Source of the DNA: a virus
Lineage: Duplodnaviria; Heunggongvirae; Uroviricota; Caudoviricetes
IMG/VR virus record: IMGVR_UViG_2909262264_000005
Direction: 5' to 3' (one strand)
Length of the DNA: 64,000 bases
Positions 1 to 64,000 of this stretch are shown here, piece by piece; within the stretch, counting starts at the first letter, position 1, and the number at the start of each line of letters is the position of its first letter. A program made the position numbers and the translations under genes. The notes under the pieces are model-generated. The model was not told the origin of the DNA. It did no database searches and was given only the letters and a program-made list of their open reading frames with translations.

Positions 1-483
1 ATGACGAAGAAAAAAGCACATAAACCTGGTTCAGCGACCATCGCGCTTAACAAGCGCGCCCGTCACGAATACTTTATCGAAGAAGAGTTCGAAGCGGGAC
101 TTGCCCTGCAAGGCTGGGAGGTTAAATCCCTGCGCGCAGGAAAAGCCAATATCAGCGACAGCTACGTCCTTCTGCGTGACGGAGAGGCATTTCTGTTTGG
201 CGCTAACATCACGCCAATGGCCGTGGCCTCCACGCATGTGGTGTGCGATCCTACCCGTACCCGCAAGTTACTTCTCAACCAACGCGAACTGGACTCATTG
301 TACGGTCGCGTCAATCGAGAAGGCTATACCGTAGTGGCGCTCTCCCTGTACTGGAAAAATGCCTGGTGCAAAGTGAAAATCGGCGTCGCCAAAGGTAAAA
401 AACAGCACGATAAACGTTCAGATATCAAAGAACGCGAATGGCAGGTGGATAAAGCACGTATCATGAAAAACGCCCACCGTTAA
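1..483 (+). CDS. smpB: SsrA-binding protein SmpB
   Basis: 160-aa [31 protein letters not shown]...; recognised as SmpB and sits directly upstream of ssrA as in Enterobacteriaceae. Confidence 0.95.
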
Positions 484-697
484 ACCTGCACTCCAATTAT
501 TGACCAGTTCCTCACCGCGCCTCCCTCTCCGGCGGCGCGAATGAACATCTTATTGGCTATCACATCCGACACAAATGTTGCCATCCCATTGCTTAATCGA
601 ATAAAAATCAGGCTACATGGGTGCTAAATCTTTAACGATAACGCCATTGAGGCTGGTCATGGCGCTCATAAATCTGGTATACTTACCTTTACACATT

Positions 698-1060
698 GGG
701 GCTGATTCTGGATTCGACGGGATTTGCGAAACCCAAGGTGCATGCCGAGGGGCGGTTGGCCTCGTAAAAAGCCGCAAAAAATAGTCGCAAACGACGAAAA
801 CTACGCTTTAGCAGCTTAATAACCTGCTTAGAGCCCTCTCTCCCTAGCCTCCGCTCTTAGGACGGGGATCAAGAGAGGTCAAACCCAAAAGAGATCGCGT
901 GGAAGCCCTGCCTGGGGTTGAAGCGTTAAAACTTAATCAGGCTAGTTTGTTAGTGGCGTGTCCGTCCGCAGCTGGCAAGCGAATGTAAAGACTGACTAAG
1001 CATGTAGTACCGAGGATGTAGGAATTTCGGACGCGGGTTCAACTCCCGCCAGCTCCACCA
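698..1060 (+). ncRNA. ssrA: tmRNA (SsrA)
   Basis: Starts GGGGCTGATTCTGGATTCGACGG, ends GGGTTCAACTCCCGCCAGCTCCACCA; internal tag reading frame gcaaacgacgaaaactacgctttagcagcttaa encodes ANDENYALAA-stop. Confidence 0.95.
1034..1060 (+). repeat. 27-bp att core at ssrA 3' end (left junction of tandem prophage array)
   Basis: cgggttcaactcccgccagctccacca is repeated exactly at 45414-45440 next to an integrase gene. Confidence 0.75.
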
Positions 1061-1183
1061 CTTTTGACAGGACCACAACCAGACAGAGACTATAAAAACA
1101 GTCACTTATGGACACTGACCAGACAGTGAGCGGACCAGAAAAAGACAAAAATATACACGCAAAATGCACGCGCATTTAAGAAA

Positions 1184-1217
1184 AGCCTCTGCTTATGAAG
1201 TCAGAGGCTTTTCTATT
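1184..1217 (+). terminator. Intrinsic terminator downstream of ssrA
   Basis: Hairpin agcctctg-cttatgaagt-cagaggct followed by tttctatttg. Confidence 0.55.
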
Positions 1218-1383
1218 TGTAACTAAGTGTAATAATTTAACATCCCCCACCATTGACGCAGTATCGAGAAATATCCCTGCAAGTTGTGTTGTTTCTTTCT
1301 GCGTCCCGACAGGGTGTTATGGTTCCCCACTTCTCTCGGGGCGGACACTTAACGGACGGGAAATTTTCAGGAGTCATTCAGAC

Positions 1384-1420
1384 GTGCTTCGCCCCCTGAT
1401 TGGCGAAGCACGCTTTTTTC
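1384..1420 (+). terminator. Intrinsic terminator (10-bp stem) closing a possible ~170-nt untranslated unit
   Basis: gtgcttcgcc-ccctgatt-ggcgaagcac followed by gctttttt. Confidence 0.55.
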
Positions 1421-1577
1421 TCAGCTTATTCCGTTTTGCCTGTGTGTTGAATAATTCCACTGCAGTTATATAAAATCGGTAACGGCTGGAAATCATTCAA
1501 TACTCGCACTATCGAAAGTTCACCAGCCAACCGCAGCACGTCCTGCATACGACGTGTCTGCGGTTTTTCTTTTTCGC

Positions 1578-2162
1578 TTACATTGTGTCTGGTCCTTCCG
1601 GCCACTCAATATCAGGTGCAGTTGATGTATCAACACGGTTCAGCAACACCCGATACTTCTTCCAGGCTTCCAGCAACGAGTTTTCTTCCTCCGTTGCAAT
1701 TTCCAGATCTGCAGCATCCTGAAGCGGCGCAATATGCTCACTGGCTACCTGCATCAGGTTGTTTTTTGTTTCTTCCGCCTCCCGGATCCGGAACAGTTTT
1801 TCTGCTTCCGTATCCTTCACCCAGGCTGTGCCGTTCCACTTCTGAAACTCCCCTTCCGGCGATAACCAGGTAACATTTTCCGGTAACGGACCGAGTTCAG
1901 AAATAAATAACGCGTCCCCTGACGCTACGTCATAAACCGTTTTACCCCGATGGTCTTCAACGAGATGCCACGATGCCTTATCACTGTTGAAAACAGCCAC
2001 AAAGCCAGCAGGAATATCTGGTGGTGCAATATCGGTACTGTTTGCTGGCAGACCTGTATGAGGCGGAATATATGCGTCACCTTCACCAATAAATTCATTA
2101 GTTCCGGCCAGCAGATTATAAATTTTTATGGTCCGTGGTTGTTCACTCATTCTGAATGCCAT
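1578..2162 (-). CDS. Tail fibre assembly protein (Tfa)
   Basis: 194-aa ORF directly downstream of the tail fibre gene; near-identical copy at 49601-50185. Confidence 0.8.
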
Positions 2163-4996
2163 TATGCAAGCCTCACAATATAGTTAAATGCGATGTTTTT
2201 GACGGTGTTTTCCGCGTTACCAGCAGCGTTAACGGTGATGGTGTGTCCATGTGAACCAATCGCAACGGAGTGCGTATGAGCACCAATACCGACAGTATGC
2301 GCGTGTGCACCTGCAGATGCTGCTGTGCCGGACAGTGAATGGCTATGATTACCATCTGTACTGGTATTCGCTAACCACCCCGTAGACATACCTACTGAGC
2401 CTTGTACACCCCAGGTATTTTGACCTGAGCTTGTATAACCATATTGATAAGTATCTTTAAAAACACTGGGGTTAAATCGACGGCCATCTCTATGGCTGTG
2501 ATTACCAGCTGCATTCGTGCTGCCACTTAAACTATGGGTATGCGCACCAGTGTTATTCGTGGATTTAGTGCCGTAATCAAACGACGATGTGGTTTTCGTC
2601 CCCAAATCCGTACTGGATGCGCTGGCGCTGTGGGTATGCGATTTAATGCCGTCCTGTTCCTGAGACAATACGGCCCGACCACTGGCAGGTTTGCCCTTAA
2701 TCGTCCAGCCACGCATATCAGGGATCACGCCTGACGGATAAGCGGCTGCAAGTTTCGGGTATGCAGATTTGTCAAAAGTCTGCCCCTGCATCAGGGCATA
2801 GCCAGACGGAACGGTATCTGATGGCCACGGGATTGGTGCGCCAGGCGGATAAAACTGCTCTGATGGCGTATAGAGTGAATAAACTGTACCGTCCGTTAAC
2901 CCTTCCGGCTTATTAGCAGAATATGCTGGTGACGTATGAATCGTCACGCTGGCATTACTGGTATAATCCCATTGAATATTTACACCAGTCGCATAATTTC
3001 CGATTGCAACGTAAATATCGTAAGTATCACCAGATGTATTGACCCAGGCAAAATTTGTAAACCCTGTCGATGTGCGCTGCCATAAAGCACCAGTAATCCC
3101 CTTCGGATTACCATTACCTGCACGTAAAACAAGTTCAGATATACCTGCCTGTTGAGGTGACCCCACGTTAAATCCAGCGCCACCAATCAACGTAATTGAA
3201 ACAACAGAACTCGCCTGTGGCATGGTTACCGTTGCTAATTTGAACCAACCAGCACCACCGCTGAATGACATTGTTGTTGAGTTAAGCGTACCAATATCTT
3301 TCGGCGTCAGTGTTATATCCGCTGAAAGCGCCTTACCATTCACCTTACGGGCAGAAGGTACCCGACCATTCGCATTGTCATTAGCTGCTTTCACTGCTTT
3401 CGGTGTCGCAGCAAGCGTTTCAGATGTGCTGTTGGTTGCACTACTGAGCTGGACAATTCCTTTCTGTGCTGTCGTTGCATCCTGTGCGGTGTATTTCCCG
3501 TTAGCCAGGTCATACGCGGCCTTAACGGCTTTTGGCGTTGCCGCCTGTGACTCGGAAGTGCTGTTGGTCGCACTGCTGAGCTGTACTATCCCCTTTTTCG
3601 TCGTGCTCGCATCCTCAAGCGCCACGGCGGATGCAATATCCTCTGCCCGTTTTGCTGCTGTCTCGGCGCGCGTTGCCGCGGATTCCGCCGTACTTTTGCT
3701 CTGTGCTGCCGCTGCCGCACTGCCAGCAGCCTCTGTCGCCTTCGTGGATGCCGTCGTGGCGCTGCCCCTCGCTGCTGACGCCTGTCTGGTCGCCTCATCT
3801 TTTGAAGCAGACGCAGATGATGCCGATGACGCCGCCGAACTGGCGGACGATGCGGCAGCCGTTTTTGAGGATTCTGCGCTGGTTTCCGACGCTTTCGCGT
3901 TCGTTTCGGATGTCTTCGCTGCGGAAGCAGACCTCGCTGCTGCGCTGGCCTGTTCAGTGGCTTCGCCAGCCTTCGTTGTGGCTGTTGAAGCAGACGATGC
4001 GGCACTTTCTGCCGACTTTCCGGCAGCGGTGGCACTGGCTGAGGCCTGCCCGGCACTTGTTGACGCGGCGCTGGCAGATGATGCAGCCGCTGTTTTTGAG
4101 CCTGCCGCAGCCGAGGCGCTCTGTCCCGCTGCCGTTTCAGAAGACCTGGCGTTCGTCTCGGACGTTTTTGCCGCCTTCGCGGAATTTCCTGCCGCCGTTG
4201 CCGAGGAAGCGGCACTACTGGCGCTTGATGATGCGTTCGTTTCTGATGATTTTGCCGCCTCTTTTGAAGCCGACGCATCCCGTGCTGAAGTGGCTGCTTC
4301 TGACGCTTTCGTAGTCGCGGTGGATGCAGAAGTGGCTGCTGATTGTTGTGACGCTGCCGCATTCGTTTCTGACGTTTTCGCCGCACCGGCACTGGTAGCC
4401 GCCGCGCTTTTTGAGGACTCTGCAGCGGCAGCACTTTTTAATGCTTCAGTGGCCTTTGTTGATGCCGTTCCTGCGCTGGAAGACGCTGACTGAGCCGACG
4501 AAGCAGCCTGTCCGGCTGACGTGCTGGCTGCGCGTGCTGAGCCTGCAGCATCAGTCGCATGGGTTGCCGCCTCACGGGCTGATGTGCTGGCATCGCTGGC
4601 TGACTTCTTCGCGGCTGCCGTGTTCTGTGCCACCGCGGACGCGTTACGCGCCACCTCTTCCACCATCAGTTCAAAACGGCGCAGTGCCTCAGGACGGGCA
4701 TCATCCTCCGTCATGGCACCGAGAAAATCATTCAGCGTACCGGGTCGGGAATCTTCATACACGGTGATGGTCCCGGCATGTGACGGCGGGAATCCTTCCA
4801 CCAACAGAATAACGCTGTACTGACCGTACTCAACGTCCATGCTGTAACGCCCGGCTTCATCCGGATTTTCTGAGGCCAGCGTGTTCACCACCACCGTGGT
4901 ACTGTTACGTTTTGCTTTCAGCTGGATTGTGCAGTTCTGTACCGGTTTTCCTGTGCCGTCTTTCAGTACACCTGAAATCTTTACTGCCATATTCAC
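2162..4996 (-). CDS. Side tail fibre protein
   Basis: 944 aa; long Ala/Ser/Thr-rich repetitive rod region; C-terminal His-rich HSHSLSG/HAHTVG motifs typical of lambdoid tail fibres. Confidence 0.85.
3400..4650. repeat. GC-rich tandem coding repeats (Ala/Ser/Thr-rich) inside tail fibre gene
   Basis: Repetitive gcngcn-type codon runs; produce long artefactual ORFs in other frames and on the opposite strand (3222-4493, 3586-4434). Confidence 0.6.
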
Positions 4997-5054
4997 CCCA
5001 CAAAAAAGCCCGCCTGAACCGGCGGGCTGTCATAACACTGTGTTACCTGGCTAA

Positions 5055-5654
5055 TCAGAATTTATAACCGACACCCACGATGAAACCGTCAGTGCGCCAG
5101 TCGCCACTGCCGGAACCTTCATAAGCGACATCAACGGCCACGGATTCGGTCGGGTTAAACTGCACGCCAGCCCCCCACGCCAGAGACGTGTTGCTGTGGC
5201 GACCGTCATCACTTCCGATCAGCACATCGTGCGTTTTCCCCGTATTGTCGGTCACCTGCAGATAATCCCCGGAGAAAGTCGACACACGGCTGTAAGCCAC
5301 ACCCGCCATCGCATACGCGCTGAACCATTCATTCACGCGCACAGACGGCCCCGCCATCACGCTGAACCAGCGGTTACGCACGGAATCTTCATGCCAGCGG
5401 GTATCGCTGTAATGCGTTTTTTGCTCATCTTCAGCGTTGGCATAACTGAATGACGTAATCAGCCCCAGCGTGTCCGTAAACTCATAACGGTATTTCACGT
5501 TAATCCCGTTCAGATTATCGCTGCCGGGAGCGTTCGTACGGGCATGAAGATACCCTGCGCTCAGTGTGGCCTGCTGCTCAGACGCCCATGCAGGCGCACC
5601 GGATACGGCCAGACAGATGGCTGCGGACAAAATGGCTGCACAAACTTTACGCAT
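5055..5654 (-). CDS. lom: Lom-like outer-membrane protein (Ail/Lom family)
   Basis: 199 aa with signal peptide, beta-barrel-like composition, C-terminal ...[10 protein letters not shown]; located between J and tail fibre as in lambda. Confidence 0.8.
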
Positions 5655-5721
5655 AATTACCTCTCGCTTTTCTGCAATAAAAAAGGCGCCATTTCTGGCG
5701 CCCGTATATGGGTTATAAAAT

Positions 5722-8700
5722 TCAGCTGATACTGATGCCTGCGGTGGCTTTCTTCATCACCACAACCAGCAAATCGCTGATACTTGCTGTGGGATACCAG
5801 TCATTTACCAGCCACGCTGACACCGAAAACTCCAGCGTCATGTGACCGTGACCAGCCGGCATATCAATAACACCACTGTAAATCAGCGTATTATCCAGCG
5901 CGGTACGGTTATAAATTTCAGCGCCGTTTTTCCGTACGATCAGACGGCATGAGGAGTAAATATCAGTATGCTCTTTCTCATGTTTAGCGCCACTGAATGC
6001 CACCGCCGGAATAACAATCTGCCGGTCAAACGGCTGATCGTCATAAACCCTGACGGTAATGGTTCCTGATGGCCACCGCTCCGGTGCACGGGAGTCCCGG
6101 GGGAAAGCTTTGCCCACTGTTTTAACGAGATCGCCTTCAATCTGGTTCGCGGACAGTTTTCCCAGAACCCGACAGTTCTCGTTAATCGTGACGTTGTTGA
6201 GCGTCCCGGAGTTCGCATTCACGTTACCGCTGATATCGGCATTTTTCGCCGTCAGCCGTCCGTCCGGTGTCAGGGAAAATGCCGGAGGATTACCGCCGCT
6301 GGTAATGGTCGGAGCCGTCAGGCGTTTCAGGAACACGTCGTTCATGAATATCTGATCGCCCTGACCAACAAACATTGGTCTTGTGTTGCCATTAGACGGA
6401 TCAATAAACGCGATACGGTTAGCGGCAACCAGGAACTGGCTCAGTTTGCCTTCCTCCGTATCCTCCATGCTGAGGCCAATACCCGCGACATAATGTTTGC
6501 CGTCTTTGGTCTGCTCAATTTTGACGCCCCACATGGCATTCCACTTATCACTGGCGTCCTTCCACTCTTTCGAAAACTCCTCCAGTTTGCTGGCGTTATC
6601 CTCCGTCAGCTCGACTTTTTCCAGCAGCTCCTTGCCGAGATGGGATTCGGTTATCTGGCCTTTGAAAAAATCCAGGTAACCTTCCGCATCATCGCTCGCC
6701 CGACCAACAGCCTCCACGAATGCCGATTTGCCAACGGTGTTCACACTGCGGATATAAAAGTAATAATCATGGCCCGGTTTGATATTGATACTGGCGGCTA
6801 TCCAGTACAGCGCCGTACCAAGATAGCGGGCTGTGGTTTCAACCTGCCTGATATCGGTAATCCGCTTTTCCGAGAACCAGAACTCAAACTGTACCGTCGG
6901 ATCATAAACCGCAAGATGCGGCGTGGCGGTGATCTGAAAATAGCCCGGCGTCAGCTCAATCCGCGACGGCGCTGCCGGTGCGGCAATCCGGAACGATACC
7001 GACGCCGGATCGCCCTGCTGTCCCCACGCATTTACCGCCCGGACTGTCAGCCTGTAGTTTCCCAGCGCCAGCTGCCTGAAGCGGTATGTGGTTTCCGTCG
7101 TCCGGGCCGTGCTGACCAGCCGCTCACTGCCGTCATCCGCTGCCACGGCCAGGCGAAGCAGGAAGCTCACGCCCTTCACCACCTTCGGCGTGTCCCAGCG
7201 CGCCAGCACCTGATATTCCCCGCTGTCTGCGGTGACTTCTGCGGTCAGGTGCTGCACTGCTGGCGGCGTGACACCATTCACCGTGCCGCTCTGGTCGCCG
7301 TCAAAGTGCGCCCCGTTATCCACGATGGCCTCTTTTTCCGGTACATGCTGCACGGCGGTGATGGCATACGTGCCGTCATCGTTCTCACGGATACTCACGC
7401 AGCGGAACAGGCGCTGGCGCAGCGTCGGCAGCTTCAGCCCCCACACGCTGTATTCAGCAACACCGTCAGGAACACGGCTCACTTTCACCTTCACGCCGTC
7501 GGTGACGGACTGGACCTCCACGCTGACCGGATTGCCATTTCCGTCAACCAGGCTTATCAGCGTGGTACCGGAGGATGGCAGCGTGATTTCACGGTCGAGC
7601 GTCAGCGTCCGGGTCTGGCTGTTCACCGCCAGCACGCGACCACCGGTGCTGATACCGGCATAGTCATCATCGCAGATTTCAATGACATCGCCCGGTACAT
7701 GGCGAAGCCCTTCAGCACCCACGCTGAAATCCACGGTCTGCGTCTCCAGCAGTTCCGTTTTAATCAGCCACAGCCCGGCGCGGTGTGCCTGCCCCCGGCT
7801 GGTACAGCCAAAGGCATCCATCTTCGTGACATTACGACCGTAACGGGCAATGGCCTGCGTATCTTCAACAAGCTCTGTCGCCGTCTCCCAGCCGTTGTTC
7901 GGGTCAATCCAGTTCACCTCAACGGCATTATGGCGGTCCTTCAGGGCGCTGAAGCTGTAGCGGAACGGCGCGCCATCATCCGGCATCACCACATTACTGC
8001 GGTTATAGGTCCACACCTTATCCGACGGTCGGTCCTGCACGAACGTCAGCGTCTGCCCGTTCCATACCGGCATACAGCGCATCGCCGAGCAGAAATCACT
8101 GAGCACATCCCACGCCTTGCGCTGTGTGGTCAGGTACGCATTACAGGTGATGCGCGGCTCCGTGCCGCCAAAGCCGTCCGGCACTGACTGGTCGCAGTAC
8201 TGGCCGATGACATACAGCGCCCATTTGTCCACATCCGCCGCACCAAGACGTTTCCCCATGCCGTAGCGCGGGTGGGTCAGCATATCCCACAGACACCAGG
8301 CCATGTTGTTGCTGTATGCTGGTTTTAACGTTCCGTCCCAGATACCGCTGTATTGTCGCGTCTGCGGGTTATAGTTCGACGGCACCTGCAGAATGCGCCC
8401 GCGAAGATGATAATTACGACTCACCTGCTGGCTGCCGAACTGCTCCGAGTCCACCTGTACGCCGACCAGTGCAGTGTTCGGGTAGCACTGTTTCACATCG
8501 ATGATTTCGGTGTATGACGACCAGAGCGTTTTGTTCTGCAGCTGGTCTGTGGTGCTGTCCGGCGTCATCCTGCGCATCCGTATATTGAACGGGCGCGGCG
8601 GCAGGTTACCCACCACCACCGAGGCCAGATACTGCGAGGTGGTTTTGCCCTTAATGGTGATGTCTTTTTCCGTCACCCAGCCACCATTACGCTGGATCTG

Positions 8701-9117
8701 AACCAGCAGGCGGACTTCCGACGGATTCCGGTCCCCCTTTGAGGTGGTTTCCACCAGTGCCTGCACACCGAAGGTAAAGCGCAGACGGTCGATGTTTGCA
8801 GACGTGATGGTCCGGGTAATCGGCGTGTCGTACTTCACTTCCGTACCCAGCACCGTCTCGGAGCCGGAGGATTCAAATCCCTCCGGCGGTGTCTGCTCCT
8901 GCTCACCGGCCCGGAAAACCACCGTGACACCGGAGATATTGGTATTCCCCTCACTGTCCAGCACCGGCGTACTGTTCAGCAGCACGCTTTTTAATCCGTC
9001 CACCGGACCTTCAACCGGCCCTTCACTGATGGCGTCTATCACGCTCAGCATCTGGGATGATTTCAGGTTGTCCTTCGCTTCGCGCGGGGTATGCCCCTTA
9101 CTGCTGCCTTTACCCAT
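5722..9117 (-). CDS. Host specificity protein J (central tail fibre)
   Basis: 1131 aa; position and length as lambda gpJ; paralogue at 54314-57796. Confidence 0.9.
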
Positions 9118-9177
9118 TCGTCATGCTCCATAAACGATAAAACCGCCCGGAGGCGGTTTCACATAAAACGTTTTTCA

Positions 9178-9819
9178 TCAGCGACCAATCACCACAACCT
9201 GACCACCATCCCCTTCGTCTGCCGTGCTGATCTCCTGAGAGACCACCCGCGACCCCACGCGCATTTCACCGTACAGAACGGGCAGAACATTGCCCTGGGC
9301 AACCATATTATCCAGTGAAGAAAAATAGGTGTTCTGTTTGCCGTTATCCGTTGTCTGTGTGCGGGGGGTTTTGGGTTTAGGAGCCAGCATCTGTGCAACA
9401 CCGCCAAGCGTCATACTGGCACCGAGAGAAAAAAGCAGATTACTCGCCATTATTCCTACCCCCGGCATCCATATAGCAACCGCCATAACAGCAGCTCCCA
9501 GCACTGCCTGAAACACACCGCCACTTTTGGCTCCTGCCAGACGCGGCACGATGTGGATCACTGCTCCATTCGCCAGCGGTTCATTAAGACGGGCTGATAA
9601 TTCGTTTTCGCCTGCATCACGCCCGGCAATGCGCACCTGATACCAGCCGTCGCTCAGTTTCTGACGAAACGCCGGAAACTGCATAGCCAGCGCCCGGATG
9701 GCTTCGGCTCCCGTTTTCACACGCAGATCGATGCGGCGACCAAATCGTTGTAAATCCCCGTAAAGGCAGATGCGTGCCATGCCCGGTGACGCCAGAGGGA
9801 GTGTGTGCGTCGCTGCCAT
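9178..9819 (-). CDS. Tail assembly protein I
   Basis: MAATHTLPLASPGMARICLYGDLQRFGRRIDLRVKTGAEA... recognised as lambda gpI-like. Confidence 0.8.
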   Translation of the reverse strand: MAATHTLPLASPGMARICLYGDLQRFGRRIDLRVKTGAEAIRALAMQFPAFRQKLSDGWYQVRIAGRDAGENELSARLNEPLANGAVIHIVPRLAGAKSGGVFQAVLGAAVMAVAIWMPGVGIMASNLLFSLGASMTLGGVAQMLAPKPKTPRTQTTDNGKQNTYFSSLDNMVAQGNVLPVLYGEMRVGSRVVSQEISTADEGDGGQVVVIGR

Positions 9820-10460
9820 TTGTCGGTATACCTCTCTCGTTTGCTCAGTTGTTCAGGAATATGGTGCAGCAGCTCGCCGTCACCACAGTAAATGGCGGCA
9901 TGATTCGGCACCGATGAACCAAAACAGCACAACAGCACATCGCCCGGTTGTGCTGATGACAACGGCACCTGATACAGCCCCGTGGCCTCCAGATTATCCA
10001 GATAGAGATTCTGACCGTTACGCCACCAGTCATCCCCGCGATGAAAATCCGGCATCTCAATCCCCGCCAGATGATAAGCATCCCGGAACAGCGTGTAACA
10101 GTCCGTCACCCCGTGCTCAAAGCGTCGCCCGGTAAGATGCGGCACACTGCGAAATTTATGAATCTCACCCCGGCAGACCAGCCACCAAGGCAAATCGCTC
10201 TGCACCTGCAGCCGCCGGTCGGCCTCACTCAGCCAGGGCAGACCACCGGGGTGGCTGTGGACCAGCGCCACAATCTCACCCTGCATCTCTGCCCACAGCC
10301 AGTCCTCCGGCGACATCCGGAAATACGCCTCCGGCTCACCGGAGATATTCACGCAGGGAAAATATCTTTCCCCTTCCGGCGTTCTCACCACGAAGCCGCA
10401 CGACTCCGCTGGCGCACATCGCCGGGCGTGCGCCAGAATCGCTGATTCTGTCTGTGTCAT
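9717..10460 (-). CDS. Tail assembly protein K (NlpC/P60 and MPN/JAB-like domains)
   Basis: MTQTESAILAHARRCAPAESCGFVV... with HSHP motif; 3' end overlaps the gpI-like gene. Confidence 0.8.
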   Translation of the reverse strand: MTQTESAILAHARRCAPAESCGFVVRTPEGERYFPCVNISGEPEAYFRMSPEDWLWAEMQGEIVALVHSHPGGLPWLSEADRRLQVQSDLPWWLVCRGEIHKFRSVPHLTGRRFEHGVTDCYTLFRDAYHLAGIEMPDFHRGDDWWRNGQNLYLDNLEATGLYQVPLSSAQPGDVLLCCFGSSVPNHAAIYCGDGELLHHIPEQLSKRERYTDKWQRRTHSLWRHRAWHASAFTGIYNDLVAASICV

Positions 10461-10465
10461 GGGAT

Positions 10466-11164
10466 TTACTGCGAAAGTTTGTTAATGGAAAGGAAGCCGC
10501 CAAAGTTGCCGACGTTATTGCGAAACTTACAGCCACTCAGGCATTTGCTGCATTTATCCTTCGTGATATCGGACGTCGGCTGATCATATTCATCCGCGAC
10601 AGCCGGACCGTGATAACCGCACTCATCACCGCGATAGGTCCAGGTGCAGGTGTTGGCCAGCATGATGCGCCCCGGAAAAACAGCGCCATCCGTTTCCGTC
10701 GGCGTGGACAGTACAAAAGAAGCACTGACCGCGCTCAGTTCGCTGCACTGCTCGATGCGCCAGCGGCTGATCACCTCCTGCTCCGGGTCGGCGTCACTGT
10801 TCCCGTTGACGAAGTTCACCGCATCCAGAAAACGGGCGTAAACCTTACGCCGGACCACCGTTCCGCCGACCAGACTCTGCAGATCTTCCGCCATCCCGGT
10901 GACCATGCCGTGCAGATTAGAGACTTTCAGCGTTGGCCTTGCACTGGCTCCTTTGCCGTTCATCTCAAATCCACTTCCCTGAATGGGATAGGCCTGATAC
11001 TGCCGCCCCTGCCAGGTGACTGGTTCACCTTTTTCGTTCTGCTCATTACAGAAGAAATAACGATCTCCGCCGACCTCTGTCAGATCAATTTCCCAGAGCA
11101 CGACCAGCGCGGATTGCTCCGTTTTAGTGCACTCATTGAGTGTTTCCTGCTGTATATCCTGCAT
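10466..11164 (-). CDS. Minor tail protein L
   Basis: 232 aa, same length as lambda gpL; Cys-rich C-terminus. Confidence 0.8.
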   Translation of the reverse strand: MQDIQQETLNECTKTEQSALVVLWEIDLTEVGGDRYFFCNEQNEKGEPVTWQGRQYQAYPIQGSGFEMNGKGASARPTLKVSNLHGMVTGMAEDLQSLVGGTVVRRKVYARFLDAVNFVNGNSDADPEQEVISRWRIEQCSELSAVSASFVLSTPTETDGAVFPGRIMLANTCTWTYRGDECGYHGPAVADEYDQPTSDITKDKCSKCLSGCKFRNNVGNFGGFLSINKLSQ

Positions 11165-11520
11165 CAGTGAGTGACCTCTTCAAAGGTACAGTTAAAATCG
11201 GTATACATAGCATTATCCGAAATGCTCCACTCCCTGCAGACAACCCGGACAGTCCTGTTGTGTTTTGGCGGACGCCACAAAAAAGCACGAATCCCGGCAT
11301 GACGGGATAAAAAACTGTCCAGCGCGGCACGGGAATATTCATCTGTGACACGAAATACCGGTTTAAACGTTTTCAGATCCGCATTCAGACCACCAGCCCG
11401 TCGCTGTTCATATCCGTCACCAAACTTTACCGTAATAACTGATGGCTTTCGTGTCGTCTCCATCCCCTCACGGGGGATCCAGTTAAAAACTTCAGGCTCA
11501 GGCACTGTATAATCCTCCAT
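11164..11520 (-). CDS. Minor tail protein M
   Basis: Conserved FGDGYEQRRAGGLN motif; start set at the MEDYTV ATG (listed ORF extends to 11550). Confidence 0.65.
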   Translation of the reverse strand: MEDYTVPEPEVFNWIPREGMETTRKPSVITVKFGDGYEQRRAGGLNADLKTFKPVFRVTDEYSRAALDSFLSRHAGIRAFLWRPPKHNRTVRVVCREWSISDNAMYTDFNCTFEEVTH

Positions 11521-14500
11521 CCCGACGCGATGACTGCATAATTGACACAACCCTGCTGTCGATCAGATCCACCAGTCCCCTGGCTGAGCGCGCATCTATC
11601 TCGCCATTGCTCCCTTGATTCTGAATGCTGATGTGATACACGGGAGAATAAACAAATCCACCGCCACCATTCACATTGCCAATGGCTCTGACCCCAAGAG
11701 AGCCGTCCGCTGCCCGTGTCAGTGGCATGATAGCTTCAGGCCCGGCCTCGCCCATCAGCCCGGCACCTTTCGCAAAAGCAAAATACGTCGGTGTATCCAC
11801 AATAGTGTTACTGTAAGCACTCAGATTTGCCGATGTGTAAACACCACCTTTTGCGTTTGCCACCGCCCCCGAAATCCATCCGCCGACCGTACCAAGCCAC
11901 CCTCCGGCACCGGAGAGTGACTTCAGTCCGTTAACAATGGCCGCATTCATCAGAATTTTTGAAACTTCCCGGAGAACTGAACTCCCCCAGTTCCTCCACT
12001 CCACAACATTCCCGGCCAGTGCATCGGAAATATTTGATACCAGCCCGTCCATCGTGGAAACGACAGCATCTGCCGCCTGTGAAGCATAATCGGTGGCACT
12101 GTCTGCCCAGTTGGTCAGTCCCTCCTGGAGCCCGGCATTCCAGTTATTACGTAAAGCATCGGCCTTTGCATAATAATCCTGCTGATCGCTGAGACGCTCT
12201 TCCAGATATTTTTTATTCAGTTCTTTCTCCTGTTTCCACAGGGCTTCTTCAATTTCTCCGGCCTGATACTGTCTCAGCAGCTCGTTATTTTTCTGCTCAA
12301 ACGTCTGCCGGATACTCCACATTTCCTGGAGTCGTTCACGCATCCGTGAGCCTTCACCATATCCCAGCAACTGCGCGTCGTCAGATGCCCGGGCACTGGC
12401 ATTACTGTCCGCCAGACTGCTCTCATACGCAGCAAGCTGCTCACGAATCTTTTTCTGGTCGATGAGTGCTGCATTCTGCAAAAGCGTTTTTTTCTGCGCT
12501 TCTGACAGGGTTGATAATTCGCCCTGACTGACCTGATATTTCATCTTAGCCTGTTCAGTATTCTGCCCTGCCAGTGCTATCTGTTCTTTTTGCTGTTTAA
12601 TCAGTCGTTTATAAATATCCTCTGTTTTTTCCGCTTCGGTTTTTTTATGCGGTTTATTTGCCTGGTTATTTCGCCAGGCATCCAGTGAGTTATTGATATA
12701 ATTCTGTCTGGCTGTCTGATACGCCTCTCCCACAAAGCCGAGATCATCCGCAGCATAGCCCAGTCGGGCACGCTCACGCGCTTCCCCCTTAAGGCGGGAC
12801 AGAGCCAGTTCGCGCTTGCTGTTATTCAGTGCGGTCTGCTGTTTATCATCCAGGGTTGCCTGTGGTAGCCGTAACGGTACATTCACCAGCCCCTGCCGCT
12901 GCTGAAGTAATTCATTACCAAGCCCAAGAAGGCGATTAAACTCGGTATGCTGCCCATTCATGATCAACAGGGACTGATACGCTTTGTTTTGTTCCGCCGC
13001 CTGTTGACGGATCAACGCCACCCGTCGCTCCTCCAGCCCGGCAAGCACATCCTGAATGGATTGCGCTTTGCCCTGCATTTGAGTGAGGCGAGACTGTTCA
13101 ACTGCCAGTTGATTTGTTGCTTCTGCAAGCCCTTCTGTGACAGTTTTTACCGACGTCATGTGGTTAATCATAAAACCGTTATCGGTTGTCCAGCCCGGGT
13201 TTGCCAGCACATACTGATAGCCAGCAATTTTTTCCTGTAAGGATTTAATCTTACTTTTCTGCTCGTCAATTAACCTGTTCTGCTCTTTCAGTGCCTGTCG
13301 CGTCTTTTCCTCATTATCTGACGCTTCAGGAAGCGACATTGCCGACGTTTTCTGGCGAATTTCGTCGATTGTTGCGGCATACTGGCGTGCAGATTCTCTG
13401 GCCTGCTCCTGATTCTGATACATCGTGTACCAGGCCGCAGCCCCCAGCATGACGAGTCCCGGCACACCACCAACCAGCCCCAGCGCGCCACTTAATAAAC
13501 GACTCCCCACTGACGTAACATTATTCAGCGTTGTCTGTGCCGCTGTTCTGGCCGCAATATTACGGGTAAGTGACGCCTGGGCAGCTGTCAGCTTCGCTTC
13601 TGCTGCGGCCTGCCTTTCGGTACCGCGAGCAGCAACAACCGCCTGTTGCGCACGATAAACCGCCGCACGCGCCCTGGCAGTTGCTATCTGTGTCCCCCGA
13701 AGTTGCGCTTCAGCAAGAGACACTTCGTTTCTGGCCGCAGTGATTAGCCCGGCAGTTGCAGATCCAGCAGAAGATGCCATATTGCCAAAATACCGGGCTA
13801 CCCCGACGGCAACCAGTGCACCGGCAGCGGTTGCCACGGTGTCAATATTGCCTGCAAGACCATTCAGCACACCGGAGAGCGTCTTCGTCACTCCGCTTGC
13901 CTCGTTCGCACCACCAACCCAGGCCATAAAGGCATTTTCAACTTTGGTTGCAGAGGATGAAACCGTATCAGGCATTGCCGCATATTCATCACGTAATGCC
14001 CCAAGCTGACTAATCAGTGCAGGAACAACCTTATCGGCGGTCAGTTTTCCGTTATCCGCCATGGCCTTCAGATCCTTACGGGCAACGCCCATTCCCGCAG
14101 CCAGCGCGCGAATAACACGATCGCCGTTCTCATTCACCGAGTTAAATTCTTCACCGCGCAGCACTCCCTGCGCCAGTGCCTGACTGAACTGCGTGATCAC
14201 CGAACTGGCTTCTGCTGTACTGGCACCGGATAATTTCAGGCCCGTGGAGATCGCCTCGGTGACTTTCAGTACCTCCTCAGAACTGTAGCCATACTCCCGC
14301 ATGGAAGCTGCAGAGCGGGCAAAAAGGCTGGCGTTATCAGAAAAAGCCGTCCCCGTTCTCTGGCTGATTGCCATTAATTCACGTTGTGATGCCTGAAAAT
14401 CATCACTGGACTGTGAGGCCTGCTTCAGACGAGCATTGACTGAATTCCACTCATCGGCGAGAGAAATAAGATGACCGGTAGCAAAAGCCCCGGCAAATGC

Positions 14501-14725
14501 CCCCGCCATGTTCAGTGCCGAAGATTTAGCTGTATTTATCTGATCCGTCACTTCTGCCAGTGCACGCCGCATTTCACGGGATGCAGCAGCGGACTGTCGG
14601 CTTCCGTTCTGCATGGTGCGGTAGTAATCCTGCCCCATACGCGAAGCCCGGGAGATCTCTGACTGAAATGACCGGGAGTTTGCCGAAATTTTAATAATCA
14701 GTTCACGTAATGTCGCCACACTCAT
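11498..14725 (-). CDS. Tail tape measure protein H
   Basis: 1075 aa, coiled-coil-rich, in canonical position upstream of M/L/K/I/J. Confidence 0.85.
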   Translation of the reverse strand: MSVATLRELIIKISANSRSFQSEISRASRMGQDYYRTMQNGSRQSAAASREMRRALAEVTDQINTAKSSALNMAGAFAGAFATGHLISLADEWNSVNARLKQASQSSDDFQASQRELMAISQRTGTAFSDNASLFARSAASMREYGYSSEEVLKVTEAISTGLKLSGASTAEASSVITQFSQALAQGVLRGEEFNSVNENGDRVIRALAAGMGVARKDLKAMADNGKLTADKVVPALISQLGALRDEYAAMPDTVSSSATKVENAFMAWVGGANEASGVTKTLSGVLNGLAGNIDTVATAAGALVAVGVARYFGNMASSAGSATAGLITAARNEVSLAEAQLRGTQIATARARAAVYRAQQAVVAARGTERQAAAEAKLTAAQASLTRNIAARTAAQTTLNNVTSVGSRLLSGALGLVGGVPGLVMLGAAAWYTMYQNQEQARESARQYAATIDEIRQKTSAMSLPEASDNEEKTRQALKEQNRLIDEQKSKIKSLQEKIAGYQYVLANPGWTTDNGFMINHMTSVKTVTEGLAEATNQLAVEQSRLTQMQGKAQSIQDVLAGLEERRVALIRQQAAEQNKAYQSLLIMNGQHTEFNRLLGLGNELLQQRQGLVNVPLRLPQATLDDKQQTALNNSKRELALSRLKGEARERARLGYAADDLGFVGEAYQTARQNYINNSLDAWRNNQANKPHKKTEAEKTEDIYKRLIKQQKEQIALAGQNTEQAKMKYQVSQGELSTLSEAQKKTLLQNAALIDQKKIREQLAAYESSLADSNASARASDDAQLLGYGEGSRMRERLQEMWSIRQTFEQKNNELLRQYQAGEIEEALWKQEKELNKKYLEERLSDQQDYYAKADALRNNWNAGLQEGLTNWADSATDYASQAADAVVSTMDGLVSNISDALAGNVVEWRNWGSSVLREVSKILMNAAIVNGLKSLSGAGGWLGTVGGWISGAVANAKGGVYTSANLSAYSNTIVDTPTYFAFAKGAGLMGEAGPEAIMPLTRAADGSLGVRAIGNVNGGGGFVYSPVYHISIQNQGSNGEIDARSARGLVDLIDSRVVSIMQSSRRDGGLYSA

Positions 14726-14765
14726 TCTCCGGACGAAAAAAAACCGCCGAAGCGGTTATGTTGAC

Positions 14766-15056
14766 TCACTGAGACACGGTTAAAAGCGCGTTTTCCAGCC
14801 CGGCAAATGGATCTGAGGCGCCTTCTGTCTGCTCCTGCTCCCACTGAAGAAGCACATCATTCAGTGGTACTTTAACCCCCTGCGCACCGTAAACAGCTGA
14901 AACAATCTGGGCAGCCCGGATATCAGCCCGTTCGTCCCCCAGCGGGCTGAACCTGTCAAATTCTGCCCACATCATGATTTCTGATGCGGACATTTCCCGG
15001 CGTAACTCTGACAATGTGCGCCCCATCCTGAGCGCCAGCATCATCAGAAAACGCAT
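14766..15056 (-). CDS. Tail assembly chaperone, T portion of G-T frameshift product
   Basis: ORF in the -1 frame relative to G, directly downstream of the slippery site. Confidence 0.6.
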   Translation of the reverse strand: MRFLMMLALRMGRTLSELRREMSASEIMMWAEFDRFSPLGDERADIRAAQIVSAVYGAQGVKVPLNDVLLQWEQEQTEGASDPFAGLENALLTVSQ

Positions 15057-15067
15057 CCCCGGAAGTG

Positions 15068-15454
15068 CTACTTTTTTTTAACCTCTCCGGCATCACTGAT
15101 CAGTTCCAGAGACTGCCGAAGAAGCCGGGCATGCACCGGGCCATACACAGCAATCACCTGTTCACGATCATCCTCTGAAAATACGGGTTGCAGCCCGGTA
15201 TCACACAGAACATCAATGAACAGTTCAACGTCTGCCTCCAGATTTCGGCGGGCACGCTCTGCAACAGATGGCGATGTATCATCTTCCCTGGCTTTAACGA
15301 TCTCCTGCCAGCGCAACCAGGCTTCTGCAGAAGGTTCCCGTAACACAACCGTTGCTCCCTCCCATTCAGGCACATCAACGGTTTTATGGCGAAACCCCGA
15401 CATCGTTGCCAGTGCAAGATTACGGATATTTTTAGTCATCACATCCATCCTCAT
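15068..15454 (-). CDS. Tail assembly chaperone G
   Basis: 128-aa acidic protein between major tail gene and tape measure; ends ...GEVKKK at a slippery heptamer. Confidence 0.7.
   Translation of the reverse strand: MRMDVMTKNIRNLALATMSGFRHKTVDVPEWEGATVVLREPSAEAWLRWQEIVKAREDDTSPSVAERARRNLEADVELFIDVLCDTGLQPVFSEDDREQVIAVYGPVHARLLRQSLELISDAGEVKKK
15071..15077 (-). other. Programmed -1 ribosomal frameshift site (A AAA AAG) for G-T fusion
   Basis: Minus-strand gtt aaa aaa aag tag; shifting -1 gives ...KKK-VALPG-MRFLMM..., continuous with the T ORF. Confidence 0.6.
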
Positions 15455-16163
15455 TAACTGACGGTAACAGTGCAGGAAGCGGAGGTCACTTTGTTAACCG
15501 GGCTTGCTGAATCAGAAATCTCGCAGGTATACACACCGGCATCACCGGATGCTGCTGATGCCTTACTGAACGTTGCCGCCGTCTGTCCGGAAACAGGAGA
15601 ACCACCTTTCATCCAGACATAAGAATAAGGCGGCACACCACCGGCAGCCTCAACCACCATTTCGAGTTTCGCTCTGGCAGAAACCTGCATCGCGCGGCTT
15701 AAATCGACCTTCACTTTCAGCGGTTCTGTCATCAGCACAGGTTTACCTTTCAGGCGCAGGGAAAACGTTGCAGCCACAACACCACTGGTTCCTGCAGACC
15801 AGGTATGCTGACGCACCTCTGCCATAAAGGTAAATCCGTTTCCTGACGGAAAAATAACTTTAAAGCCATACGTGGTGTCATTGTCATAGGCACTGCGCAA
15901 CGCGTTCTGGGCAGCATTGAGATAAAAATTGCCTGACATGGAAATCTCTGAAGCAGCCCCAAGACCGTTAATATTTTCCTGCTCGGTAGAACACAGCGTA
16001 GTGACATCAATATCCTGTTTCTGCCCGGCGGTAAACTGAACCTCTTTAATCGTACAGCTCAGTTCAAGAAAACTGGCAGAACTCAGCGTTTCTGCCGTTA
16101 CCGGTGCAGACGAGATCATGACTTTGGTCTGCTGAGAACGTTCAAAATTAGAGGACATACTCA
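15454..16163 (-). CDS. Major tail protein V with C-terminal Ig-like domain
   Basis: Start set at ATG 16163 preceded by AGGAG; C-terminal Big_2-like segment ...GVYTCEISDSASPVNKVTSASCTVTVS. Confidence 0.8.
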
Positions 16164-16217
16164 TCTCCTGAAAATAAAAAACCCGCCAGCGGCGGGTGGG
16201 TAAAATCATTAACGAAC

Positions 16218-16562
16218 TCAGGCTATTACCTGAAATTCAAGCGTGGCTCTGCTCAGACGGGAGTCAGGATCATACCCCTGCGTTTTAGAAATAACGGAGG
16301 GTGCCAGTTTCCTTACTGCATCAAGCGCCTGCTCACGAATATCATCTGCGTCATCAGGTACTGTCGCCCAGACATCGATCTGCACGACAATTCTGGATTC
16401 AGCCTGACCATCAAGCACATCAGACGCCGTGTCAGACACCACAGAAAACACCAGCCACGGCGGAGATACCGCAGGCTTTCCCTCCGTCAGCGGGACCACA
16501 TAAGGATATACCTGTCCTCCGGCCAGCTGAGACAGCAGGGAATACAGTGTGGCCTCCCTCAT
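16218..16562 (-). CDS. Tail terminator protein (gpU-like)
   Basis: 114 aa, positioned between tail completion and major tail genes. Confidence 0.55.
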   Translation of the reverse strand: MREATLYSLLSQLAGGQVYPYVVPLTEGKPAVSPPWLVFSVVSDTASDVLDGQAESRIVVQIDVWATVPDDADDIREQALDAVRKLAPSVISKTQGYDPDSRLSRATLEFQVIA

Positions 16563-17008
16563 TTACTTAAGACCTCATCAATAGCCTGATTCATTCGCTG
16601 TATGGCAACCTGCGCCGCCAGCTCCTCTGTCGTATCGAAAGCCGGGCGAATGAATGGATGCGCGGGCATGTTTATCGTTCCCAGCTCCACAAAGCGCCAG
16701 TAAAACGCATTTCGGGGATCACTGGCTTTCATGCTGTTATCACTGTTTCCGGTTCGCAGGTTCCGTCCGCGAATGTGGACACCCGAGATAATTTCCCCCC
16801 GACGCTTTGAACGCTGCGTGAGAACAACCACATTTTTCTTCAGTTTCCCGGTTCGCTCCGGCGCACGTTCAACAACTGCATTCCGCATAACTTCAGCACC
16901 GGCACGGGTGGCATCGCGCAGAACCTTATTGTTTTCTGCCCTGCTGAGCGTCTCCAGATCCCGTGCAATATCCGCCAGGCCGGAACAATCAAGACTGAAA
17001 TCCATCAC
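16559..17008 (-). CDS. Tail completion protein (HK97 gp10-like)
   Basis: 149 aa; position in head-tail joining cluster. Confidence 0.55.
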   Translation of the reverse strand: MMDFSLDCSGLADIARDLETLSRAENNKVLRDATRAGAEVMRNAVVERAPERTGKLKKNVVVLTQRSKRRGEIISGVHIRGRNLRTGNSDNSMKASDPRNAFYWRFVELGTINMPAHPFIRPAFDTTEELAAQVAIQRMNQAIDEVLSK

Positions 17009-17343
17009 ACATTCCCCTTCAGGCTGCAGAGTATTTCAAGCCGGGTGGCGCGTGCATCCGGTATTGGTGGCCCTTCTATACCAAGAGTGACCCCTTTAAA
17101 TGCACCGGTCAGCACTTTCAGACGTGAAGTCGCTGTCACATCGCGCCGAAATCGCATCCAGACTCTGACCGTAGCCTGAGCGGTTTCTGCACCTCCTGAT
17201 ATTCTCTCCCTCCCGCTGATCCCCTTAACTTCTGCCCATACGGTTGCCCCCTCCGTCATTGTCTCCACCGGATGCCCTGACGGAGAACGGACGGTGGTGA
17301 CATTCAGAATAGTTACGCGATCACGTAATCTGCCCGCCTGCAT
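17005..17343 (-). CDS. Head closure / head-tail adaptor protein
   Basis: 112 aa; position downstream of capsid gene. Confidence 0.55.
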   Translation of the reverse strand: MQAGRLRDRVTILNVTTVRSPSGHPVETMTEGATVWAEVKGISGRERISGGAETAQATVRVWMRFRRDVTATSRLKVLTGAFKGVTLGIEGPPIPDARATRLEILCSLKGNV

Positions 17344-17351
17344 GGTTCCTC

Positions 17352-17669
17352 CTACAAAGGAATAAAACGATAAGGCTCCAGCAGAGAAGAAAAACCAAAC
17401 GGGACTGGTGCCTTGCTGACATCTGAGGAATTTTCCCGGTTTTCGTACCAGTGTCCGACCAGCAACATGAGCGCCAGCAAAACATCATCAGCTATAAGCA
17501 CCCCGTCAGGATCACCTTCCGGCACCGTCTCCTCATAAAGCTTACGGTTGATAAAATTTTCTGCCTTGCGGCAGGCAGCCCGGAAATACAGCATCAGTAA
17601 CTCATCATCAGTTGCATCATCTGTATCAATACGGCACTGCGCCCTGAGTTTTTCCACTATTGCTGCCAT
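17352..17669 (-). CDS. Head-tail connector protein (gp6-like)
   Basis: Small protein directly downstream of the major capsid gene; start set at the MAAIVEKL ATG. Confidence 0.5.
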   Translation of the reverse strand: MAAIVEKLRAQCRIDTDDATDDELLMLYFRAACRKAENFINRKLYEETVPEGDPDGVLIADDVLLALMLLVGHWYENRENSSDVSKAPVPFGFSSLLEPYRFIPL

Positions 17670-17713
17670 CAGAAACTCCTGCCCGCAACACTGTGCGGGC
17701 ATAAAAAACCGCA

Positions 17714-18937
17714 TTACGCAGCGGCTTTCTGGCGGGTTGCGGCCCCAATTTTCATCAGCTTAATCGCCTGAGAATCCACCAGCATACCGCCGGTTCGTTT
17801 GGTTGTATAAAAGCCCACAAACGGTTTGTTGGTGTAAGGATCGCGCAGGATGCGGGTGCCGATACGATCAACGATGGTATAGCCGCGTTTGAAGTTACCA
17901 AACGCAATAGCTTTTGCATCGGCAGCAATATCCGGCATCTGCTCATTCTCAACGATGCCATACCCCGCCAGTGAAGAAGGCTGACCCAGCTCAATGCCCG
18001 GACGCCACAGATAATTTCCGTCGTTATCCTTCAGCAGGCGAATGGCAAACAGGCTGCTGTTGTTCATCATAAACTTCGCGCCGCTACGGTGCGCCTTACG
18101 CAGGGTGTAAATCAGTTTAATGATCGCATCAGCGGTCACGCCAGAAGCCGCGCCGGAAGCAATGTGCTGAAGTTTGCCAAACGCACGGGTCTTGTCATCT
18201 TCATCGGTGGACTCATAAGCCAGAAAACCTTTTGGTTTTTTGCTGCCGTCGCCACTGGTAAAGGCAATTTCTTCCTGTTCGGCAAATTCCAGCGCCAGCT
18301 CACTGTTGATCCAGTCTTCCACATTGAAGAAAGCGTCATCGAGCATTTTCTGGGTGGCCTGCGGGTTGCCGTAGATTTCCCCCATAAAGGGTTCAATCAG
18401 CCCCAGTTTTGAGGTGGCGGTTTCCGGACGTGCATCCGTTTCCCCCACCCATCCGGACGTTGTGCCGCCCAGATTCACCAGTTTTTTATAATCCGAGCCA
18501 CCGAGGGTGATCACAGTGGCTTCCTGGCGCATCACCACCTCATCTTTCAGTAGCGTCAGAATGGTGCGATCCAGTTCTTCCGGAATGGCATAACCGCCAT
18601 CTTCATCATTGCCCACCTGCAGCGCCTTACGCTCCAGCTCACGCAGGCCGTCTTCACGCCCCTTGCGCATAAATCCGATAAACGCTTCTTTGTGTTCACT
18701 GGCAACTTTATTTTGCGTGCCGCCTGCCGGACGCTTGACTTCAGCCAGTTCAGCTTCAAGATCGCTTTTCAGATTTTCCAGTTCAGTCAGTTTTTCGTTG
18801 AGGGTTTCCACTTCTCCGGCAAGTTTTCCCTTTTCCTGCTCAATCGCATCAATGCGTTTGTCGTTTTTTTCCTTAAAATCGTCAAACTTCCGCTGCAACT
18901 CCTGCGCGACCTGTTCCACATCTTTAACATCAGCCAT
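17714..18937 (-). CDS. Major capsid protein (HK97 fold) with N-terminal delta/scaffold domain
   Basis: 407 aa; coiled-coil N-terminal ~100 aa then capsid domain; follows the prohead protease gene. Confidence 0.85.
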   Translation of the reverse strand: MADVKDVEQVAQELQRKFDDFKEKNDKRIDAIEQEKGKLAGEVETLNEKLTELENLKSDLEAELAEVKRPAGGTQNKVASEHKEAFIGFMRKGREDGLRELERKALQVGNDEDGGYAIPEELDRTILTLLKDEVVMRQEATVITLGGSDYKKLVNLGGTTSGWVGETDARPETATSKLGLIEPFMGEIYGNPQATQKMLDDAFFNVEDWINSELALEFAEQEEIAFTSGDGSKKPKGFLAYESTDEDDKTRAFGKLQHIASGAASGVTADAIIKLIYTLRKAHRSGAKFMMNNSSLFAIRLLKDNDGNYLWRPGIELGQPSSLAGYGIVENEQMPDIAADAKAIAFGNFKRGYTIVDRIGTRILRDPYTNKPFVGFYTTKRTGGMLVDSQAIKLMKIGAATRQKAAA

Positions 18938-18951
18938 TATTTTTCTCCTGG

Positions 18952-19632
18952 TTAAAATTTAAGATTTTTCAGTGCATTCAGTGCGGCATCCACATCCTCA
19001 GCATCACGCAGGGATAAAGCGCCATATCCCCCGGCCATGAATGCTTTGGCCTGGGTTCGCGAGAGTCCAACATCGCGCAGGACTCGCTCAATAATTTTCT
19101 GATCAGGGATCTCCCCACGCGCCAGCGCATTTTTCACATCGCTGATGCGTGCCTCATCATTGGAAGGAAACGTCACCAGACTGACCTCCCACAGGTCGAT
19201 CTCTTTCAGCAGGAATACCCCTTTTTCACGGTCGTACTCCCAGTCTTTCAGGATGTAGCCAATAGAAAGACCGGTTAAAGAACCGGCCTTCATATGGGCA
19301 TGTGCACGTTTTGCCAGGGGATCATCATCAACGAGTAATCGCCCCCTGACATAAAGCCCGACATCATCTTCTTTCATTTCGGTGTACACACCGATGGGCT
19401 CATCCATGCGGTGCTGCCAGAGCAACGCAGGCAGCGCCTTTTTTTCGCTCCATTTCTGGAGTGTTGTGGTAAAGGCTCCGGGGACCACCACATCATCGTG
19501 GCTGTCCTTAACACCAAAAACAGAACCGTAACCTTCAAACTCCCCGGAATCACTGACGGATTTCAGGTTCAGCGGTATATCAAGACGCTGTTTTGTCTGC
19601 ATCTCCACTCTCCTTTTTCTTACCGTTGTCAT
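18952..19632 (-). CDS. Prohead protease (HK97 family)
   Basis: 226 aa between portal and capsid genes. Confidence 0.8.
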   Translation of the reverse strand: MTTVRKRRVEMQTKQRLDIPLNLKSVSDSGEFEGYGSVFGVKDSHDDVVVPGAFTTTLQKWSEKKALPALLWQHRMDEPIGVYTEMKEDDVGLYVRGRLLVDDDPLAKRAHAHMKAGSLTGLSIGYILKDWEYDREKGVFLLKEIDLWEVSLVTFPSNDEARISDVKNALARGEIPDQKIIERVLRDVGLSRTQAKAFMAGGYGALSLRDAEDVDAALNALKNLKF

Positions 19633-20821
19633 CGCCAGCAGAGGGACTGGTGGTCATGTTCATCGGTGTCAGATACACATCACCGCCCGGCCGGGGATTC
19701 ATATCCTCCAGATCACGGCAGTCATTAGGGGAATAAATCCCCCAGTTGATCCCCGTGGCATACGCTTCAAAGCGGGATTTCATGTCACCACGCAACAACG
19801 CCCCGGCATTAAATTTGGCGTAAAACTTCCCCTGCTTGCTCTCCCTGACCAGCCCTGTATTGATCCGTTGCTCAATACGGGTCAGATACGGCACAAGGGA
19901 ATAGTTAATGAAACCAAGCCCCAGCTCTTCAATATTGTTGAAGGTGGCGCGATCGGTGTTCTGCACCATATGCAGCGGCACGCGGAACAGGCGACAGATT
20001 TCTTCCAGCTGAAACTTGCGGGTTTCCAGGAACTGGCTGTCCTCGGCATTCAGTGCCACCGTTTTCCAGTCCAGCCCCATTTCCAGAATCATCGGACGAT
20101 GAGAATTTCCCAGCCCGACATGCCGTTCCTCAAAATCCTTTTTGATACGCGCATAAGCCTGGTCAGAAAGTTGTTGATCCGTACGCAACACACCGGATGT
20201 TACCGCGCCATTGCCAAACAATCTGGCACCATGCTCCTCGGTTGCCGCTGCCAGTGAAATGGCCTCGCGCGCATATGCAATGGGATTCAGACCGACAAGT
20301 CCGTCCAGCGTCAGAGTACGCACATGCCAGATTTCATCCTGAGTCAGCACATCCACAGAACCATCCGGAAATGTCACCTGATAAACCGGCTGCCACTGGC
20401 TGTTCAGCTTCGGTTCCACACAGCCCGGATCTATCGGAAGAAGCTCCACCACTTCTCCCAGCGCCTTCACCTTGTAGGCGTAAAAATTCCCCCGCAGACA
20501 CAGGCAGACAATGACCAGTTCCCAGAATTCCTGCGGCGTCATGTAGCCATTGGGTTTTGCCGAAATCAGCTTATGCAGTCGTTCATCCACTGCCCGTGTT
20601 TTAAGAGTGCCGGTGATTTTGTAGAGGCTGCAGGGCAGCATACCAACAGACTCCGCCAGCACCCTGACGCAGGAATACACCGCCGTCAGCCGCATGGCCC
20701 GCTGGCTGCTGATCCGCTTTCCGGTATAGGTGTCGTATGACAACCCCAGCTCTTCCGCAAGCATCCCGGGCGTTGTGACGGGGGTGTTATTTTTGCGTTG
20801 AAAAAGCCCCTGGAAAAACAT
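19580..20821 (-). CDS. Portal protein (HK97 family)
   Basis: 413 aa downstream of terminase large subunit. Confidence 0.85.
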   Translation of the reverse strand: MFFQGLFQRKNNTPVTTPGMLAEELGLSYDTYTGKRISSQRAMRLTAVYSCVRVLAESVGMLPCSLYKITGTLKTRAVDERLHKLISAKPNGYMTPQEFWELVIVCLCLRGNFYAYKVKALGEVVELLPIDPGCVEPKLNSQWQPVYQVTFPDGSVDVLTQDEIWHVRTLTLDGLVGLNPIAYAREAISLAAATEEHGARLFGNGAVTSGVLRTDQQLSDQAYARIKKDFEERHVGLGNSHRPMILEMGLDWKTVALNAEDSQFLETRKFQLEEICRLFRVPLHMVQNTDRATFNNIEELGLGFINYSLVPYLTRIEQRINTGLVRESKQGKFYAKFNAGALLRGDMKSRFEAYATGINWGIYSPNDCRDLEDMNPRPGGDVYLTPMNMTTSPSAGDDNGKKKESGDADKTAS

Positions 20822-21003
20822 TACTCACCTCCGGAGGCGACCCGGTGACCGCGATCGAGATAACGCGCAACCAGCCACGACCAGCACAGGCACAGCCCCC
20901 CGGCAACAACAAAACCTGCCGGGGGATAAATCAGCCATGTGCCATACGACAGCAAAAGCGCCCCCAGCACGCCCACCAGTGGCGTGAGAATTATCAGAAA
21001 CAT
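20821..21003 (-). CDS. Small hydrophobic protein (uncertain)
   Basis: 60-aa two-helix hydrophobic ORF between terminase and portal genes. Confidence 0.3.
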
Positions 21004-21014
21004 AATGACCTCGG

Positions 21015-22772
21015 TTAAAGCGAGCGGATACCAACGCTGACCAGATGTTCAGACAGATCCGGCTCCGGTTCACCGCCATTGACCAGCATCCGGCTCATTG
21101 CTGTAAACATCGCAACAGGGCCGTCGATTTTGGCTTCCGGCGTGGATTTATTCGGGAAGATATTGTCGTTTTTGTCCGGTTTTACCGTAACGTTAGACAT
21201 CATCCAGTTCATGACCGGATGATTGCTGTGATGGAAACGCCCGGCATAGACCAGTGATTCCGTTTCCTTCATGGCCTCTGACAGATTGCGGACCGTCTGC
21301 GGAACCTCCACCAGCGGTATCCCTTCTTCAGCCAGTGCCAGGCTGAACTGCATCGCGCTCCACGGGTCAAATCCCAGTTCCCTGAGGTTTTCACCACCAA
21401 TCCATTCCAGTAAGTCACTTTTTATCTGAGCATGATCGATAACATCACCATCCGTCAGAATCAGCTTACCCATCTCCGCCCACTTCCGGTAAAGTTCTGC
21501 CTGCTGCCGCGAGCACCGCTCCAGCCGTCCTTCCGGGAGCCAGAATTTAAAATCAGCATGAACATGTCCGTTATCGGTTCGCCAGAGTTTTGCCGCCGCA
21601 CAGATATCAATCTTATGAGCAAGGTCGACGCCGACCCACATGGGATACGTTTTAAGCTCATGTCGTGGGGCAATATATTCGCATTTCTCCCACTTAATCA
21701 TGTCCATCCAGGCAGACTCTGCTGTTACCCACACATTCATGTGTTTCGTGAAAAAATTCACCCGCGCCGAGACCTGCTCCTTCGCTTTTTTCGCCAGACG
21801 ACGCAGATCATCCCAGCGTTTACAGATGCCCAGGCCCGGATTCGCTTTCTGCCAGACCGTTTCATCAAACGGATCATCTCCCTCATCGAGCGTGTAAATA
21901 ATCGCAAAGTAGGAGTCGTCTTTTACCGCGCCCTCCACGTCGCTGTTATAGCCTCGCAATACCTTGATGGCGTAATCGCGTTGCTCGTAACAAATCCCTT
22001 CCTTGTTAAAGCCCGCCGTGGTGATACCAAATAACAGGGACTGCAGACGGGCACCGGTTGCCGTTTCCAGAACGTCCCACACGTCGCGGGTTTTATGTGC
22101 ATGCAGCTCATCAATAATGGCGCAGTGGATGTTCAGACCGTCCAGGTTGTTTGCATCCGAGGAAAGCGGTTCAAATTTTGATGCGCTCTGCTCCTGGTAA
22201 ATCGCCAGCTTGTTGAAATCAAACAATCGCCCGAGTGTCGACCGGGCTTTTCTGACCATATTTTTGGCGTCTTCAAACACAATTCTGGCCTGGTCACGCG
22301 TGGTTGCGGCTGAATACACCTCAGCACCGCCTTCACCATCTGCCCCCGTCATATACAGGCCGATACCCGATGACAGGGTTGATTTTGCGTTTTTACGGGC
22401 GACTTCGTTGTACGCCGTACGGAACCGGCGCACCATCACCGGGCGTCCGCTGCCATCGCTGCGCATGACAACTTCCCCGGTCTCTTCATTGACCAGCGGA
22501 ATGACAAAACCAAAAATATTAATGAGGATAAATACATGCCAGTCCATCAGCTCAATGGGCTGGCCTGCCAGCGCCCCTTTTACATGGGGCACAAATTTGT
22601 AGAAATTCAGGATGTGCTGCGCACGGGGTTCACTGAAATAAATCCCCCGCTCTTCGCCGTACTTCAGATCATCAAGAAAACGCTGGCAGGCCAGACGGAC
22701 AAATTCGCCAGCGACAATTTCTCCTGCAACAACACGTTCGGCGTAGCGGATCCCGTCAGCCACTTTTGCCAT
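21015..22772 (-). CDS. Terminase large subunit
   Basis: 585 aa; position upstream of portal. Confidence 0.9.
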
Positions 22773-23254
22773 CAGTCTCTCGCTTTTAAAAGTTCCGCCA
22801 GCGGATCAACATCATCCGGTCCGGCGGTATTTACTTTCGCCCGGCTTGCCGGTGACATACCAAACTCTGCAAGCATCGCCCGGATCCGCTTCCAGGCATC
22901 CGCTTTCATCGCCGCAGCCGGGTGTGCCTTAATCAGCACATCACCGTTCTGCGTTTCCGTGCGGTAGGTATAACCCTCAGCATCAAGTGTTTCGCAGTGA
23001 TGCCGGTATTCGGTGTAGGCTTCCACCAGTAACTCGAGTGCACGCGCATCAAGCTGAGAAATGATCCCTTCCGCATTCAGTTCTTCCGCCATTCGCCTGA
23101 ACCAGTACTTCCCCTGCGACCCTAAATGTTGCGGAATTTTAGGGAGACCTTTTTCATCCTTTTTAGCGGTTTTTTTTGGGTCTTTAACGGGGCGCTTTGA
23201 GGGGTTGCCTCGTATCAAATGCAGGCGTGGCGGGGTTTTCGGGGGTCCTGACAT
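22772..23254 (-). CDS. Terminase small subunit
   Basis: 160-aa basic N-terminus, immediately upstream of the large subunit. Confidence 0.7.
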   Translation of the reverse strand: MSGPPKTPPRLHLIRGNPSKRPVKDPKKTAKKDEKGLPKIPQHLGSQGKYWFRRMAEELNAEGIISQLDARALELLVEAYTEYRHHCETLDAEGYTYRTETQNGDVLIKAHPAAAMKADAWKRIRAMLAEFGMSPASRAKVNTAGPDDVDPLAELLKARD

Positions 23255-23401
23255 AATCGGTTTTACCTATCAATCATTTAATCACATTCCCAAAAAAAAG
23301 TTTTCGAACCTGCGGCGATGCGAGGAAAGGTCAGGCGGCGGTACTGAGCAGCCAGGGCTGCAGGGATTTGACCCGCCCCTCCCTACAAGTGAGAATAATT
23401 A

Positions 23402-23752
23402 TCACCTGATTCGTTCGCGCGCTGTTTTCGCTTTGTGGCAGGGCCAGCACAGACTCTGCAGGTTGCTGTCTGCGTCTGTCCCGCCATGCGCTTTCGGGAT
23501 GATGTGGTCGACGGTTTTCGCCTCGCTCACCACACCGGCACGCAGACACAACTGACACAGACCTTTATCGCGCTTCAGAATACGGGCACGAATCACCGTC
23601 CATTTTGAGCCATAGCCGCGCTGGTGGCGGCTCAGTCCGCGTTGATGCTGTGCCCATCCTTCACCACGATGTTTATCGCAGTAACCAGAACTGTCTGCGG
23701 TTGTACCTGCACATCCACGTTTACGGCATGCGCGGGGGATTCGTGATGGCAT
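23402..23752 (-). CDS. HNH endonuclease (terminase-associated)
   Basis: Motifs DHIIPKAHGG ... N ... CWPCH; HNH genes adjacent to terminase are typical of HK97-like cos phages. Confidence 0.85.
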   Translation of the reverse strand: MPSRIPRACRKRGCAGTTADSSGYCDKHRGEGWAQHQRGLSRHQRGYGSKWTVIRARILKRDKGLCQLCLRAGVVSEAKTVDHIIPKAHGGTDADSNLQSLCWPCHKAKTARERIR

Positions 23753-23762
23753 AGAACTTCAC

Positions 23763-23987
23763 TCATGAAACAGGCAACAACGTGGCTGTTACAATCTCCG
23801 CCATATTCGCGTTAAGATCACATTCAACAGAAATTTCTTCATCCGTGGCATCCACTTCATATGTCCGGGAATAACATTCCGTGCATTTACCACTGAAGAT
23901 ATCCTTAACCAGAACACGTCCACGCTGCAAAACCCTGAATGGAATCGTTCCGTTAAAGGGCTTTACGGTTACCAGTAATCTCTTCAT
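23763..23987 (-). CDS. Hypothetical protein (74 aa)
   Basis: ATG at 23987 has AGGAGG 7 nt upstream; the longer listed ORF (to 24128) lacks an RBS. Confidence 0.5.
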   Translation of the reverse strand: MKRLLVTVKPFNGTIPFRVLQRGRVLVKDIFSGKCTECYSRTYEVDATDEEISVECDLNANMAEIVTATLLPVS

Positions 23988-24160
23988 ATCCCCTCCGGAT
24001 AAAAATGCCCCTTGCCGCCCGGGCTGTTGTTCAAAGTTCATCCTGATTCGGCAAGATTCAGAATGTATAAGACAAATTGGCACACACAGCAGAATTTCAT
24101 GCTTTCCGGACGCTGGCGCATCCTTCATTTTTCAGCGAAATATTCTGCTCTTACGGGCGA

Positions 24161-24316
24161 TCAGCTCTGCAGACACTGTCGAACACCGTCGACAATTTCA
24201 CAGACCTGAGAAGCTGTATCGAAAAGCTGGCGCGCCTTATCCAGGCTGACGCATCCCACCAATAAAAAAGGCACCAGTATCGCTACCAGTGCCCATTTCG
24301 CTGCCGTTCGCGGCAT
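24161..24316 (-). CDS. Small lipoprotein downstream of endolysin (possible spanin component)
   Basis: Internal start MPRTAAKWALVAILVPFLLVGC has a lipobox (LVGC); overlaps endolysin 3' end. Confidence 0.45.
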   Translation of the reverse strand: MPRTAAKWALVAILVPFLLVGCVSLDKARQLFDTASQVCEIVDGVRQCLQS

Positions 24317-24357
24317 TCTATGTGTCCAGTGTTTTCGACTCATAACTCGCCCGGCTA

Positions 24358-24741
24358 TCAGCGTTTCAATTGGAAGTGCGGCCCGTCCTTCAGCGTTTTC
24401 CAGTCCCCGCCCCATTCGATAGCGATCCCCAGCTCTGCGGCAGCCTGCTTAAATGCCTGCGCTATTTTCTCGTACAGAGGCCAGTCCCATGACACCTGGC
24501 TGCCAATGTAGGCCACAACATCCACCGCATCACCTGTCAGGTGGCGGCTGTTCATGGTCTGGCTTTTCCCTTCCGCGACCAGCTGTTTCTGGCGATACTT
24601 ACTGCGCAGGCCTTCCGTAATACCGAAATCAACTTCCGTCAGCTCAAGGGCACGGCGAACAACAGCAACCAGTTGTGGTTTGACGCCCTCCAGATTTTTT
24701 TCACTGCGACGGCTGAATCTGAATTTACCCGGCATATTCAC
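24358..24741 (-). CDS. Endolysin, peptidase M15 family
   Basis: SRHLTGDAVDV and DGPHFQ zinc-binding motifs of VanY/M15 peptidases. Confidence 0.75.
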   Translation of the reverse strand: MNMPGKFRFSRRSEKNLEGVKPQLVAVVRRALELTEVDFGITEGLRSKYRQKQLVAEGKSQTMNSRHLTGDAVDVVAYIGSQVSWDWPLYEKIAQAFKQAAAELGIAIEWGGDWKTLKDGPHFQLKR

Positions 24742-25013
24742 CTCAACAATGGAAAGATTTTTGTGACGTTCCCGCGTGCGCGTATCACCAGCACGCAGAA
24801 CAGCAGATTAAAAAACACTTCCAGCCAGCCCGTTGCTAACGGGCGACCACACAGATAGCTGAGGGGCGCAAAGGCATACAGCAACATCAGCAGCCAGGCC
24901 AGCCATGACATCAGCGGTTTATGCCTGGAATCACGGCGACGATAAAAAAAGAGCGTCAGCACGATAACCGTGCATAACGCCACATTCAGCAATCCGGGAA
25001 GGTTACTTAACAT
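24738..25013 (-). CDS. Membrane protein of lysis cassette (holin/antiholin candidate)
   Basis: 91 aa with predicted transmembrane helices; overlaps flanking lysis genes. Confidence 0.45.
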   Translation of the reverse strand: MLSNLPGLLNVALCTVIVLTLFFYRRRDSRHKPLMSWLAWLLMLLYAFAPLSYLCGRPLATGWLEVFFNLLFCVLVIRARGNVTKIFPLLR

Positions 25014-25395
25014 TGCCGCCTCCTCCGCCCCGCAGGCGCGAGAACAGGCCGGACACCAGTGATGCGATATCCTGCTGGTGGATGAACGACAGAATCTTCA
25101 CCGACACCACCGCCACCAGCACCGCACACAGTGCATCCGCAGATGTACCGTCATAACCTGTTTTTGATGCAATCCAGGCTGACAGTACACGCGCCCCCAG
25201 TACACCAACAATGAACGACACCAGAAAATGTGCCGCCACACGCCAGGCTGAAATCTTCTGCGGCATCGTTGCCACAAACAACGCCCCGGCGAACGCACCA
25301 AACACAATCCCGAAATCCGTTCCGGTAAACAGCCCGAATACCGTCGCCCCGCCGAGCGCCGCAGCCGTGCCGGAACCGGATAAGGGTTCAGACAT
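25003..25395 (-). CDS. Putative holin
   Basis: Gly/Ala-rich transmembrane segments; start set at the MSEPLSGSG ATG; first gene of lysis cluster. Confidence 0.5.
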   Translation of the reverse strand: MSEPLSGSGTAAALGGATVFGLFTGTDFGIVFGAFAGALFVATMPQKISAWRVAAHFLVSFIVGVLGARVLSAWIASKTGYDGTSADALCAVLVAVVSVKILSFIHQQDIASLVSGLFSRLRGGGGGNVK

Positions 25396-25631
25396 ACTTT
25401 TTCTCCTGTAAATAAAAAAGGGCCACCAGCGGCCCATAAAAACACCCCATCAAAGGCACCCGCAGATGCCTTTTGTGTGGTGTTATTCAGATTTACGCAG
25501 TAAAGGCCGGAGCACGACCAGCGCCATCGCCACCAGCACACCATCTGCCAGCACCGACATCAGCCGTCCGGTGAAATCCACCGCCACTACCAGAAACAGC
25601 AGGATAGCAGCCAGCACAAGGCGCGCACTTT

Positions 25632-26057
25632 TCACAGGTACTGCTCCAGCGGCAACTGCAGCGCCTGAGCAATTTTCTTGAGCTGTGCTTCTTCATCCGG
25701 ACCAATGCCATCCTGGTCAGCGATATCCAGACACAGGCACAGCACATTAACTGCATCATCAGTACCGGCAACATCAGCCAGCTGACGAAGAGCTTCGGCA
25801 TTGGCAGAACGCGGCGACGCTTCATAACGGGCGCGGATATTTGCACTCATTTGTGCAATCTCACCGGAGAACGGCGCAAAAGCAGGAAGTGCTGCAATGG
25901 TTTTCTCCAGCACCGCGATTTCTTTCGCATCACAGGTGCCGTCGGCGAATGCGATGGAATACGCACCCCAGACGGTCGCCTCCACTGCGTCGCGGTTCTC
26001 CATTTTCTTTACTTCAGTAATGGCCTTGCGGGTTTTCTTTTTGAAAATACCAAACAT
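25632..26057 (-). CDS. TerB-like (tellurite-resistance TerB domain) protein
   Basis: 141 aa with paired acidic motifs ADGTCDAKEIAVLE and IADQDGIGPDEEAQL characteristic of the TerB fold. Confidence 0.6.
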   Translation of the reverse strand: MFGIFKKKTRKAITEVKKMENRDAVEATVWGAYSIAFADGTCDAKEIAVLEKTIAALPAFAPFSGEIAQMSANIRARYEASPRSANAEALRQLADVAGTDDAVNVLCLCLDIADQDGIGPDEEAQLKKIAQALQLPLEQYL

Positions 26058-26740
26058 CGTGACTTTTCCTTTTAGTGGGTGAGCCTGCGCCCGGGGGTGA
26101 CCAGCCCACAGAGAAAGTCACACTGACCATCCCGTAAGCTCACCCCTGAAAGGCTCTGTGGTTTTTGATGTGCGCCGGGCGTGGCGCAAAGAAATGAAAT
26201 AAGACTTACCTGAAATTAAGGTTAATCTGAGGATTTAAACCATTTTTAAAGCTTAGTAATATCAACTCGTCTCCTGAAGGAGACAGATACTTATGATTCT
26301 TCATGGACTTTGTCCCGCGGCGTTAATCCGACGGCCGCGCTTTTTTTGCGCCATATTCATCGCTAACTTACATGACATGGCATTGCCACACGGGCATTAT
26401 CAGTGTCCGTGTTTCTTTTTTTAGGATTCAGAATAAAAAAACCGCCCGGTGGAGGCGGTAAAGGATGTATATCCAGGTTTTGCTTAGTATATGATTAATC
26501 TCAATGTCATTTTTAGCGATGTTTACAACATCGGGATGGCACATCACCGACCCTGTCAGGAAATACAAAATCTCCACCGACAATGCGCCATTCCGATGTT
26601 ATAAAAAAATCAGCACTGATACCGTAATAAATAACATTCATTACAGGACGGGATGTAGTAAGGAGTCAGGGTAAAACAAAAACATCCCACACATATAATG
26701 TGTCAGTGCCTAACACAACCTAGCATCTATTGTCCTCTGC

Positions 26741-26815
<75 letters not shown>

Positions 26816-27837
26816 ATACTGTACTGGCTTCCGGAATCACACGAATTACCAGGAAAGCCAGCACTGGTCCTTCAGACGATAGTAACGCCCCTGTGAACAC
26901 AAAAATAACCGTCTTCCGGACCAGTCAGAATACTAACGACAGTTTTTCAGACATCAAAAATATATTTGGTGTTCAGTTTTAAATATGTGTATACATATGT
27001 ATCAGAAATATACAACTTATATCATCACTGAATTAAAAATCTTTCGTTATTTCTCTGACCGTCTGATTAAAACGTTCCTCTTCCAGTTCCACGCCAATCG
27101 CCCTGCGTCCCAGCGACAGTGCCGCTTTTATTGTCGACCCCGACCCCATAAAAAAATCAGCAACCAAATCTCCCGGATGGCTGCTGGCGGTAATTATCTG
27201 ACGCAACATATCCGCCGGTTTCTCACAGGGATGTTTGCCGGGGTAATACTGCACAGGCCTGTGCGTCCAGACATCCGTATACGGAACAGCTGCCGATACG
27301 GAAAAATAACGCCGCAGGGATTTGTACTCTTCCAGCAGGCTGGCGTATTGACGGTTCAGTTCACTGTATGTGCTGACCAGCTGGTGGTGTGGCTTTTCCA
27401 GTTCCCCGCGCTGATGCTTTTCTGCTGCAACACGCGCAAACAATGCCTGCAGTTTTCTGTAATCAGCTTCGTTCGGTAACTGCCACTGACTGGCACCAAA
27501 CCAGTGCGAAGCCATATTTTTCTTTCCGGTGGCTTCCGCTATCTGTTTTGACGTTATTCCCAGTGATTCACGCGCATCACGAAAGTAAGAAATCAGCGGG
27601 GCCATGACGTGCTGTTTTAGCTCGCGCCCCTTTGCTGCAAAATGGCATCTAAATCGATCACGGTTTGGCATTCGAATCGATCATGATTTGGCATCCATCT
27701 CCGATCACAGTTTGGCATCACAATCGATCACGATTTGGCATGCTTCCGATCATTGATTGGCATCCTGCCAGTCACTCCGGGAATTAACTCTTTTCACCAC
27801 AGTCTTCATTGCCGTGTTTAAACCAGTGGAGACGGCA

Positions 27838-29403
27838 ATGTCCAGAAAGAGAAAATCCAGGAGCACTATGGAAACCTGTTTTAAGATCCTTCAGCTCAAG
27901 TTCGACCAGAAGCTGACTAACCGTTGTATCGGACTGACGTTACACATCAGCGCCTCAACCGTTTTTGAGGTTCTTGCACGCTTCAAAGCCTCTTCTCTGT
28001 CATGGCCATTACCTGCTGATATATCCCATGACACGCTGGAGAAACTCATTTACCCGCCCAAAGACACCTCTGCGTCAGAGCTTGTTATGCCTGACATGCT
28101 GTACTTCGATACGGAAATGAGAAAACCGGGCGTGACGCGCCAGCTGTTGTGGATGGAATACAAGGCACAGGCGAGTGACAAAGCGATGGGATACTCGCAC
28201 TTCTGCCGTTGCTACCGGGAGTGGAAAAAAACGCGACGCCTCTCCATGCGCCAGGAGCATCGTGCCGGCGAAAAGCTCTTTATCGACTTCTGCGGTCCTA
28301 CGGTTCCTGTTATTAATCCGGACACCGGAGAGATACGCCGCGTGGCAATCTTCGTGGCCGTGATGGGGGCATCCAACTATACCTACGTTGAAGCGTGCGA
28401 AGGTCAGGACATGATGTCATGGTTAAATGCCCACAGCCGTTGCCTGACCTTCCTGGGCGGCGTGCCGAAGCTGCTCATCCCCGATAATCTCAAAAGTGCA
28501 GTCAAAAAAGCCGATCGCTATGAGCCTGTCATCAACGACAGTTATCAGGCGCTGGCTGAGCACTATGGCACGGTTATTATCCCGGCCCGCCCGCGCAAAC
28601 CTAAAGATAAACCAAAAGCAGAAAACGGCGTCCTCATCGTCGAACGATGGCTTCTTGCCCGCATCCGTAATGAAACCTTCCACACGCTCAGGGCGCTGAA
28701 TGCGCGCCTTCGGGAGTTACTGACGGACATGAATAACCGGCCAATGAAGGGGTACGGCAATCAAACCCGTGCAGAACGCTTCCGCATGCTGGATGCGCCA
28801 GCACTCTCTCCGCTGCCTCTGGCACCTTATGAATACACGGAATACAAAGCCGTGAAGGTTGGCCCTGACTATCACGTTGAATATGCCCGTCACTGGTACT
28901 CCGTTCCACACGAACTGGTCGGTCAGCGTCTGTCACTGAAGGCGGGGCAGTCTGTGGTACAACTCTGGCACAAGGGGCAGTGTGTGGCGCAACATCCGCG
29001 CAGCACACATGAATATAAACACACAACCAATCCGCTTCACATGCCAGAGCGCCACCGGCAGCACGGGACATGGACACCGGAACGCCTGATCGAGCAGGGG
29101 AAACGTACGGGCCCGTCCACAGGCCGGGTGGTTGAATCCATGCTGAAGGCAAAACCCCATCCGGAACTGGCTTATCGTGCAGTTCTGGGGCTGCTGGCAC
29201 TTCAGAAAAAATACGGCCCGGAACGACTGGAAAAGGCCTGTTACGTTGCCCTGCACTATAACGCCCCTGACAGACGCTTTATCGACAATCTGCTGCGTCA
29301 CCATCGGGAGAACCTGGAGCTTCCATTATCCCGCCAGGGCGAACAACATCCGACATATGCTTCAGAGCATGAAAACCTGCGTGGTCCGGGCTACTACCAC
29401 TGA
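27838..29403 (+). CDS. istA: IS21-family transposase IstA
   Basis: N-terminal HTH then DDE-type core; GGAG RBS before ATG 27838 (listed ORF starts at 27757). Confidence 0.85.
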   Translation: MSRKRKSRSTMETCFKILQLKFDQKLTNRCIGLTLHISASTVFEVLARFKASSLSWPLPADISHDTLEKLIYPPKDTSASELVMPDMLYFDTEMRKPGVTRQLLWMEYKAQASDKAMGYSHFCRCYREWKKTRRLSMRQEHRAGEKLFIDFCGPTVPVINPDTGEIRRVAIFVAVMGASNYTYVEACEGQDMMSWLNAHSRCLTFLGGVPKLLIPDNLKSAVKKADRYEPVINDSYQALAEHYGTVIIPARPRKPKDKPKAENGVLIVERWLLARIRNETFHTLRALNARLRELLTDMNNRPMKGYGNQTRAERFRMLDAPALSPLPLAPYEYTEYKAVKVGPDYHVEYARHWYSVPHELVGQRLSLKAGQSVVQLWHKGQCVAQHPRSTHEYKHTTNPLHMPERHRQHGTWTPERLIEQGKRTGPSTGRVVESMLKAKPHPELAYRAVLGLLALQKKYGPERLEKACYVALHYNAPDRRFIDNLLRHHRENLELPLSRQGEQHPTYASEHENLRGPGYYH

Positions 29404-29419
29404 CAGAAGGAACAACAGT

Positions 29420-30175
29420 ATGAGTGATAACCTGTTAAACAAACTGACCCAACTGAAACTCCCGGCGATGGCCGGGAGCCTGATACGGCAGCGGGAAACG
29501 CCTCAGACCTACGACGAACTGTCGTTCGAGGAAAGGCTGACGCTGCTGGTTGATGACGAGCTTCTGAGCAGGGAAAACAGCCGTGTGGCACGGTTGAGAA
29601 AAAATGCCGGCCTGAAATACCAGGCAACACCGGAAGGGCTGCGCTATCCGGCCTCAAGAGGTCTGCGGGCTGAACAGATGAGAGAACTGCTGAACGGTCA
29701 CTACATAACCCACAGGAAAAACCTGCTGATAACCGGTCCGACAGGATGTGGCAAGAGCTGGATAGCCAATGCGCTGGGCGAACAGGCATGTCGACAGAAA
29801 CACAGCGTCCGGTACTGTAGAACCGGGCGATTACTGGAACAGCTGGCTCAGGGACGTGTTGATGGCAGCTGGCTGAAATATCTGAAACAGTTGCAAAAAA
29901 TACAGGTTCTAATCCTGGACGATCTGGGGCTGGAACAGTTAAGTAACGCCCAGTGTAATGACCTTCTGGAGCTCATAGAGGATCGTTACGGACAAAGCAG
30001 CACGATAGTGGTAAGCCAGTTCCCGGTAGATAAATGGCATGGTCTGATGGAAAACCCAACAACAGCAGATGCCATCCTGGACAGACTGGTACATAACTCA
30101 CACAGAGTGGTCCTTCAGGGAGAGTCCCTGAGGAAAAATCCCCCGACAGTGGAAAGCAGCGAAAAAACGAGTTAA
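29420..30175 (+). CDS. istB: IS21-family helper ATPase IstB
   Basis: Walker A GPTGCGKS and Walker B LILDDLG; start at the MSDNLLNKL ATG. Confidence 0.9.
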   Translation: MSDNLLNKLTQLKLPAMAGSLIRQRETPQTYDELSFEERLTLLVDDELLSRENSRVARLRKNAGLKYQATPEGLRYPASRGLRAEQMRELLNGHYITHRKNLLITGPTGCGKSWIANALGEQACRQKHSVRYCRTGRLLEQLAQGRVDGSWLKYLKQLQKIQVLILDDLGLEQLSNAQCNDLLELIEDRYGQSSTIVVSQFPVDKWHGLMENPTTADAILDRLVHNSHRVVLQGESLRKNPPTVESSEKTS

Positions 30176-30873
30176 AAAGCGATAGAAAAAGTTAAGTTCC
30201 CGGTTGATCGAATGTATGCGAATCGCTGATCGGACTTCGATGCCAATCCGTGATCGAATAGAGCGGAATACGCATTTGCCGCATAGCCGTCATTTTTGGG
30301 CTGGTATGGCCCCTGATAATGTTCGGCAAACAGAATGCGCTCTGTTGCCGGGAAATACGCCCGCAGGCTTTCCTTGTTGCATCCGTTCCAGCGTCCGGAC
30401 GGCTTCGCCCAGATAATGTGATTCAGCACATTAAAGCGTTCACGCATCATGATTTCGATATCAGATGCCAGGCGATGACCACAGAACAGGTAAAGACTTC
30501 CGGCAGGCTTCAGTACCCGCCAGAATTGCGCCAGACACTGGTCCAGCCATTTCAGGTAATCATCATCGCCCTTCCACTGGTTATCCCAGCCCTCGGGCTT
30601 CACTTTAAAGTATGGCGGGTCTGTGACTATCAGATCGACAGAATTTTCCGGTAAGGTCTGGATAAATTCCAGGCAATCAGCGTTGATTAACTCACAACTG
30701 GATATTTTTACAGTATTGGCCATAGATCAATAAGCACTTCTCTGATAGGCTCATACCGCTTTTGCGCAAAGCAGATGGGCCTGAGGTTTGCTTGTGACCC
30801 CAACGCATGAGCAGATGGCTGGCAGGTGCCGCTAACACCCACCAGCCGCCCATTACCACAAATTAAAAAGCCT

Positions 30874-31071
30874 TCACTGCGGAAGGCGTCTGTAACAACC
30901 GAACTGATAATCTGCCAGACCCGCCATAACAAGCTGAGTCAGTATTAACTGGCAGCGTTCGCGTGAAAGGTACGTATTCTGCGCAATTTCCCCGACGGTC
31001 GCCGGTTCGGTGACGCTTAATTCATTAAATACCACTCTGGCGGTTTCGGTCATATCCTGCTGTTTTAGCAT
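30874..31071 (-). CDS. Small putative winged-helix DNA-binding protein
   Basis: 65-aa ORF with HTH-like segment TVGEIAQNTYLSRERCQLILTQL; AAGGGA RBS; own terminator hairpin just downstream on the minus strand. Confidence 0.45.
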   Translation of the reverse strand: MLKQQDMTETARVVFNELSVTEPATVGEIAQNTYLSRERCQLILTQLVMAGLADYQFGCYRRLPQ

Positions 31072-31522
31072 GTCTTTTCCCTTTTCCGGTTAACGTGACA
31101 TACCAATAACTCTTGTCGAAAAAGCCAGCAAGCTGAAAGACCAGTATTCGCAACCACCAGCGCGTTTAACGTACTGCGCCGCTTTTCGGGCATAAAAAAC
31201 CCCGTTTGGCGGCTGGTTTAAGCTGTGCGGCAAAGTGACCACTCTTAACATCATATTTAAATTTTTACGTACGTAAACCAGCACGCAAAAAATTTACATT
31301 ATAAAATACAAAAACAATAACTTTTCATTACATTTCAGAAGCGCATCTCTCATTACAAAAACATCGTCAATAATTACCAGTACGCATAAACGAGATCTTG
31401 ATCACACTTTGAACCATTAAATAAACTCCATATCTTGAAATAGCCATACCGATTAGATGTATATTTAGGCCGCAGTGACAATATTTTTTAATAATAGTTC
31501 CGAAAAGGACTAAGGATTCACG

Positions 31523-32620
31523 ATGAAAAAATTAACAGTGGCAATCTCTGCTGTAGCTGCGTCAGTATTAATGGCGATGTCTGCTCAAGCAGCAGAGATT
31601 TATAACAAAGACAGCAACAAACTGGATCTGTACGGAAAAGTTAATGCCGAGCACTACTTCTCCTCTAACGATAAACACGATGGTGACAAAACTTATGCTC
31701 GTCTGGGCTTCAAAGGCGAAACCCAAATCAATGATCAACTGACTGGTTTCGGTCAGTGGGAATATGAATTCAAAGGCAACCGTGCTGAATCTCAAGGTTC
31801 TTCCGGGGATAAAACTCGCCTTGCATTCGCTGGCCTGAAATTCGGTGACTACGGCTCCATCGATTATGGCCGTAACTACGGTGTAGCATACGACATCGGT
31901 GCGTGGACTAACGTTTTGCCAGAATTCGGTGGTGATACTTGGACTCAAACCGACGTATTCATGACTCAGCGTGCAACTGGTGTTGCAACTTACCGTAATA
32001 ACGACTTCTTCGGTCTGGTTGATGGTCTGAACTTTGCTGCTCAGTACCAAGGCAAAAACGATCGTAGCGATCTCGATAACTATACCGAAGGTAACGGTGA
32101 TGGCTTCGGTTTCTCTGCTACCTATGAATACGAAGGATTCGGTATTGGTGCAACTTATGCGAAATCTGACCGTACCGACACTCAAGTTAATCTAGGGAAA
32201 GTTCTTCCTGGAGTATTTGCTTCCGGTAAAAATGCAGAAGTTTGGGCCGCAGGTCTGAAATATGACGCTAACAACATTTACCTGGCCACTACCTATTCTG
32301 AAACCCAGAATATGACTGTATTTGCTGATCACTTCGTTGCTAATAAAGCCCAAAACTTCGAAGCTGTTGCACAATATCAGTTCGATTTCGGTCTGCGTCC
32401 GTCCGTGGCTTACCTGCAATCTAAAGGTAAAGATCTCGGAGTATGGGGCGATCAAGACTTAGTTAAATATGTTGATGTAGGCGCAACCTATTACTTCAAC
32501 AAAAATATGTCTACTTTCGTTGATTACAAAATCAACCTGCTTGACAAAAATGATTTCACCAGAGGTCTTGATATAAACACCGACGATATTGTTGCTGTCG
32601 GTATGGTTTACCAGTTCTAA
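31523..32620 (+). CDS. nmpC: Prophage-encoded general porin, OmpC family (NmpC/Lc type)
   Basis: 365 aa with signal peptide; recognised as near-identical to DLP12 NmpC / phage PA-2 Lc; C-terminal ...[11 protein letters not shown]...VYQF; opposite in orientation to the late operon. Confidence 0.85.
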
Positions 32621-32642
32621 ATCTTTTTATTAAAAAAGATAT

Positions 32643-32786
32643 GTTGCGGGAGATATTTATCTCCCACAACATGTGGGTGACGCCCTCACGTCACTGCATT
32701 AAGAAAGACATTTTGTCTTTTCTTTTTAACCTTCTGTTATTTATTACTCTAAACTCTTGGGGGCGTTTTTGCGTCCCCTTTTTTAT
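32643..32786 (+). ncRNA. Structured 3' region downstream of porin (IpeX-like sRNA candidate)
   Basis: Hairpins at 32643-32670 and 32677-32694 plus a terminator-like hairpin with U-run at 32759-32786. Confidence 0.35.
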
Positions 32787-32809
32787 TCAATTTTACCAGC
32801 AAACGTTAA

Positions 32810-33193
32810 TCAATAACATCTAACAACTTCAAGATCCATCTCGAGACGAACATCCAGTGCCATCAACATTCCGTCGACTATTCCTTCAGCCTTCTGAAGT
32901 TTTTTTCCTATATATCCATCAGAACAATGATGCTTACGGGCCAGTGCCATAAACGTCATACCAGCCACATAATAATCTACCAGCAAATCATGCAAATCAC
33001 TGTTGTTCTTTTTCAAACGAGCCATGCATCCGCAAATGATCATTGCGTCATCATCACTACATTGCGGTCGCGATTTAACCTTTGAAGGAATAAGTCCCTT
33101 GAATCCGGCTGCAATCGATGACCAGGTGACATCCTCATGATTATTTGCCACCCATGCCCCCCAACGCTCAAGAACCATCTGAATATCACGCAT
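32810..33193 (-). CDS. Late-gene antiterminator Q (QuuD/YbcQ-like)
   Basis: 127 aa [31 protein letters not shown]... recognised as DLP12 Q homologue; sits between replication genes and late region. Confidence 0.8.
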
Positions 33194-33450
33194 CAGCGCA
33201 GTACCTCCTGCACCAGTTTTTCAAACTTTCCAACTCTGGTTTCCAGCTCTGTCACACAATCCACCAGCTCATCCACCGCTTTTTGTGCGCGGTGTTTCGC
33301 CTGCATCAGTTCCCTGAGCGCTGGCACCATATCCCGACGAATGGCATCTTTTGTTACACCTGTTTTTTCCAGTTGTTCCGCCTGTCGCAACATTTCCTGT
33401 GCCTGTTTACGTAATTGTTCAGGGGTAAAAGGTGTTGTCTGGTTGTTCAA
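33193..33450 (-). CDS. Hypothetical coiled-coil protein (85 aa)
   Basis: ORF between dnaB-like gene and Q, translationally overlapping its neighbours. Confidence 0.45.
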
Positions 33451-34877
33451 AAGAAACGCTCCATCTTACTGCTGTCAGTTCGTTTGTTGCTGTATCTGCG
33501 CGGCTGGGGCTGCTGCATTGGGGTAGAAAGAATCTGTGCGCTTTCCTGATCCACAGGCAGAAAATGTCCGTTATAAAAACGCCGGTAAATCGTTCCCAGA
33601 GAACCGTTACGTTGTTTCGTGATATTGATTTCTGCGATGCCCCTGGCCTGCGTATCCGGGTTGTACACTTCATCCCTGTAAAGCATCAGAATGATGTCTG
33701 CATCCGCCTCTATTTCTCCGGAATTTTTCAGGTCTGAGTTCATGGGGCGTTTGTTGGGTCTGGACTCCACACCGCGGGAGAGCTGGCTCAGCGCAATCAA
33801 CGGAAAACCACCGGATTTTGCCAGGCCTTTAAGCCCCTTTGAGATTTCACCAACGGCAAGGTCATGACGCCCCGTGGTTCGGGTTTTTATCAGTCCGAGA
33901 TAATCAACCACCACCAGCGCCGTTTCCGGATGTTTAATCAGGTGGTGTTTCGTTGTTGCGCATATCTCGTCAATGGTCAGGTTCGCCTGGTCCACCATCC
34001 AGATATTGCGCCCGGTCATCCGCCCCACTCCTTGTGAGAAACGTGCCCAGTCTTCGTCTTCAAAGTGAGTGACAGATTTCAGGCGTGATACCGGCATTCC
34101 TCCAGCCGCAGATACCATGCGCTCACCAATCTGGATGTTCGCCATTTCCATTGTGAACAGAAGAACACCGCGCCCCTGTTCAGTCACCTTGTCGATGATA
34201 TCCAGCGCCAGTTCGGTTTTGCCCATCGAAGGACGAGCAGCAATAAATACCAGGTCGCCAGGCTCCATGCCGCCCGTTTTTGCGTCCAGTTCATCAATAC
34301 CGGTCATCAACGTCCTGGATTTCTCCAGCCCCTGATTCCGGCATTCAACACGCTCAACCACTTCCGGAAGCACATCATCAATATGTACCGGCTGAATAAC
34401 GCCCTTTTCCGTCGACAATGAGGCCATCATGTTCTGCGCATCCTTCAGAGCATCTTCAGCTGCTTCACAGGTATGCGCATCACGTAATTTCTGCAGCGCC
34501 TCATTCAGTGTTTTTTCTGCATCACGCAATGCGGCATTACGCCGCAACGCCGTAACATAGTGCTCCAGTGACGACTTCACCCAGGTTTTGCGCCCGGTAT
34601 CAGTAATCACCGGGGCAAGTTCCGGCATCTCATTACACAACAGCACAGGGTCAATCACGCCTGAAACACGGGCCTGTCGGCAGATGCCTGTGTAGATATC
34701 CCGATACGCTCGTACAGAAAAAACGTCTGCCGGCAATGTGGCCAGAATATCCATCACTTCATGATCTGCCCCTCGCAGAAAAAACGCGCCAATGACAGCG
34801 CCTTCCAGGTCATCGTTACGCCAGACAGGAGAAGTCATGCTGCCACACCTCCGATATGTGCACGGTAACTTTCCCAA
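33447..34877 (-). CDS. Replicative DNA helicase (DnaB family)
   Basis: 476 aa; Walker A ARPSMGKTE, RecA-like C-terminal domain. Confidence 0.9.
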   Translation of the reverse strand: MGKLPCTYRRCGSMTSPVWRNDDLEGAVIGAFFLRGADHEVMDILATLPADVFSVRAYRDIYTGICRQARVSGVIDPVLLCNEMPELAPVITDTGRKTWVKSSLEHYVTALRRNAALRDAEKTLNEALQKLRDAHTCEAAEDALKDAQNMMASLSTEKGVIQPVHIDDVLPEVVERVECRNQGLEKSRTLMTGIDELDAKTGGMEPGDLVFIAARPSMGKTELALDIIDKVTEQGRGVLLFTMEMANIQIGERMVSAAGGMPVSRLKSVTHFEDEDWARFSQGVGRMTGRNIWMVDQANLTIDEICATTKHHLIKHPETALVVVDYLGLIKTRTTGRHDLAVGEISKGLKGLAKSGGFPLIALSQLSRGVESRPNKRPMNSDLKNSGEIEADADIILMLYRDEVYNPDTQARGIAEINITKQRNGSLGTIYRRFYNGHFLPVDQESAQILSTPMQQPQPRRYSNKRTDSSKMERFF

Positions 34878-35725
34878 CCAAACACCAGGCAGTTACGCCC
34901 ACCATCAGTAACGCGATCCACAATCCGTTCACCAATGGACTCCTTAAGTTGGTCAAATGTCAGATTACTAATCAAAATTGTCGGTAAAACGCTTTCGTAA
35001 CGTGCATTGATGATTTCCTGCAGGATGGTTATCTCTGTTGGCGTACCGAACTGCACACCAACCTCATCGATGATGAGCAGGTCCAGCGATACAAAATGGT
35101 CAATAACTTCATCTTCAGTGCGTTCAGAATTGTGACGCCAGGTATTTTTCACAGCGCGGGTCAGTCGCATGACATCCGTAATTTCGACAGTCGCCAGGTG
35201 GTAGCGAATAATATTTTTTGCCATTGATACAGCCAGGTGATTTTTCCCGGTACCGCAATTGCCAATCATGATCATGCTGGTACCCGCAGCAAGACACTTC
35301 TCCCATGAACTGGCATAGCGCCGACAAGCCTCAAGATTTCTCTGTGCGTCAGCATTCACAGCCTGGTAGTTCTCAAACTCGCAGTCCTGGAAGCGGCGGG
35401 CAATACCAGCTCTGTCAAGTAATTCATGAACTTTCAGGATGCGTAACGCCTCCTGTACCTGATCCAGTTCATTCGCAATGCAGGTCGGGCAACCAGACAC
35501 CCGTTTGATGGTTTCCCCACGAACATCTGGCCCTTTCAACACCAGACGTGTGTATTTCCCGTGTTTCTCACACTCAGCAGTTTCCTCGCTAGTCAGCCAG
35601 TGTTCACAGCGCCACGGACGCTTCCCGGCACGGGCAAACTGCATCTCCTCCTCCAGTTCCGCCCTGCGGTTGAGCAATTGCGCTTTATCGTGTTGTGCGT
35701 AGTGTTTTTTTAACTGTTCAAACAT
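34835..35725 (-). CDS. DnaC-like helicase loader (AAA+) with N-terminal Cys-rich region
   Basis: Walker A GNCGTGKNH, Walker B LLIIDEVG; N-terminal CxxC...CxxC. Confidence 0.85.
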   Translation of the reverse strand: MFEQLKKHYAQHDKAQLLNRRAELEEEMQFARAGKRPWRCEHWLTSEETAECEKHGKYTRLVLKGPDVRGETIKRVSGCPTCIANELDQVQEALRILKVHELLDRAGIARRFQDCEFENYQAVNADAQRNLEACRRYASSWEKCLAAGTSMIMIGNCGTGKNHLAVSMAKNIIRYHLATVEITDVMRLTRAVKNTWRHNSERTEDEVIDHFVSLDLLIIDEVGVQFGTPTEITILQEIINARYESVLPTILISNLTFDQLKESIGERIVDRVTDGGRNCLVFGWESYRAHIGGVAA

Positions 35726-35744
35726 TGTTCATCACCTCGAAAAA

Positions 35745-36554
35745 TCACCAGTTGAAGTTCGTTGAACCGTAGTCCTGCTCACTGAATCCCGAGATCGGGA
35801 GGCCGGTAGTTCGCCCACCTCCGGGAGCGGCTGGCTGTTGCCAGGATTCCTCGAAATGGCGATCGGGTCCAAAGAACGTCGCGGCCTGCTTCACGAACTG
35901 TGTGCCGGTATTTCCTGTTGCACGTACCCAGGCGGCATACCGCTTCACGCCATCAAGCATGACTTCAGGTTTTATTCCCTCCCTGAGACGGGCTTTCCAG
36001 GCTTTGAAGGCTGCTGACTTGGAATTACCACCAGCACGTTTGGGATATTCCTGCCAGGCCTGTTCAAATTCCGGTGAATATTCCTGTCGGGCAGAGCGCG
36101 CTGGTGCAGACGCGTCAGCGGATGCGCCAATAGTTGATTCATTGACTGGTTCTTTGACTGGTTCAAAAGAGTGACTGGTTCTGGGTGAATCTCCTGCACT
36201 ACCCCCTGGTGCAACTCCTGCACCACCTGGTGAATTTGCTGCACTAGGTAGTGAATTATTTGCACTACCACCTGGTGAATCTTTTGCACCATCAAGACGA
36301 AGAAGATAAATATTGCTCGAGTTCCCTTTTTCACCTTTCCGGGAAACTTTTTTTACCAGTCCCGATTCACAAAGAGCCGTAATATGATTCATCACAGAAC
36401 GTTTGCTAATCTCGCACTGATCAGCAATATGCTGATAGCTGGGCCAGCACTCGCCCTGATCGCTGGCATTATCAGCCAGCTTAATCAGAACCAGTTTTCG
36501 CAACGGATTTCCCACACGAATTTTCATCGCTTTCACCATCAGCTCCATGCTCAT
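35745..36554 (-). CDS. Replication initiator (O-like) with N-terminal HTH
   Basis: 269 aa; HTH at N-terminus; central repetitive PGG/SAG linker encoded by iteron-like DNA repeats. Confidence 0.65.
   Translation of the reverse strand: MSMELMVKAMKIRVGNPLRKLVLIKLADNASDQGECWPSYQHIADQCEISKRSVMNHITALCESGLVKKVSRKGEKGNSSNIYLLRLDGAKDSPGGSANNSLPSAANSPGGAGVAPGGSAGDSPRTSHSFEPVKEPVNESTIGASADASAPARSARQEYSPEFEQAWQEYPKRAGGNSKSAAFKAWKARLREGIKPEVMLDGVKRYAAWVRATGNTGTQFVKQAATFFGPDRHFEESWQQPAAPGGGRTTGLPISGFSEQDYGSTNFNW
36181..36316. repeat. Candidate replication origin: five ~21-bp direct repeats plus AT-rich tract inside O-like gene
   Basis: Units ctgggtgaatctcctgcact / accccctggtgcaactcctgcacc / acctggtgaatttgctgcact / aggtagtgaattatttgcact / accacctggtgaatcttttgcacc followed by atcaagacgaagaagataaatattgc. 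Confidence 0.5.
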
Positions 36555-36775
36555 AACACACCTCCCAGGCGTTTAAACATTTTTCCGGACTGAAACGCCA
36601 CCAGTGGGTAACTGATGGTGTAGTTACGCCCCAGTAATTCACACACGACTTTCTGGCTTTCGGTACTGACCAGGCAAACCCGCAGAACGTGACCGTTGCT
36701 GGTGGCGAACCACTGCCCCACACGGGGGCAACGGTTGTATCGGTGATACAGGGAATTAACGATGCGACGAATCAT
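36551..36775 (-). CDS. Hypothetical protein (74 aa)
   Basis: ORF coupled to flanking early genes. Confidence 0.4.
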   Translation of the reverse strand: MIRRIVNSLYHRYNRCPRVGQWFATSNGHVLRVCLVSTESQKVVCELLGRNYTISYPLVAFQSGKMFKRLGGVL

Positions 36776-37005
36776 GGGCGCTCCTCCTGCACATCAGCCA
36801 TGAGCATTTTGCTGGCTGTTTCCAGCGCCTGGTCGGCGCTAATTTGCATGACAGCCAGTGAATGAGGAACAAAAGCACCGGCATATTCTGTTTCACTGGT
36901 GGCGTGTTTATGCGCCATATCTGCGATAACAGAGATGTCAATCAGTGCATCCATCAGGGTTTTAATTACCGTAACAGAGGTGTCTGAATAATGGTTATTA
37001 CACAT
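36772..37005 (-). CDS. Hypothetical protein (77 aa)
   Basis: ATG at 37005 preceded by GGGAGG. Confidence 0.45.
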   Translation of the reverse strand: MCNNHYSDTSVTVIKTLMDALIDISVIADMAHKHATSETEYAGAFVPHSLAVMQISADQALETASKMLMADVQEERP

Positions 37006-37363
37006 GGCGCGCCTCCCATTGATTACGGCGAAAAGCGGTGTGACTGAGGCTGGTTTCTGCCTTATGGAATGCTTCAATACAGCTCTCGTAGTACCGCATT
37101 GTGCGCAGACTTAACCCAAGCTGAAGCATCATCAGGCCGTCAAGGGTGATGTAATAACCACGCAGGGAATCGCCATACACGTGGTAAGTACCCGGTATGA
37201 AATTACGGGAGAAGAATTCACGCGAGCAGTTCAAATACTCGATTTTGTCGACGATGTTCTGGTGCATGCGCTTAAAGTGGCAGGCAACATGCAGGGAGAA
37301 AATAACAGCTTTGCCGTTGACGACTTCAATTTTGAGGAATGAGTGGGTTGGGACTGTAGCCAT
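36998..37363 (-). CDS. Hypothetical early protein (121 aa)
   Basis: ATG at 37363 preceded by AAGGAGG; the listed 221-aa ORF upstream extension lacks an RBS and is low-complexity. Confidence 0.5.
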   Translation of the reverse strand: MATVPTHSFLKIEVVNGKAVIFSLHVACHFKRMHQNIVDKIEYLNCSREFFSRNFIPGTYHVYGDSLRGYYITLDGLMMLQLGLSLRTMRYYESCIEAFHKAETSLSHTAFRRNQWEARHV

Positions 37364-37526
37364 GATGGCAACCTCCTTGAGCAGTGAAAGACTTCCACCA
37401 CCGGAGGTTCCAAGCTCGCTGGTGGCGGACTGAACAGGGTTGGAACTACCGGCGCTCAAGGAAACCGGCGAGCCTTTCGGCTCCCCTGCCCAGCCCACCA
37501 TAATTCTGGCGTGCGCGAGCATGGAC

Positions 37527-37552
37527 GATAAAAAAGACGCTGGCGCGTCGTA
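37527..37552 (-). terminator. Intrinsic terminator within early-right operon (tR1-like)
   Basis: Minus-strand gacgcgccagcgtc hairpin followed by ttttttat. Confidence 0.5.
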
Positions 37553-37752
37553 TATCGCCTCGAGCAATTCCGGGGTTCCAATCCCGGCACCCGCTTTATA
37601 AGGTGCCGGAACAGTGTAACGTCCCGAAATTGCAGAATCAATATTTAGGCTTGAAACATTCATATGCTTACTGGTATTTTTACTAACGCAAATGTTCTTG
37701 GATGTTACTGGCTTACTTCTTTTGTGAAGTTGCCTTTACTAACGTTGAGCGA

Positions 37753-37777
37753 GCCGGGCCACTGCCCGGCTTTTTTT
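37753..37777 (+). terminator. Plus-strand intrinsic terminator antisense to early operon
   Basis: gccgggc-cact-gcccggc followed by ttttttt. Confidence 0.5.
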
Positions 37778-38484
37778 CACCGCTGCCAACCAATAACCTG
37801 AAATAACCCCATTTTCGGGTGATACCAGCGAGTCCCTCGCGGTTCTGCTTCCTCCATAACCCGATAAAAAGCAGCCATAAACGGTTCCACAGCAACAATT
37901 GCGCGACGTGATAACAATCCATCCGGTGTCATAAACTCGTGGGTATCGGTAGGAATTTGATAAGCGTTCACCAGATTGCGGCATTTATCATCTGACAAAC
38001 CGGTTTTCGCTTTCAGTTGGCGATATCCGGCATAGCCCTCACGAATGGTACCCCTTTTGATTTGCTCAACTGTTTCGGCAACATGGCTGACTTTTTCTTC
38101 CACCTGAGTGATCCGTTTCTGCTGACGAACGGCTTCAAGAGCCATCGCAGCAACCATTTCGATTTCGCTCATTGGCTTACGGATCTGTTCTTCCAGTTCG
38201 CGCCAGCGATCTACCAGGCGAGCAGTGAATTCAGGACAGAGCTGTGCGACGACAATAATGCTGTCGCGCTTACCTTGTTCTCCTTCAAACAGGTAATGCT
38301 CATATTGAACTTTAAAACCTAAGTTATTGATTCTTTCGGAAACCTCAATTTGAGGAGACCGGACAACGCCACCTTTGGCTAATGTTTCAATAGTGCGTTT
38401 CACATTGTCATGACGTTTACCCACCAGCTCTGCGATTTCAACGCTGGTCATGGATACTTTGTCGTTAAAAATTGCAGCGTTCAT
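37777..38484 (-). CDS. Rha-family phage regulatory protein (antirepressor-like)
   Basis: N-terminal VSMTSVEIAELVGKRHDNVKRTIETL motif; start set at the MNAAIF ATG. Confidence 0.65.
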   Translation of the reverse strand: MNAAIFNDKVSMTSVEIAELVGKRHDNVKRTIETLAKGGVVRSPQIEVSERINNLGFKVQYEHYLFEGEQGKRDSIIVVAQLCPEFTARLVDRWRELEEQIRKPMSEIEMVAAMALEAVRQQKRITQVEEKVSHVAETVEQIKRGTIREGYAGYRQLKAKTGLSDDKCRNLVNAYQIPTDTHEFMTPDGLLSRRAIVAVEPFMAAFYRVMEEAEPRGTRWYHPKMGLFQVIGWQR

Positions 38485-38655
38485 TGTTGCCTCTTTACGA
38501 AAAACCATGATTAACCTCTAGCTTTCCCTGTCTTTTCCGCACTTCTTGTACGGTGATATTATTCAGTGCCGGATGCTTACCCGTGTCCGGCGCACGACCA
38601 CACGTAGCCGCGTGTTGGTCTCCATTTTCAATTCAGCTCTCAATGGAGGATAAAA

Positions 38656-38901
38656 ATGTCAAATACCCAACATCTAAAAGCGGCGGATCCCGTTTTACGC
38701 CTCAATGCACTTGAAACGGTTGTTCGGGCGATGCTGTCGAGCATGACACCCGAGCAAATAAACAAAGCGCGATTGATTGCTACTCGTGGTGCCCAATTAG
38801 CAGCCCTAGATCCATTGCTCACTCCTGCGAATCGCGAAGATGTAGAGCACATTCAGGGGATGGTTGATTATTTATTCGCCCATATTCCTGATCAGATTTG
38901 A
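38656..38901 (+). CDS. Hypothetical protein (81 aa), opposite orientation to flanking early genes
   Basis: GGAGG RBS 6 nt upstream of ATG. Confidence 0.5.
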   Translation: MSNTQHLKAADPVLRLNALETVVRAMLSSMTPEQINKARLIATRGAQLAALDPLLTPANREDVEHIQGMVDYLFAHIPDQI

Positions 38902-38982
38902 TTCTTTGAACCATAATTTCAGCGATACGAATGGCCGCCGCTTCGAGTCTGGCGGCTTCTTTATCTGCATAAGAGCTACCCA

Positions 38983-39228
38983 TCACTTCTCGTCCTCTGT
39001 GTGCGCTAAGCTTGGGTGTGGAAAAAGCTCTGGTAGATCTGGACGAAATTCATACGCTTGGATCTTTCCGTCGACAGCTGCAACCAATAACGGCACAAAT
39101 TCTGGTGAAATCTTGTTCTTGCAGTTCAACCAATCGCAGACTGTTGACTGGGCCTTTCCGCATCGCTTGGCTAAGGCTTGCTGACTTCCAAGAATCTCAA
39201 TAGCTTTCTCTATGGCTTTATGTTTCAT
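38983..39228 (-). CDS. Cro-like repressor (Cro/YdaS-type HTH)
   Basis: HTH SQQALAKRCGKAQSTVCDWLN; divergent from cI; start at the MKHKAIEKAI ATG. Confidence 0.7.
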   Translation of the reverse strand: MKHKAIEKAIEILGSQQALAKRCGKAQSTVCDWLNCKNKISPEFVPLLVAAVDGKIQAYEFRPDLPELFPHPSLAHTEDEK

Positions 39229-39250
39229 AATCGCATCTCCTATTGAATGC

Positions 39251-39279
39251 ATAATAACAACAGGAAAAGCGATATTCAA
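39251..39279 (-). promoter_or_regulatory. PR-like promoter for cro
   Basis: Minus strand TTGAAT - 17 bp - TATTAT upstream of cro; nearby palindrome tatcggaaagccgata (39298-39313) is a candidate operator. Confidence 0.5.
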
Positions 39280-39347
39280 CGTTAAACCTAGAATATTTAT
39301 CGGAAAGCCGATAGACTAGCCAGGATAGAGAGGGGAGGAAAATCGCA

Positions 39348-40040
39348 ATGACATTTTCAGAACGACTTGATTTAGCTATGCGCAACGCAAAATTTACGCA
39401 AGGTAGGCTGGCCAAAGAAGTGGGTATGGCTCAGTCCAGTGTCAATCAACTACTTAACAAAGCCAACGGTTCCAGAAAAACAGTCGAAATAGCAAAAGTT
39501 TTGGGCGTTAACCCGGAATGGCTTGCATCGGGTGTTGGCCCAATGGAAATCGTGACCTCTGCAGACTCACACCAAATACGTAACATTTCTGAAGATTGGG
39601 TTACTGATTCGTATGTCGTGGATGTTTTAGACATCAGATATAGTTGCGGACCTGGTAGTTATAACTCTGATTTTCCTGACATTGTCAGATCTATAGCGAT
39701 AGAACCAGGATACGCATCAAGAGTTTTTGGCGGCAGACCAGCATCAGCAATCAAAGCAATAAACGCCCACGGCGACAGCATGAAAGGCACAATAAACCCT
39801 GAGGACTTGGTGTTTGTTGACGTATCAGTTCGCTCATTTAATGGCGATGGTATATACGCTTTTACATACTCAGGAACATCGCACATCAAAAGGCTTCAAA
39901 AAATCAAAGACACCCTAACAGTGATCTCAGACAATCCAGCTTACAAAGATTGGGCTATCGAACAAGATGACTTCGAGCAACTTCACATTGACGGAAAAGT
40001 AATCGTAAGTTGGCCTATGACGCTACACCGTTTCGCATAA
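39348..40040 (+). CDS. CI-like repressor (HTH plus S24 LexA-like peptidase domain)
   Basis: N-terminal HTH (GRLAKEVGMAQSSVNQLLN), C-terminal GDSM serine motif and downstream lysine. Confidence 0.85.
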   Translation: MTFSERLDLAMRNAKFTQGRLAKEVGMAQSSVNQLLNKANGSRKTVEIAKVLGVNPEWLASGVGPMEIVTSADSHQIRNISEDWVTDSYVVDVLDIRYSCGPGSYNSDFPDIVRSIAIEPGYASRVFGGRPASAIKAINAHGDSMKGTINPEDLVFVDVSVRSFNGDGIYAFTYSGTSHIKRLQKIKDTLTVISDNPAYKDWAIEQDDFEQLHIDGKVIVSWPMTLHRFA

Positions 40041-40060
40041 GCGATAATTATTTAACATCC

Positions 40061-40089
40061 CCGCCCACTCCACGAGTGGGTTTTTTTTT
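40061..40089 (+). terminator. Intrinsic terminator after cI
   Basis: cccactc-cac-gagtggg followed by ttttttttt. Confidence 0.6.
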
Positions 40090-40108
40090 GAAAAAATCGA
40101 CAAACCGA

Positions 40109-40137
40109 TTGACAACATGAATAGGTAAACCTATTAT
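40109..40137 (+). promoter_or_regulatory. Consensus-like sigma70 promoter with embedded operator palindrome
   Basis: TTGACA - 17 bp - TATTAT; 14-bp perfect inverted repeat ataggt-aa-acctat (40121-40134) overlaps spacer and -10. Confidence 0.55.
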
Positions 40138-40186
40138 CATGACATAAGTATCGAACTCACCAAAACAATTATAGAGGATGAGGAAA

Positions 40187-40597
40187 ATGTCATCGTATAT
40201 GGGGTTACCAACAAATCAACACGATGCTCTTGAGAATATTCAACTCTTAGTAGGGGCTGGAGCACTACTGTATAGCAGCAATAACCCTGAGTTAATTGAA
40301 CTTGCCAGCTCCATCCTGGCTGTAACTCAAAAATATAGCCTCACCGCGTCGCGTTTATGCAAACAAAATTTAGTTATTAATTCCCAGAATCGGATTCGCA
40401 CCCAACGCGAAGCCTGCGGCTTAACAACCGCCGAACTCGCCAGGCTGCTCGATCTCGATGAAGAAATCATCATCCAGTGGGAAAGCGGAGAGTATGAACC
40501 AACTATCAGTATGCTTATCCCACTGGCAAATGTTCTTGGTTGCGACCCGATGTGGCTGTTAACCGGTAAACCAACAGGTGGGGATACTTGCGCATGA
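40187..40597 (+). CDS. HTH-XRE protein with unknown N-terminal domain
   Basis: C-terminal HTH_XRE (LTTAELARLLDLDEEIIIQWESGEYEPTISMLIPLANVLG); start at ATG 40187 after GAGGA; stop overlaps next start (ATGA). Confidence 0.6.
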   Translation: MSSYMGLPTNQHDALENIQLLVGAGALLYSSNNPELIELASSILAVTQKYSLTASRLCKQNLVINSQNRIRTQREACGLTTAELARLLDLDEEIIIQWESGEYEPTISMLIPLANVLGCDPMWLLTGKPTGGDTCA

Positions 40598-40959
40598 AAA
40601 AGTTCGAAAACATAACCGTTCTCCATGTTGATGACTTTGATTATACAAACCCGGAACTTCTCCCGGAGGTTGTAAAGGCAATAGATGTAGCCGATATAGT
40701 GATTAGAGGAAAGAGAATTGTCAAAAACAGACTCGCATGCACTTCAGGAGCAATGACAGAAACAACCCCACAGCAAGATGATTATGAAGGCATTTGTCTG
40801 GAACCGGACTCATTTGCGGTAAATGTTTATCATTTATTGCATGCAACACGGGTATTACATATGTCCAGTAATCACGAAACAGAAACACTTGGCAGCGAAA
40901 TTCTGAATTTTGCATGTGAATATGCAAAATCTGCTGCCGAAAAAGAATTAGCGCAATAA
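40594..40959 (+). CDS. Hypothetical protein (121 aa), translationally coupled to HTH-XRE gene
   Basis: ATG 40594 overlaps upstream stop; no recognisable motif. Confidence 0.5.
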   Translation: MKKFENITVLHVDDFDYTNPELLPEVVKAIDVADIVIRGKRIVKNRLACTSGAMTETTPQQDDYEGICLEPDSFAVNVYHLLHATRVLHMSSNHETETLGSEILNFACEYAKSAAEKELAQ

Positions 40960-41341
40960 CAATAAATATTCCCTGAATGTTTATTACGGTTTTATCGCCG
41001 GGGATTGTTGCAACCTTTATTCGCAGGAGATTATGTTATGACTTTCCTGAAACATAAGGCATCGTATAAAACTGCCTGCCTCATTGCACAACATGGAGAT
41101 TCTTATCTTCATATAGCCAGCCTGTATTTGCGCAAAGCATATGGGAGATAAGTCAATGGAAGAAAAACAACAAAACATAACACATAAAAAAAGTAAGAGT
41201 GTTGCTAACCATTGAAAATGGTGAAGTAATTTACTCAAAACATCTGTTGGATAATGAATTCGTTGGCTGCATGGATACATTTCTGTGGATGGCAAAAAGA
41301 GCTGGCTACACGATTATTCCACCAGCAAAGGAGCAAACATT

Positions 41342-41923
41342 ATGAATCATTCAGAGTTCCGACCAGAAGTTACGCCACATGGCATAAAAATTGGCAATAC
41401 AACCATTGATTATGTTGAGGCCGTACAGCGGCTTAATGATGGTGAATACGATAATCCATACTGGCACGGGTTAAGAATCATGCAATGTATTGCAGAAGCT
41501 GATGATGCCGGACTGCTGGGCAAATTTTCAGTCGATATGAAGGTTGCCCAGTGGCGCTGGCTATATGTAGCGAAATTTATCAGTGAAGTGGAAGACAAGA
41601 ACGGCACCATTGATATCCCTAACGATAACGGAACTACAGATCGCGCAGTTATTTATAAGGGGAAGCATGGTTGCATGAGTATATACCCAGGACCACTTCG
41701 CATTGCCCTGCAAAACCATGTCGAATGGGGATTTATTGAAAAATATGGTGAAGCTGAAGGCATGGGGCGAGTTCTGTTTCTCTATCAAAAAATGCTCATC
41801 GCAGATCCTAATAATGGTTTCATTGTCTCTGCTATGGGGCGCGAAGGGCTTGAACTCCTTCTGGATGAAATGATTCACGATCTGAATACTCATGGTATGC
41901 CAGAAGCGCCAGTGACACATTAA
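41342..41923 (+). CDS. Hypothetical protein (193 aa)
   Basis: AGGAG RBS before ATG 41342 (listed ORF starts at a GTG at 41285). Confidence 0.55.
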   Translation: MNHSEFRPEVTPHGIKIGNTTIDYVEAVQRLNDGEYDNPYWHGLRIMQCIAEADDAGLLGKFSVDMKVAQWRWLYVAKFISEVEDKNGTIDIPNDNGTTDRAVIYKGKHGCMSIYPGPLRIALQNHVEWGFIEKYGEAEGMGRVLFLYQKMLIADPNNGFIVSAMGREGLELLLDEMIHDLNTHGMPEAPVTH

Positions 41924-42099
41924 ATATTAAGAAGAATATAATTCTTCCGTTTTTTACTAACCGTTTATATGAAAAGCAACCGTGAATTAAGCAGAGTAAA
42001 ACTGCTTTTAATCCTTGCCACAGTACTGACACTAACAGAAATCATTATTCTCTTTATTGCGCTGTCAGTCAGTTAAAAATATCGGGATGCAACAAACCA

Positions 42100-42288
42100 A
42101 TGAGATTGTATTTCAGAATAGTAATTTTACTGGCAATTATCGCATGCATTTACGGACTACTCGTCCCGTTCCTTATATCCATGAAGGATACGGTAGCAGT
42201 CATTTCCGGCTTTGCACTGGCGTTTCTGACCCCGCCCTGCATTTATGCCATTTACAAGGGTCTTTCTTTCACTAAGGGTAAAAGATGA
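42100..42288 (+). CDS. Small membrane protein (62 aa, two predicted TM helices)
   Basis: Hydrophobic segments ILLAIIACIYGLLVPFLI and ISGFALAFLTPPCIYAI; stop overlaps start of SPFH gene. Confidence 0.5.
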   Translation: MRLYFRIVILLAIIACIYGLLVPFLISMKDTVAVISGFALAFLTPPCIYAIYKGLSFTKGKR

Positions 42289-43112
42289 AAAAGGTTATTT
42301 TTGCTTTAGCCATTGTTCTTCCGACCATTGGCCTTGTCGGTTGCGATCGCGTTGAACCAGGTAATGTTGGCATCAAGGTAAATAAACTGGGCGACGACAA
42401 AGGCGTCGGTGAAGTGGTTGGCGTTGGCCGCTACTGGACCGGCTGGAATACTGAAGTTTACATCTTCCCGACCTTCAAACAAATGAAGACCTACGATGAA
42501 CCGTTCAGTTTCCAGATGAGTGACGGTACAACCATCGGCTATCACATCGGCGTGGCCTACAAAGTTGACCCATCCAAAGTTACCACGGTGTTTCAGACCT
42601 ACCGCAAAGGCGTGGATGACATTACCGACACCGACCTGCGTCAAAAGATCGCCGACGCACTCAATCGACTGGCCAGCAAAATGACCACCGACAAATTTAT
42701 CGACGGCGGGAAGTCTGAACTACTGGATGCAGCTCTTAAAGACATTCAGGAGGAAATGACACCCATCGGTATTCAGGTAATGAGCCTCTCATATGTGGGT
42801 AAGCCGGAGTACCCGTCAACCGTTATCGACAGCATTAATGCCAAAGTCACGGCGAACCAGAAAACACTGCAGCGCGAGCAGGAAGTTAAACAGCGCGAAG
42901 CGGAAGCCAACATGTTGCGCGCGGAAGCTGCCGGACAGGCTGATGCGATTCGCACAAAAGCCCAGGCCGAAGCCGATGCTATTCGTTTACGCGGTGAAGC
43001 TCTGCGCCAGAACCCCGGTGTTATGGAGCTGGAAGCCATCAATAAATGGAACGGCACACTGCCGCAATACATGACCAGCGGTGCAAATACACCATTTATC
43101 CAGGTTAAATAA
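42285..43112 (+). CDS. SPFH/band-7 domain lipoprotein
   Basis: Lipoprotein signal with lipobox LVGC; SPFH-like core; C-terminal coiled coil (QREQEVKQREAEANMLRAEAAGQADAIRTKAQAEADAIRLRGEA). Confidence 0.7.
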   Translation: MKKVIFALAIVLPTIGLVGCDRVEPGNVGIKVNKLGDDKGVGEVVGVGRYWTGWNTEVYIFPTFKQMKTYDEPFSFQMSDGTTIGYHIGVAYKVDPSKVTTVFQTYRKGVDDITDTDLRQKIADALNRLASKMTTDKFIDGGKSELLDAALKDIQEEMTPIGIQVMSLSYVGKPEYPSTVIDSINAKVTANQKTLQREQEVKQREAEANMLRAEAAGQADAIRTKAQAEADAIRLRGEALRQNPGVMELEAINKWNGTLPQYMTSGANTPFIQVK

Positions 43113-43149
43113 CTTATATGCCCGGCAGGCCGCCGGGCTAAGGGAAATG

Positions 43150-43512
43150 CAGATGAACACCCAGAATACTCAACCGCAAATAATGAACTATGACCCGAAT
43201 CTGACGTCATGCGGACGCATGGCAAAACAAACCGTTCGATTAACTTTCGGACTATGGGAATACCGCGAAACATTCGAAGTTACTGTCGGCGGCAATCTGA
43301 CCGGACTGGATGTTATCAGTTGCGCTATTGAAAGCCTGTACGAAACGCTGCCTTATGAAGAAGTCGAGGATGAGCGCGATATCATAGCCACCATTAATAT
43401 CGGCGGACTGGAATGCAAGGATGAAAACCTGTCCGGAGAGCTCTGGCTTGCCGGGATGCTTATCTCAGCAGAAATTATCAGTATTGAACCCGCTACAAAC
43501 ATACAGCTCTGA
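43150..43512 (+). CDS. Hypothetical protein (120 aa)
   Basis: AAGGGA RBS; preceded by stem-loop gcccggc-aggcc-gccgggc. Confidence 0.5.
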   Translation, partial: QMNTQNTQPQIMNYDPNLTSCGRMAKQTVRLTFGLWEYRETFEVTVGGNLTGLDVISCAIESLYETLPYEEVEDERDIIATINIGGLECKDENLSGELWLAGMLISAEIISIEPATNIQL

Positions 43513-43543
43513 AGTTCTCACTATTCAGAGAGCAGGAGAAAAA

Positions 43544-43786
43544 ATGTTCGCTTTGATTAATCAAGGGCAACTGTATACCGACAGTGCCGGTTACCCGATA
43601 AAAATTATTCGCTGCATAAACAACACTGTGTTGTACAGAAGAATGGATGGGCGAACACAGTCGGTAAAAATAAACGATTTTAATGAACTGTTTGAACGGC
43701 TCGATCACCAGGAATACCGACAAATTCTGGCAGAAACAGAACAGGAAACTCATCTGAAAAAATTACGGGCCATGAAAAGGAAATAA
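43544..43786 (+). CDS. Small prophage protein (DUF4222-like, tentative)
   Basis: 80 aa; AGGAG 6 nt upstream of ATG. Confidence 0.5.
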   Translation: MFALINQGQLYTDSAGYPIKIIRCINNTVLYRRMDGRTQSVKINDFNELFERLDHQEYRQILAETEQETHLKKLRAMKRK

Positions 43787-43789
43787 AGA

Positions 43790-43936
43790 ATGAATAAAGC
43801 GTTTGAGCTATGGGTACGCCAGCGTTACGGCAATCGCTATGACCTGACGCGAGATGTTGACGGTTTCTACTGCCGTGAAATTGTGAAACGAATGTTTGAA
43901 GTGTGGTGCCACTGCCGTGGGCTGAATGTTGTATGA
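43790..43936 (+). CDS. Small Cys-containing ORF (48 aa, uncertain)
   Basis: MNKAFELWVRQRYGNRYDLTRDVDGFYCREIVKRMFEVWCHCRGLNVV with plausible RBS. Confidence 0.3.
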   Translation: MNKAFELWVRQRYGNRYDLTRDVDGFYCREIVKRMFEVWCHCRGLNVV

Positions 43937-43944
43937 GGTGAACT

Positions 43945-44154
43945 GTGGGGCTGGATTGCGTACCTATATCAACCTACTGCCGCAACGCAGGAGAAACGGT
44001 TGATGCCGTTAACAAACGGATACAAAGAGGAATATGGAAAGAAGGGGTACATGTATTAAAAGTCGACGGAGTTAAAGAACGTTGGGTCGACTTAATGGAG
44101 ATTACAAAATGGGCAAGAAAGAACAAGGATCATTATCTCTCCCTAGAGGAGTAA
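43945..44154 (+). CDS. xis: Excisionase (Xis-like)
   Basis: 69-aa basic protein with GTG start after GAGGTG; overlaps integrase start. Confidence 0.6.
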   Translation: MGLDCVPISTYCRNAGETVDAVNKRIQRGIWKEGVHVLKVDGVKERWVDLMEITKWARKNKDHYLSLEE

Positions 44155-45281
44155 CTATTCGGCAGCATAAAACTGGTAGCACTCTGGTTATCACTTTTAC
44201 ATATAAAGGGGTTCTGTGTCGGGAGCCCCTCTCCAGAATGGAAGTAAACGCGCGCGGTGTGAAGTACGCAGAACGTCTGCTGGGAGAAATAAAAAATCAG
44301 ATTATCGATGGTACCTTCGAATATGCAAAATACTTCCCCAACTCCCAAAAGCTGGAGTTGTTCGGGGGAGTGAAAAAAAACAAAAATATAAAATCTTATC
44401 TGGATGAATACCTGATTATCTGCCAGAACCGTAACCTGTCACCATCGACAATTAGAGGTTATGAAAAATGCTTGTCGGCGCTGTCAGCATTGCATAAATT
44501 TCATGTATCAGAACTGACACCTGCTGTACTAAAAAACTGGATCGCCAGCAGAAAAACAAAACTGAAAACGATCCGCAATAATCTTTCGTTTCTGCGCAGC
44601 GCCATAGATGAAGCGGTGACCGATGGTTTGTTAACAATAAATCCTGTCACGCTAGTCAGCGCCAGCCGGTATCACGTATTGGACAACACACCAGGCAGTG
44701 GTGATTACGAGGTCGATCCCTTTACACCAGCGGAGACGGCAGCAATCTATGACGCCTGTCATTACCCGGAATGGCGAAATCTGTTTCGCTTTGCCTTTAA
44801 TACCGGACTGCGTAGCTCAGAATTGTGCGCGTTGCGCTGGACGGATATAGACTTCATCGGCAACACCGCGCATGTTCAAACTGCAAGCGTAGTCGGGGTA
44901 ATCAAAAGCACCAAAACAAAAGCCGGCACCCGCAAAGTGCAACTGAACAGCGAAGCGCTGGCGGCTCTTCAGGCACAAAAGCCCTACACGGCGCTAAAGA
45001 GCGACTTCATATTCAGCGATCCGAAAACTCGCGCTCCTTGGGCAAACGCAGATGCGATCCGAAAAAAAGCCTGGGTACCAACCCTTAAAAAAGCTGGTGT
45101 ACGCTATCGCAATCCGTACCAGACACGCCACACGTTCGCCACACGGCACATTAGCCAGGGCGTTAACCTGTTCTGGCTTGCTGGTCAGATGGGACATAAA
45201 GGACCGGAAATGCTGTTCAGACATTACGGCTCTTACCTTGCAGAATACGATGGAAAAACGGCGATTTCTGCAGCCCCGTAA
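44109..45281 (+). CDS. int: Tyrosine integrase
   Basis: C-terminal catalytic residues in ...RHTFATRHISQGVNLFWLAGQMGHKGPEMLFRHYGSY; sits beside the att core at 45414-45440. Confidence 0.9.
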   Translation: MGKKEQGSLSLPRGVTIRQHKTGSTLVITFTYKGVLCREPLSRMEVNARGVKYAERLLGEIKNQIIDGTFEYAKYFPNSQKLELFGGVKKNKNIKSYLDEYLIICQNRNLSPSTIRGYEKCLSALSALHKFHVSELTPAVLKNWIASRKTKLKTIRNNLSFLRSAIDEAVTDGLLTINPVTLVSASRYHVLDNTPGSGDYEVDPFTPAETAAIYDACHYPEWRNLFRFAFNTGLRSSELCALRWTDIDFIGNTAHVQTASVVGVIKSTKTKAGTRKVQLNSEALAALQAQKPYTALKSDFIFSDPKTRAPWANADAIRKKAWVPTLKKAGVRYRNPYQTRHTFATRHISQGVNLFWLAGQMGHKGPEMLFRHYGSYLAEYDGKTAISAAP

Positions 45282-45413
45282 CGGCAAAATATTTCAAAAT
45301 GTTGTACAGAATCAGGACGTTACCGGGACAACAATATGTACGTAAAATGCACATAATTCATTGTTTGAAAAAATAAATCGTTCATATTCAGTAAATTAGA
45401 TTAATCACGATCA

Positions 45414-45440
45414 CGGGTTCAACTCCCGCCAGCTCCACCA
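45414..45440 (+). repeat. 27-bp att core (junction between prophage A and prophage B)
   Basis: Exact copy of ssrA 3' end; flanking sequence resembles the phage arm next to ssrA. Confidence 0.75.
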
Positions 45441-45570
45441 ATCATGATTGGACGGTGTAAGGACAACACCAACAAAAACAGGAAGTTAGCAGTCTCAGCA
45501 GGACACCGACCAGACGGTGAGGAGACAAAAAAGGATACGCAAAGGAGCCGCGGCTCTCGAGTGACACAAA

Positions 45571-45598
45571 AGCCCGCTTATGCGGGCTTTTTGTTTTT
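45571..45598 (+). terminator. Intrinsic terminator
   Basis: agcccgc-ttat-gcgggct followed by ttttgttttt. Confidence 0.55.
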
Positions 45599-45674
45599 CC
45601 CTTAAGTTCCTAGCCGCTTATCTATAACTATGGAAAAATGTTAACCCTGACTGTATGTTAACAAAGGGATGTAT

Positions 45675-46883
45675 ATGTCGGTTTTTCATAACTGGCTGCT
45701 TGATATCGCAAGCGGGAATTACTTTATCTACATCAAACGCCTTTCTGCAAACGACACAGGCGCAACAGGTGGCCATCAGGTCGGACTTTATATCCCCTCA
45801 AATATCGTTGAAAAGCTTTTTCCATCTATCAATCATACTCGCGAACTGAACCCTTCAGTCTTCCTTACTGCGCATGTATCATCCCATGATTGCCCTGATA
45901 CCCAAGCACGCGCAATTTATTACAACAACCGTTATTTTGGTAAGACCCGAAACGAAAAAAGAATTACGCGCTGGGGGAGAGGAAGTCCATTACAGAACCC
46001 TGAAAATACAGGAGCCCTCACAATTCTTGCTTTCAGGTTAAACGAACAGAACACTGACTGTTCCGAGGTAGATATATGGGTCTGCGTCAATCCCGATGAA
46101 GAGGATATCATCGAGTCTGCTATTGGCGAAATCATACCTGGAACCCTAATTTCCGGCCCTGCCGGACAAATTTTGGGCGGATTGTCTCTTCAGCAAACTC
46201 CAGTAAATCATAAATATGTTATTCCTGAAGACTGGAAGAAGCGTTTTCCTTCTGGAAACGAAATTATTCAATATGCTGCTGGCCATTATGCTAAAAACTC
46301 CAAGGATCCAGATGAGCAACTGATTGACCGTCGGCGTGTCGAGTATGATATTTTTCTACTCGTCGAGGAATTACATGTTATTGATATTATTAAGAAAGGA
46401 TTCGATTCTGTAGATGAGTTTATTGCATTAGCCAACTCTGTCAGTAATCGACGTAAATCAAGGGCAGGCAAATCACTTGAACTTCACCTAGAGAAGCTTT
46501 TTATCGAGCACGGACTACGGCATTTCTCCACTCAGGCAGTTACTGAAGGTAATAAAAAACCAGATTTCCTGTTTCCTTCAGCAGAGGCATATCATAACGT
46601 TGAATTTCCTGTAGAAAACTTACGTATGCTGGCAGTAAAGACCACCTGCAAAGATCGCTGGCGTCAGATACTGAATGAAGCAGATAAAATCCATCAGGTA
46701 CATTTATTTACACTGCAAGAAGGTGTTTCTTCAGCACAATACCGAGAAATGAAAGATGCGGGTGTCAGACTCGTTGTACCATCAACTTTACATAAAAAAT
46801 ACCCAGAAGCAGTTAGAGAAGAATTAATAACGCTCGGAGCATTCATTACTGAGCTGATAGAGCTTTACGCTGAACTATCATAG
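45675..46883 (+). CDS. Type IIE restriction endonuclease, EcoRII-like (predicted CCWGG specificity)
   Basis: 402 aa; N-terminus MSVFHNWLL...YIKRLSANDTGATGGHQVGLYIP recalled as EcoRII effector domain; C-terminal PD-(D/E)xK motif (KPDFLF ... VENLRMLAVKTTCK). Confidence 0.8.
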   Translation: MSVFHNWLLDIASGNYFIYIKRLSANDTGATGGHQVGLYIPSNIVEKLFPSINHTRELNPSVFLTAHVSSHDCPDTQARAIYYNNRYFGKTRNEKRITRWGRGSPLQNPENTGALTILAFRLNEQNTDCSEVDIWVCVNPDEEDIIESAIGEIIPGTLISGPAGQILGGLSLQQTPVNHKYVIPEDWKKRFPSGNEIIQYAAGHYAKNSKDPDEQLIDRRRVEYDIFLLVEELHVIDIIKKGFDSVDEFIALANSVSNRRKSRAGKSLELHLEKLFIEHGLRHFSTQAVTEGNKKPDFLFPSAEAYHNVEFPVENLRMLAVKTTCKDRWRQILNEADKIHQVHLFTLQEGVSSAQYREMKDAGVRLVVPSTLHKKYPEAVREELITLGAFITELIELYAELS

Positions 46884-46888
46884 GCTGA

Positions 46889-46911
46889 CTCCCGGCTTAA
46901 AAGGCCGGGAG
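46889..46911. terminator. Bidirectional hairpin between convergent R and M genes
   Basis: ctcccggc-ttaaaag-gccgggag. Confidence 0.45.
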
Positions 46912-46917
46912 ATGTTC

Positions 46918-48351
46918 TCAAGGCTGCCCAGTCTTACCAGCATCAGCAGAAACAGCTTTGAGGATATAGGGTTCCAGAAGTCTGGCAACAGCTTCAAATA
47001 CTGGCACCACAACTGAGTTACCGAACTGCCGATATGACTGAGTATCTGAAACCGGAATACGGAATGGTTTCCCTCCAGGTTTTTCAAATCCCATAAGGCG
47101 TGCGCACTCTCGGGGAGTCAGCCTGCGTGGTCGACGAGCCTGATTACTCTCATTCATAAAGTCAGCCTCTCCCGTTGCCATATCCCAACCACGATCAATA
47201 AGAATTTCTGATCCGTCTTTGTGATATCTGGCAGAAAGTGTGCGTGCAATGCTTTCCTTATTCTCAGGATTGACCAACCCAAAGCCAAAACCATTCCCCT
47301 TGGCTGCATGCTTTTTGGCGTAGTTATAAAGGTACTCCCATAGTTTTGGCGTAAGTATATATTTACTGTCGACTACAGGCTCCAGCAATTCACCAAATGA
47401 TGGGCGGTGTTCCGGATAAAAACGACTGATATCACGCAAGGTAAACCCCTTGTGAATATTCAGATCTCGTCTAAATCCGACCAGAACAATACGTTCACGA
47501 TGCTGAGGCAAAAAATGCTTCCCATCGATAATCTTTGGATCGTTTTTTCCCATTTCTGCAGCATCGGCAACTTCGTAGCCCAGCTCGTCAAGGGTCTCCA
47601 TAATGACTTTGAAAGTTTTACCCTTATCATGGCTCTTCAGATTTTTGACATTTTCCAGCACAAAAATTGCCGGTTTTTTTGCTCGTATAATACGTGCCAC
47701 GTCAAAAAAAAGTGTTCCTTGTGCTTCACATTCAAAACCATGCGCACGACCAAGTGAGTTTTTCTTACTAACACCAGCAAGGCTAAATGGCTGGCACGGG
47801 AACCCCGCAAGAAGCACATCATGATCCGGCACATGCTCATCAATATATGCATAAGCATCCGTTTCCAATACATCGGTTTTATCACTCAGCGTGACTTCCC
47901 GAATATCGAGATTGAATTTATGCACCTGTTCATCGTTAAACCAGTTGGCCTTGTATGTACGCACAGCATCTTTATTCCATTCACTGGTAAAAACACACTG
48001 GCCTCCAATGGCCTCAAAACCTTTCCGTATCCCTCCAATTCCAGCAAATAAGTCAATGAAGCGGAAAGCATATTCCGGATGGTTTGCAGGTGGTTCTGGT
48101 AGCATCTTACGCAGAAGAGACTCTTCTACTGAAGTCAACGATTTTGGTAAACACTTGCCATTAATCCAGCGGTTAATGGTTTCACGGCTCCACTCATTTT
48201 TTCCGACTTTTCTCAGTAATTCAGCCACATACTTCTGATCATAGATTTCCAGCACTTTCTCGATAAGCTTTTTATCATTTTCCTGTCGCAGCTTTTCTTC
48301 CGCCTCGGCTTCCTTCAGCAGATGCTGTGCCAACACTTCAAATTCAGACAT
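46918..48351 (-). CDS. DNA cytosine-5 methyltransferase, Dcm / M.EcoRII-like
   Basis: 477 aa from ATG 48351 (GGAGG RBS); motif [14 protein letters not shown] catalytic motif ([11 protein letters not shown]), ENV (FVLENVKNL); recalled as highly similar to E. coli Dcm. Confidence 0.9.
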
Positions 48352-48712
48352 AATTCCTCCAAGGGGTCTAATGGGTGAAACTTTATCACTCATTCAACCC
48401 AGAAGGAAATGTTTTATCTGGATATTTAAACAGTGACTACAACGTAATCTAGCACTGGTGATGCTTTGTTAGGCATAGAGAATCATTCTATATACGACTA
48501 ATGACAGAAAAACAGCAGACAAGTAGTTTGTTCATAAATTAACGCATACTATGTGTCTACGGTTTTCGAGACCGGTCCAATCATCAAACGAAACATAAAA
48601 TTAGCTCACATTATGAGGAAAAGTATCTTTTTTGTACTATGTAAATTCAAAGGCTTAGCCTCATTTCTCCGATGGTTTTCTCAACACTACTGGTTGTGAG
48701 CCCTTGCAATGA

Positions 48713-49531
<819 letters not shown>

Positions 49532-49553
49532 GTCTTTAAGTGATAAGCATAAA

Positions 49554-49598
49554 CCGCAGCACGTCATGCATACGTCGTGTCTGCGGTTTTTCTTTTTT
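49554..49598 (+). terminator. Hairpin terminator between cargo island and tail genes
   Basis: ccgcagcacgtc...gacgtgtctgcgg followed by tttttcttttttg; homologous hairpin in prophage A at 1531-1575. Confidence 0.5.
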
Positions 49599-49600
49599 GC

Positions 49601-50185
49601 TTACACGGTGTCTGGTTCTTCTGGCCACTCAATATCCGGTGCAGTTGATGTATCAACACGGTTCAGCAACACCCGATACTTTTTCCAGGCTTCCAGCAAT
49701 GAGGTTTCTTCCTCCGTTGCGATTTCCAGATCTACAGCATCCTGAAGTGGCGCAATATGCTCACTGGCTACCTGCATCAGGCTGTTTTTTGTTTCTTCCG
49801 CCTCTCGGATCCGGAACAGTTTTTCTGCTTCTGCATCTTTCACCCAGGCTGTGCCGTTCCACTTCTGAAACTCCCCTTCCGGCGATAACCAGGTAACATT
49901 TTCCGGTAACGGACCGAGTTCAGAAATAAATAACGCGTCCCCTGACGCTACGTCATAAACCGTTTTACCCCGATGGTCTTCATCGAGATGCCACGATGCC
50001 TTATCACTGTTGAAAACAGCCACAAAGCCAGCAGGAATATCTGGTGGTGCAATATCGGTACTGTTTGCTGGCAGACCTGTATGAGGCGGAATATATGCGT
50101 CACCTTCACCAATAAATTCATTAGTTCCGGCCAGCAGATTATAAATTTTTATGGTCCGTGGTTGTTCACTCATTCTGAATGCCAT
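49601..50185 (-). CDS. Tail fibre assembly protein (Tfa)
   Basis: ~96% identical to the prophage A copy. Confidence 0.8.
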
Positions 50186-53100
50186 TATGCAAGCCTCACA
50201 ATATAGTTAAATGCGATGTTTTTGACGGTGTTTTCCGCGTTACCAGCAGCGTTAACGGTGATGGTGTGTCCATGTGAACCAATCGCAACGGAGTGCGTAT
50301 GAGCACCAATACCGACAGTATGCGCGTGTGCACCTGCAGATGCTGCTGTGCCGGACAGTGAATGGCTATGATTACCATCTGTACTGGTATTCGCTAACCA
50401 CCCCGTAGACATACCTACTGAGCCTTGTACACCCCAGGTATTTTGACCTGAGCTTGTATAACCATATTGATAAGTATCTTTAAAAACACTGGGGTTAAAT
50501 CGACGGCCATCTCTATGGCTGTGATTACCAGCTGCATTCGTGCTGCCACTTAAACTATGGGTATGCGCACCAGTGTTATTCGTGGATTTAGTGCCGTAAT
50601 CAAACGACGATGTGGTTTTCGTCCCCAAATCCGTACTGGATGCGCTGGCGCTGTGGGTATGCGATTTAATGCCATCCTGTTCCTGAGACAATACGGCACG
50701 ACCACTGGCGGGCTTGCCCTTAATCGTCCAGCCACGCAAATCAGGGATCACGCCTGACGGATAAGCGGCAGCAAGTTTCGGGTAGGCAGATTTGTCAAAA
50801 GTCTGCCCCTGCATCAGGGCATAACCAGACGGAACGGTATCTGATGGCCACGGGATTGGTGCGCCGACTGGGTAGCTTTCTGGTGGAAGATTTTTCGAGG
50901 TATAAACTTCTGCCCAGTCTTCCTCAAAACCATAGCCATCTCTTGAAGAACGGTAGAACAGACCACCATTTCTGTAATGCGCCTTCATCTGCAGGGTCCG
51001 GCAACTTCCGACTCCGGTATAGAAGTTAACCAGAATATAGCTGTCGCCAGAGCGGGTGACATTGTAAGCGCCTGATTCGGCATTCCAGGGAACGCCACCA
51101 TCCGCATCGGCATATGTATCCGTTGCCCTTCTGGCAAAAGCAGCCACATGCGCGGCGGTTAAAGTAATATCTTTGGAACCATCAAACTCAACACCAGAAA
51201 CCAGTCTTGGCGTTTGCAGCTTTGTTGCTGTTAATGCATTACCGTTCAGACTTGCGGACAGTTTGGTTCCAATAACCAGTTCGCCGGTTGCGTTATCAAT
51301 AGCAAACGGTCTTAATGTATTCCAGCCACCATAAACATCACCTTGATTGGTAAGCAGCAGGTAAGTTTTAGCGCCATCATTACGCCATAATGCCCCATAC
51401 TCCCCACCTATCATTCGAATCTGATTACCACCACGCGCTACAATTTCGTCTGTGGCAAAAAGTTTTTTGCACGACAAGTTATCGTTAACGATTAACGAAT
51501 GAGACTCATAAAAACCACGCCCACTCTTAAAATCAAGGATAACGTCCGCCGCGATACATTCAGTCGCCGGATTTGTTGCCCCAAACTTATAGGTCGTATC
51601 ATTAACAACGAGATCAGCACCAGGTGCGGATATTGACAGGCCATCTTCGATAAACGCAAAAACAGGGAAAGCAGCGCCATCAACATAGAACACAGAGCGC
51701 AAATCATCGCCCTTATTACTCATCATTATTGAGTGGATGGCTCGTTCATTGTTTTGATATTGCCAGAACATTCCATAAGCATAACGCCCCCTGTCAGTCC
51801 AGCCACCAGGCATAACAAATCCGTTAAACTCGCAGTTATTCATCGGATCGCCTGCGGTTCGCGGTGCCGTGGTGATAATGACCCTTGATGCCAGTTCGCT
51901 TACTGAGCCAGCAGAACGCATAACAACAACAGGGTAATATTTTCCAGATGTTGCACCTGCAGGAGCGTTAACCCGCACATAACGCATACCACGCTTATCA
52001 GCAAAGTCTGTTTTACTGACCGCGTTAATGTTGTTCAGGAAGCGTCCCTTATCGGGTATATCAGCGCCGTTCTGGTCTTTCTGCAGACGTTTCTCTGCAT
52101 TGTCATAGGCTGATTTTACTGCCTTTGGCGTTGCCGCCAGCGTTTCAGACGTACTGTTGGTCGCACTGCTGAGCTGTACTATCCCCTTTTTCGTCGTACT
52201 TGCATCCTCAAGCGCCACGGCGGATGCAATATCCTCTGCCCGTTTAGCTGCTGTCTCGGCGCGCGTTGCCGCGGATTCCGCCGTACTTTTGCTCTGTGCT
52301 GCCGCCGTCGCACTGCCAGCTGCCTCTGTCGCCTTCGTGGATGCTGTCGTGGCGCTGCCCTTCGCTGCTGACGCCTGTCTGGTCGCCTCATCTTTTGAAG
52401 CAGACGCCGATGATGCCGATGACGCCGCCGAACTGGCGGACGATGCGGCAGCCGTTTTTGAGGATTCTGCGCTGGTTTCCGACGCTTTCGCGTTCGTCTC
52501 GGATGTCTTCGCTGCGGAAGCAGACCTCGCTGCTGCACTGGCCTGTTCAGTGGCTTCGCCAGCCTTCGTTGTGGCTGTTGAAGCGGACGATGCGGCGCTT
52601 TCTGCCGATTTTCCGGCGGCGCTAGCACTGGCTGAGGCCTGCCCGGCACTTGTTGACGCGGCACTGGCAGATGATGCAGCCGCTGTTTTTGAGCCTGCCG
52701 CAGCTGAGGCACTCTGTCCCGCTGCCGTTTCAGAAGACTTAGCGTTCGTCTCGGACGTTTTTGCCGCCTTCGCAGAATTTGCTGCCGCCGTTGCCGAGGA
52801 AGCGGCACTACTGGCGCTTGATGATGCGTTCGTTTCTGATGATTTCGCTGCCTCTTTTGAGGCCGCCGCATCCCGGGCTGAGGTGGCAGCTTCTGACGCC
52901 TTCGTGGTCGCGGCGGATGCAGAAGTGGCTGCAGATTTTTGTGACGCTGCCGCATTCGTTTCTGACGTTTTCGCGGCACTGGCACTGGTAGCTGCCGCGC
53001 TTTTTGAGGACTCTGCAGCAGCAGCACTTTTCGATGCTTCAGTGGCCTTTGTTGATGCCGTTCCTGCGCTGGAAGACGCCTCCTGAGCCGAAGTCGCGGC

Positions 53101-53589
53101 CTGTCCGGCTGACGTGCTGGCTGCACGCGCTGAGCCTGCAGCATCAGTCGCATGGGTTGCCGCCTCACGGGCAGATGTGCCGGCATCGCCGGCTGACTTC
53201 TTCGCGGCTGCCGTGTTCTGTGCCACCGCGGACGCGTTACGCGCCACCTCTTCCACCATCAGTTCAAAACGGCGCAGAGCCTCCGGACGGGCATCATCCT
53301 CCGTCATGGCACCGAGAAAATCATTCAGCGTACCGGGTCGGGAATCTTCATACACGGTGATGGTCCCGGCATGTGACGGCGGGAATCCTTCCACCAACAG
53401 AATAACGCTGTACTGACCGTACTCAACGTCCATGCTGTAACGCCCGGCTTCATCCGGATTTTCTGAGGCCAGCGTGTTCACCACCACCGTGGTGCTGTTA
53501 CGTTTTGCTTTCAGCTGGATTGTGCAGTTCTGTACCGGTTTTCCTGTGCCGTCTTTCAGTACACCTGAAATCTTTACTGCCATATTCAC
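50185..53589 (-). CDS. Side tail fibre protein
   Basis: 1134 aa; shares N-terminal Ala-rich rod and C-terminal His-rich region with the prophage A fibre but has a different central segment. Confidence 0.85.
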
Positions 53590-53647
53590 CCCACAAAAAA
53601 GCCCGCCTGAACCGGCGGGCTGTCATAACACTGTGTTACCTGGCTAA

Positions 53648-54247
53648 TCAGAATTTATAACCGACACCCACGATGAAACCGTCAGTGCGCCAGTCGCCAC
53701 TGCCGGAGCCTTCATAAGCAATATCAATGGCCACGGATTCGGTCGGGTTAAACTGCACGCCAGCTCCCCACGCCAGAGACGTGTTGCTGTGGCGACCGTC
53801 ATCACTTCCGGTCAGCACGTCGTGCGTTTTCCCCTTGTTGTCAGTTACGCGGAGATAATCCCCGGAGAAAGTCGACACACGGCTGTAAGCCACGCCTGCC
53901 ATCGCATACGCGCTGAACCATTCATTCACGCGTACAGACGGCCCCGCCATCACGCTGAACCAGCGGTTACGCACGGAATCTTCATGCCAGCGGGTATCGC
54001 TGTAATGGGTCAGCTGGCGATTCTTGTCTCCTGCATAGCTGAACGACGTCACCATCCCCAGTGTGTCCGTAAACTCATAACGGTATTTCACGTTAATCCC
54101 GTTCAGATCATCACTGCCGGGAACGTTCGTCCGGGCATGAAGATACCCCGCGCTCAGCGTGGACTGATGTTCAGACGCCCATGCAGGCGCACCGGATACG
54201 GCCAGACAAATGGCTGCGGACAAAATGGCGGCATAAAGTTTACGCAT
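53648..54247 (-). CDS. lom: Lom-like outer-membrane protein
   Basis: 199-aa paralogue of the prophage A Lom. Confidence 0.8.
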   Translation of the reverse strand: MRKLYAAILSAAICLAVSGAPAWASEHQSTLSAGYLHARTNVPGSDDLNGINVKYRYEFTDTLGMVTSFSYAGDKNRQLTHYSDTRWHEDSVRNRWFSVMAGPSVRVNEWFSAYAMAGVAYSRVSTFSGDYLRVTDNKGKTHDVLTGSDDGRHSNTSLAWGAGVQFNPTESVAIDIAYEGSGSGDWRTDGFIVGVGYKF

Positions 54248-54313
54248 AATTACCTCTCGCTTTTCTGCAATAAAAAAGGCGTCATTTCTGACGCCCGTTC
54301 TGGGTTATAAAAT

Positions 54314-57300
54314 TCAGCTGATACTGATACCTGCTGTGGATTTTTTCATCACCACAACCAGCAGATCGCTGATACTGGTTGTTGGTGTCCAGTTATTCGC
54401 TCCTGATGAAGATACGGTGAATGTCAGTGTCAGCGTCCCCTGTCCGGCAGGCATATCTATAACTGAGGAAAATACGCCCTGAGCATCCGTCGTGGACTGA
54501 TTAAAAATCTCCTGACCATTGCGGGTCACTCTTAACCGGCAGGTTGAATACCAGTATGACTGTTGGTTATTACTGTTGAAATTCTCATGCTTACCACCGC
54601 GGAATAACACTGGCGGTATCATGACCTGCCGGTCAAATTTCTGATCATCACTGATTCTTACCGTGATGGTGCCACTGGCATAACTGTTCGTGCGGGGGAA
54701 AGACTTGCTGACCGTTTTGACAATATCGCCTTCAATCTGATTGGCTGACAGTTTCCCCTTAATCTGACAGTTCTCATTAATCGTGACATTGTTGAGCGTC
54801 CCGGAGTTCGCATTCACACTGCCACTGATATCCGCATTTTTAGCAGTCAGCTTTCCGTCCGGTGTCAGGGAAAATGCCGGAGGATTACCGCCGCTGGTAA
54901 TGGTGGGAGCCGTCAGATATTTCAGGAACACTTCATTCATGAATATCTGATCGCCCTGACCAACAAACATCGGCTTTGTGTTGCCATTCGCAGGATTAAT
55001 CATCGCAATCCTGTCTGCCGCCAGCAGCACCTGACTCTGCATGCCGTCGGGGGTGTTCTCAATACCGGCACCGATACCCGCAATATAAAGGCGTCCGTCC
55101 TGCATCTGCTGCAGCTTCACTGCCCACATGCTGTTCAGGTTATTATTTGTATCAACCTGAACCTTCTGTATCTGCTGGATCGCTGCACTCTGGTCTTCCA
55201 GTTTCTTATTGACGGTCTGTGTTATTTCATTGCTGACATCCGTTATGGACGTCCTGATTTCAGTCAGGTCAGGCGCAAGCTGACCGTTATCAATCTGCGT
55301 CCACAGCTCCTGAGCCAGATGGGTTTTCCCTATCTCGCCTTTGAAAAAATCCAGATAGCCTGATGCATCATCACTCGGCTGACCGACAGCCTCCACGAAT
55401 GCCGATTTGCCAACGGTGTTCACACTGCGAACGTAAAAATAATAATCATGGCCCGGTTTGATATTGATACTGGCGGCTATCCAGTACAGCGCCGTACCAA
55501 GATAACGCGCGCTGGTTTCAACCTGCCTGATATCGGCAATCCGCGTTTCCGAGAACCAGAACTCAAACTGTACCGTCGGATCATAAACGGCAAGATGCGG
55601 TATGGCGGTTATCTGAAAATAGCCCGGCGTCAGCTCAATCCGCGACGGTGCTGCCGGTGCGGCAATCCGGAACGATACCGACGCCGGATCGCCCTGCTGT
55701 CCCCACGCATTTACCGCCCGGACCGTCAGCGTGTAACGCCCCAGCGCCAGTTGCCTGAAGCGGTATGTGGTTTCCGTCGTCCGGGCCGTGCTGACCAGCC
55801 GCTCACTGCCGTCATCCGCTGTTACGGTCAGACGGAGCAGGAAGCTCACGCCCTTCACCACCTTCGGCGTGTCCCAGCGCGCCAGCACCTGGTATTCCCC
55901 GCTGTCTGCGGTGACTTCTGCGGTCAGGTGCTGCACTGCTGGCGGCGTGACACCATTCACCGTGCCGCTCTGGTCGCCGTCAAAGTGCGCCCCGTTATCC
56001 ACGATGGCCTCTTTCTCCGGCACATGCTGCACAGCGGTGATGGCATACGTGCCGTCGTCATTCTCACGGATACTCACGCAGCGGAACAGGCGCTGGCGCA
56101 GCGTCGGCAGCTTCAGCCCCCACACGCTGTACTCGGCAACGCCGTCAGGAACACGGCTCACTTTCACCTTCACGCCGTCGGTGACGGACTGGACCTCCAC
56201 GCTGACCGGATTGCCACTTCCGTCAACCAGGCTTATCAGCGTGGTACCGGAGGATGGCAGCGTGATTTCACGGTCGAGCGTCAGCGTCCGGGTCTGGCTG
56301 TTCACCGCCAGCACGCGCCCGCCGGTGCTGATACCGGCATAGTCATCATCACAGATTTCAATGACATCGCCCGGTACATGGCGAAGCCCTTCGGCACCCA
56401 CGCTGAAGTCCACGGTCTGCGTCTCCAGCAGCTCCGTTTTAATCAGCCACAGCCCGGCTCGGTGTGCCTGCCCCCGGCTGGTACAACCAAAGGCATCCAT
56501 CTTCGTGACATTACGACCGTAACGGGCAATGGCCTGCGTGTCCTCCACAAGCTCTGTCGCCGTCTCCCAGCCGTTGTTCGGGTCAATCCAGTTCACCTCA
56601 ACGGCATTATGGCGGTCTTTCAGGGCGCTGAAGCTGTAGCGGAACGGCGCGCCATCATCCGGCATCACCACATTACTGCGGTTATAGGTCCACACCTTAT
56701 CCGACGGTCGGTCCTGCACGAACGTCAGCGTCTGCCCGTTCCATACCGGCATACAGCGCATCGCCGAGCAGAAATCACTGAGCACATCCCACGCCTTGCG
56801 CTGTGTGGTCAGCCAGGCATTACAGGTGATGCGCGGCTCCGTGCCGCCAAAGCCGTCCGGCACCGACTGGTCGCAGTACTGGCCGATGACATACAGCGCC
56901 CATTTATCCACATCCGCCGCACCAAGACGTTTCCCCATGCCGTAGCGCGGATGGGTCAGCATATCCCACAGACACCAGGCCATGTTGTTGCTGTATGCCG
57001 GTTTAAACGTTCCGTCCCAGATACCGCTGTATTGCCGCGTCTGCGGGTTATAATTCGACGGCACCTGCAGAATACGCCCGCGCAGATGATAATTACGGCT
57101 CACCTGCTGGCTGCCGAACTGCTCCGAGTCCACCTGCACGCCGACCAGTGCCGTGTTCGGGTAGCACTGTTTCACATCGATAATTTCGGTGTATGACGAC
57201 CAGAGCGTTTTGTTCTGCAGCTGGTCTGTGGTGCTGTCCGGCGTCATCCTGCGCATCCGGATACTGAACGGGCGCGGCGGCAGGTTATCCACCACCACCG

Positions 57301-57796
57301 AGGCCAGATACTGTGAAGTGGTTTTACCCTTAATGGTGATGTCTTTTTCCGTCACCCAGCCACCGTTACGCTGAATCTGAACCAGCAGGCGGACTTCCGA
57401 CGGATTCCGGTCACCCTTTGAGGTGGTTTCCACCAGTGCCTGCACACCGAAGGTAAAGCGCAGACGGTCGATGTTTGCAGACGTGATGGTCCGGGTGATC
57501 GGCGTGTCGTATTTCACTTCCGTACCCAGCACCGTCTCGGAACCGGAGGATTCAAATCCCTCCGGCGGTGTCTGCTCCTGCTCACCTGCCCGGAACACCA
57601 CCGTGACACCGGAGATGTTGGTATTCCCCTCACTGTCCAGCACCGGTGTACTGTTCAGCAGCACGCTTTTTAATCCATCCACCGGACCTTCAATCGGCCC
57701 TTCGCTGATGGCATCGATCACACTCAGCAACTGCGTGGATTTCAGGTTATCCTTCGCTTCGCGCGGGGTATGCCCCTTACTGCTGCCTTTACCCAT
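54314..57796 (-). CDS. Host specificity protein J
   Basis: 1160 aa; first ~830 residues near-identical to prophage A J, C-terminal region divergent. Confidence 0.9.
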
Positions 57797-57856
57797 TCGT
57801 CATGCTCCATAAACGACAAAACCGCCCGGAGGCGGTTTCACATAAAACATTTTGCA

Positions 57857-58504
57857 TCAGCGACCAATCACCACAACCTGACCACCGTCCCCTTCGTCTG
57901 CCGTGCTGATCTCCTGAGAAACCACCCGCGACCCCACACGCATTTCACCGTACAGAACAGGCAAAACATTGCCCTGAGCAACCATGTTATCCAGTGAGGA
58001 GAAATAGGTGTTCTGTTTGCCGTTATCTGTACTGGCTGCCGTGGGCGTCCTGGCTTTCGGTGCCAGCATCTGGGCCACACCACCCAGGATCATACTGGCC
58101 CCTGCCGCATACATGCCCGATACAGCCGCAGCACCCAGCCAGCCCACAGGGTTCCACCATGCCACCGCAATCAGCGCCGCCCCCAGCACCACCTGAAACA
58201 CACCGCCACTTTTAGCTCCCGCCATACGCGGCACGATGTGAATCACGGCACCATTTTCCAGCGGCTCATTAAGACGGGCAGATAATTCATTTTCTCCCGC
58301 ATCACGCCCGGCAATGCGCACCTGATACCAGCCCTCATTCAGTTTCTGGCGAAACGACGGAAGCTGTGTGGCCAGCGCCCGGATGGCTTCAGCCCCCGTT
58401 TTCACACGAAGGTCGATGCGGCGGCCAAATCGTTGTAAATCCCCGTAAAGGCAGATGCGTGCCATGCCCGGTGACGCCAGAGGGAGTGTGTGCGTCGCTG
58501 CCAT
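57857..58504 (-). CDS. Tail assembly protein I
   Basis: Paralogue of prophage A gpI-like protein. Confidence 0.8.
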   Translation of the reverse strand: MAATHTLPLASPGMARICLYGDLQRFGRRIDLRVKTGAEAIRALATQLPSFRQKLNEGWYQVRIAGRDAGENELSARLNEPLENGAVIHIVPRMAGAKSGGVFQVVLGAALIAVAWWNPVGWLGAAAVSGMYAAGASMILGGVAQMLAPKARTPTAASTDNGKQNTYFSSLDNMVAQGNVLPVLYGEMRVGSRVVSQEISTADEGDGGQVVVIGR

Positions 58505-59145
58505 TTGTCGGTATACCTCTCTCGTTTGCTCAGTTGTTCAGGAATATGGTGCAGCAGCTCGCCATCACCACAGTAAATGGCGGCATGATTCGGCACCGAT
58601 GAACCAAAACAGCACAGCAGCACATCGCCCGGCTGCGCCTCTGTCAGTGCGACACGGTAAAAACCAGTCGCCTCCATATTGTCAAGATAGAGATTCTGGC
58701 CGTTACGCCACCAGTCATCTCCGCGATGAAAATCCGGCATCTCAATTCCCGCCAGATGGTATGCATCCCGGAACAGCGTGTAACAGTCCGTCACCCCGTG
58801 CTCAAAGCGCCGCCCGGTAAGATGTGGCACACAGCGGAACTTGTGAATCGCCCCGCGGCAGACCAGCCACCACGGCAAATCACTCTGCACCTGCAGCCGC
58901 CGATCGGCCTCACTCAGCCAGGGCAGACCACCGGGATGACTGTGGACCAGCGCCACAATCTCACCCTGCATTTCTGCCCGCAGCCAGTCCTCCGGAGCCA
59001 TCCGGAAATACGCCTCCGGCTCACCGGAGATATTCACGCAGGGAAAATATCTTTCTCCCTCCGGCATTCTCACCACGAAGCCGCACGACTCCGCTGGCGC
59101 ACATCGCCGGGCGTGCGCCAGAATCGCTGATTCTGTCTCTGTCAT
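58402..59145 (-). CDS. Tail assembly protein K
   Basis: Paralogue of prophage A K. Confidence 0.8.
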   Translation of the reverse strand: MTETESAILAHARRCAPAESCGFVVRMPEGERYFPCVNISGEPEAYFRMAPEDWLRAEMQGEIVALVHSHPGGLPWLSEADRRLQVQSDLPWWLVCRGAIHKFRCVPHLTGRRFEHGVTDCYTLFRDAYHLAGIEMPDFHRGDDWWRNGQNLYLDNMEATGFYRVALTEAQPGDVLLCCFGSSVPNHAAIYCGDGELLHHIPEQLSKRERYTDKWQRRTHSLWRHRAWHASAFTGIYNDLAAASTFV

Positions 59146-59150
59146 GGGAT

Positions 59151-59852
59151 TTACTGCGAAAGTTTGTTAATGGAAAGGTAACCGCCAAAGTTGCCGACGT
59201 TATTGCGAAACTTACAGCCGCTAAGGCATTTGCTGCATTTATCCTTCGTGATATCGGACGTCGGCTGGTCATATTCATCCGCGACTGCCGGACCGTGATA
59301 ACCGCACTCATCACCGCGATAGGTCCAGGTGCAGGTGTTGGCCAGCATGATACGCCCCGGAAAAACAGCACCGTCCGTTTCCGTCGGCGTGGACAGTACA
59401 AAAGAAGCACTGACCGCACTCAGTTCACTGCACTGCTCGATGCGCCAGCTGCTGATCACCTCCTGCTCCTGGTCGGCATCACTGTTTCCGTTGACGAAGT
59501 TCACCGCATCCAGAAAACGGGCGTAAACCTTACGCCGGACCACCGTTCCGCCGACCAGACTCTGCAGATCTTCCGCCATACCGGTGACCATACCGTGCAG
59601 GTTAGAAACCGTCAGTGTCGGACGGGCAGCACTGCCCTTGCCGTTCAGTTCAAATCCTGTCCCCTGAATGGGGTATGCCTGATACTGCCGCCCCTGCCAG
59701 GTGACCGGCTCACCTTTTTCGTTCTGCTCATTACATAAAAAATAACGTTCACCACCGACCTCTGTCAGATCGATTTCCCAGAGCACCACCTGGGCTGACT
59801 GAGTGAGGCGTGTCGTCTCATGATGTGTTTCCTGTGGAATATCCTGCATCAT
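59151..59852 (-). CDS. Minor tail protein L
   Basis: Paralogue of prophage A L. Confidence 0.8.
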   Translation of the reverse strand: MMQDIPQETHHETTRLTQSAQVVLWEIDLTEVGGERYFLCNEQNEKGEPVTWQGRQYQAYPIQGTGFELNGKGSAARPTLTVSNLHGMVTGMAEDLQSLVGGTVVRRKVYARFLDAVNFVNGNSDADQEQEVISSWRIEQCSELSAVSASFVLSTPTETDGAVFPGRIMLANTCTWTYRGDECGYHGPAVADEYDQPTSDITKDKCSKCLSGCKFRNNVGNFGGYLSINKLSQ

Positions 59853-59858
59853 GGCCTC

Positions 59859-60188
59859 CTATGCCACGACCTGTTCAAAATCTGCCGTTATGGTTACCCA
59901 CAGCGCCCCCACGCTTGCCGACCATTTACGACAAACCACCCTAATCGGCTTCCAGTCATAAGGTGGCGTCCACTGAAATGCGCGGACGCCACCGTGCCGT
60001 TCCAGAAAGGCTTTTAAAGATGGGTGTTCACATTTACGAACACGTATCGTCACGCTGTAAGTCGACAACTGGTTATTCAGTCCCGCCGCACGACGCTGTT
60101 CATAACCATCGCCCAGCTTCACTGTCACCACTTTCGGTTCTGATACCACATTCATATCCGGGCGCACTTTCCAGTGAAACGTCTCCAT
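59859..60188 (-). CDS. Minor tail protein M
   Basis: METFHWKVRPDMNVVSEPKVVTVKLGDGYEQRRAAGLN...; resembles lambda gpM. Confidence 0.75.
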   Translation of the reverse strand: METFHWKVRPDMNVVSEPKVVTVKLGDGYEQRRAAGLNNQLSTYSVTIRVRKCEHPSLKAFLERHGGVRAFQWTPPYDWKPIRVVCRKWSASVGALWVTITADFEQVVA

Positions 60189-63100
60189 TACCGATATGCT
60201 CCACTTAACCGACCACCATCACGGGCCTGCTGTTGCATAAAGTCCGCTGCCGCTTTTTTCCCGAGGTCATAAACCACCTTCAGGGCAGCCGGACCTATCT
60301 GCCCGTTCGTGCCATCGTTATTGATCTCGATGTTGTACTGCGGGGCAAACATCGCCATACCTGAACCACCAATATCCGCCACAACCCCCAGCTTACCGTC
60401 AGCACCACGACGCAGTGGCAGAATGGCTTCAGGTCCAGCTTCCCCCATCACACCTGCACCTTTTGCAAAAGCAAAAAACGTCGGACGGTTAACCACCGTG
60501 CCACTGTAGCGACTCAAATCAGCAGACTGATAAACACCACCATCAGCATTGGGCGTCACACTGGCAGTTGCTGCACTCCCCCAGCCAAACGCCGAACCAA
60601 TCCCCTTAACTGCCTGCATCATGGACATCTGGGCCATGATTTTTGCCAGATCAGAAAGGAGCGAGGCGGTAAAAGATTTGAAGTTCAGTTTTCCGGTAGT
60701 ACAGAACGTTGCCAGTGCATTACCTGCACTGTTAAATGCCGCTGTAAGCATCTGCTCAGCAGTGCCTGCCGCATTATCCGCATCTGCCGTGAAATTCTGA
60801 AACGCCCGCATAGCACCGTTTTTCCAGTTACCCTGAGCAATTTCAAGCTGTTGCCAGTAACGGCGATTCTCATTCAGTTGTCGGTTCAGGCTCTCCGTCA
60901 GCGCCTGCTCGGCCTTTCTGTAGTCATCCGTGTTATATGTCCCTTTCTGCTCACTATCCCGCCTCAACTGCTCCAGCTGTTGCTGGTATTTCTGGCGAAG
61001 ACTCAGTTGTACCTGATATCGCTGCCGCTGCTGATCACCCATACCCACCGTGGCGATATCCAGGTCATGTTGCTGACGCTGAGCGCGCTCTTCTTCAGCC
61101 AGTTGACTGGTCAGCTGAATTGTTTTTTTCTTCAGCTCGTTGAGTGCCGTCTGTTTCTGAAGCTCCTGCTGTTTTACATCCAGCAGCGTCAGTGCCTGAA
61201 TCAGTTCATCTTTACGGGCCAGCACACTCTTTTCATCTGCCGTCAGTTTTTTCCCGTCCAGGTCGCTGATGCGCTGCTGCAGAGCCAGAAGCTGTTTATG
61301 CGCTTCTGTCATCTTTTCAGTGGCAATGCCTGCTGACTGTCTTGCAGCAGCAATCTGCCCTTCCACCTGTGCCTGTTGCTGACTGTACTGCATCAATAAC
61401 CGGGTGGCCTCATCATTACGGGTTTCGCGTGTTTTTTTCTTACCGGATGCCAGGGCTTTCTCGTAACGTTCATTTTCACGTTGTATCGCCGCATCCCTGA
61501 CAGCCTGGTCGGCGTACTGCATGGCATTAATACGCGCAATTTCACGCTGATGTCGTGCTGCTTCCGTTTCATTCATCCGGTTCAGTGCAGCATTTTCAGC
61601 ATTACGTCGTTTCTGTTGCTCCTGATAATTCCGCTCTGCCTGCTCTTTTGCATCCTGCAAATCCTTCTGGCGTTTTTTCTCCTGAAGATCGTTAAGACGC
61701 TGCTGATCGTATTCAACCTGAGAAGATGATGCCGTCCAGGGGAGTCTTTTCGCCCGCGACACTTTCTCCTGTAAAGCGGCAATCTGTTCATCCAGCGAGT
61801 CTTCACGACCAATATTCATGGCCGCATCCCAGAAACGACTCCACAAATCAGACAGATACTTCAGCGTACTGCCAAGCGCATTGAGGTTATTATCAATATC
61901 CGCAGTACGCCGACCGGTTTCCTCTGCCAGTGCAGACATGGCTATCCGTGCAGCATCACTGGACCGTCCCTGATCCCCAAGGACACGTATCTGCTCAAGC
62001 TGAGTGGCAGTAAGAAAATGCAGCTCATTGTCCAGAGCCTTCGCGGCATTTACAGGATCATCCTTCAGCCGCTTAAACTGATTTATGGTATCGCTGACCG
62101 ACTGGCCAACCGATCGCTCCATCTGTGCGGCAGCTCTCGCCACCATACCGATATCGTTTCCACGAAATGCACCACTCCCCACCACCTGAGCCAGCGCACC
62201 GGCTGCAGCATGTTGCGTGATACCATTCCCGGAAATAGCACGACTAAGCGTCCACAGCTGCCCGGCAGTGACTCCGGCATAATGCCCCGTCAGCGACAAC
62301 TGGCGGTTAAATTCTTCCCCCTCCTTCTGACCGTCATACCAGGCTTTACCCAGACCATAGACGGCCGCGGCAATACCGCCAATAACCCCGCCCAGCATCA
62401 TGCCTTTCGGTGACATCAGTGTGTCTATCCATCCGGCACGGTTAGCCAGCGTTATCCCGGATCCCCTCAGCGCACCTAAATTGCCGCGAGCCAGTTCACC
62501 TATCAGAACGCCTATCTCCTGGCGGGCCGCTGCACTTTTCAGACCCAGCGAATGCGTGGCTTTTCCTGCCTGCTCCATTTTGCGGATATACACTTCTGCA
62601 GCACTGCTTACCCCCAGTTGGGCAGCCTTAGCACGAAGCAACTCAGAAGAAGAAAGATTCTGGCGGGTTGCCTGCTCTTTAAGCTGACGGATAAACGCCA
62701 CTTTCTGTCGGGTAGCCTCTTCCTCAGCCTGTGTAAGAACACGGGTTTTCGCCGTAACCTCAGAAATCAGCGCCAGATAATCCTGCTGACCAATCCCGCC
62801 ACTGTGTCTGGCCTGTCGGATCTGCTGCTGAATACGCTGTAATTCCTGCAGCCCCGCACTGGCCTGTTTCACACTGTCAATCTGACGATAAAACGCAGCA
62901 GCCGCTTTATCCTGAGCCTCCGCCAGAGCCATGGCCTGCGCCTGTTCATCGCGCATTTTCTGGCTCAGCGCCTCCATGCGCTGGCGGGTTTTCTCCACCT
63001 CGCGAGCCATGCGTTCATGAGCCTGTGCGTTCTTCTCCACCGTCTGCGCATGGACGGAGGCGGCTGTTGCAGCCGAAGAAGCCGCCTGCGTTGTCTGCCG

Positions 63101-63292
63101 GGCGGCCTGAGTCTGACGCTCCATAAAACGCTGCATACGGGCAGAAGACCGTTCTGCATCGCTGGCTGCACCATTCAGAAGGTTTTTGATACGGGGAATT
63201 TCATTTTTAAACTCTGCCGCATCAATCCCCAAATCAATGACCAGGTTGGCTATCTGGTCCATAACGCACACCTCCGGAAATACCTTCTCCAA
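60188..63292 (-). CDS. Tail tape measure protein H
   Basis: 1034 aa, coiled-coil-rich. Confidence 0.85.
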   Translation of the reverse strand: MEKVFPEVCVMDQIANLVIDLGIDAAEFKNEIPRIKNLLNGAASDAERSSARMQRFMERQTQAARQTTQAASSAATAASVHAQTVEKNAQAHERMAREVEKTRQRMEALSQKMRDEQAQAMALAEAQDKAAAAFYRQIDSVKQASAGLQELQRIQQQIRQARHSGGIGQQDYLALISEVTAKTRVLTQAEEEATRQKVAFIRQLKEQATRQNLSSSELLRAKAAQLGVSSAAEVYIRKMEQAGKATHSLGLKSAAARQEIGVLIGELARGNLGALRGSGITLANRAGWIDTLMSPKGMMLGGVIGGIAAAVYGLGKAWYDGQKEGEEFNRQLSLTGHYAGVTAGQLWTLSRAISGNGITQHAAAGALAQVVGSGAFRGNDIGMVARAAAQMERSVGQSVSDTINQFKRLKDDPVNAAKALDNELHFLTATQLEQIRVLGDQGRSSDAARIAMSALAEETGRRTADIDNNLNALGSTLKYLSDLWSRFWDAAMNIGREDSLDEQIAALQEKVSRAKRLPWTASSSQVEYDQQRLNDLQEKKRQKDLQDAKEQAERNYQEQQKRRNAENAALNRMNETEAARHQREIARINAMQYADQAVRDAAIQRENERYEKALASGKKKTRETRNDEATRLLMQYSQQQAQVEGQIAAARQSAGIATEKMTEAHKQLLALQQRISDLDGKKLTADEKSVLARKDELIQALTLLDVKQQELQKQTALNELKKKTIQLTSQLAEEERAQRQQHDLDIATVGMGDQQRQRYQVQLSLRQKYQQQLEQLRRDSEQKGTYNTDDYRKAEQALTESLNRQLNENRRYWQQLEIAQGNWKNGAMRAFQNFTADADNAAGTAEQMLTAAFNSAGNALATFCTTGKLNFKSFTASLLSDLAKIMAQMSMMQAVKGIGSAFGWGSAATASVTPNADGGVYQSADLSRYSGTVVNRPTFFAFAKGAGVMGEAGPEAILPLRRGADGKLGVVADIGGSGMAMFAPQYNIEINNDGTNGQIGPAALKVVYDLGKKAAADFMQQQARDGGRLSGAYR

Positions 63293-63563
63293 GATGCATC
63301 AGTTCTTCGTCCGTTCGCTCCGGTATCCCGTTCTCTTCCGGTAAAAGGCTGAAATCAGCCACCGCAGCATCACTGCTGCCGGACACCATTCTCACGATCA
63401 ATGCCTTCAGCGAGGCAAACTGCGCATCCATCCACACATCACTGAAGCTCTGCATCCGGAAATAATCGCCCCACTCACCAAGCTCAGTGGCCGACATTTC
63501 CGACAGCATCCGCCGCCAGTCTGCCCGCCGGAACTCCCGGGCAAGCCGCATGACAAACTGCAT
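63234..63563 (-). CDS. Tail assembly chaperone T portion (G-T frameshift product)
   Basis: In -1 frame relative to G; continuous with G via slip at ccg gaa aag. Confidence 0.55.
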   Translation of the reverse strand: MQFVMRLAREFRRADWRRMLSEMSATELGEWGDYFRMQSFSDVWMDAQFASLKALIVRMVSGSSDAAVADFSLLPEENGIPERTDEELMHLGEGISGGVRYGPDSQPGH

Positions 63564-63571
63564 TTCCCGCG

Positions 63572-64000
63572 TCAGGACTTTTCCGGCGTCAGCGCCTCAT
63601 GCTCATCATCCCCGGCATTATCAATGGCCCCCATACCGCTCAGCGACAGAACCATCTCCGCCCCCGCACCCAGGGCATCATACGACCATGTTGTAATAAC
63701 GGATGCGCAAAGCGTCTCTACATCCTTAGACTGATCCGCATTCCACAGTGAGCGGGAAACCAGCCAGGCATTGATATCCATCCCCATCCGCAGAAAAGCA
63801 ATCTGTCGTTCAGCCTCCGGCAGTTCTCCCTCCCCGGCATCAAACTTTGCCGTTCGCTGCTGAACAAACGCCAGATATTCAATTCTCTGCAGCCCGGACA
63901 GCTCACTGAGCACCACGGACTGTTTTTCATAATTAAACGTGCCCTGTTTCAGAAACATCATGTTCTCCACCTGCAAAAAAGCCCCGAATAACCGGGGCAA
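63572..64000 (-). CDS. Tail assembly chaperone G (5' end truncated by window edge)
   Basis: Acidic protein directly upstream of the T-frame ORF. Confidence 0.65.
   Translation of the reverse strand: MPRLFGAFLQVENMMFLKQGTFNYEKQSVVLSELSGLQRIEYLAFVQQRTAKFDAGEGELPEAERQIAFLRMGMDINAWLVSRSLWNADQSKDVETLCASVITTWSYDALGAGAEMVLSLSGMGAIDNAGDDEHEALTPEKS

Follow-up and report, generated by a model that had tools for sequence, protein, structure and literature searches.

That prophages can stand in tandem where they share an att site, and that ssrA is a hot spot for integration, is textbook knowledge on E. coli genomes; traffic at the tmRNA gene was reportedly treated by Williams in 2003 ('Traffic at the tmRNA gene'). 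For such arrangements, integration in tandem at a common att has been described as the traditional explanation (PMC8112680). A survey of tandem arrays at tDNAs lists 125 of them, with the tmRNA gene as the most enriched target (PMC4383910). The locus analysed here, with two prophages (A and B) at ssrA, resembles those arrays in its intact tDNA at one end, its same-orientation 3' fragments between members, a tyrosine integrase beside the fragment, a crossover segment in the part from T-stem/T-loop to the 3' end, and the target gene itself; it does not differ from them in kind, although none of the other assemblies searched contained A paired with B. Adjacent lambda-like prophages sharing att likewise occur in STEC and EPEC (Nakamura et al. 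2021, PMC8112680, and the O157 Sakai literature cited there), with related tail genes that are open to prophage-prophage recombination. In contrast to the prophage-in-prophage integration reported there as new, our two prophages simply stand in tandem at the chromosomal att; as a further difference, the window, i.e. the whole 64,000-nucleotide stretch that was analysed, showed neither stx genes nor T3SS effector cargo. Work on hybrid formation between SXT/R391 ICEs (PMC2786100) describes related tandem elements at one att, prfC, which likewise form substrates for chimeras; those are conjugative elements whose recombination was shown by experiment, whereas here the elements are phages and recombination is a possibility only. 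The A/B tandem at ssrA is an ordinary, already known kind of arrangement.

The window opens with a host gene, followed by the integration target and, more than 44 kb further on, by a displaced fragment of it.

1-483, + strand: smpB, host gene 5' of ssrA (open reading frame; smpB-ssrA region 100% identical to E. coli MB06171, where SmpB is annotated)
698-1060, + strand: ssrA (tmRNA gene), intact, the integration target (ARAGORN; Rfam RF00023)
1034-1060, + strand: att core copy 1, attL of A, comprising T-stem, T-loop and acceptor 3' strand with CCA (exact 27-mer)
45414-45440, + strand: att core copy 2, displaced ssrA 3' fragment, attR of A and attL of B (exact 27-mer)

Both ARAGORN and Rfam identified a full-length tmRNA gene, which encodes the tag peptide ANDENYALAA and matches RF00023 with 295.8 bits over the whole model length. 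The sequence-only reading had placed an att core at both of these positions, and the final 27 nt of ssrA, CGGGTTCAACTCCCGCCAGCTCCACCA, are indeed present in exactly two identical copies; a search of the window allowing up to 3 mismatches found no third copy, the chance expectation being 0. The Islander approach expects an array to be bounded by an intact tRNA or tmRNA gene, which is here ssrA at 698-1060, and each member to have a tyrosine integrase gene of its own and a displaced tDNA fragment of the same orientation at its far end, which for A are Int and core 2, oriented like ssrA.

Prophage A occupies positions 1061-45413 (44.4 kb between the cores), has its own Xis and Int and looks complete, with lambda-type tail genes adjoining ssrA.

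1578-11550, - strand: distal tail module (open reading frames; annotation transferred from the 95-99% identical ETEC4085 prophage), with tfa 1578-2162, side tail fibre 2162-4996, lom 5055-5654, J 5722-9117, I 9178-9819, K 9717-10460, L 10466-11164 and M 11164-11550
11498-26057, - strand: tape measure, tail shaft, HK97-type head, portal, TerL/TerS (P27-type), HNH and lysis genes
26741-26815, - strand: phage-borne tRNA-Gly(tcc) (ARAGORN; Rfam RF00005; also annotated in the ETEC4085 prophage)
27640-30275, + strand: IS21-family insertion sequence, with istA 27757-29403 and istB 29177-30175
31523-45281, both strands: early region (Pfam and PHROGs; 97% identical to annotated ETEC prophages)
31523-32620, + strand: OmpC-like porin
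32810-33193, - strand: Q
33447-34877, - strand: DnaB-type helicase
34835-35725, - strand: loader
36998-38508, - strand: Ash/Ant-type regulators
38983-39279, - strand: Cro-like protein
39348-40040, + strand: CI-like S24 repressor
40178-40597, + strand: CII-like protein
42285-43112, + strand: SPFH protein
43945-44154, + strand: Xis (excisionase phrog_2917, 1.5e-40)
44082/44109-45281, + strand: Int, tyrosine integrase of 390-399 aa (phrog_1, 5e-65)

The lambdoid character of A is evident from its CI/Cro-type immunity, Q and lysis cassette and from H, M, L, K, I, J, lom, stf and tfa in lambda order, as judged by Pfam and PHROGs matches and by annotated prophages of 95-97% identity; its head and terminase are of the HK97/P27 type, not of the lambda type. 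Pfam matches in the structural region (11498-26057) comprise TerL, Terminase_4, HNH, Phage_capsid and Peptidase_M15_4, PHROGs adds a major tail protein, and the region is homologous to ETEC4085 and to phages phi467, PhiR49_2 and phiP27. The IS21 element (Pfam rve with Mu-transpos_C_2, and IstB_IS21) carries multiple terminal repeats that are inverted between its two ends. It splits an N6/N4 DNA methyltransferase gene of A, uninterrupted in ETEC4085, into fragments at 27033-27671 and 30172-30723, both of which still match N6_N4_Mtase. The integrase gene ends 132 bp before core 2, which agrees with its proposed position immediately to the left of that core. In Int A, Pfam detects an N-terminal arm-binding domain (Arm-DNA-bind_2, PF12167, residues 21-88) and a catalytic domain (Phage_integrase, PF00589, residues 215-382), and the translation contains candidate catalytic residues in GLRSSE, QTRHTF, MGHK and RHYGSY; judged by this combination, the protein is predicted to be a tyrosine recombinase of the lambda-Int type. 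A-like prophages with the same P' and P arms lie alone at ssrA in pig ETEC genomes.

Prophage B begins at position 45441 with an arm that includes a terminator, continues with an EcoRII-like restriction-modification (RM) module and then with lambda-type tail genes up to the end of the window.

45669-46883, + strand: EcoRII-like restriction endonuclease, cargo of B (EcoRII-N/EcoRII-C)
46918-48393, - strand: C5 cytosine methyltransferase, cargo of B (DNA_methylase and DNA_meth_N)
48758-49531, + strand: LEM-3-like GIY-YIG protein, cargo of B (LEM-3_GIY-YIG)
49601-64000, - strand: tail module, running off the window (open reading frames; MB06171 prophage 99.6% identical), with tfa 49601-50185, fibre 50185-53589, lom 53648-54247, J 54314-57796, I 57857-58504, K 58402-59145, L 59151-59852, M 59859-60188, tape measure 60188-63292, T 63234-63563 and G 63572-64000 (partial)

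The same cargo genes (45669-49531) are annotated by RefSeq in MB06171. PF09217 and PF09019 (E 1e-61 to 1e-71) stand next to PF00145 and PF18284, which points to a putative type IIE RM system of the EcoRII kind. From 45414 to 64000 (18.6 kb), the sequence is 99.6% identical, with only 2 gaps, to a full-length prophage of MB06171. This relative encodes a LexA-like repressor, Q, lysis genes, a terminase, a portal and a protease-capsid fusion as well as a 391-aa integrase that is 69% identical to Int A; behind the integrase lies a third ssrA core, CGGGTTCAACTCCCGCCAGC-CCACCA, which is slightly degenerate (1-nt deletion) and is followed there by an island arm. The repressors of A and of this B relative have the S24 peptidase part alone in common, which is consistent with heteroimmunity. 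B-like prophages lie alone directly after ssrA in MB06171 and in many other complete E. coli genomes, and the RM end of B is found directly 3' of ssrA in hundreds of complete genomes.

The tail of B is 95% identical to those of phages mEp460, Ayreon and cdtI. Taken jointly for A (phi467, PhiR49_2, phiP27) and B (mEp460, Ayreon, cdtI), the structural modules of these phages are 92-96% identical at the nucleotide level over 37-66% of the queried stretches. No phage record covered at least 80% of the A or B query, and the genomes are mosaic.

The sequences that flank the cores were read as attachment arms.

1061-1230, + strand: P' arm of A (sequence reading and motif search)
1078-1089 and 1118-1129: two ACCAGACAGnGA repeats in this arm, putative arm-type Int sites
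~1183-1212: terminator-like hairpin in this arm, behind the regenerated ssrA
45282-45413, + strand: P arm of A, from the int stop codon to core 2 (contiguous with int)
45441-45598, + strand: B-type P' arm (100% identical to the stretch after ssrA in MB06171)
45509-45520: ACCAGACGGTGA motif in the B-type P' arm
~45568-45598: terminator hairpin in the B-type P' arm

The P' arm of A is also located 3' of ssrA in pig ETEC strains with A-like prophages and 3' of the core in L031, a further tandem described below, and its P arm is identical across all contigs bearing the same Int A. To the right of cores 1 and 2 the sequences differ, yet 50-60 nt past the core they have a local motif in common, GGACACyGACCAGACrGTGAG, with a score of 36 compared to 16.4 +/- 2.1 (maximum 26) for shuffled sequences. 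The stretch right of core 2 had been described as phage-arm-like. It also occurs inside the free phage Ayreon and is therefore of phage origin; the integrase of Ayreon is unrelated, however, and the B-type arm in this phage lacks an ssrA core. We considered the 155 bp right of core 2 as a diagnostic feature of B and rejected this use. Genomes that lack B retain the same stretch as a relic (95-97% identity) after their A-like prophages, and for this reason it is on its own no proof of an integration event by B.

Self-blastn showed that the tail regions of A and B are colinear and on the same strand over ~8.9 kb, in three blocks.

49552-50865 = 1529-2842: block 1, 97.9% over 1314 bp, tfa and fibre C-terminus
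52102-55130 = 3509-6535: block 2, 87.8% over 3050 bp, fibre N-terminus, lom and J C-terminus
55300-59851 = 6620-11166: block 3, 92.7% over 4559 bp, remainder of J, plus I, K and L

The extent of similarity given in the sequence-only reading (tfa, parts of the fibre, lom, most of J, I, K and L) is recovered by the blastn blocks, while its description of the genes as near-identical over kilobases holds for the 1.3-kb block alone, the remainder being 88-93% identical; the M and H genes are essentially unrelated. Its proposal that the modules are substrates for homologous recombination is borne out by 77 perfectly matching segments of 30 bp or more, of which the longest (690 bp, 1961-2650 = 49984-50673) lies inside block 1. 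No sign of actual recombination between A and B at this locus was found. Between 2314 and 2650, A and B are identical, in a segment where ETEC4085, the nearest relative of the A type, diverges strongly. In E. coli A38, a prophage at prfC carries a fibre that matches the A fibre with 100% identity over 1869-3440 and also equals B over 1669-2650, and the fibre/tfa module is found at ~97% identity in over 1,000 complete genomes. We rejected a local gene conversion from one of the two prophages to the other on the grounds that the unrelated A38 prophage carries the same sequence. Since the A38 fibre matches both A and B, the 690-bp run represents a module circulating in the population, and the presence of the same fibre allele at prfC in another strain indicates that tail modules are exchanged across the population.

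We consider it very probable that two different temperate siphoviruses stand in tandem at the 3' end of ssrA and that this array was built by sequential site-specific integration. The two cores and the gene content are observed directly, as is the homology of each prophage to elements that occur singly at ssrA elsewhere; they agree with the earlier view of two lambdoid prophages in tandem, and every test run was consistent with polylysogeny at a single att site. The attP of both phages would contain the terminal ~27 nt of ssrA (T-arm and acceptor 3' strand), and a lambda-type tyrosine integrase with an arm-binding domain would recombine attP with the 3' sequence of ssrA. The phage copy would then restore an intact ssrA, followed by a phage-supplied terminator, and the displaced ssrA fragment would move to the far end of the prophage. 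As both junctions of an integrated phage keep the core, another phage, heteroimmune to the first and with an att specificity that is the same or similar, could integrate beside the resident prophage, which would result in the order ssrA-core-[A]-core-[B]-(core). Integration of A into attL of B and of B into attR of A give the same structure, so that the window is compatible with either order. We infer that integrases caused the arrangement, that the phages are heteroimmune and, by analogy with the MB06171 relative, that B is of full length, an integrase of its own and a third core being probably located past position 64000 in this genome.

A megablast search with the junction of A int, core and B cargo (44000-47000) against 5,426 complete E. 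coli genomes found no place with at least 80% coverage, and an exact pattern with a gap, in which the P arm of A leads into B-specific sequence, was found neither in JGI metagenome contigs nor in GTDB species representative genomes. The junction was also not found among 23 contigs with an identical Int A, nor seen among the contigs read after an exact-protein look-up of the EcoRII-like enzyme (23-27 contigs read for each of these two proteins, by which absence is not proven). As none of the searched sets contains it, the A/B arrangement rests on one assembly. This could suggest an assembly chimera, in which strains or haplotypes with only A and only B were merged via the shared core and arm (27 + ~155 bp): A-only genomes have the P arm of A, the core and the 155 bp, B-only genomes have ssrA, the core and the 155 bp, and because both carry this ~180-bp repeat it could mislead an assembler on a mixed sample. 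We nevertheless judge such a merger very improbable. The structure is exactly what site-specific integration predicts, there is one ssrA per genome, all junctions in the window are mutually consistent, and much longer tail repeats, including the 690-bp identical run, were resolved without collapse. Moreover, an identical Int A is present in similar tandems on other contigs: A is combined with a P4-type-integrase island in L011, L013, L033 and L036, and with a second lambdoid prophage in L031.

It is improbable that only A is a real core-integrated prophage and that B is an older, decayed remnant, or a separate RM defence islet fused to a tail module, with no int or att here. Such a remnant would account for a window that contains just cargo and tail genes of B, and would fit the persistence of the 155-bp arm as a relic without B in many genomes. 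It would also fit the EcoRII/Dcm/GIY-YIG module, which in other genomes precedes quite different prophage bodies, including some with Mu/P2-like baseplate and invertase genes. However, all tail open reading frames of B in the window are intact, with lengths matching MB06171, and the 18.6-kb match is to a full-length prophage that bears an integrase. The 690-bp perfect run within the 97.9% block, together with the identity of A and B at 2314-2650 where ETEC4085 diverges, might instead be read as an intragenomic duplication or a recent gene conversion between A and B rather than as independent acquisition of related phages. The A38 fibre and the wide distribution of the fibre/tfa module, as well as the 7-12% divergence of the remaining tail and the unrelated M and H genes, leave this explanation with a minimal chance of being correct. 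Finally, the arm at 45441-45598 and the EcoRII/Dcm/GIY-YIG genes may be speculated to form a semi-autonomous module at ssrA, a long-lived landing pad with a defence function, which would outlive attached prophages, be kept as a relic, be reused as the right half of attB by A-type phages and be swapped among prophages with different tails. We regard this as unlikely; if it were true, a persistent module and not independent whole-phage integrations would shape tandem arrays at ssrA.

For the preferred reading of two successive integrations, the significance past strain-level annotation is small. Short-read assemblies can break or collapse at the ~9 kb of directly repeated tail sequence and at the IS21 copy. 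The regeneration of the tmRNA gene by phage attP fragments is cleanly illustrated by this locus. RecA could use the ~8.9 kb of direct tail homology, ~48 kb apart, for deletion or for the formation of chimeric phages; by such homologous recombination the array could lose ~48 kb, which would remove A except for its tail tip, together with the restriction-modification cargo of B.

The intact tmRNA gene ssrA, with smpB (1-483) upstream, occupies 698-1060 on the + strand (ARAGORN and Rfam concordant) and encodes a tag peptide of the E. coli type, ANDENYALAA. Its terminal 27 nt, CGGGTTCAACTCCCGCCAGCTCCACCA, take in the T-loop with the greater part of the T-stem and run on through the acceptor 3′ strand to the CCA end; in the Islander database, attachment sites of this kind in tDNAs form the 'T-stem region' class (PMC4383910). 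An exact search of the 64-kb window for this 27-mer returned two copies only, both on the + strand, at 1034-1060 (core 1) and 45414-45440 (core 2), where the sequence-only reading had placed the att core. At up to three mismatches no additional copy was found in the window, and none was expected by chance. The match between the two copies ends abruptly at both edges of the 27-mer. The first prophage after ssrA, prophage A, fills the interval between the cores (1061-45413, 44.4 kb), and its integrase (Int A) was correctly described as lying immediately left of core 2, the int stop codon being 132 bp from it.

Features of prophage A, in order from ssrA.
First element after ssrA: P′ arm (phage sequence right of the core) with a terminator-like hairpin
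Tail genes, − strand: tfa, side tail fibre, lom, J, I, K, L, M, tape measure, G/T, major tail protein, tail-completion genes
After the tail genes: HK97-type head module (connector, capsid, protease, portal)
After the head module: TerL, P27-type TerS, HNH endonuclease, M15 endolysin, holins
26741-26815, − strand: tRNA-Gly(tcc)
27033-27671 and 30172-30723: fragments of a split N6/N4 DNA methyltransferase
27640-30275: IS21-family element (~2.6 kb) inside the methyltransferase; longest ORFs istA (548 aa) and istB (332 aa)
31523-32620, + strand: OmpC-like porin (Pfam Porin_1, 514 bits), between Q and the late genes
After the porin: replication and regulation genes (Q, DnaB-type helicase and loader, HTH replication protein, Ash/Ant-type regulators)
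37418-37505 and 37530-37606, − strand: C4 antisense RNA and isrK, adjacent, within and upstream of the Ash/Ant-type genes (Rfam, 84 and 63 bits)
Immunity region: Cro-like gene and CI-like S24 repressor, divergently transcribed
43945-44154: excisionase, end of the early left operon (phrog_2917, E 1.5e-40)
44109-45281: Int A, tyrosine integrase, end of the early left operon (Pfam Phage_integrase and Arm-DNA-bind_2)

Apart from the IS insertion prophage A looks complete, and the methyltransferase, which is uninterrupted in the related prophage of strain ETEC4085, is probably dispensable. The IS21 element carries five tandem ~23-nt copies of a TGGCAT...CGATCA repeat at its left end and inverted copies at its right end. 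The porin and the tRNA gene are both also present in the ETEC4085 relative. The position of C4 and isrK beside the Ash/Ant genes suggests a P1/P7-style antirepressor control on top of a CI/Cro phage. The closest relatives of A are lone ssrA prophages of pig ETEC and bovine strains, which have the same P′ arm and the same P arm (between the int stop and the core) and are 86-99% identical to A in a mosaic pattern; the closest phage records are phi467, PhiR49_2 and phiP27.

Prophage B starts at 45441, and its first ~155 bp include a terminator hairpin.

Features of prophage B.
45669-49531: left-end cargo of EcoRII-like endonuclease, C5 cytosine methyltransferase and LEM-3-like GIY-YIG protein
After the cargo, − strand: tfa, fibre, lom, J, I, K, L, M, tape measure, T/G, continuing past the window end

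From 45414 to 64000 the sequence matches, at 99.6% identity with 77 mismatches and 2 gaps, a prophage directly after ssrA in E. coli MB06171. The integrase of this relative (391 aa), which points towards the att site, is 69% identical to Int A; a displaced ssrA fragment lies ~1.45 kb away from it (L004 14400-17053), with two small cargo genes (82 and 272 aa) in the interval. This third ssrA fragment has a one-base deletion, and its similarity to ssrA reaches further 5′ (TTCGGACaCGGG...) than the 27-nt core of A. It is followed by an island with a P4-type integrase and then by ypjA, and MB06171 therefore has an ssrA tandem array of its own. The repressors of A and of the B relative have only the S24 peptidase part in common, which suggests that the immunities of A and B differ and would permit double lysogeny. 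Hundreds of complete genomes and thousands of assemblies have the restriction-modification end of B directly beside ssrA, and the endonuclease is listed in 3,748 blocks of the index searched. The EcoRII/C5 methyltransferase/GIY-YIG module precedes very different prophage bodies from one genome to another (L015-L024), with a Mu/P2-like baseplate and invertase or with lambda-like tails. Both A and B are mosaic, built from modules that are well represented.

Right of the two cores the sequences differ overall, yet 50-60 nt from the core both contain a significant local motif, GGACACyGACCAGACrGTGAG (alignment score 36 versus 16.4 ± 2.1 for shuffles, maximum 26). The three matches to ACCAGACRGWGA in the whole window all fall within the two arms, and we infer that these matches and the motif are arm-type integrase sites. 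About 110 bp of the B-type arm occur in the free phage Ayreon (L026 4003-4110), beside an unrelated integrase and without an ssrA core; the B-type arm is therefore phage DNA, as the sequence-only reading had supposed of the sequence right of core 2. The ~155-bp arm (45441-45598) is, however, also found at 95-97% identity behind A-like prophages in genomes without B (L003, L005-L010, L012, L014). It is thus a widespread relic that by itself does not prove the presence of B. The persisting arm always breaks off at nearly the same position, ahead of ypjA or glaH.

Comparison of A and B by blastn gave three colinear same-strand blocks, offset by ~48 kb.

Similar tail blocks of prophages A and B.
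B 49552-50865 = A 1529-2842: 97.9%, 1314 bp; tfa, fibre C-terminus
B 52102-55130 = A 3509-6535: 87.8%, 3050 bp; fibre N-terminus, lom, J C-terminus
B 55300-59851 = A 6620-11166: 92.7%, 4559 bp; rest of J, I, K, L

The list of similar tail genes given earlier (tfa, parts of the fibre, lom, most of J, I, K, L) was accurate, whereas the term near-identical fits the first block but not the other two. M and H show essentially no relationship between A and B. The two tails have 77 exact runs of ≥30 bp in common, the longest measuring 690 bp (1961-2650 = 49984-50673). J is 29 aa shorter in A (1131 versus 1160 aa), which corresponds to a short non-alignable gap between blocks (6535-6620 versus 55130-55300) with the frame remaining open. 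Rfam IS009 (RF02111) matches lie within both tfa genes (1621-1819 and 49644-49842, − strand; 223 and 229 bits), so this 'RNA' family falls on conserved coding sequence in the genes for tail fibre assembly.

Over 2314-2650 A equals B, whereas the A-type prophage of ETEC4085 is very different, which raised the idea of local gene conversion; this is not needed, as a prophage at prfC in E. coli A38 has the same sequence. The A38 prophage matches A over 1869-3440 and B over 1669-2650, in both cases at 100% identity, and the fibre/tfa module occurs at ~97% identity in >1,000 complete genomes. By these comparisons the identical run is a module that circulates in the lambdoid prophages, and it is explained without local exchange. 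An origin of the tail similarity by intragenomic duplication or conversion is highly improbable, given both the 7-12% divergence of the other tail blocks, with M and H unrelated, and the identity of the A38 prophage to the fibre stretches of A and B.

The junction of Int A, core and EcoRII cargo was not found in 5,426 complete E. coli genomes, in JGI metagenome contigs or in GTDB species representatives, nor in 23 contigs that were read for having an identical Int A. Among these contigs, an A-type prophage is followed by an island with a P4-type integrase in some (L011, L013, L033, L036). In another (L031, Logan ERR3991134, 3173-3560) the P arm of A and the core precede an A-type P′ arm and a second lambdoid prophage, present with its tail-fibre end, an independent ssrA tandem of two phages with the same attP type. 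Arrays of this kind therefore recur, whereas the A/B pairing is strain-specific as far as searched. That the window is an assembly chimera joined through the shared 27 + 155 bp is very unlikely. The B relative in MB06171 is a full-length prophage, and there is only a small chance that B is instead a remnant, or a tail module joined to a defence islet.

The observation is confirmed, and the proposed polylysogeny at a single att site is supported by the two cores, by A's own Int and by the B relative directly after ssrA in MB06171. Several elements at ssrA in E. coli were reportedly described by Williams in 2003 ('Traffic at the tmRNA gene'), and tandem prophages at this gene are a phenomenon already known. 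Integration at a common att site is the traditional view of prophage tandem origin in E. coli (PMC8112680), and the Islander survey counted 125 tandem arrays at tDNAs, with the tmRNA gene as the most enriched target (PMC4383910).

The array very probably arose by successive integrase-mediated integration of two heteroimmune phages at a common att site, the ssrA 3′ end. Each phage would supply a copy of this end and a terminator, so that ssrA remains intact. Integration of A into attL of a resident B, or of B into attR of a resident A, would yield the same structure, and both orders explain it equally well. Int/Xis recombination between cores 1 and 2 would release A, and between core 2 and core 3, the copy expected beyond the window, B. 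RecA-dependent recombination of the direct tail repeats, possible although not observed, would delete ~48 kb, comprising A minus its tail tip plus the restriction-modification cargo of B, and leave a single chimeric prophage.

Follow-up and report, generated by a model that had tools for sequence, protein, structure and literature searches.

The question raised by this locus is whether two similar prophages lying next to each other differ in the proteins by which they adsorb and, if they do, whether they use different receptors. The window (the whole stretch of DNA analysed, 64,000 nucleotides) comprises two neighbouring lambda-like (lambdoid) prophages, A and B, at ssrA. The first-pass annotation treated them as separate prophages with mosaic central fibres (J) and side tail fibres (Stf), directed to different receptors. 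The features are collected in Table 1.

Table 1. Adsorption genes, their modules and the attachment cores of prophages A and B (positions in the window)
Feature	Position	Strand	Basis or remark
ssrA 3' end (att core), left boundary of prophage A	1036..1060	+	tmRNA at 698-1060; 25-mer repeated exactly
stf tip (collar and His-rich gp37-like needle) with tfa, A	1578..2842	-	common to B; 97.9% blastn
stf, A, 944 aa from GTG	2162..4996	-	PF08400, two PF03406 repeats, PF07484; probable true ATG start 4990
stf variable central shaft module, A, about aa 497-718	2843..3508	-	no blastn match to B
lom, A, Ail/Lom outer-membrane protein	5055..5654	-	Pfam PF06316, E = 4e-125; within conserved block between J and stf
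J, A, tip attachment protein/central tail fibre, 1131 aa	5722..9117	-	ORF; Pfam; lambda J identity
J RBD, A, aa 986-1131, 1A2 type, OmpC binding inferred	5722..6162	-	PF12421 at aa 1001-1131; published gpJ 1A2
J conserved beta-prism block, A, aa 926-985, with TINENC	6163..6342	-	recombination linker
J variable module 1, A, alpha-helical shaft and beta-prism top, aa 816-925	6343..6672	-	short lambda type; lambda J match
Second ssrA 3' core, prophage A/prophage B junction	45416..45440	+	exact 25-nt repeat
stf tip with tfa, B, common to A	49601..50865	-	alignment to A
stf, B, 1134 aa from GTG	50185..53589	-	PF08400, PF21446 (Gp34_trimer), PF07484
stf variable central shaft module, B, about aa 497-908	50866..52101	-	Mu S/S' colinearity
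lom, B	53648..54247	-	Pfam PF06316
J, B, 1160 aa	54314..57796	-	ORF; Pfam architecture as in A
J RBD, B, A8 type, predicted OmpC binder	54314..54757	-	identity to 'A8 gpJ 713'
J conserved beta-prism block, B	54758..54937	-	alignment to A
J variable module 1, B, long shaft type	54938..55351	-	135/138 identical to FORC_029 J

Tandem integration of A and B at ssrA is marked by the duplicated 25-nt att core, by the prophage A integrase (44082-45281) located next to the second core, and by single occupancy in relatives: in E. coli MB06171 and other genomes prophage B directly adjoins ssrA at the equivalent point. The two prophages are thus separate elements, as first annotated. The far end of prophage B lies outside the window.

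Long tracts of 93-100% identity make tandem prophages difficult to assemble, and the A/B junction occurred in 0 of the 5426 complete genomes searched, so the apparent chimeras could be imagined as misjoined copies. Such an assembly artefact is highly improbable, since every module and each whole gene occurs intact elsewhere. The J-lom region of B is 100% identical in MB06171, M16807 carries the complete C-terminal region of J from A at 98.5% identity, and stf of A is 98.9% identical in EC11. All open reading frames are intact, and the junction falls exactly at the duplicated att core.

Both J genes encode proteins of the lambda gpJ family. Six Pfam domains (PF13550, PF24801, PF24421, PF24489, PF09327 and PF12421) occur in both in the lambda J order, all above cut-offs. 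The domain series (names after PMC11101478) is complete in A and B and includes the hub (Phage-tail_3), FNIII-A, two Ig/FNIII domains, the tail-tip fibre and the C-terminal Ig-like receptor-binding domain (RBD). The C-terminal 300 aa match lambda J chains with E values of 1e-97 to 1e-127 (phmmer). The surrounding gene cluster (L-K-I-J-lom-stf-tfa) is colinear with that of lambda, and Lom, Stf and Tfa were confirmed by Pfam. Lambda gpJ (P03749; PDB 8IYK, 8XCJ, 8XCK), encoded within the same gene order I-J-lom-stf-tfa and built of the same domain series, is about 98% identical to both proteins over aa 1-815 and to that of A over aa 1-925 (102/110 in the shaft), whereas its RBD is about 43% identical to those of A and B (63/147) and the shaft of B is 29 aa longer. 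Lambda binds LamB; these RBD types bind OmpC.

Comparison of the two J proteins with each other gives 86% identity overall, near-complete to about aa 815 and patchy beyond (BLASTP). Over aa 1-815, 2344 of 2445 nt are identical (96%), and the codon differences in aa 1-810 comprise 70 synonymous vs 19 non-synonymous ones. In the following shaft segment identity is 217/414 nt (52%) and 58/138 aa, with 29 extra aa in B. The prism block is 88% identical (159/180 nt), is conserved in lambda also and includes the position (lambda J aa 964) at which gpJ chimeras were fused. The RBDs, with 217/382 identical nucleotides (57%) and 90/151 identical residues, are homologous, and the J end with lom is again similar (679/748 nt, 91%). 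Corresponding blastn blocks join A 11166-6620 to B 59851-55300 (92.8%), A 6414-6098 to B 55009-54693 (86%) and A 5805-3509 to B 54397-52102 (94%). The claim that the J proteins are near-identical N-terminally and then diverge around a conserved block was therefore retained, with the alignment boundary at about aa 815. The single divergent C-terminus of about 300 aa was replaced by two separate variable modules and a conserved stretch of the last ~25 aa.

Uniform divergence along the proteins, the outcome opposed to mosaicism, was refuted. With a 100-bp sliding window, each edge appears as a drop in identity from 95-100% to 15-60% that is complete after one or two windows. For every boundary claimed, a Fisher test between the adjoining segments gave a P value in the range 1e-14 to 1e-241; adjacent segments with no claimed boundary between them did not differ significantly. 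Three-way alignment demonstrates that A is like lambda in the shaft and unlike it in the RBD.

The modules are also reassorted. All four combinations of shaft and RBD were found: short/1A2 in A, long/1A2 in FORC_029, short/A8 in phage Lambda_2H10 and long/A8 in B (the RBD types are discussed below). In the set of 5426 E. coli genomes from which partial-coverage classes were derived, 819 of the 4580 records matching the C-terminal query from A cover at least 80% of it, and the rest match its 5' or 3' part only. Some two-piece matches with 84 extra bases correspond to a long shaft with the RBD of A, and the query from B produced the mirror pattern. Mosaic boundaries and reassortment are thus observed directly, and recombination rather than local divergence explains the pattern, because in other phages and genomes each shaft type is combined with each of the RBD types. 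The proposed module exchange at conserved junctions agrees with the sharp edges and the four combinations.

The variable segments could instead have arisen in place by accelerated point mutation under diversifying selection. Receptor-binding proteins are known targets of such selection, and lambda J gained the use of OmpF by point mutations in this RBD during experimental evolution, according to work cited in PMC11101478. An origin without recombination is nevertheless contradicted by the four combinations, and we give it almost no credence. The 29-aa shaft indel also opposes it, as do the position of variable DNA of 52-57% identity beside flanks of 88-96%, and the contrast in A between a shaft ~93% identical to lambda and an RBD 43% identical. 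The same is true of the Stf centres, which are non-homologous, unequal in length and related to parts of P1, T-even, Mu and P2 fibres.

Receptor use could be approached through two described gpJ variants, A8 and 1A2 (PMC11338833; 9wca, 9wcb). The RBD of B is 100% identical to A8 gpJ (PDB 9wca/9wcb, chain 'A8 gpJ 713'); aa 958-1160 of the B protein are identical to residues 226-428 of 9wca_J, and in 9wcb A8 gpJ is co-deposited with OmpC. It is also identical (147/147) to the RBD of J from phage Lambda_2H10 (LR595862, Glaedevirus). In this phage both the J RBD and the Stf centre match B, the shaft is short as in A, and the Stf tip shares only 76% identity with that of A and B; the phage is a further recombinant.

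The RBD of A belongs to the 1A2 type. In a frame-independent check, 157 of its 170 C-terminal residues were found as exact 4-mers in the published 1A2 DNA, the corresponding numbers being 59 (B) and 31 (lambda); direct identity is limited to these residues and to the FORC_029 proxy, because letters are missing from the machine-read PDF that supplied the 1A2 sequence. J of E. coli FORC_029, which bears the 1A2-specific N and T residues, is identical to the A RBD at 144 of 146 positions, and two real substitutions (D/N and S/T) near the C-terminus separate A from 1A2. Low identity to 1A2 obtained by tblastn against the noisy published DNA was discarded as misleading, its cause being frameshifts. 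Three 17-18-mers of the A RBD had no exact-string match in the Nature supplement, where the 1A2 segment is recoded and letters are dropped. At least 95% identity to this RBD was found in 53 phage records.

Work by Broedel et al. (Nature 2024; PMC11338833) established that A8 or 1A2, when carried on lambda particles by fusion at lambda J aa 964, mediates DNA delivery via OmpC and not LamB; delivery to a strain without lamB and ompC needs supplied ompC. Among the 23 OmpC alleles tested, most were usable by both variants, with overlapping, non-identical ranges; the K-12 (MG1655) OmpC works for A8 and fails for 1A2. The engineered fusion lies at the same conserved block as the natural junction. 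The proteins studied there were lambda chimeras and had the lambda-type short shaft; the J genes described here are native, and that of B encodes the long shaft, which may influence receptor triggering. In phage 434 and the EHEC phage phi330 (PMC12502783), J is likewise a lambda-like central fibre, and its C-terminal Ig-like domain is directed at OmpC. The phage 434 RBD is about 40% identical to that of A, and the h434 group about 41-44% to that of B; these represent other alleles for the same porin.

We infer from these matches that phages A and B use the same receptor protein, OmpC. The earlier proposal was that A and B recognise different molecules (e.g., LamB vs OmpC or FhuA), given that they differ in the J RBD as well as in Stf. 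It could draw on the 90/151 identity of the RBDs and on the use of different porins by related RBDs (LamB by lambda, OmpC by 434; PMC11101478, PMC12502783). Failure of 1A2 on MG1655 OmpC, where A8 works, would on some hosts make A and B phages behave as if their receptors differed. Yet both RBD types are OmpC-dependent (PMC11338833), the A8 RBD identical to that of B has been solved with OmpC, and the Stf tips and Tfa are common to A and B. Different receptors are thus unsupported as stated, and this reading seems to us improbable. Since both RBD types use OmpC, the difference between A and B likely concerns which OmpC alleles are recognised and not which receptor is used.

The side tail fibres have a similar construction. 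Both possess the PF08400 N-terminal attachment domain, the collar, the gp37-like His-rich tip and an adjacent Tfa gene. About 496 N-terminal aa are common (1424/1600 nt), the centres agree at 324 of 1129 nt, and the tips at 674 of 690 nt (229/234 aa in the protein) with tfa at 568 of 585 nt. The distal block (A 2842-1529, B 50865-49552) is 97.9% identical by blastn, and comparison of the centres of A and B returned no significant similarity (best E = 0.19). Common N- and C-terminal regions with unrelated centres had already been noticed, and the centres can now be placed more precisely (Table 1). The relatives of the A centre are aa 630-808 of Stf from the P1-like phage JL22 (85%) and aa 822-924 of T2 gp37, in mid-shaft; sequence search found no PDB relative for it. 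The B centre is colinear with aa 148-410 of Mu S/S' together with the C-terminal trimerisation domain of T4 gp34, is related to P2 H, and is 99.8% identical to that of Lambda_2H10 Stf.

With respect to the Ur-lambda fibre (PMC12617516), the N-terminal anchor/coiled coil is about 80% identical to orf-401, the tip 71% to aa 70-314 of orf-314, and Tfa about 95%. The junctions map to R393 and S528 of lambda Stf, which are the modular boundaries and published fusion points; on the left the junction falls in a PF03406 repeat, and on the right where the collar domain begins. In lambda the counterpart of the variable part is the hinge and distal coiled coil at aa 394-528 (PMC12617516), aa 394-525 being assigned to these two elements. 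No homologue of this region is present, and neither centre aligns with it: its place is taken by unrelated modules, which measure about 220 aa (A) and about 410 aa (B) as compared with about 135 aa in lambda. The Stf tip is the receptor-binding part in lambda, and the 97-98% identity of tip and Tfa in A and B argues for the same Stf receptor. Judged from sequence, Stf specificity should be shared, with only fibre length or geometry differing. The centre would have a structural role in both fibres; the central module may also have a receptor-binding role, the A module being without a solved relative.

The whole pattern is best accounted for by homologous recombination in short conserved linkers, which would have moved adsorption modules between lambda-like phages and, in the case of Stf, also between unrelated phages that bear fibres. 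J would then consist of an invariant hub/FNIII body (aa 1-815), a swappable shaft, the prism linker and a swappable Ig-like RBD. Stf would combine a conserved anchor and proximal coiled coil with a swappable hinge/distal shaft (gp37/P1-like in A; Mu S, P2 H and gp34-like in B) and a tip with its chaperone Tfa. That A and B are tandem lambdoid prophages with interchangeable modules, both of whose RBD types bind OmpC with overlapping allele ranges, is in our judgement quite probable.

A bolder proposal is that A and B are functionally complementary. The two RBDs would divide the OmpC allele space, in which A8-only and 1A2-preferring alleles exist. The Lc-type porin of prophage A (lc-like gene at 31523-32620) would remodel porin expression and exclude OmpC-dependent superinfection, including that by B-type phages. 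Through their different shaft lengths, J and Stf would set the order in which side and central fibres make contact. If so, A and B would form a natural two-key host-range system kept by polylysogeny. Literature searches on the PA-2/Lc link to OmpC and on receptor data for the PhiR phages yielded nothing usable. We consider the proposal as a whole improbable.

Mosaic receptor-binding proteins in lambdoid phages are known, as are the A8 and 1A2 RBD alleles. Haggard-Ljungquist in 1992 and Sandmeier in 1994 reportedly described tail-fibre mosaicism among P2, Mu, P1, lambda and T-even phages, with exchange at conserved motifs; A and B represent another instance of the same kind. The mosaic finding opens no new question, and the RBD alleles are partly solved structurally. 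Its value is mainly in annotation: OmpC can be predicted as the receptor for A and B. The natural junctions (the J prism block near lambda aa 964; R393 and S528 in Stf) are those used to retarget lambda-based delivery particles.

The stf tip and tfa also contain a 690-bp tract of perfect identity (A 2650-1961, B 50673-49984). Recent gene conversion between A and B was considered for this tract (P about 3e-9 against the J background) and is possible. EC11 is, however, also identical over 2023-2650, and only at a cluster of nine sites at 1846-2022 does A equal B and differ from EC11; the tract is for this reason mostly a widely shared tip allele.

The tail gene clusters of A and B, the two lambda-like prophages lying in tandem at ssrA, are both of the lambda type and are carried by the minus strand. 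According to Pfam, J(A) (1131 aa) and J(B) (1160 aa) possess the whole lambda-gpJ series: hub, FNIII-A, two Ig-like domains, PF09327 tail-tip fibre and C-terminal PF12421 receptor-binding domain (RBD). Each side tail fibre (Stf) combines a prophage tail-fibre N-terminal domain with a collar domain, and Pfam also identifies Lom and Tfa.

Features of prophages A and B and of the adjoining ssrA site
Feature	Coordinates	Strand	Remarks
smpB and tmRNA gene ssrA	1-1060 (ssrA 698-1060)		left edge of window
tfa (A)	1578-2162	-	
stf (A)	2162-4996	-	
PF03406 tail-fibre repeats of stf (A), two copies	3372-3483 and 3484-3600		[24 protein letters not shown]
Long ORFs antisense to stf	3222-4493 and 52157-53086	+	Ala/Ser-rich coiled-coil region
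lom (A)	5055-5654	-	
J (A)	5722-9117	-	followed by I, K and L in cluster A
tRNA-Gly (UCC) gene	26741-26815	-	within prophage A
IS21-family element	27757-30175	+	prophage A; IstA transposase (548 aa), IstB helper ATPase
Porin gene, intact	31523-32620	+	prophage A; 365 aa
SPFH/Band-7 family protein	42285-43112	+	close to prophage A integrase end
EcoRII-type restriction endonuclease	45669-46883		prophage B, between att core and tfa
Dcm-like C5 methylase	46918-48393	-	prophage B, partner of EcoRII-type endonuclease
LEM-3-like GIY-YIG protein	48758-49531		prophage B, between att core and tfa
tfa (B)	49601-50185	-	
stf (B)	50185-53589	-	
lom (B)	53648-54247	-	
J (B)	54314-57796	-	

J(A) and J(B) are 86% identical overall, with a strong pattern along their length. 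In J, identical/aligned positions number 2344/2445 at aa 1-815, 217/414 with an 87-bp indel at aa 816-925, 159/180 at aa 926-985, 217/382 at aa 986-1105, and 679/748 over the end of J together with lom; the values are 1424/1600, 324/1129 and 674/690 for the N-terminal part, centre and tip of stf, and 568/585 for tfa. Four conserved blocks were found by blastn, the gaps between them falling within both J and stf, and in a 100-bp sliding window identity drops from 95-100% to 15-60% inside one or two windows at every edge. Neighbouring segments differ at all claimed boundaries (Fisher P 1e-14 to 1e-241) and nowhere else. The mosaic boundaries are sharp, which confirms the observation of the first-pass annotation. 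The C-terminal divergence of J described there is real, but it comprises two variable modules with the [11 protein letters not shown]...TINENC block between them, and the last ~25 aa are conserved; the two RBDs are homologous (90/151 identical), not unrelated. The stf centres, said to be unrelated, indeed have no significant similarity, but their bounds are better set at 2843-3508 (A) and 50866-52101 (B).

Domains of J were assigned by alignment of the A, B and lambda proteins, with the published map of Ge and Wang (PMC11101478) as reference. The first variable module comprises the alpha-helical shaft and the beta-prism top, the conserved block is the lower beta-prism, and the second variable module is the Ig-like RBD. 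The shaft of A is like that of lambda J (102/110); that of B is another form, 29 aa longer and identical to A at 58/138 positions. The RBDs of A and B are each only ~63/150 identical to that of lambda. A PDB sequence search matched the C-terminal 203 residues of J(B), without a single difference, to the chain "A8 gpJ 713" of entries 9wca and 9wcb, the latter containing OmpC as well; an experimental structure of this RBD therefore exists. The published gene of the other OmpC-dependent variant, 1A2, is recoded and was machine-read from the supplement with errors; exact 4-mers nevertheless recover 157 of the last 170 residues of J(A), compared with 59 in J(B) and 31 in lambda J. A natural J protein of E. 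coli FORC_029 has the 1A2-specific residues, and its RBD is identical to that of A at 144/146 positions. Both RBD alleles are common: for each, 44-53 phage records match at 95% identity or more, ECOR-derived lambdoid phages and long-tailed Stx phages among them.

Local divergence and recombination could be told apart by the combinations in which these modules occur. A short shaft is joined to a 1A2 RBD in J(A), to an A8 RBD in phage Lambda_2H10 (147/147 to B) and to a LamB-type RBD in lambda, and a long shaft is joined to an A8 RBD in J(B) and to a 1A2 RBD in FORC_029 (shaft 135/138 to B). Shaft and RBD modules of J assort independently. Among matching records from complete E. coli genomes, the C-terminal 979 bp of J(A) are covered to at least 80% in just 819 of 4580; the remainder match at the 5' or the 3' part alone, or in two pieces spanning 84 extra bases, and the B query gives the mirror-image pattern. 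Codon differences in the conserved J body are mostly synonymous (70 versus 19 non-synonymous). The variable segments contain indels and near-saturated DNA divergence. These patterns reflect module exchange at conserved linkers, as had been suggested.

In Stf, the N-terminal part of A and B is ~80% identical to lambda orf-401 and the tip is 71% identical to orf-314 aa 70-314; Tfa is ~95% identical to its lambda counterpart. With Ur-lambda Stf residue n equal to orf-314 residue n-460, the left junction (A aa ~500) corresponds to lambda R393, and the right junction (A aa ~714, B aa ~904), located at the collar-domain start, to S528. K1F, K5, KL106 and P2 fibres have been grafted onto lambda Stf exactly at R393 and S528 (PMC11338833). 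In Ur-lambda Stf, aa 394-422 form a hinge and aa 423-525 a distal coiled coil, the receptor-binding part lying further on (PMC12617516), so the variable centre is a shaft module. The A centre matches the Stf of P1-like JL22 (85%) and the mid-shaft of T2 gp37 (aa 822-924 of 1341). The B centre is 99.8% identical to Lambda_2H10 Stf; it is also colinear with aa 148-410 of Mu S, with P2 H and with the C-terminal trimerisation domain of T4 gp34. The single PF03406 copy of stf(B) reads like a hybrid of the two in A, which places the left recombination junction inside this repeat. Mosaicism of this general kind, the RBD alleles of both prophages, the Stf shaft type of B and the positions of the junctions have all been described before.

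The proposal that the prophages target different receptors is not borne out, since both J RBDs are of experimentally characterised OmpC-binder types and the Stf tips are common to A and B. With tips identical at 229/234 residues and tfa at 568/585 nt, the same Stf ligand would be expected. Chimeras with the A8 and 1A2 gpJ variants (Broedel et al., Nature 2024, PMC11338833) delivered DNA to cells lacking lamB and ompC only once ompC was supplied. Most of 23 OmpC alleles were usable by both (source data, PMC11338833); A8 alone works with G1 and G2, 1A2 is clearly better with G55, G56 and G67, neither works with G40, and 1A2, unlike A8, fails with K-12 OmpC (PMC11338833). The realistic functional difference between A and B would be the set of OmpC alleles recognised. 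Fibre geometry may differ too; B carries the long shaft, which the published chimeras lack.

The porin of prophage A shows 94.8% identity to the PA-2 porin Lc and 97% to what remains of NmpC in phage 434, and it scores above the NCBIfam OmpC-subfamily cut-off. Phage PA-2 uses OmpC, and its lysogens swap OmpC for Lc. The porin could have a role in lysogenic conversion or superinfection exclusion, consistent with an OmpC-directed J.

A and B are separate prophages in tandem, as the first-pass annotation had taken them to be. The final 25 nt of ssrA have an exact second copy at 45416-45440, just past the integrase gene (44082-45281); this delimits prophage A at ~1061-45440 and prophage B from 45441. 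B sequence alone adjoins ssrA directly, at the same base, in E. coli MB06171 and numerous further genomes; the A/B junction was found in 0 of 5426 complete genomes searched. The genes of prophage B at 45669-49531 are defence cargo, placed where lambda has its b region. The IS21-family insertion sits between the lysis and late-regulation regions of prophage A and may inactivate it.

A and B are perfectly identical over 690 bp covering the tip of stf and the first half of tfa (1961-2650 = 49984-50673); one mismatch is followed by 144 further identical bases. EC11, the nearest relative of stf(A), is also identical across 2023-2650, and at 1846-2022 nine sites have A = B with EC11 different. Gene conversion between A and B across the tract is possible, the evidence being weak because the tract is largely common to an unrelated genome too.

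At the 5' end of gene L (10950-11166; 59640-59851) A-B identity drops to 74-80%, and it vanishes upstream. The tape-measure ORFs are unlike (1075 vs 1034 aa; sole blastn match 72 bp), so the tails share the tip module only. Repetitive GC-rich codons most likely account for the ORFs antisense to stf, which would then be artefacts rather than genes. Gene I (tail assembly/plug protein) diverges sharply over a short patch at ~9340-9520 (A) and ~58020-58200 (B), corresponding to aa ~105-160 with a 2-aa indel, the rest of the protein being near-identical. In lambda gpI this region contains H1 and H2, two helices for which membrane activity has been proposed.

Follow-up and report, generated by a model that had tools for sequence, protein, structure and literature searches.

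Two overlapping reading frames on the minus strand of the 64,000-nucleotide stretch of virus DNA analysed here (the window; IMG/VR record IMGVR_UViG_2909262264_000005) are, judging from both their identity and their architecture, almost certainly the tciA-tciB accessory cassette known from phage P1. They lie in the late region of a prophage, together with a conserved leader, two intrinsic terminators and the genes listed in Table 1. This pair of genes is already catalogued, since it is named in P1, typed in Pfam and PHROGs (where both genes fall in the category "moron, auxiliary metabolic gene and host takeover") and annotated in RefSeq, in which identical genes carry the labels "tellurite resistance TerB family protein" and "DUF3927 family protein"; PGAP annotates tciA and tciB in hundreds of E. 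coli genomes. The original prediction, which had picked out the locus, overlooked this identity with a named P1 pair.

Table 1. Features of the tciAB locus and its neighbourhood, in window coordinates
Feature	Position	Strand	Evidence or remarks
Antiterminator Q	32810..33193	minus	Pfam Phage_antitermQ, E 4.1e-54
tRNA-Gly(tcc)	26741..26815	minus	ARAGORN; Rfam tRNA, 65.6 bits; upstream neighbour, same direction of transcription
Intrinsic terminator, downstream of tRNA-Gly and upstream of the leader	26431..26459	minus	ACCGCCTCCACCGGGCGGT then TTTTTTATTC (terminator scan)
GC-rich 5' leader of tciA, about 135 nt	26058..26193	minus	Ends in AAGGA ribosome-binding site
tciA (141-aa soluble acidic TerB-family protein)	25632..26057	minus	pI 4.8; Pfam and PHROG matches
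tciB (50-aa hydrophobic DUF3927 protein)	25483..25635	minus	GTG start overlaps tciA stop (GTGA)
Hairpin and intrinsic terminator	25410..25473	minus	Hairpin 25473..25451; stem 25435..25420 and T-run
Holin (Phage_holin_8)	25003..25395	minus	Pfam, PHROG
Holin (Phage_holin_3_7)	24738..25013	minus	Pfam, PHROG
M15 endolysin	24358..24741	minus	Pfam, PHROG

A 141-residue protein with paired acidic motifs had been predicted here, and the ORF is indeed present at 25632..26057, where it begins with ATG, 8 nt after an AAGGA Shine-Dalgarno sequence (ORF listing and direct reading). The two motifs, IAFADGTCDAKEIAVLE and LDIADQDGIGPDEEAQL, are two copies of an ADG...E pattern which forms the conserved core of an alignment of 41 homologues: A36, D39, G40 and E46, together with A113, D116, G117 and E122, are each either invariant or conserved in 90% or more of the sequences. 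The protein is 85.1% identical to P1 TciA (NC_005856) over residues 1-141 and 100% identical to the product of a gene of phage vB_Apl-pPE4 (both by tblastn), and the tciA gene of E. coli C311 is identical at the nucleotide level. Codon differences number 13 synonymous and 0 non-synonymous relative to pPE4, and 53 synonymous and 21 non-synonymous relative to P1; this codon-level comparison indicates that tciA is under strong purifying selection.

The assignment of this protein to the TerB family, also made originally, stands on several lines of evidence. Pfam TerB (PF05099) matches at 30.5 bits against a gathering cut-off of 24.4 (E 4.9e-7), the aligned part being residues 11-57 only, and PHROG 632 matches over the full length (E 1.3e-64). 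With the single sequence, nothing better than weak and in our judgement spurious matches to polynucleotide phosphorylase (E 0.017-0.023) came up in the PDB, so that a profile was required. The profile, made of 41 homologues drawn from two subfamilies, matched TerB of K. pneumoniae (2JXU) with an E value of 6.5e-14, residues 12-137 aligning with 18-144; a profile search had been suggested as a check of the fold, and this match to TerB is full-length. The same profile also matches 2OU3 (E 2.7e-4). The AlphaFold2 model has six helices (pLDDT 88.9, pTM 0.84), and its best PDB neighbour by Foldseek is 2h5n (probability 1.0, TM 0.53-0.59, E 0.022), deposited as a protein of unknown function, which we take to be TerB-like; 2JXU is absent among the best 50 Foldseek PDB matches listed for the model. 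In NCBIfam there is only a sub-threshold match to DjlA (residues 21-106, E 0.022, 14 bits against a cut-off of 162). We conclude that TciA is a soluble, acidic, six-helix protein with the TerB fold. Its basic N-terminus, MFGIFKKK, is conserved (F2, G3 and K7), and residues 1-8 are disordered in the model.

The second gene had been proposed as a possible GTG-initiated ORF of about 50 codons at 25482-25634. It is real, with a GGAG sequence 8 nt upstream of its GTG start, but the proposed coordinates were one base off, the ORF lying at 25483..25635. The proposal that its product is a membrane protein agrees with our results: TciB is very hydrophobic (GRAVY 1.40; pI 10.8) and matches both Pfam DUF3927 (E 2.4e-14) and PHROG 1470, "TciB-like" (E 2.5e-24). 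Its hydropathy profile has two maxima with DFTGR between them, whereas the AlphaFold2 model is one continuous helix from residue 2 to residue 48 (pLDDT 92.5), so that the protein may form either a hairpin or one long helix. Two aspartates, D20 and D31, lie inside the hydrophobic sequence and are invariant across 26 close homologues, and identity to P1 TciB is 50%. Taken together, the sequence data show that neither tciA nor tciB is a chance ORF.

Unrelated phages, temperate as well as virulent, have kept the two genes together as a unit. A TciB-like ORF directly adjoins the TerB gene, or overlaps it, in P1, P7 and the lambdoid phages JLK-2012 and PPyecE_EH1910, in the virulent N4-like phages Pollock and FSL SP-058, and in Pantoea phage LIET2 and the Erwinia jumbo phage Caitlin; it is found at the TerB stop codon in 62 of 63 IMG/VR loci with an intact TerB gene. 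Such a neighbour is absent at the TerB gene of Pseudomonas phages AF and PMBT3 and of Vibrio phage BUCT194. Within the unit the alleles of TciA and TciB are freely shuffled relative to each other: between the window and P1, identity is 85% for TciA and 50% for TciB, and between P1 and P7 it is 31% for TciA and 83% for TciB. This shuffling means that no allele-specific co-adaptation backs a direct contact between the two proteins. At the DNA level, tciA of the window is P1-like, while the leader and part of tciB resemble O157-type lambdoid prophages. We also encountered proteins in which TerB and DUF3927 are fused (P0051, P0245 and P0306), but their junction sequences make them look like artefacts of frameshift or read-through, and we left them out as Rosetta-stone evidence. 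An alignment of TciA with TciB based on such fusions was dropped, as the TciB rows were only 16-22% identical to the fusion, which suggests misalignment; the ADG of TciB was possibly aligned onto the ADG of TciA.

As to distribution, 1660 of 5426 complete E. coli genomes contain homologous DNA (168 of them with at least 80% query coverage), as do 95 phage records and 669 plasmid records, 655 of the latter non-mobilisable. The plasmids among the matches listed are mostly of about 100-130 kb, which is consistent with P1-like phage-plasmids. A search of 50%-identity clusters (1.8 billion representative proteins) returned 170 matches at E <= 0.001.

The prophage that carries the pair is phiP27-like, about 44 kb long and inserted in ssrA. 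It is bounded by a 27-bp direct repeat of the tmRNA 3' end (CGGGTTCAACTCCCGCCAGCTCCACCA) at 1034-1060 and 45414-45440, the second copy lying just beyond the integrase gene (44082-45281). On the minus strand the genes run from Q through a methylase, tRNA-Gly, tciAB, lysis, HNH, terminase and head to tail genes, an order from Q to tail which is the same in phiP27 and in E. coli C311; the lysis cassette of two holins and an endolysin is likewise arranged as in phiP27 and pPE4. The position between tRNA and holin that had been given for the pair is thus correct, with the tRNA gene (26741..26815) upstream and the holin beginning downstream. This first holin probably starts at the ATG at 25395 rather than at 25437, because its Pfam match begins at residue 15 and a ribosome-binding site precedes 25395. 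A small minus-strand ORF overlapping the 3' end of the endolysin gene (24161-24415; lipobox-like LLVGC; PHROG 7528, of unknown function) probably contributes a spanin component to the lysis cassette.

In phiP27 the slot that holds tciAB here carries stx2e. Homology between phiP27 and the window extends from the endolysin to 25577, ending inside tciB, and at 6074-6260 of phiP27 (AJ298298), directly downstream of the stxB gene of stx2e, there is a frameshifted remnant of the 3' part of tciB (compared with window 25483-25577). This remnant at the junction suggests a replacement in phiP27, in which the stx2e cassette took the place of tciA and the 5' part of tciB. Other E. coli prophages are arranged as Q or methylase, tRNAs of ileZ/argN/argO type, leader, TerB and DUF3927, followed by nanS-p or holins. 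The pair is accessory cargo in the slot between Q and lysis, where related phages hold Shiga toxin.

Several further features of this region can be recorded here. tRNA genes precede the TerB gene in P1, P7, JLK-2012, E. coli prophages, Erwinia phage Caitlin and this window, and they also lie downstream of the cassette in P1 and P7; these recurrent neighbours may point to an accessory slot in common or to a functional connection. An IS21-family element in 27033-30723 (plus strand; istA at about 27757-29403, istB within 29177-30175) splits the phage DNA methylase into an N-terminal part (30172-30723) and a C-terminal part (27033-27671). It sits between Q and the late genes and may disturb late transcription in this prophage. 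A full-length Gram-negative porin gene (31523-32620, plus strand; Pfam Porin_1, E 2.9e-154) lies between Q and the methylase, and an EcoRII-type restriction endonuclease gene is found within 45669-48393, just outside the prophage. Finally, the ORFs in 49601-64000 repeat the size pattern of those in 1578-11500, and short exact repeats are common to both regions, so that 49601-64000 may be the tail region of a second lambdoid prophage in tandem.

Terminators flank the cassette on both sides. The one that separates the tciB stop codon from the ribosome-binding site of the holin, GGGCCGCTGGTGGCCC then TTTTTTATTT in the terminator scan, is very strong (fold energy of 25410..25473, -35.4 kcal/mol; z -2.9). 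In related prophages a terminator lies directly 5' of the leader. A crude sigma-70 consensus scan of the coding strand from the tRNA to tciA gave no promoter match, and the candidates that we could pick out by eye upstream of tciA were poor and not kept between leader alleles. Two other elements lie in the same interval. One is a 46-bp terminator-like element (26303-26348), about 90% identical to a chromosomal site in almost every E. coli, which lies between mtfA and yodB, about 290 bp past a tRNA-Ser gene. The other is a hairpin of about 90 nt (26519-26608, minus strand) in the AT-rich spacer that separates tRNA-Gly from the leader, which scores 37 bits, far below the cut-off, with a miRNA-precursor model.

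Since no sigma-70 promoter was detected and terminators flank the cassette, we infer that transcription reaches it by read-through from a Q-antiterminated transcript, and tciAB is thus probably expressed late in the lytic cycle. Read-through by Q-modified polymerase is established for cargo genes of this slot. Terminators on either side, however, equally characterise a classical moron that is expressed autonomously. One could thus imagine that the pair serves in lysogenic conversion or in prophage-borne defence, being transcribed in the lysogen from its own promoter and acting against other phages or pore-forming colicins as a minimal TerB-based defence with TciB as the membrane effector. We think that this is rather unlikely, although several points speak for it: like a classical moron, the cassette has an intrinsic terminator on either side, it occupies the stx slot, and both genes belong to the moron category of PHROGs. 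Moreover, TerB proteins occur in validated defence systems, of which Dionysus combines DinB with membrane proteins (bioRxiv 10.1101/2025.09.30.679545), Shango and Bunzi being cited alongside it, and the ter cluster has been linked in the literature to phage inhibition and colicin resistance. On the other hand, the coding strand lacks a sigma-70 promoter match, and no model of PADLOC-DB v2, a library without Dionysus (2025), matches TciA or TciB at E <= 1. N4-like and jumbo phages also carry tciAB although, being strictly virulent, they form no lysogen that it could protect, and the P1 pair sits in a repressor-controlled lytic operon. In P1 the two genes are on the ban strand, downstream of the C1-operator-controlled Pban promoters; transcripts of tciA, tciB and tciC have been reported at 10-20 min in a P1vir infection transcriptome, and CRISPRi knock-down of each of these three genes was scored as non-essential (PMC10695390).

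The original prediction hesitated between a moron and a regulator of lysis. The first description is a reasonable one, whereas the second, according to which TciB, or TciA and TciB together, would modulate holin triggering in the manner of an antiholin, seems improbable to us. It is true that the cassette lies immediately upstream of two holin genes here, in pPE4 and in C311, that a lysis gene is the first recognised downstream gene in 24 of 41 informative lambdoid loci, and that TciB is small and of membrane type by its hydropathy. This linkage to lysis genes is nevertheless confined to lambdoid and phiP27-like phages. The pair is part of the C1-controlled ban operon in P1 and P7 and lies among early or middle genes in N4-like phages; LIET2 and Caitlin have no annotated lysis gene within 1.5 kb of it; and in O157-type lambdoid prophages nanS-p intervenes before the holin. 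A role in lysis regulation is thus unsupported, given that the pair is found away from lysis genes in P1, N4-like, Pantoea and jumbo phages. In the window itself a strong terminator stands between tciB and the holin, and when TciB was aligned against both holins of this prophage there was no similarity to either, and no alignment. phiP27 lyses its host without tciA and with only a broken tciB. The accompanying view that the pair is not a standard lysis component agrees with its place in a cargo slot that has the Q/tRNA region on one side and the lysis genes on the other, and neither TciA nor TciB matches a lysis family in PHROG or Pfam.

The reading that we favour, with a probability of roughly 55%, is that this is a P1-type tciAB cargo cassette, expressed late and encoding a TerB module tethered to the membrane. 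In the literature searched, no experimentally tested function turned up for TciA, TciB, DUF3927 or phage TerB, and the P1 label "tellurite/colicin/cell division" rests on homology only. TerB is reported to interact with the membrane protein TerC (PMC11003894, citing Turkovicova 2016), and TerB proteins have been described as amphitropic, with a proposed role in membrane surveillance in defence systems (bioRxiv 10.1101/2025.09.30.679545). This partnership of TerB with TerC, and the occurrence of TerB beside membrane proteins in defence systems, is why we read TciB as the membrane partner of the TerB domain. In such a scheme, TciB would insert in the inner membrane and, together with the basic N-terminus of TciA, would hold the TerB domain at the cytoplasmic face, so that tciAB might be regarded as a reduced counterpart of the ter system's TerB-TerC core. 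As expression is inferred to depend on the Q-antiterminated late transcript, the products would appear during lytic growth rather than in the lysogen, and the presence of tciAB in virulent N4-like and jumbo phages is an argument for a primary role in lytic infection. The module might then monitor or protect the membrane of the infected cell until programmed lysis, against insults such as pore-forming colicins or superinfecting phages, while being dispensable for phage growth and standing outside the lysis machinery. This protective or exclusion function is a tentative suggestion.

Two other functions have to be weighed against a membrane-tethered cargo module. The pair might be a counter-defence or host-takeover factor in lytic growth, which would, for example, neutralise a membrane-acting abortive-infection effector or alter cation homeostasis. 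That it occurs in virulent phages and within early or middle operons, and that acidic residues are conserved in both proteins (ADG...E in TciA, D20 and D31 in TciB), would suit such a role, but one screen of phage accessory genes makes no mention of TerB or TciA, and we hold this explanation to be highly improbable. That tciAB could be a genuine determinant of tellurite resistance, as database names such as "tellurite resistance" would have it, is hardly credible. The genes terZ, A, C, D and E are absent from the flanks, where the neighbours are tRNA-Gly, the methylase, two holins and the endolysin, and these missing ter genes make a stand-alone tellurite role unlikely; according to a phage study, terB alone is not expected to confer resistance (PMC8421299).

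The most unusual feature of the locus is the conserved leader upstream of tciA. Its sequence hardly varies between prophages even though their TciA proteins share only 41-43% identity, and it is present in 95 of the 120 IMG/VR loci that share a 14-mer, the TerB start lying 102-105 nt past this motif. The leader did not match the P1 locus at the DNA level, and it has no credible match to any family in an Rfam scan of 25380..26830. We tested the leader RNA in three ways, by an RNAalifold consensus and by two hand-built models, one of them with a pseudoknot. In an alignment of 43 sequences the proposed helices with long-range pairing are 95-98% paired, and one segment of the leader can pair with two alternative partners; covariation consists essentially of one compensatory pair, C-G in 26 sequences changing to U-A in 17, with a few allele-level changes. 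The leader could be a cis-regulatory RNA or a mere recombination linker. If the former, one may go further and imagine an RNA-regulated module in which the leader is joined to a TerB sensor and to a 50-residue membrane effector with two intramembrane aspartates, and which would exclude phages or colicins or defeat membrane-acting abortive-infection systems. We consider this bolder scheme unlikely, but if it were true, such a self-contained module would give DUF3927 its first function and explain the recurrence of TerB in virulent phages.

To come back to the late-expressed cargo cassette that we prefer, its importance can be seen in two ways. As a match in a genome scan tciAB matters little, because the genes were already named and annotated. 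It is, however, very widespread in temperate and virulent phages, so that simple genetics could reveal the function of an accessory module common among phages, and it marks a cargo slot for Shiga toxin.

Among known systems the closest is the tciA-tciB(-tciC) group of P1, with which the window shares a TciA that is 85% identical over 141 residues, a TciB homologue with an overlapping start, and adjacent tRNA genes. It differs in that its TciB is only 50% identical, the corresponding DNA matching O157-type lambdoid alleles, and in that tciC, a third gene of 35 codons in P1, is absent (the best tblastn match has an E value of 0.13 and lies elsewhere in the window); no tciC is annotated after tciB in the other records examined outside P1 and P7. 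The context is also different, since the window cassette has a conserved leader of lambdoid type and lies in a Q-dependent late region beside lysis genes, whereas that of P1 is in a C1-controlled early operon.

The TerB protein of terZABCDE (2JXU; IncHI2 plasmid R478 and O157 ter islands) resembles TciA in its domain, its size and its paired ADG...E motifs, and it too has a membrane partner, which for TciA is a predicted one. Unlike this system, tciAB is borne by phages and lacks TerC, TerD, TerE, TerZ and TerA, and the partner is a 50-residue DUF3927 peptide instead of the multi-pass TerC. A similar parallel can be drawn with DinB of Dionysus (with SngA of Shango and BnzA of Bunzi cited in the same preprint), a stand-alone TerB-like protein beside membrane proteins for which membrane surveillance has been proposed; there, however, the partners are an MAEBL/TM protein and a pore-forming toxin with four transmembrane segments. 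More generally, tciAB differs from the anti-phage systems that contain TerB in being carried by phages, virulent ones included, and in having no PADLOC match. In terms of position, the nearest counterparts are stx2e of phiP27 and the stx and nanS-p genes of Stx phages, which likewise occupy the interval that runs from the Q, methylase and tRNA genes to the holin, although their function is unrelated and tciAB is no toxin or known virulence factor. Lastly, DjlA, to which residues 21-106 of TciA show a weak match (E 0.022), has a TerB-like domain that is held at the inner membrane by a transmembrane segment; TciA has no J domain, and its score is far below the cut-off, but the comparison illustrates the arrangement that we have in mind, with the difference that in tciAB the anchor would be a separate polypeptide.

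Follow-up and report, generated by a model that had tools for sequence, protein, structure and literature searches.

An ISSso4-type IS21-family insertion sequence in the late-region DNA methyltransferase gene of a phiP27-like Escherichia coli prophage

Prophage context and late-region gene order

The window analyzed here, a 64-kb stretch of DNA, carries a phiP27-like prophage integrated in ssrA (1033–45440) and delimited by two copies of a 27-nt sequence from the 3′ end of ssrA, at 1033–1059 and 45414–45440. Besides both att copies, the prophage retains an integrase (44082–45281) together with ORFs for repressor, replication, Q, lysis, terminase, head, and tail, and another, related tail module lies downstream. 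When the late region is followed on the minus strand, the order is Q (32810–33193, minus), a porin gene on the plus strand (31523–32620), a small ORF (30874–31071, minus), a methyltransferase gene interrupted by an insertion sequence (IS), tRNA-Gly (26741–26815, minus), a TerB-like gene (25632–26057, minus), holin, endolysin, and terminase. The methyltransferase gene, therefore, sits in the late region with Q on one side and the lysis genes on the other, and the same gene order is found in phiP27 and in a prophage of E. coli GF31. The ssrA repeats, the integrase, and this phiP27-like late region bear out the prophage setting proposed in the first-pass annotation. On the late strand, only weak terminator-like sites were seen inside the IS, which forms a 2.6-kb insert antisense to the late genes.

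The insertion element, its ends, and its genes

The element spans window positions 27636–30274 (2639 bp, plus strand) and, read directly, runs 5′-TGCAAAATGG...GGAATACGCA-3′, with the termini TG...CA. It is flanked by a left (27631–27635) and a right (30275–30279) copy of TTTGC, also read directly; the size, the coordinates, and the 5-bp direct repeat given by the first-pass annotation were all exact on re-inspection. The left terminal region (27636–27764, plus) begins with the terminal TGCAAAATGGCAT, which is followed by five direct repeats of ~23 bp at 27653–27764. These were grouped by a repeat finder into one family (D1) of five units with a spacing of 22–24 bp and the consensus (A/T)CGATCAYNRTTTGGCAT, and are presumed to be IstA binding sites. 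The right terminal region (30195–30274, minus) contains inverted copies of the left-end repeat (inverted repeats I1, I2, and I5–I7 of the repeat finder), comprising the unit GATCACGGATTGGCAT at 30240–30255, a second, degenerate unit within 30216–30239, and a possible third further inside, giving a right-end total of two or three; here, the repeat finder returned a two-unit inverted match. The motif GATCACGNTTTGGCAT, allowing up to 2 mismatches, occurs four times in the left end and once, inverted, in the right end, and is absent from the rest of the 64 kb, against a chance expectation of 0.14 matches. The terminal repeats are thus multi-copy, as had been claimed.

Five further copies, found in unrelated contexts, independently define the IS boundaries: all of them have identical first and last bases. 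Each of these copies has its own duplication of 5–6 bp (TTTGCT, CTTTC, CTTTAT, ATACTT, and TTACAT; checked by hand). Since matches in other genomes ran 6–17 bases past the IS end, a misplaced boundary was considered; it was ruled out by alignment, which showed the extra bases to be similar T-rich targets (…CTTTGCT, …GCTTTC, and …CTCTTTAT). The IS start is the same TGCAAAATGG in all aligned copies.

Two genes lie within the element. istA (27868–29403, plus) has 511 codons when read from the ATG used by PGAP in other copies, while an in-frame ATG at 27838 would make IstA 521 aa. Its product combines an rve integrase catalytic core with a Mu-transposase C-terminal-like domain (Pfam rve and Mu-transpos_C_2), scores 289 bits against the NCBIfam equivalog transpos_IS21 (cut-off 160), has no internal stop, and is identical to WP_045147483.1 at 503 of its 511 residues. 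Only 16 nt separate the istA stop from the start of istB (29420–30175, plus; 251 codons), which encodes an AAA+ helper ATPase (Pfam IstB_IS21, 9.5e-61; NCBIfam IS21_help_AAA, 257.8 bits, cut-off 200) with a Walker A motif, GPTGCGKS, at residue 106 and a Walker B motif, LILDD, at residue 164; all but two residues (249/251) are identical to WP_001282653.1. Both ORFs are intact and 98–99% identical to widespread copies, which would be compatible with transposition activity of this copy. Together, a transposase gene with a DDE/integrase core, an AAA+ helper gene immediately downstream, imperfect TG...CA terminal inverted repeats with multiple internal motif repeats, and a short direct target duplication (4–8 bp in the IS21 family; 5 bp here) place the element in the IS21 family, in agreement with the earlier assignment.

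Within this family, ISSso4 was first named in Shigella sonnei and is common on E. coli chromosomes and on IncI, IncK, and IncF plasmids. Full-length matches (bases 1–2639) with the same ends and 98–99% identity were found in 225 complete E. coli genomes, on chromosomes as well as plasmids, and in copies ~98% identical in DNA, the NCBI (PGAP) label of IstB is 'IS21-like element ISSso4 family'. A gap-free alignment of the element with the plasmid pCT copy, which is listed as ISSso4 (PMC6361801), gives 97.8% identity. On these matches, we take it to be a complete element and a probable ISSso4 isoform, with the pCT copy and the PGAP label of IstB serving as proxies for the ISfinder reference sequence (criterion of at least 95% identity).

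The interrupted methyltransferase gene and its empty site

On either side of the element lie the two parts of a methyltransferase gene encoded on the minus strand. The 5′ part (30275–30723) specifies native residues 1–149, including DPPY at residue 35, and its ORF now extends over 30172–30723 (183 aa), the last 34 codons being foreign and read from the IS. The 3′ part (27033–27635) specifies the central target-recognition region together with FxGxG, the AdoMet-binding motif; an in-frame ATG inside the left end of the IS (27671) turns it into a 212-aa ORF with 11 foreign residues. The insertion point lies after codon 149 of 348, and neither half contains a further stop or frameshift. When the IS and one TTTGC are removed, a 348-aa ORF containing ...PKNDGYAAKGRELKQHVM... 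is restored. When both TTTGC copies are kept, or both removed, the frame is broken (ORFs of 155 and 165 aa). The restored protein matches Pfam N6_N4_Mtase at 3.7e-45 over residues 29–340 and shows the order of motifs of the beta class, with DPPY (motif IV) at residue 35, a central target-recognition domain (TRD), and FxGxG (motif I; FFMGSGS) at residue 309. Its nearest solved structures are the beta-class enzymes RsrI, MboIIA, CcrM, DpnA, and PvuII. The identification of a beta-class DPPY methyltransferase, therefore, stands.

The corresponding empty site also exists. A 31-mer with a single TTTGC, GCTCGCGCCCCTTTGCCGCATAGCCGTCATT, has an exact match in 38 IMG/VR viral contigs, and the orthologues in those contigs show no gap at the junction when aligned, so that the reconstruction proposed from the sequence is precise. 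Uninterrupted 1047-bp orthologues, annotated as a single DNA-methyltransferase CDS, are present in ~2580 of 5426 E. coli genomes and also in phiP27 and Stx phages. The restored protein is 86.9% identical to the methylase of phage 1720a-02 in one unbroken alignment.

These data bear directly on whether the IS merely lies between two genes that are separate by nature, or between the halves of a split enzyme. Both fragments are indeed open as they stand, at 183 and 212 aa, and the second has an in-frame ATG from the IS end. However, the search of related prophages for uninterrupted orthologues found one unbroken gene, not two. Orthologues by the thousands have no break at the insertion position, the uninterrupted junction occurs exactly in the 38 contigs, the frame is restored only by removing the IS plus exactly one TTTGC, and the IS itself encodes the foreign residues that both fragments carry. 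The intact single-gene orthologues refute this reading, and we give it practically no credence.

An assembly artefact, in which a repeated IS was misplaced by the assembler, was also weighed. Misassembly classically arises at IS copies, and the occupied junction is in no other database sequence. Nevertheless, a misjoin would neither yield a perfect 5-bp duplication of bases that are single in the empty sites nor leave both flanks in frame within one gene, and the 64-kb window holds no second copy of the IS to confuse the assembler, which makes an artefact extremely improbable. We conclude with high confidence that, in an E. coli prophage of the phiP27 type located at ssrA, an ISSso4-type IS21-family element transposed into the coding sequence of the late-region methyltransferase.

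The mechanism by which IS21-family elements move is established. By analogy, the DDE transposase IstA would have bound the repeated sites in both ends, the AAA+ ATPase IstB would have assembled on the target DNA and delivered it, and staggered cuts 5 bp apart, once repaired, would have left TTTGC duplicated. With the DPPY half parted by the IS from the target-recognition region and FxGxG, no complete enzyme can be made.

Age, lost function, and relation to known systems

The occupied left junction was absent from 5426 complete E. coli genomes (no place covering at least 80% of the query) and was not found in species-representative genomes or in JGI metagenomes. With no second instance of the occupied junction found, the insertion looks strain-specific. 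It is also plausibly recent, as the duplication is perfect, the 1047 bp of the gene carry no further lesions, and the occupied junction is absent elsewhere. The family is mosaic, and DNA identity to the nearest intact orthologue reaches only 95.6%, which puts the age of the insertion beyond measurement. This last point is in keeping with an old insertion, fixed in a decaying, defective prophage and functionally meaningless, and defective prophages are frequent in E. coli; the second tail module downstream points the same way. We consider such an origin unlikely, given that the gene halves lack any other stop or frameshift, that both IS genes are intact and the duplication is perfect, that the prophage keeps its att copies and its genes from integrase through tail, and that the occupied junction is missing from the complete E. 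coli genomes.

What was lost can be approached through M.EcoGII, a 349-aa beta-class prophage enzyme to which the 1720a-02 methylase has been named very similar (PMC5778455). Both M.EcoGII and M.EcoGI come from prophages of E. coli O104:H4 and methylate DNA adenines non-specifically; M.EcoGII is reported to be toxic if constitutively expressed and silent in the lysogen (PMC5778455). The likeness of the restored protein to the 1720a-02 methylase suggests that the lost function was probably promiscuous adenine methylation, protecting phage DNA from restriction, a link to M.EcoGII that runs via this intermediate. The 'anti-restriction function' suggested in the first-pass annotation can be sharpened, as we infer from sequence, to that of a promiscuous adenine methylase of the M.EcoGII/M.EcoGI family. 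In mosaic methylase families of this kind, specificity can change.

The gene probably belongs to this large prophage family, which includes M.EcoGI and M.EcoGII; these two are silent in lysogens, and induction is believed to turn them on. Loss of the methylase would then have little or no cost to the lysogen, while phage DNA from this lysogen would likely no longer be shielded by blanket m6A when it meets restriction in the next host. As a promiscuous adenine methylase is toxic without tight control (PMC5778455), the knock-out may instead be non-neutral, with disruption by the IS selected as a step in prophage domestication. Alternatively, the halves might reassemble as a weak split enzyme, in which case the Q-antiterminated late transcript would make the DPPY fragment together with a C-terminal fragment from the IS-supplied ATG. 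We see only a slim chance for either of these.

The element, the gene family, and the kind of event are all already known, and the insertion is an ordinary event that opens no new question and reveals no new type of system. For annotation, it means that the two fragments should be recorded as a single pseudogene with an ISSso4-type element inside it, in place of two hypothetical proteins. In a prophage that otherwise looks complete, the insertion also provides a natural loss-of-function allele of a prophage methylase of the M.EcoGII-like kind, usable for testing whether this very common enzyme truly shields progeny phage DNA from restriction.

[quoted passage not shown] 349 aa), but the gene here is interrupted by an IS. 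The element itself shares its length of 2639 bp, its termini, and its istA–istB layout with ISSso4 (pCT copy), from which it differs by ~2% sequence divergence and by its own left-end variant, CTAAATCGATCACGG in place of CTGAATCGATCGCAG, a variant not found among species-representative genomes. With IS21, the prototype from plasmid R68.45, it has in common the two-gene module of an IstA DDE transposase and an IstB AAA+ helper, the TG...CA ends, the multiple terminal repeats, and the short target duplication. The prototype is shorter (~2.1 kb), carries fewer terminal repeats, and makes a 4-bp duplication, whereas the element here has 2.64 kb, five left repeats, and duplications of 5–6 bp. The prophage, in turn, shares with phiP27 a neighborhood of DnaC, helicase, Q, small ORF L23, methylase, tRNA, cargo gene, holin, and endolysin, and the phiP27 gene L24 (putative DNA methylase, Stx2e phage) is unbroken and 93.6% identical in amino acids over 99% of the length. 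In phiP27, however, the methylase is followed by tRNA-Ile, tRNA-Arg, and stx2e, whereas here it is followed by tRNA-Gly and the TerB-like gene, and a porin gene lies between Q and the methylase.

The element and its target duplication

When window positions 26800-31200 were read directly and their open reading frames listed, TTTGC was found twice, at 27631-27635 and 30275-30279, and the 2639 bp between the two copies start with TGCAAAATGG and end with GGAATACGCA. Near the left end, five units of ~23 bp, spaced 22-24 bp apart, share the core GATCAYNRTTTGGCAT (27653-27764), and the right end has an inverted left-end unit (30240-30255) with a degenerate neighboring unit. This motif was absent from the rest of the 64-kb window (chance expectation, 0.14 matches). 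The length, the terminal repeats, and the 5-bp duplication had all been given in the first-pass annotation, and each of its numbers proved correct on re-reading.

The element contains istA (27868-29403, using the start codon that PGAP uses elsewhere), whose product has Pfam rve and Mu-transpos_C_2 domains and scores 289 bits against NCBIfam transpos_IS21 (cut-off 160), and istB (29420-30175), whose product matches Pfam IstB_IS21 (9.5e-61), scores 257.8 bits against NCBIfam IS21_help_AAA (cut-off 200), and has the Walker A and B motifs GPTGCGKS and LILDD. The earlier assignment to the IS21 family thus holds for both proteins. Both genes are uninterrupted, and their products differ from the commonest Escherichia coli proteins at 8 of 511 (IstA) and 2 of 251 (IstB) residues. 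Full-length copies (bases 1-2639) of ~98% identity were detected by megablast in 225 of 5426 complete E. coli genomes, on chromosomes as well as plasmids and beside differing, unrelated neighbors; in these copies, IstB is annotated as "IS21-like element ISSso4 family." Since the ISSso4 carried by plasmid pCT (PMC6361801) is also 2639 bp long and aligns without gaps at 97.8% identity, we call the element an ISSso4 isoform, a name given by likeness to the pCT copy rather than to the ISfinder reference.

Five other ISSso4-type copies have the same TG start and CA end, and are flanked by duplications of TTTGCT, CTTTC, CTTTAT, ATACTT, and TTACAT, one each. The element therefore generates 5- or 6-bp duplications, frequently in T-rich DNA, which explains why some BLAST alignments run a few bases beyond its end. 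A TTTGC(T) target is common to two independent insertions, which hints at a preference for T-rich targets. The number of left-end repeats also differs among copies (loci L046, L040, L041, L042, and L045); a sixth 23-bp left-end repeat brings the copy in E. coli GPEC1222 (L046, 1494-4155) to 2662 bp.

The interrupted methyltransferase and its intact relatives

Deleting the element together with one TTTGC yields a 348-codon minus-strand open reading frame that reads PKNDGYAAKGRELKQHVM across the joint, as had been proposed, while keeping or deleting both TTTGC copies breaks the frame. Pfam N6_N4_Mtase covers residues 29-340 of the restored protein (3.7e-45), in which DPPY begins at residue 35 and FFMGSGS, the FxGxG motif, at residue 309. 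Judged by its motifs, this is the beta-class order, in agreement with the class first assigned, and the nearest solved structures are the beta-class enzymes RsrI, MboIIA, CcrM, DpnA, and PvuII.

Two adjacent genes, rather than one split gene, could in principle give the same fragments. This reading is excluded by the relatives, in which the gene is single and uninterrupted: in ~2580 of 5426 E. coli genomes, a gene annotated as a single DNA methyltransferase matches the restored sequence over its whole 1047 bp (best match, 95.6%), and the phiP27 gene and those of many Stx2 phages align with it as well. At the protein level, the restored product aligns unbroken with phiP27 L24 (93.6% identity) and the phage 1720a-02 methylase (86.9%). 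Moreover, the exact 31-nt empty site, with a single TTTGC, was found in 38 IMG/VR contigs, whose orthologues align at the joint without a gap. The interpretation in the first-pass annotation is supported.

The break falls after residue 149. The N-terminal fragment retains DPPY and then runs into 34 IS codons; the C-terminal fragment contains the target-recognition region and the AdoMet-binding motif but has lost its native start, with an in-frame ATG lying by chance within the IS end, 11 codons upstream. The split gene cannot produce a complete methyltransferase.

The occupied junction was not found in the 5426 complete E. coli genomes, in species-representative genomes, or in JGI metagenomes, and the left-end variant of this element was not found in the species representatives. 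The duplication is also perfect, the IS genes are intact, and the methyltransferase gene carries no further lesion; all of this is consistent with a fairly recent, undated insertion specific to the strain or lineage.

Predicted consequences of the insertion

M.EcoGII is a 349-aa beta-class enzyme from an E. coli O104:H4 prophage and has a very large number of family members, both in prophages of E. coli and in known enterobacterial phages; it methylates adenine whatever the surrounding sequence and blocks the action of many restriction enzymes (Murray et al., PMC5778455). The 1720a-02 methylase was named as very similar to it (PMC5778455). To judge from its length and architecture, its place in a prophage, and its 86.9% identity to the 1720a-02 enzyme, the gene interrupted here is very probably a member of the M.EcoGII family, with the link made indirectly through that enzyme. 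Constitutive M.EcoGII expression is harmful, and the gene is silent in the lysogen, with induction presumed to switch it on (PMC5778455); a related ST131-prophage enzyme is also transcriptionally silent (PMC4659465). If the family link is true, progeny phage DNA would lose its blanket m6A protection through the insertion, at no cost to the lysogen.

istA and istB are oriented antisense to late transcription, and terminator-like sites within the IS on the late strand are weak. Since Q-modified RNA polymerase would read through such sites, polarity on the lysis and morphogenesis genes is not expected.

Prophage setting and known relatives

The window begins with smpB and ssrA, its first ~1400 bp being 99.9% identical to E. 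coli. A 27-nt direct repeat of the ssrA 3' end, CGGGTTCAACTCCCGCCAGCTCCACCA, at 1033-1059 and 45414-45440, identifies both att sites of the first prophage, which thus spans ~44 kb; a tyrosine integrase gene (44082-45281) adjoins the distal copy, at the end remote from the intact ssrA. Directly outside that copy lie genes for an EcoRII-type restriction endonuclease (45669-46883, plus strand; EcoRII-N and EcoRII-C domains), a convergent C5 cytosine DNA methylase (46918-48393, minus strand), and then a GIY-YIG protein (48758-49531), which together resemble a complete type II restriction-modification system, carried as cargo between two prophages. A second tail and tail-fiber module (49552-59851) is 92-98% identical to that of the first prophage (1529-11166), so that downstream of ssrA either two related prophages or one prophage plus a remnant stand in tandem, an arrangement that offers a substrate for recombination between the two.

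In minus-strand order, the late region comprises genes for a DnaC-like loader and DnaB-like helicase, the Q antiterminator (32810-33193), an OmpC/NmpC-like porin (31523-32620, plus strand; Porin_1, 2.9e-154), a small conserved ORF, the methyltransferase with its IS, tRNA-Gly, a TerB-like "tellurite resistance" cargo gene (25632-26057, minus strand), and holin, endolysin, and terminase. The porin gene, lying between Q and the methylase gene, is itself cargo and is oriented against late transcription. Directly downstream of Q, a strong terminator-like hairpin with a 14-bp stem and T run (32641-32672, minus strand) may be the tR' terminator overridden by Q antitermination.

Beyond the first-pass annotation, the analysis adds the ISSso4-type name, the empty site in other sequences, and the probable M.EcoGII-family assignment; element, gene family, and type of event are all well known already. 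The same late gene order occurs in phiP27, which has stx2e at the place of the TerB-like gene, and in an E. coli GF31 prophage, where the methyltransferase gene is intact.

Follow-up and report, generated by a model that had tools for sequence, protein, structure and literature searches.

To determine whether a prophage porin gene is accompanied by a regulatory RNA directed against the porins of its host, we analysed a 64,000-nt viral sequence (IMG/VR record IMGVR_UViG_2909262264_000005; hereafter, the window), in which an OmpC-like reading frame is followed by a short, hairpin-rich 3' region. A preliminary description, made from the letters of the window alone, had compared this region with its equivalent in the DLP12 prophage, which it held to yield the porin-repressing RNA IpeX. 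This agrees with the literature, where IpeX is a 167-nt DLP12 RNA with published trans activity as a repressor of OmpC and OmpF, which originates from the porin promoter as a part of the porin transcript and is processed afterwards (PMC12197685, PMC5069750, PMC7177473). Our analyses favour, with a probability of about three in four, a lysogenic-conversion cassette of the PA-2 lc / DLP12 nmpC-ipeX type, whose IpeX-like 3' RNA would repress host porins by means of an unpaired block at 32726-32750.

The 365-aa open reading frame at 31523-32620 (plus strand, stop codon included) covers the whole of the Pfam family Porin_1 (1-337 of 337 positions, E = 2.9e-154), and in a protein alignment its product shares 95% identity with the Lc porin of phage PA-2, which is of equal length (365 aa). 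The complete OmpC-family porin that had been claimed for this locus is therefore present. In NCBIfam, the protein passes the cutoff of the 'porin OmpC' subfamily and does not reach the equivalog cutoffs of PhoE and OmpF, and its sequence identity is 78% with the OmpD-like S. arizonae porin and 66% with E. coli OmpC; by these identities and cutoffs, it stands nearer to the Lc/NmpC/OmpD type than to OmpC, OmpF, or PhoE. The signal peptide, the PEFGGD motif of loop 3, and the C-terminal YQF are all intact, and the substitutions that distinguish the protein from Lc fall partly in those segments that are most variable among the aligned porins. The nearest DNA matches of the gene are 11 E. coli chromosomes (97.5-98.8% identity), its identity to lc of PA-2 and to related phage genes being ~89%, and at every such matching locus the porin gene faces a gene for the antiterminator Q. 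Judged by the Pfam and NCBIfam matches and by the alignment with Lc, the frame is an intact general porin gene of the Lc/NmpC type.

In the window, the Q gene resides at 32810-33193 on the minus strand (Pfam PF06530, E = 4.1e-54), convergent with the porin gene, and its product is ~80-91% identical to Q of porin-carrying and Stx phages. The minus strand also carries the replication genes upstream of Q and, downstream, those for lysis, head, and tail; the porin gene, on the plus strand, is indeed opposite to Q and to the late and structural genes, as had been described. A promoter scan and homology further identified, at 31190-31277 on the minus strand, the late promoter pR' (31277-31250), which points away from the porin promoter, together with a qut-like leader and a U-run. 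Read from pR' on, TTTACG-16-TATGAT is followed by AAGAGTGGTCACTTTGCC... and then by the U-run. This segment is clearly homologous to the sequence annotated in VT1-Sakai as 'putative late promoter / Q-utilization / terminator', as well as to the K-12 DLP12 sequence directly upstream of essD. An alternative placement of pR', qut, and tR' on the minus strand of the 189-nt spacer between Q and the porin gene was rejected, because the sequences that follow Q in VT1-Sakai and Shigella 75/02 do not align with it. By these homologies, the porin cassette is located between Q and pR', convergent with the former and divergent from the latter, so that late transcripts starting at pR' would not cross the porin gene.

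From about -150, the sequence that precedes the porin gene is conserved in lc and nmpC, and the window sequence upstream of about -90 is unrelated to PA-2 and K-12. A probable porin promoter region, TTGAAA ... TATATT (31435-31465, plus strand), is common to lc and nmpC and near-invariant in a five-allele alignment, and a scan for consensus promoters gave no site in this interval that matched 9 or more of the 12 positions. Moreover, a candidate CRP-like site, CGAGA-N6-TCACA (31391-31406, plus strand), corresponds in the alignment to the CRP site annotated in PA-2 (J02580, 1363-1383), and in the UMNF18 and SE11 alleles it takes the form of a perfect TGTGA-N6-TCACA. From the conservation with lc and nmpC, and from the CRP-like site, we infer that the cassette has a promoter of its own; its terminator is clear.

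Several further features of the window were observed around this locus. The hairpin equivalent to tR', which reads CCCGC...GCGGG in K-12 DLP12 and VT1-Sakai, is degenerate at 31165-31245 (minus strand; CCAGCCGCCAAACGGGG), and this segment folds without a terminator stem beside the U-run and no better than shuffles (z = -0.36), so that the leader terminator of the late operon may be weak in this prophage. An IS21-family element of ~2.6 kb (27640-30274), with an IstA-like ORF at 27757-29403 and an IstB-like ORF at 29177-30175, is inserted in a phage DNA methyltransferase gene, of which a remnant lies at 30172-30723 (minus strand) and the other part is matched by 27031-27639; compared with the prophage of strain 504838 (L003), which has no such interruption, ~9 bp are duplicated. 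Since the insertion separates the lysis genes from pR', it may exert a polar effect on late expression. The methylase is followed downstream by a single tRNA gene, Gly-tcc (26741-26815), in the window and by four (Ile, Arg, Thr, and Gly; L003 3976-4286) in the closely related 504838 prophage, the segment with the other three being replaced in the window. At the left end, the tmRNA gene ssrA (698-1060; tag ANDENYALAA) borders on the prophage at its tail-fibre end, a position that suggests integration by ssrA. The J-like tail-tip protein (5722-9117, minus strand) is 52.6% identical to lambda J in its C-terminal 190 aa, and several Stx2a-converting and ECOR-derived phages, in which the receptor is not annotated, have a J that matches the same 190 aa at 96-99% identity. 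A second lambdoid tail gene set (~49600-64000, minus strand), comprising two J-like ORFs (1134 and 1160 aa), the small ORFs of the tail tip, and a tape-measure-like ORF of 1034 aa, mirrors the tail module of the first prophage at 2162-14725, which suggests that the first prophage is adjoined by another one or by a duplicate tail region.

The IpeX-homologous 3' untranslated region, as delimited by homology and fold, follows the porin stop codon and extends over 164 nt to the last base of a terminator U-run (32621-32784, plus strand). The sequence 32621-32786 folds into four hairpins, with the U-run at the end, and its minimum free energy is -54.7 kcal/mol, compared with -28.0 +/- 3.5 kcal/mol in 200 dinucleotide shuffles, none of which is as good (z = -7.7). 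The first hairpin, H1 (32639-32674), has a 14-bp stem; the second, H2 (32676-32695, plus strand), presents an anti-Shine-Dalgarno-like loop, CCCUCA; the third, H3, follows at 32701-32724 (plus strand); and the last, H4, with its U6 (32759-32784, stem 32759-32778, plus strand), is the Rho-independent terminator of the porin/IpeX transcript, by intrinsic terminator call and fold. The expectation of several stable hairpins and a terminator within ~170 nt is thus confirmed, and the end coordinate of 32790 given with it needs to be moved by a few bases only, to 32784, where the T-run of the terminator stops.

We then compared this region with IpeX. The spacer between Q and the porin gene and the quuD-nmpC spacer of K-12 MG1655 are equal in length (189 nt each). 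In a blastn comparison, the 3' region is 73% identical over 186 nt to PA-2, phage 434, further phages that carry the porin, and DLP12-type sequences (E = 1e-15), and its global identity to the K-12 ipeX region is 65-69%. The preliminary description had proposed a resemblance to IpeX, to be checked by alignment; the region is syntenic with, and homologous to, the DLP12 nmpC-quuD spacer and has retained all four hairpins, and the proposal holds in the form of a diverged allele. The RefSeq annotation of MG1655 contains no ipeX, and a search of Rfam 15 returned only a weak, terminator-like match to IsrM for the window region, the authentic K-12 locus being likewise without a match, which indicates that Rfam 15 has no IpeX model.

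In 80 viral contigs, 80 genomes at species level, and a number of phage and E. coli records, we found 23 distinct versions of the 3' region; these form two types, one common (that of DLP12 and PA-2) and one rare (that of the window). Of 5426 complete E. coli genomes, 2498, or about half, contain the 3' region, and 14 carry the window-type allele (at least 80% identity); none of 30 sampled E. coli matches has an annotated feature at this place. In the search of a panel of 80 other species, IpeX-like 3' regions beside porin genes were restricted to E. coli and E. albertii. By sequence comparison, the 3' region of the window is a rare and diverged allele of the known IpeX module.

The divergence between alleles allowed us to examine which parts of the region are maintained. 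Each of the 12 distinct variants that were folded forms all four hairpins, and in the columns reliably aligned by MAFFT, 99.4% of the paired cells can pair, compared with 39-64% in slid controls. The inner H1 stem and H3 were misaligned by MAFFT, owing to indels, and each hairpin was therefore folded separately for comparison. In H2, three of the seven pairs show double-sided changes (GC<->AU, CG<->UA, and UA<->GC), and its loop is identical in 11 of the 12 variants (CCCTCA, with CCCTTA in E. albertii as the exception). The inner H1 stem varies among AT/AT, GC/GC, and GT/AC, and the H3 stem is wholly rewritten relative to the DLP12-type allele, yet a hairpin remains at the same spot in every variant. 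Furthermore, the G-U pairs of H2 and H4 favour the plus-strand RNA. These compensatory changes back a conserved structure; coming from two allele families with a few sub-variants, they are modest evidence, supportive rather than conclusive.

Between H3 and the terminator lies the block 32726-32750 (TTAACCTTCTGTTATTTATTACTCT, plus strand), which is largely unpaired in the ensemble. The longest invariant run in the 12 variants, AACCTTCTGTTAT (13 nt), is followed by one variable base and then by TATTAC. By its invariance, its fold, and its complementarity, the block is a candidate seed for the translation-initiation regions of ompC and ompF. With the MG1655 leaders, it is predicted to form (i) 15 contiguous pairs with ompC (UUAACCUUCUGUUAU with AUAACAGAGGGUUAA), covering the Shine-Dalgarno sequence, and (ii) 16 contiguous pairs with ompF (UGUUAUUUAUUACUCU with AGGGUAAUAAAUAAUG), reaching from the Shine-Dalgarno sequence to the AUG. 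Moreover, an unbiased blastn search of the 3' region against the species-panel loci returned an antisense match at the start of ompC-like genes.

Pairing energies were estimated by a windowed hybridisation scan with accessibility penalties over 41 translation-initiation regions; these, together with 79 scorable loci of the species panel, form a small background for the energies. Plain RNAduplex had been tried and rejected, as whole molecules gave loop-ridden full-length duplexes and short regions were dominated by GC-rich stems. For the window RNA, ompC ranked first (-15.3 kcal/mol) and ompF second (-13.4 kcal/mol), with the next best region at -6.9 kcal/mol and the median of the 41 regions at -3.1 kcal/mol. 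The same two regions ranked first and second for K-12 IpeX (-12.2 and -10.3 kcal/mol, respectively), the next best being at -8.3 kcal/mol and the median at -1.2 kcal/mol. The values for the window RNA and K-12 IpeX, respectively, were -5.9 and -4.1 kcal/mol with lamB, -4.2 and -2.7 kcal/mol with ompA, -2.3 and 0.7 kcal/mol with ompX, and -0.2 and -1.8 kcal/mol with the leader of the phage porin itself. No dinucleotide shuffle of the window RNA attained the ompC or the ompF value (0/150; z = -5.7 and -4.4, respectively). Among the shuffles of K-12 IpeX, 3/150 and 4/150 attained the ompC and ompF values, respectively, and 0/150 attained both at once. Across the species panel, 27 true OmpC orthologues, in which the initiation region ...AACAGAGGGTTAATAA is conserved, scored -13 to -17 kcal/mol, and 36 Lc/OmpD-like porin genes, which typically read ...TTATAAGGATTATTTA..., had a median of -0.6 kcal/mol.

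The 2006 abstract of Castillo-Keller reportedly states that the ompC untranslated region has no complementarity to IpeX, that the effect of IpeX is Hfq-independent on ompC and Hfq-dependent on ompF, and that OmpA is unaffected. The pairing predicted by our energy model agrees with the reported IpeX targets and contradicts the published statement on complementarity; a long duplex with ompC might plausibly need no Hfq. In the reviews, IpeX is described as acting without base pairing to ompC/ompF mRNA, or as not reliant on complementarity alone (PMC3617542, PMC12197685), and in one of them it is termed Hfq-independent (PMC8313858). Because of this clash, we present the pairing as an inferred mechanism and put it at roughly even odds that IpeX-type RNAs would be classical antisense regulators, in which one block serves ompC and ompF in two overlapping registers and spares the OmpD-type leader of the phage porin.

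A different mode of action, which we consider possible if rather doubtful, is that the 3' RNA represses host porins without pairing, through titration of a factor or by a structure-dependent or envelope-stress route, the complementarity being a coincidence or the relic of an inverted leader. This would accord with the reviews that deny base pairing and call the ompC effect Hfq-independent, and the likeness of the minus strand of the block to a fused ompF/ompC leader could reflect ancestry rather than function. However, the complementarity sits exactly on the ribosome-binding sites and in the sole long accessible segment of the RNA, and the block is invariant between alleles that are ~30% different elsewhere. 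The predicted energies, moreover, exceed those of 150/150 shuffles and pick both reported targets while sparing ompA and the phage porin.

It appears improbable to us that the 3' region comprises only convergent terminators or insulators (H4 for the porin transcript and H1 for that of Q), with no RNA acting in trans and a likeness to IpeX that is a matter of ancestry. Both terminators are, indeed, recognisable. H4 terminates on the plus strand; H1 was called a terminator of the minus strand, where its stem is followed by a T-run with a ATCTTTTTTA tail, and the plus-strand sequence AAGATATGTTG, which flanks H1 and is the source of this T-run, is invariant in 12/12 variants. An internal C-A mismatch of the window H1 on the plus strand is a G-U pair on the minus strand, on which the hairpin is better paired, and this fits H1 also serving the Q transcript. 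The whole region folds with similar strength on both strands (z = -7.7 and -6.6), and hairpins, being palindromic DNA, could act as convergent terminators and nothing more. H1 probably doubles as the minus-strand terminator of the convergent Q (early-right) transcript, and the Q-porin spacer holds two convergent terminators, each beyond the other, so that the porin and Q transcripts would overlap by ~140 nt. Terminators by themselves nevertheless leave unexplained (i) H2 and H3 and the invariant H2 loop and (ii) the invariant unpaired block of 13 nt and 6 nt, with a complementarity specific to ompC and ompF, and the homologous DLP12 region has published trans activity. As a separate observation, the block reads AGAGUAAUAAAUAACAGAAGGUUAA on the minus strand, at the 3' end of the Q transcript, and is there a near-copy of the ribosome-binding regions of ompF and ompC, fused; a Q transcript that reaches H1 would bear a decoy of the proposed IpeX targets, as well as full complementarity to the IpeX-like RNA.

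Finally, it is scarcely credible that 32641-32823 codes for a small protein, be it the ATG-initiated 60-aa ORF present on the plus strand or an antisense ORF like the 'ORF1' of PA-2 and 434 (annotated as ORF1 or 'hypothetical protein' on the minus strand in J02580 and phage 434), and we rejected this reading because the frame is not conserved, being broken by indels of 1-3 nt between alleles, with the same ATG running 26 codons to a stop in the K-12 allele, the minus-strand ATG after a Shine-Dalgarno-like motif opening only 6 codons in the window, and the substitutions being stem-compensatory, not codon-like.

In the lysogenic-conversion cassette that we favour, the porin mRNA would stop ~164 nt past the stop codon, at the Rho-independent terminator, and the IpeX-like RNA, by analogy with the IpeX literature, would be made within the porin transcript, processed, and lower OmpC and OmpF. 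Repression would then proceed by pairing of the block 32726-32750 with the Shine-Dalgarno sequence of ompC (15 pairs) or the Shine-Dalgarno-to-AUG segment of ompF (16 pairs), which would block ribosome binding, and the A/U-rich stretch, the terminator hairpin, and the U-tail would constitute an Hfq-binding module. Since the leader of the phage porin lacks the complementarity, the net effect in the lysogen would be the replacement of host porins by the phage porin. The exchange of host outer-membrane porins by a prophage is a known lysogenic conversion that affects permeability, antibiotic entry, and phage receptors. Here, the comparison of two alleles exposes the constraint on four hairpins and on one unpaired block complementary to the ompC and ompF ribosome-binding sites, and the candidate seed suggests a concrete mechanism for an sRNA whose mode of action has been called unexplained since 2006. 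If the prediction is true, direct pairing would be the means by which the phage exchanges the porins of its host for its own, and the textbook view of IpeX would be contradicted.

In comparison with known systems, the window RNA most resembles DLP12 ipeX and the 3' end of PA-2 lc, with which it shares (i) its location immediately behind a porin gene of the Lc/NmpC type, convergent with Q in a 189-nt spacer, and (ii) its four hairpins, terminator, invariant unpaired block, and H2 loop. Likewise, the porin of the window has the length (365 aa), signal peptide, L3 motif, and C-terminus of PA-2 Lc and DLP12 NmpC, and the proximal promoter and CRP-like site are kept. Unlike DLP12 ipeX, to which it is ~65-73% identical, the window RNA has rewritten inner H1, H2, and H3 stems and differs in its first ~15 nt; it is predicted to pair more strongly with ompC and ompF than K-12 IpeX does, with 16 contiguous pairs to ompF as against 10+6 with a mismatch in K-12; and the porin gene is intact in the window, whereas that of K-12 DLP12 is broken by IS5.

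The window RNA also shares with MicF, MicC, and the 3'-UTR-derived Hfq sRNAs a proposed accessible seed for the ribosome-binding region of porin mRNAs and an A/U-rich stretch that precedes the terminator hairpin and U-tail. In contrast to MicF and MicC, to which it has no sequence homology, it would use a single block for two targets in overlapping registers and would come from the 3' end of the prophage mRNA of a competing porin, and published work denies the pairing. A further parallel is StxS, the short pR'-tR' transcript of Stx phages that acts as an sRNA (PMC7547250): it, too, is a prophage RNA from the neighbourhood of Q and the late promoter, with a related Q protein. However, StxS derives from the pR' leader, on the late strand, whereas the IpeX-like RNA of the window lies on the opposite strand, 3' of the porin gene, and the pR' leader of the window is a separate element (31277-31190). 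The cassette is a known kind of element, of which the window carries an intact and unusually diverged copy.
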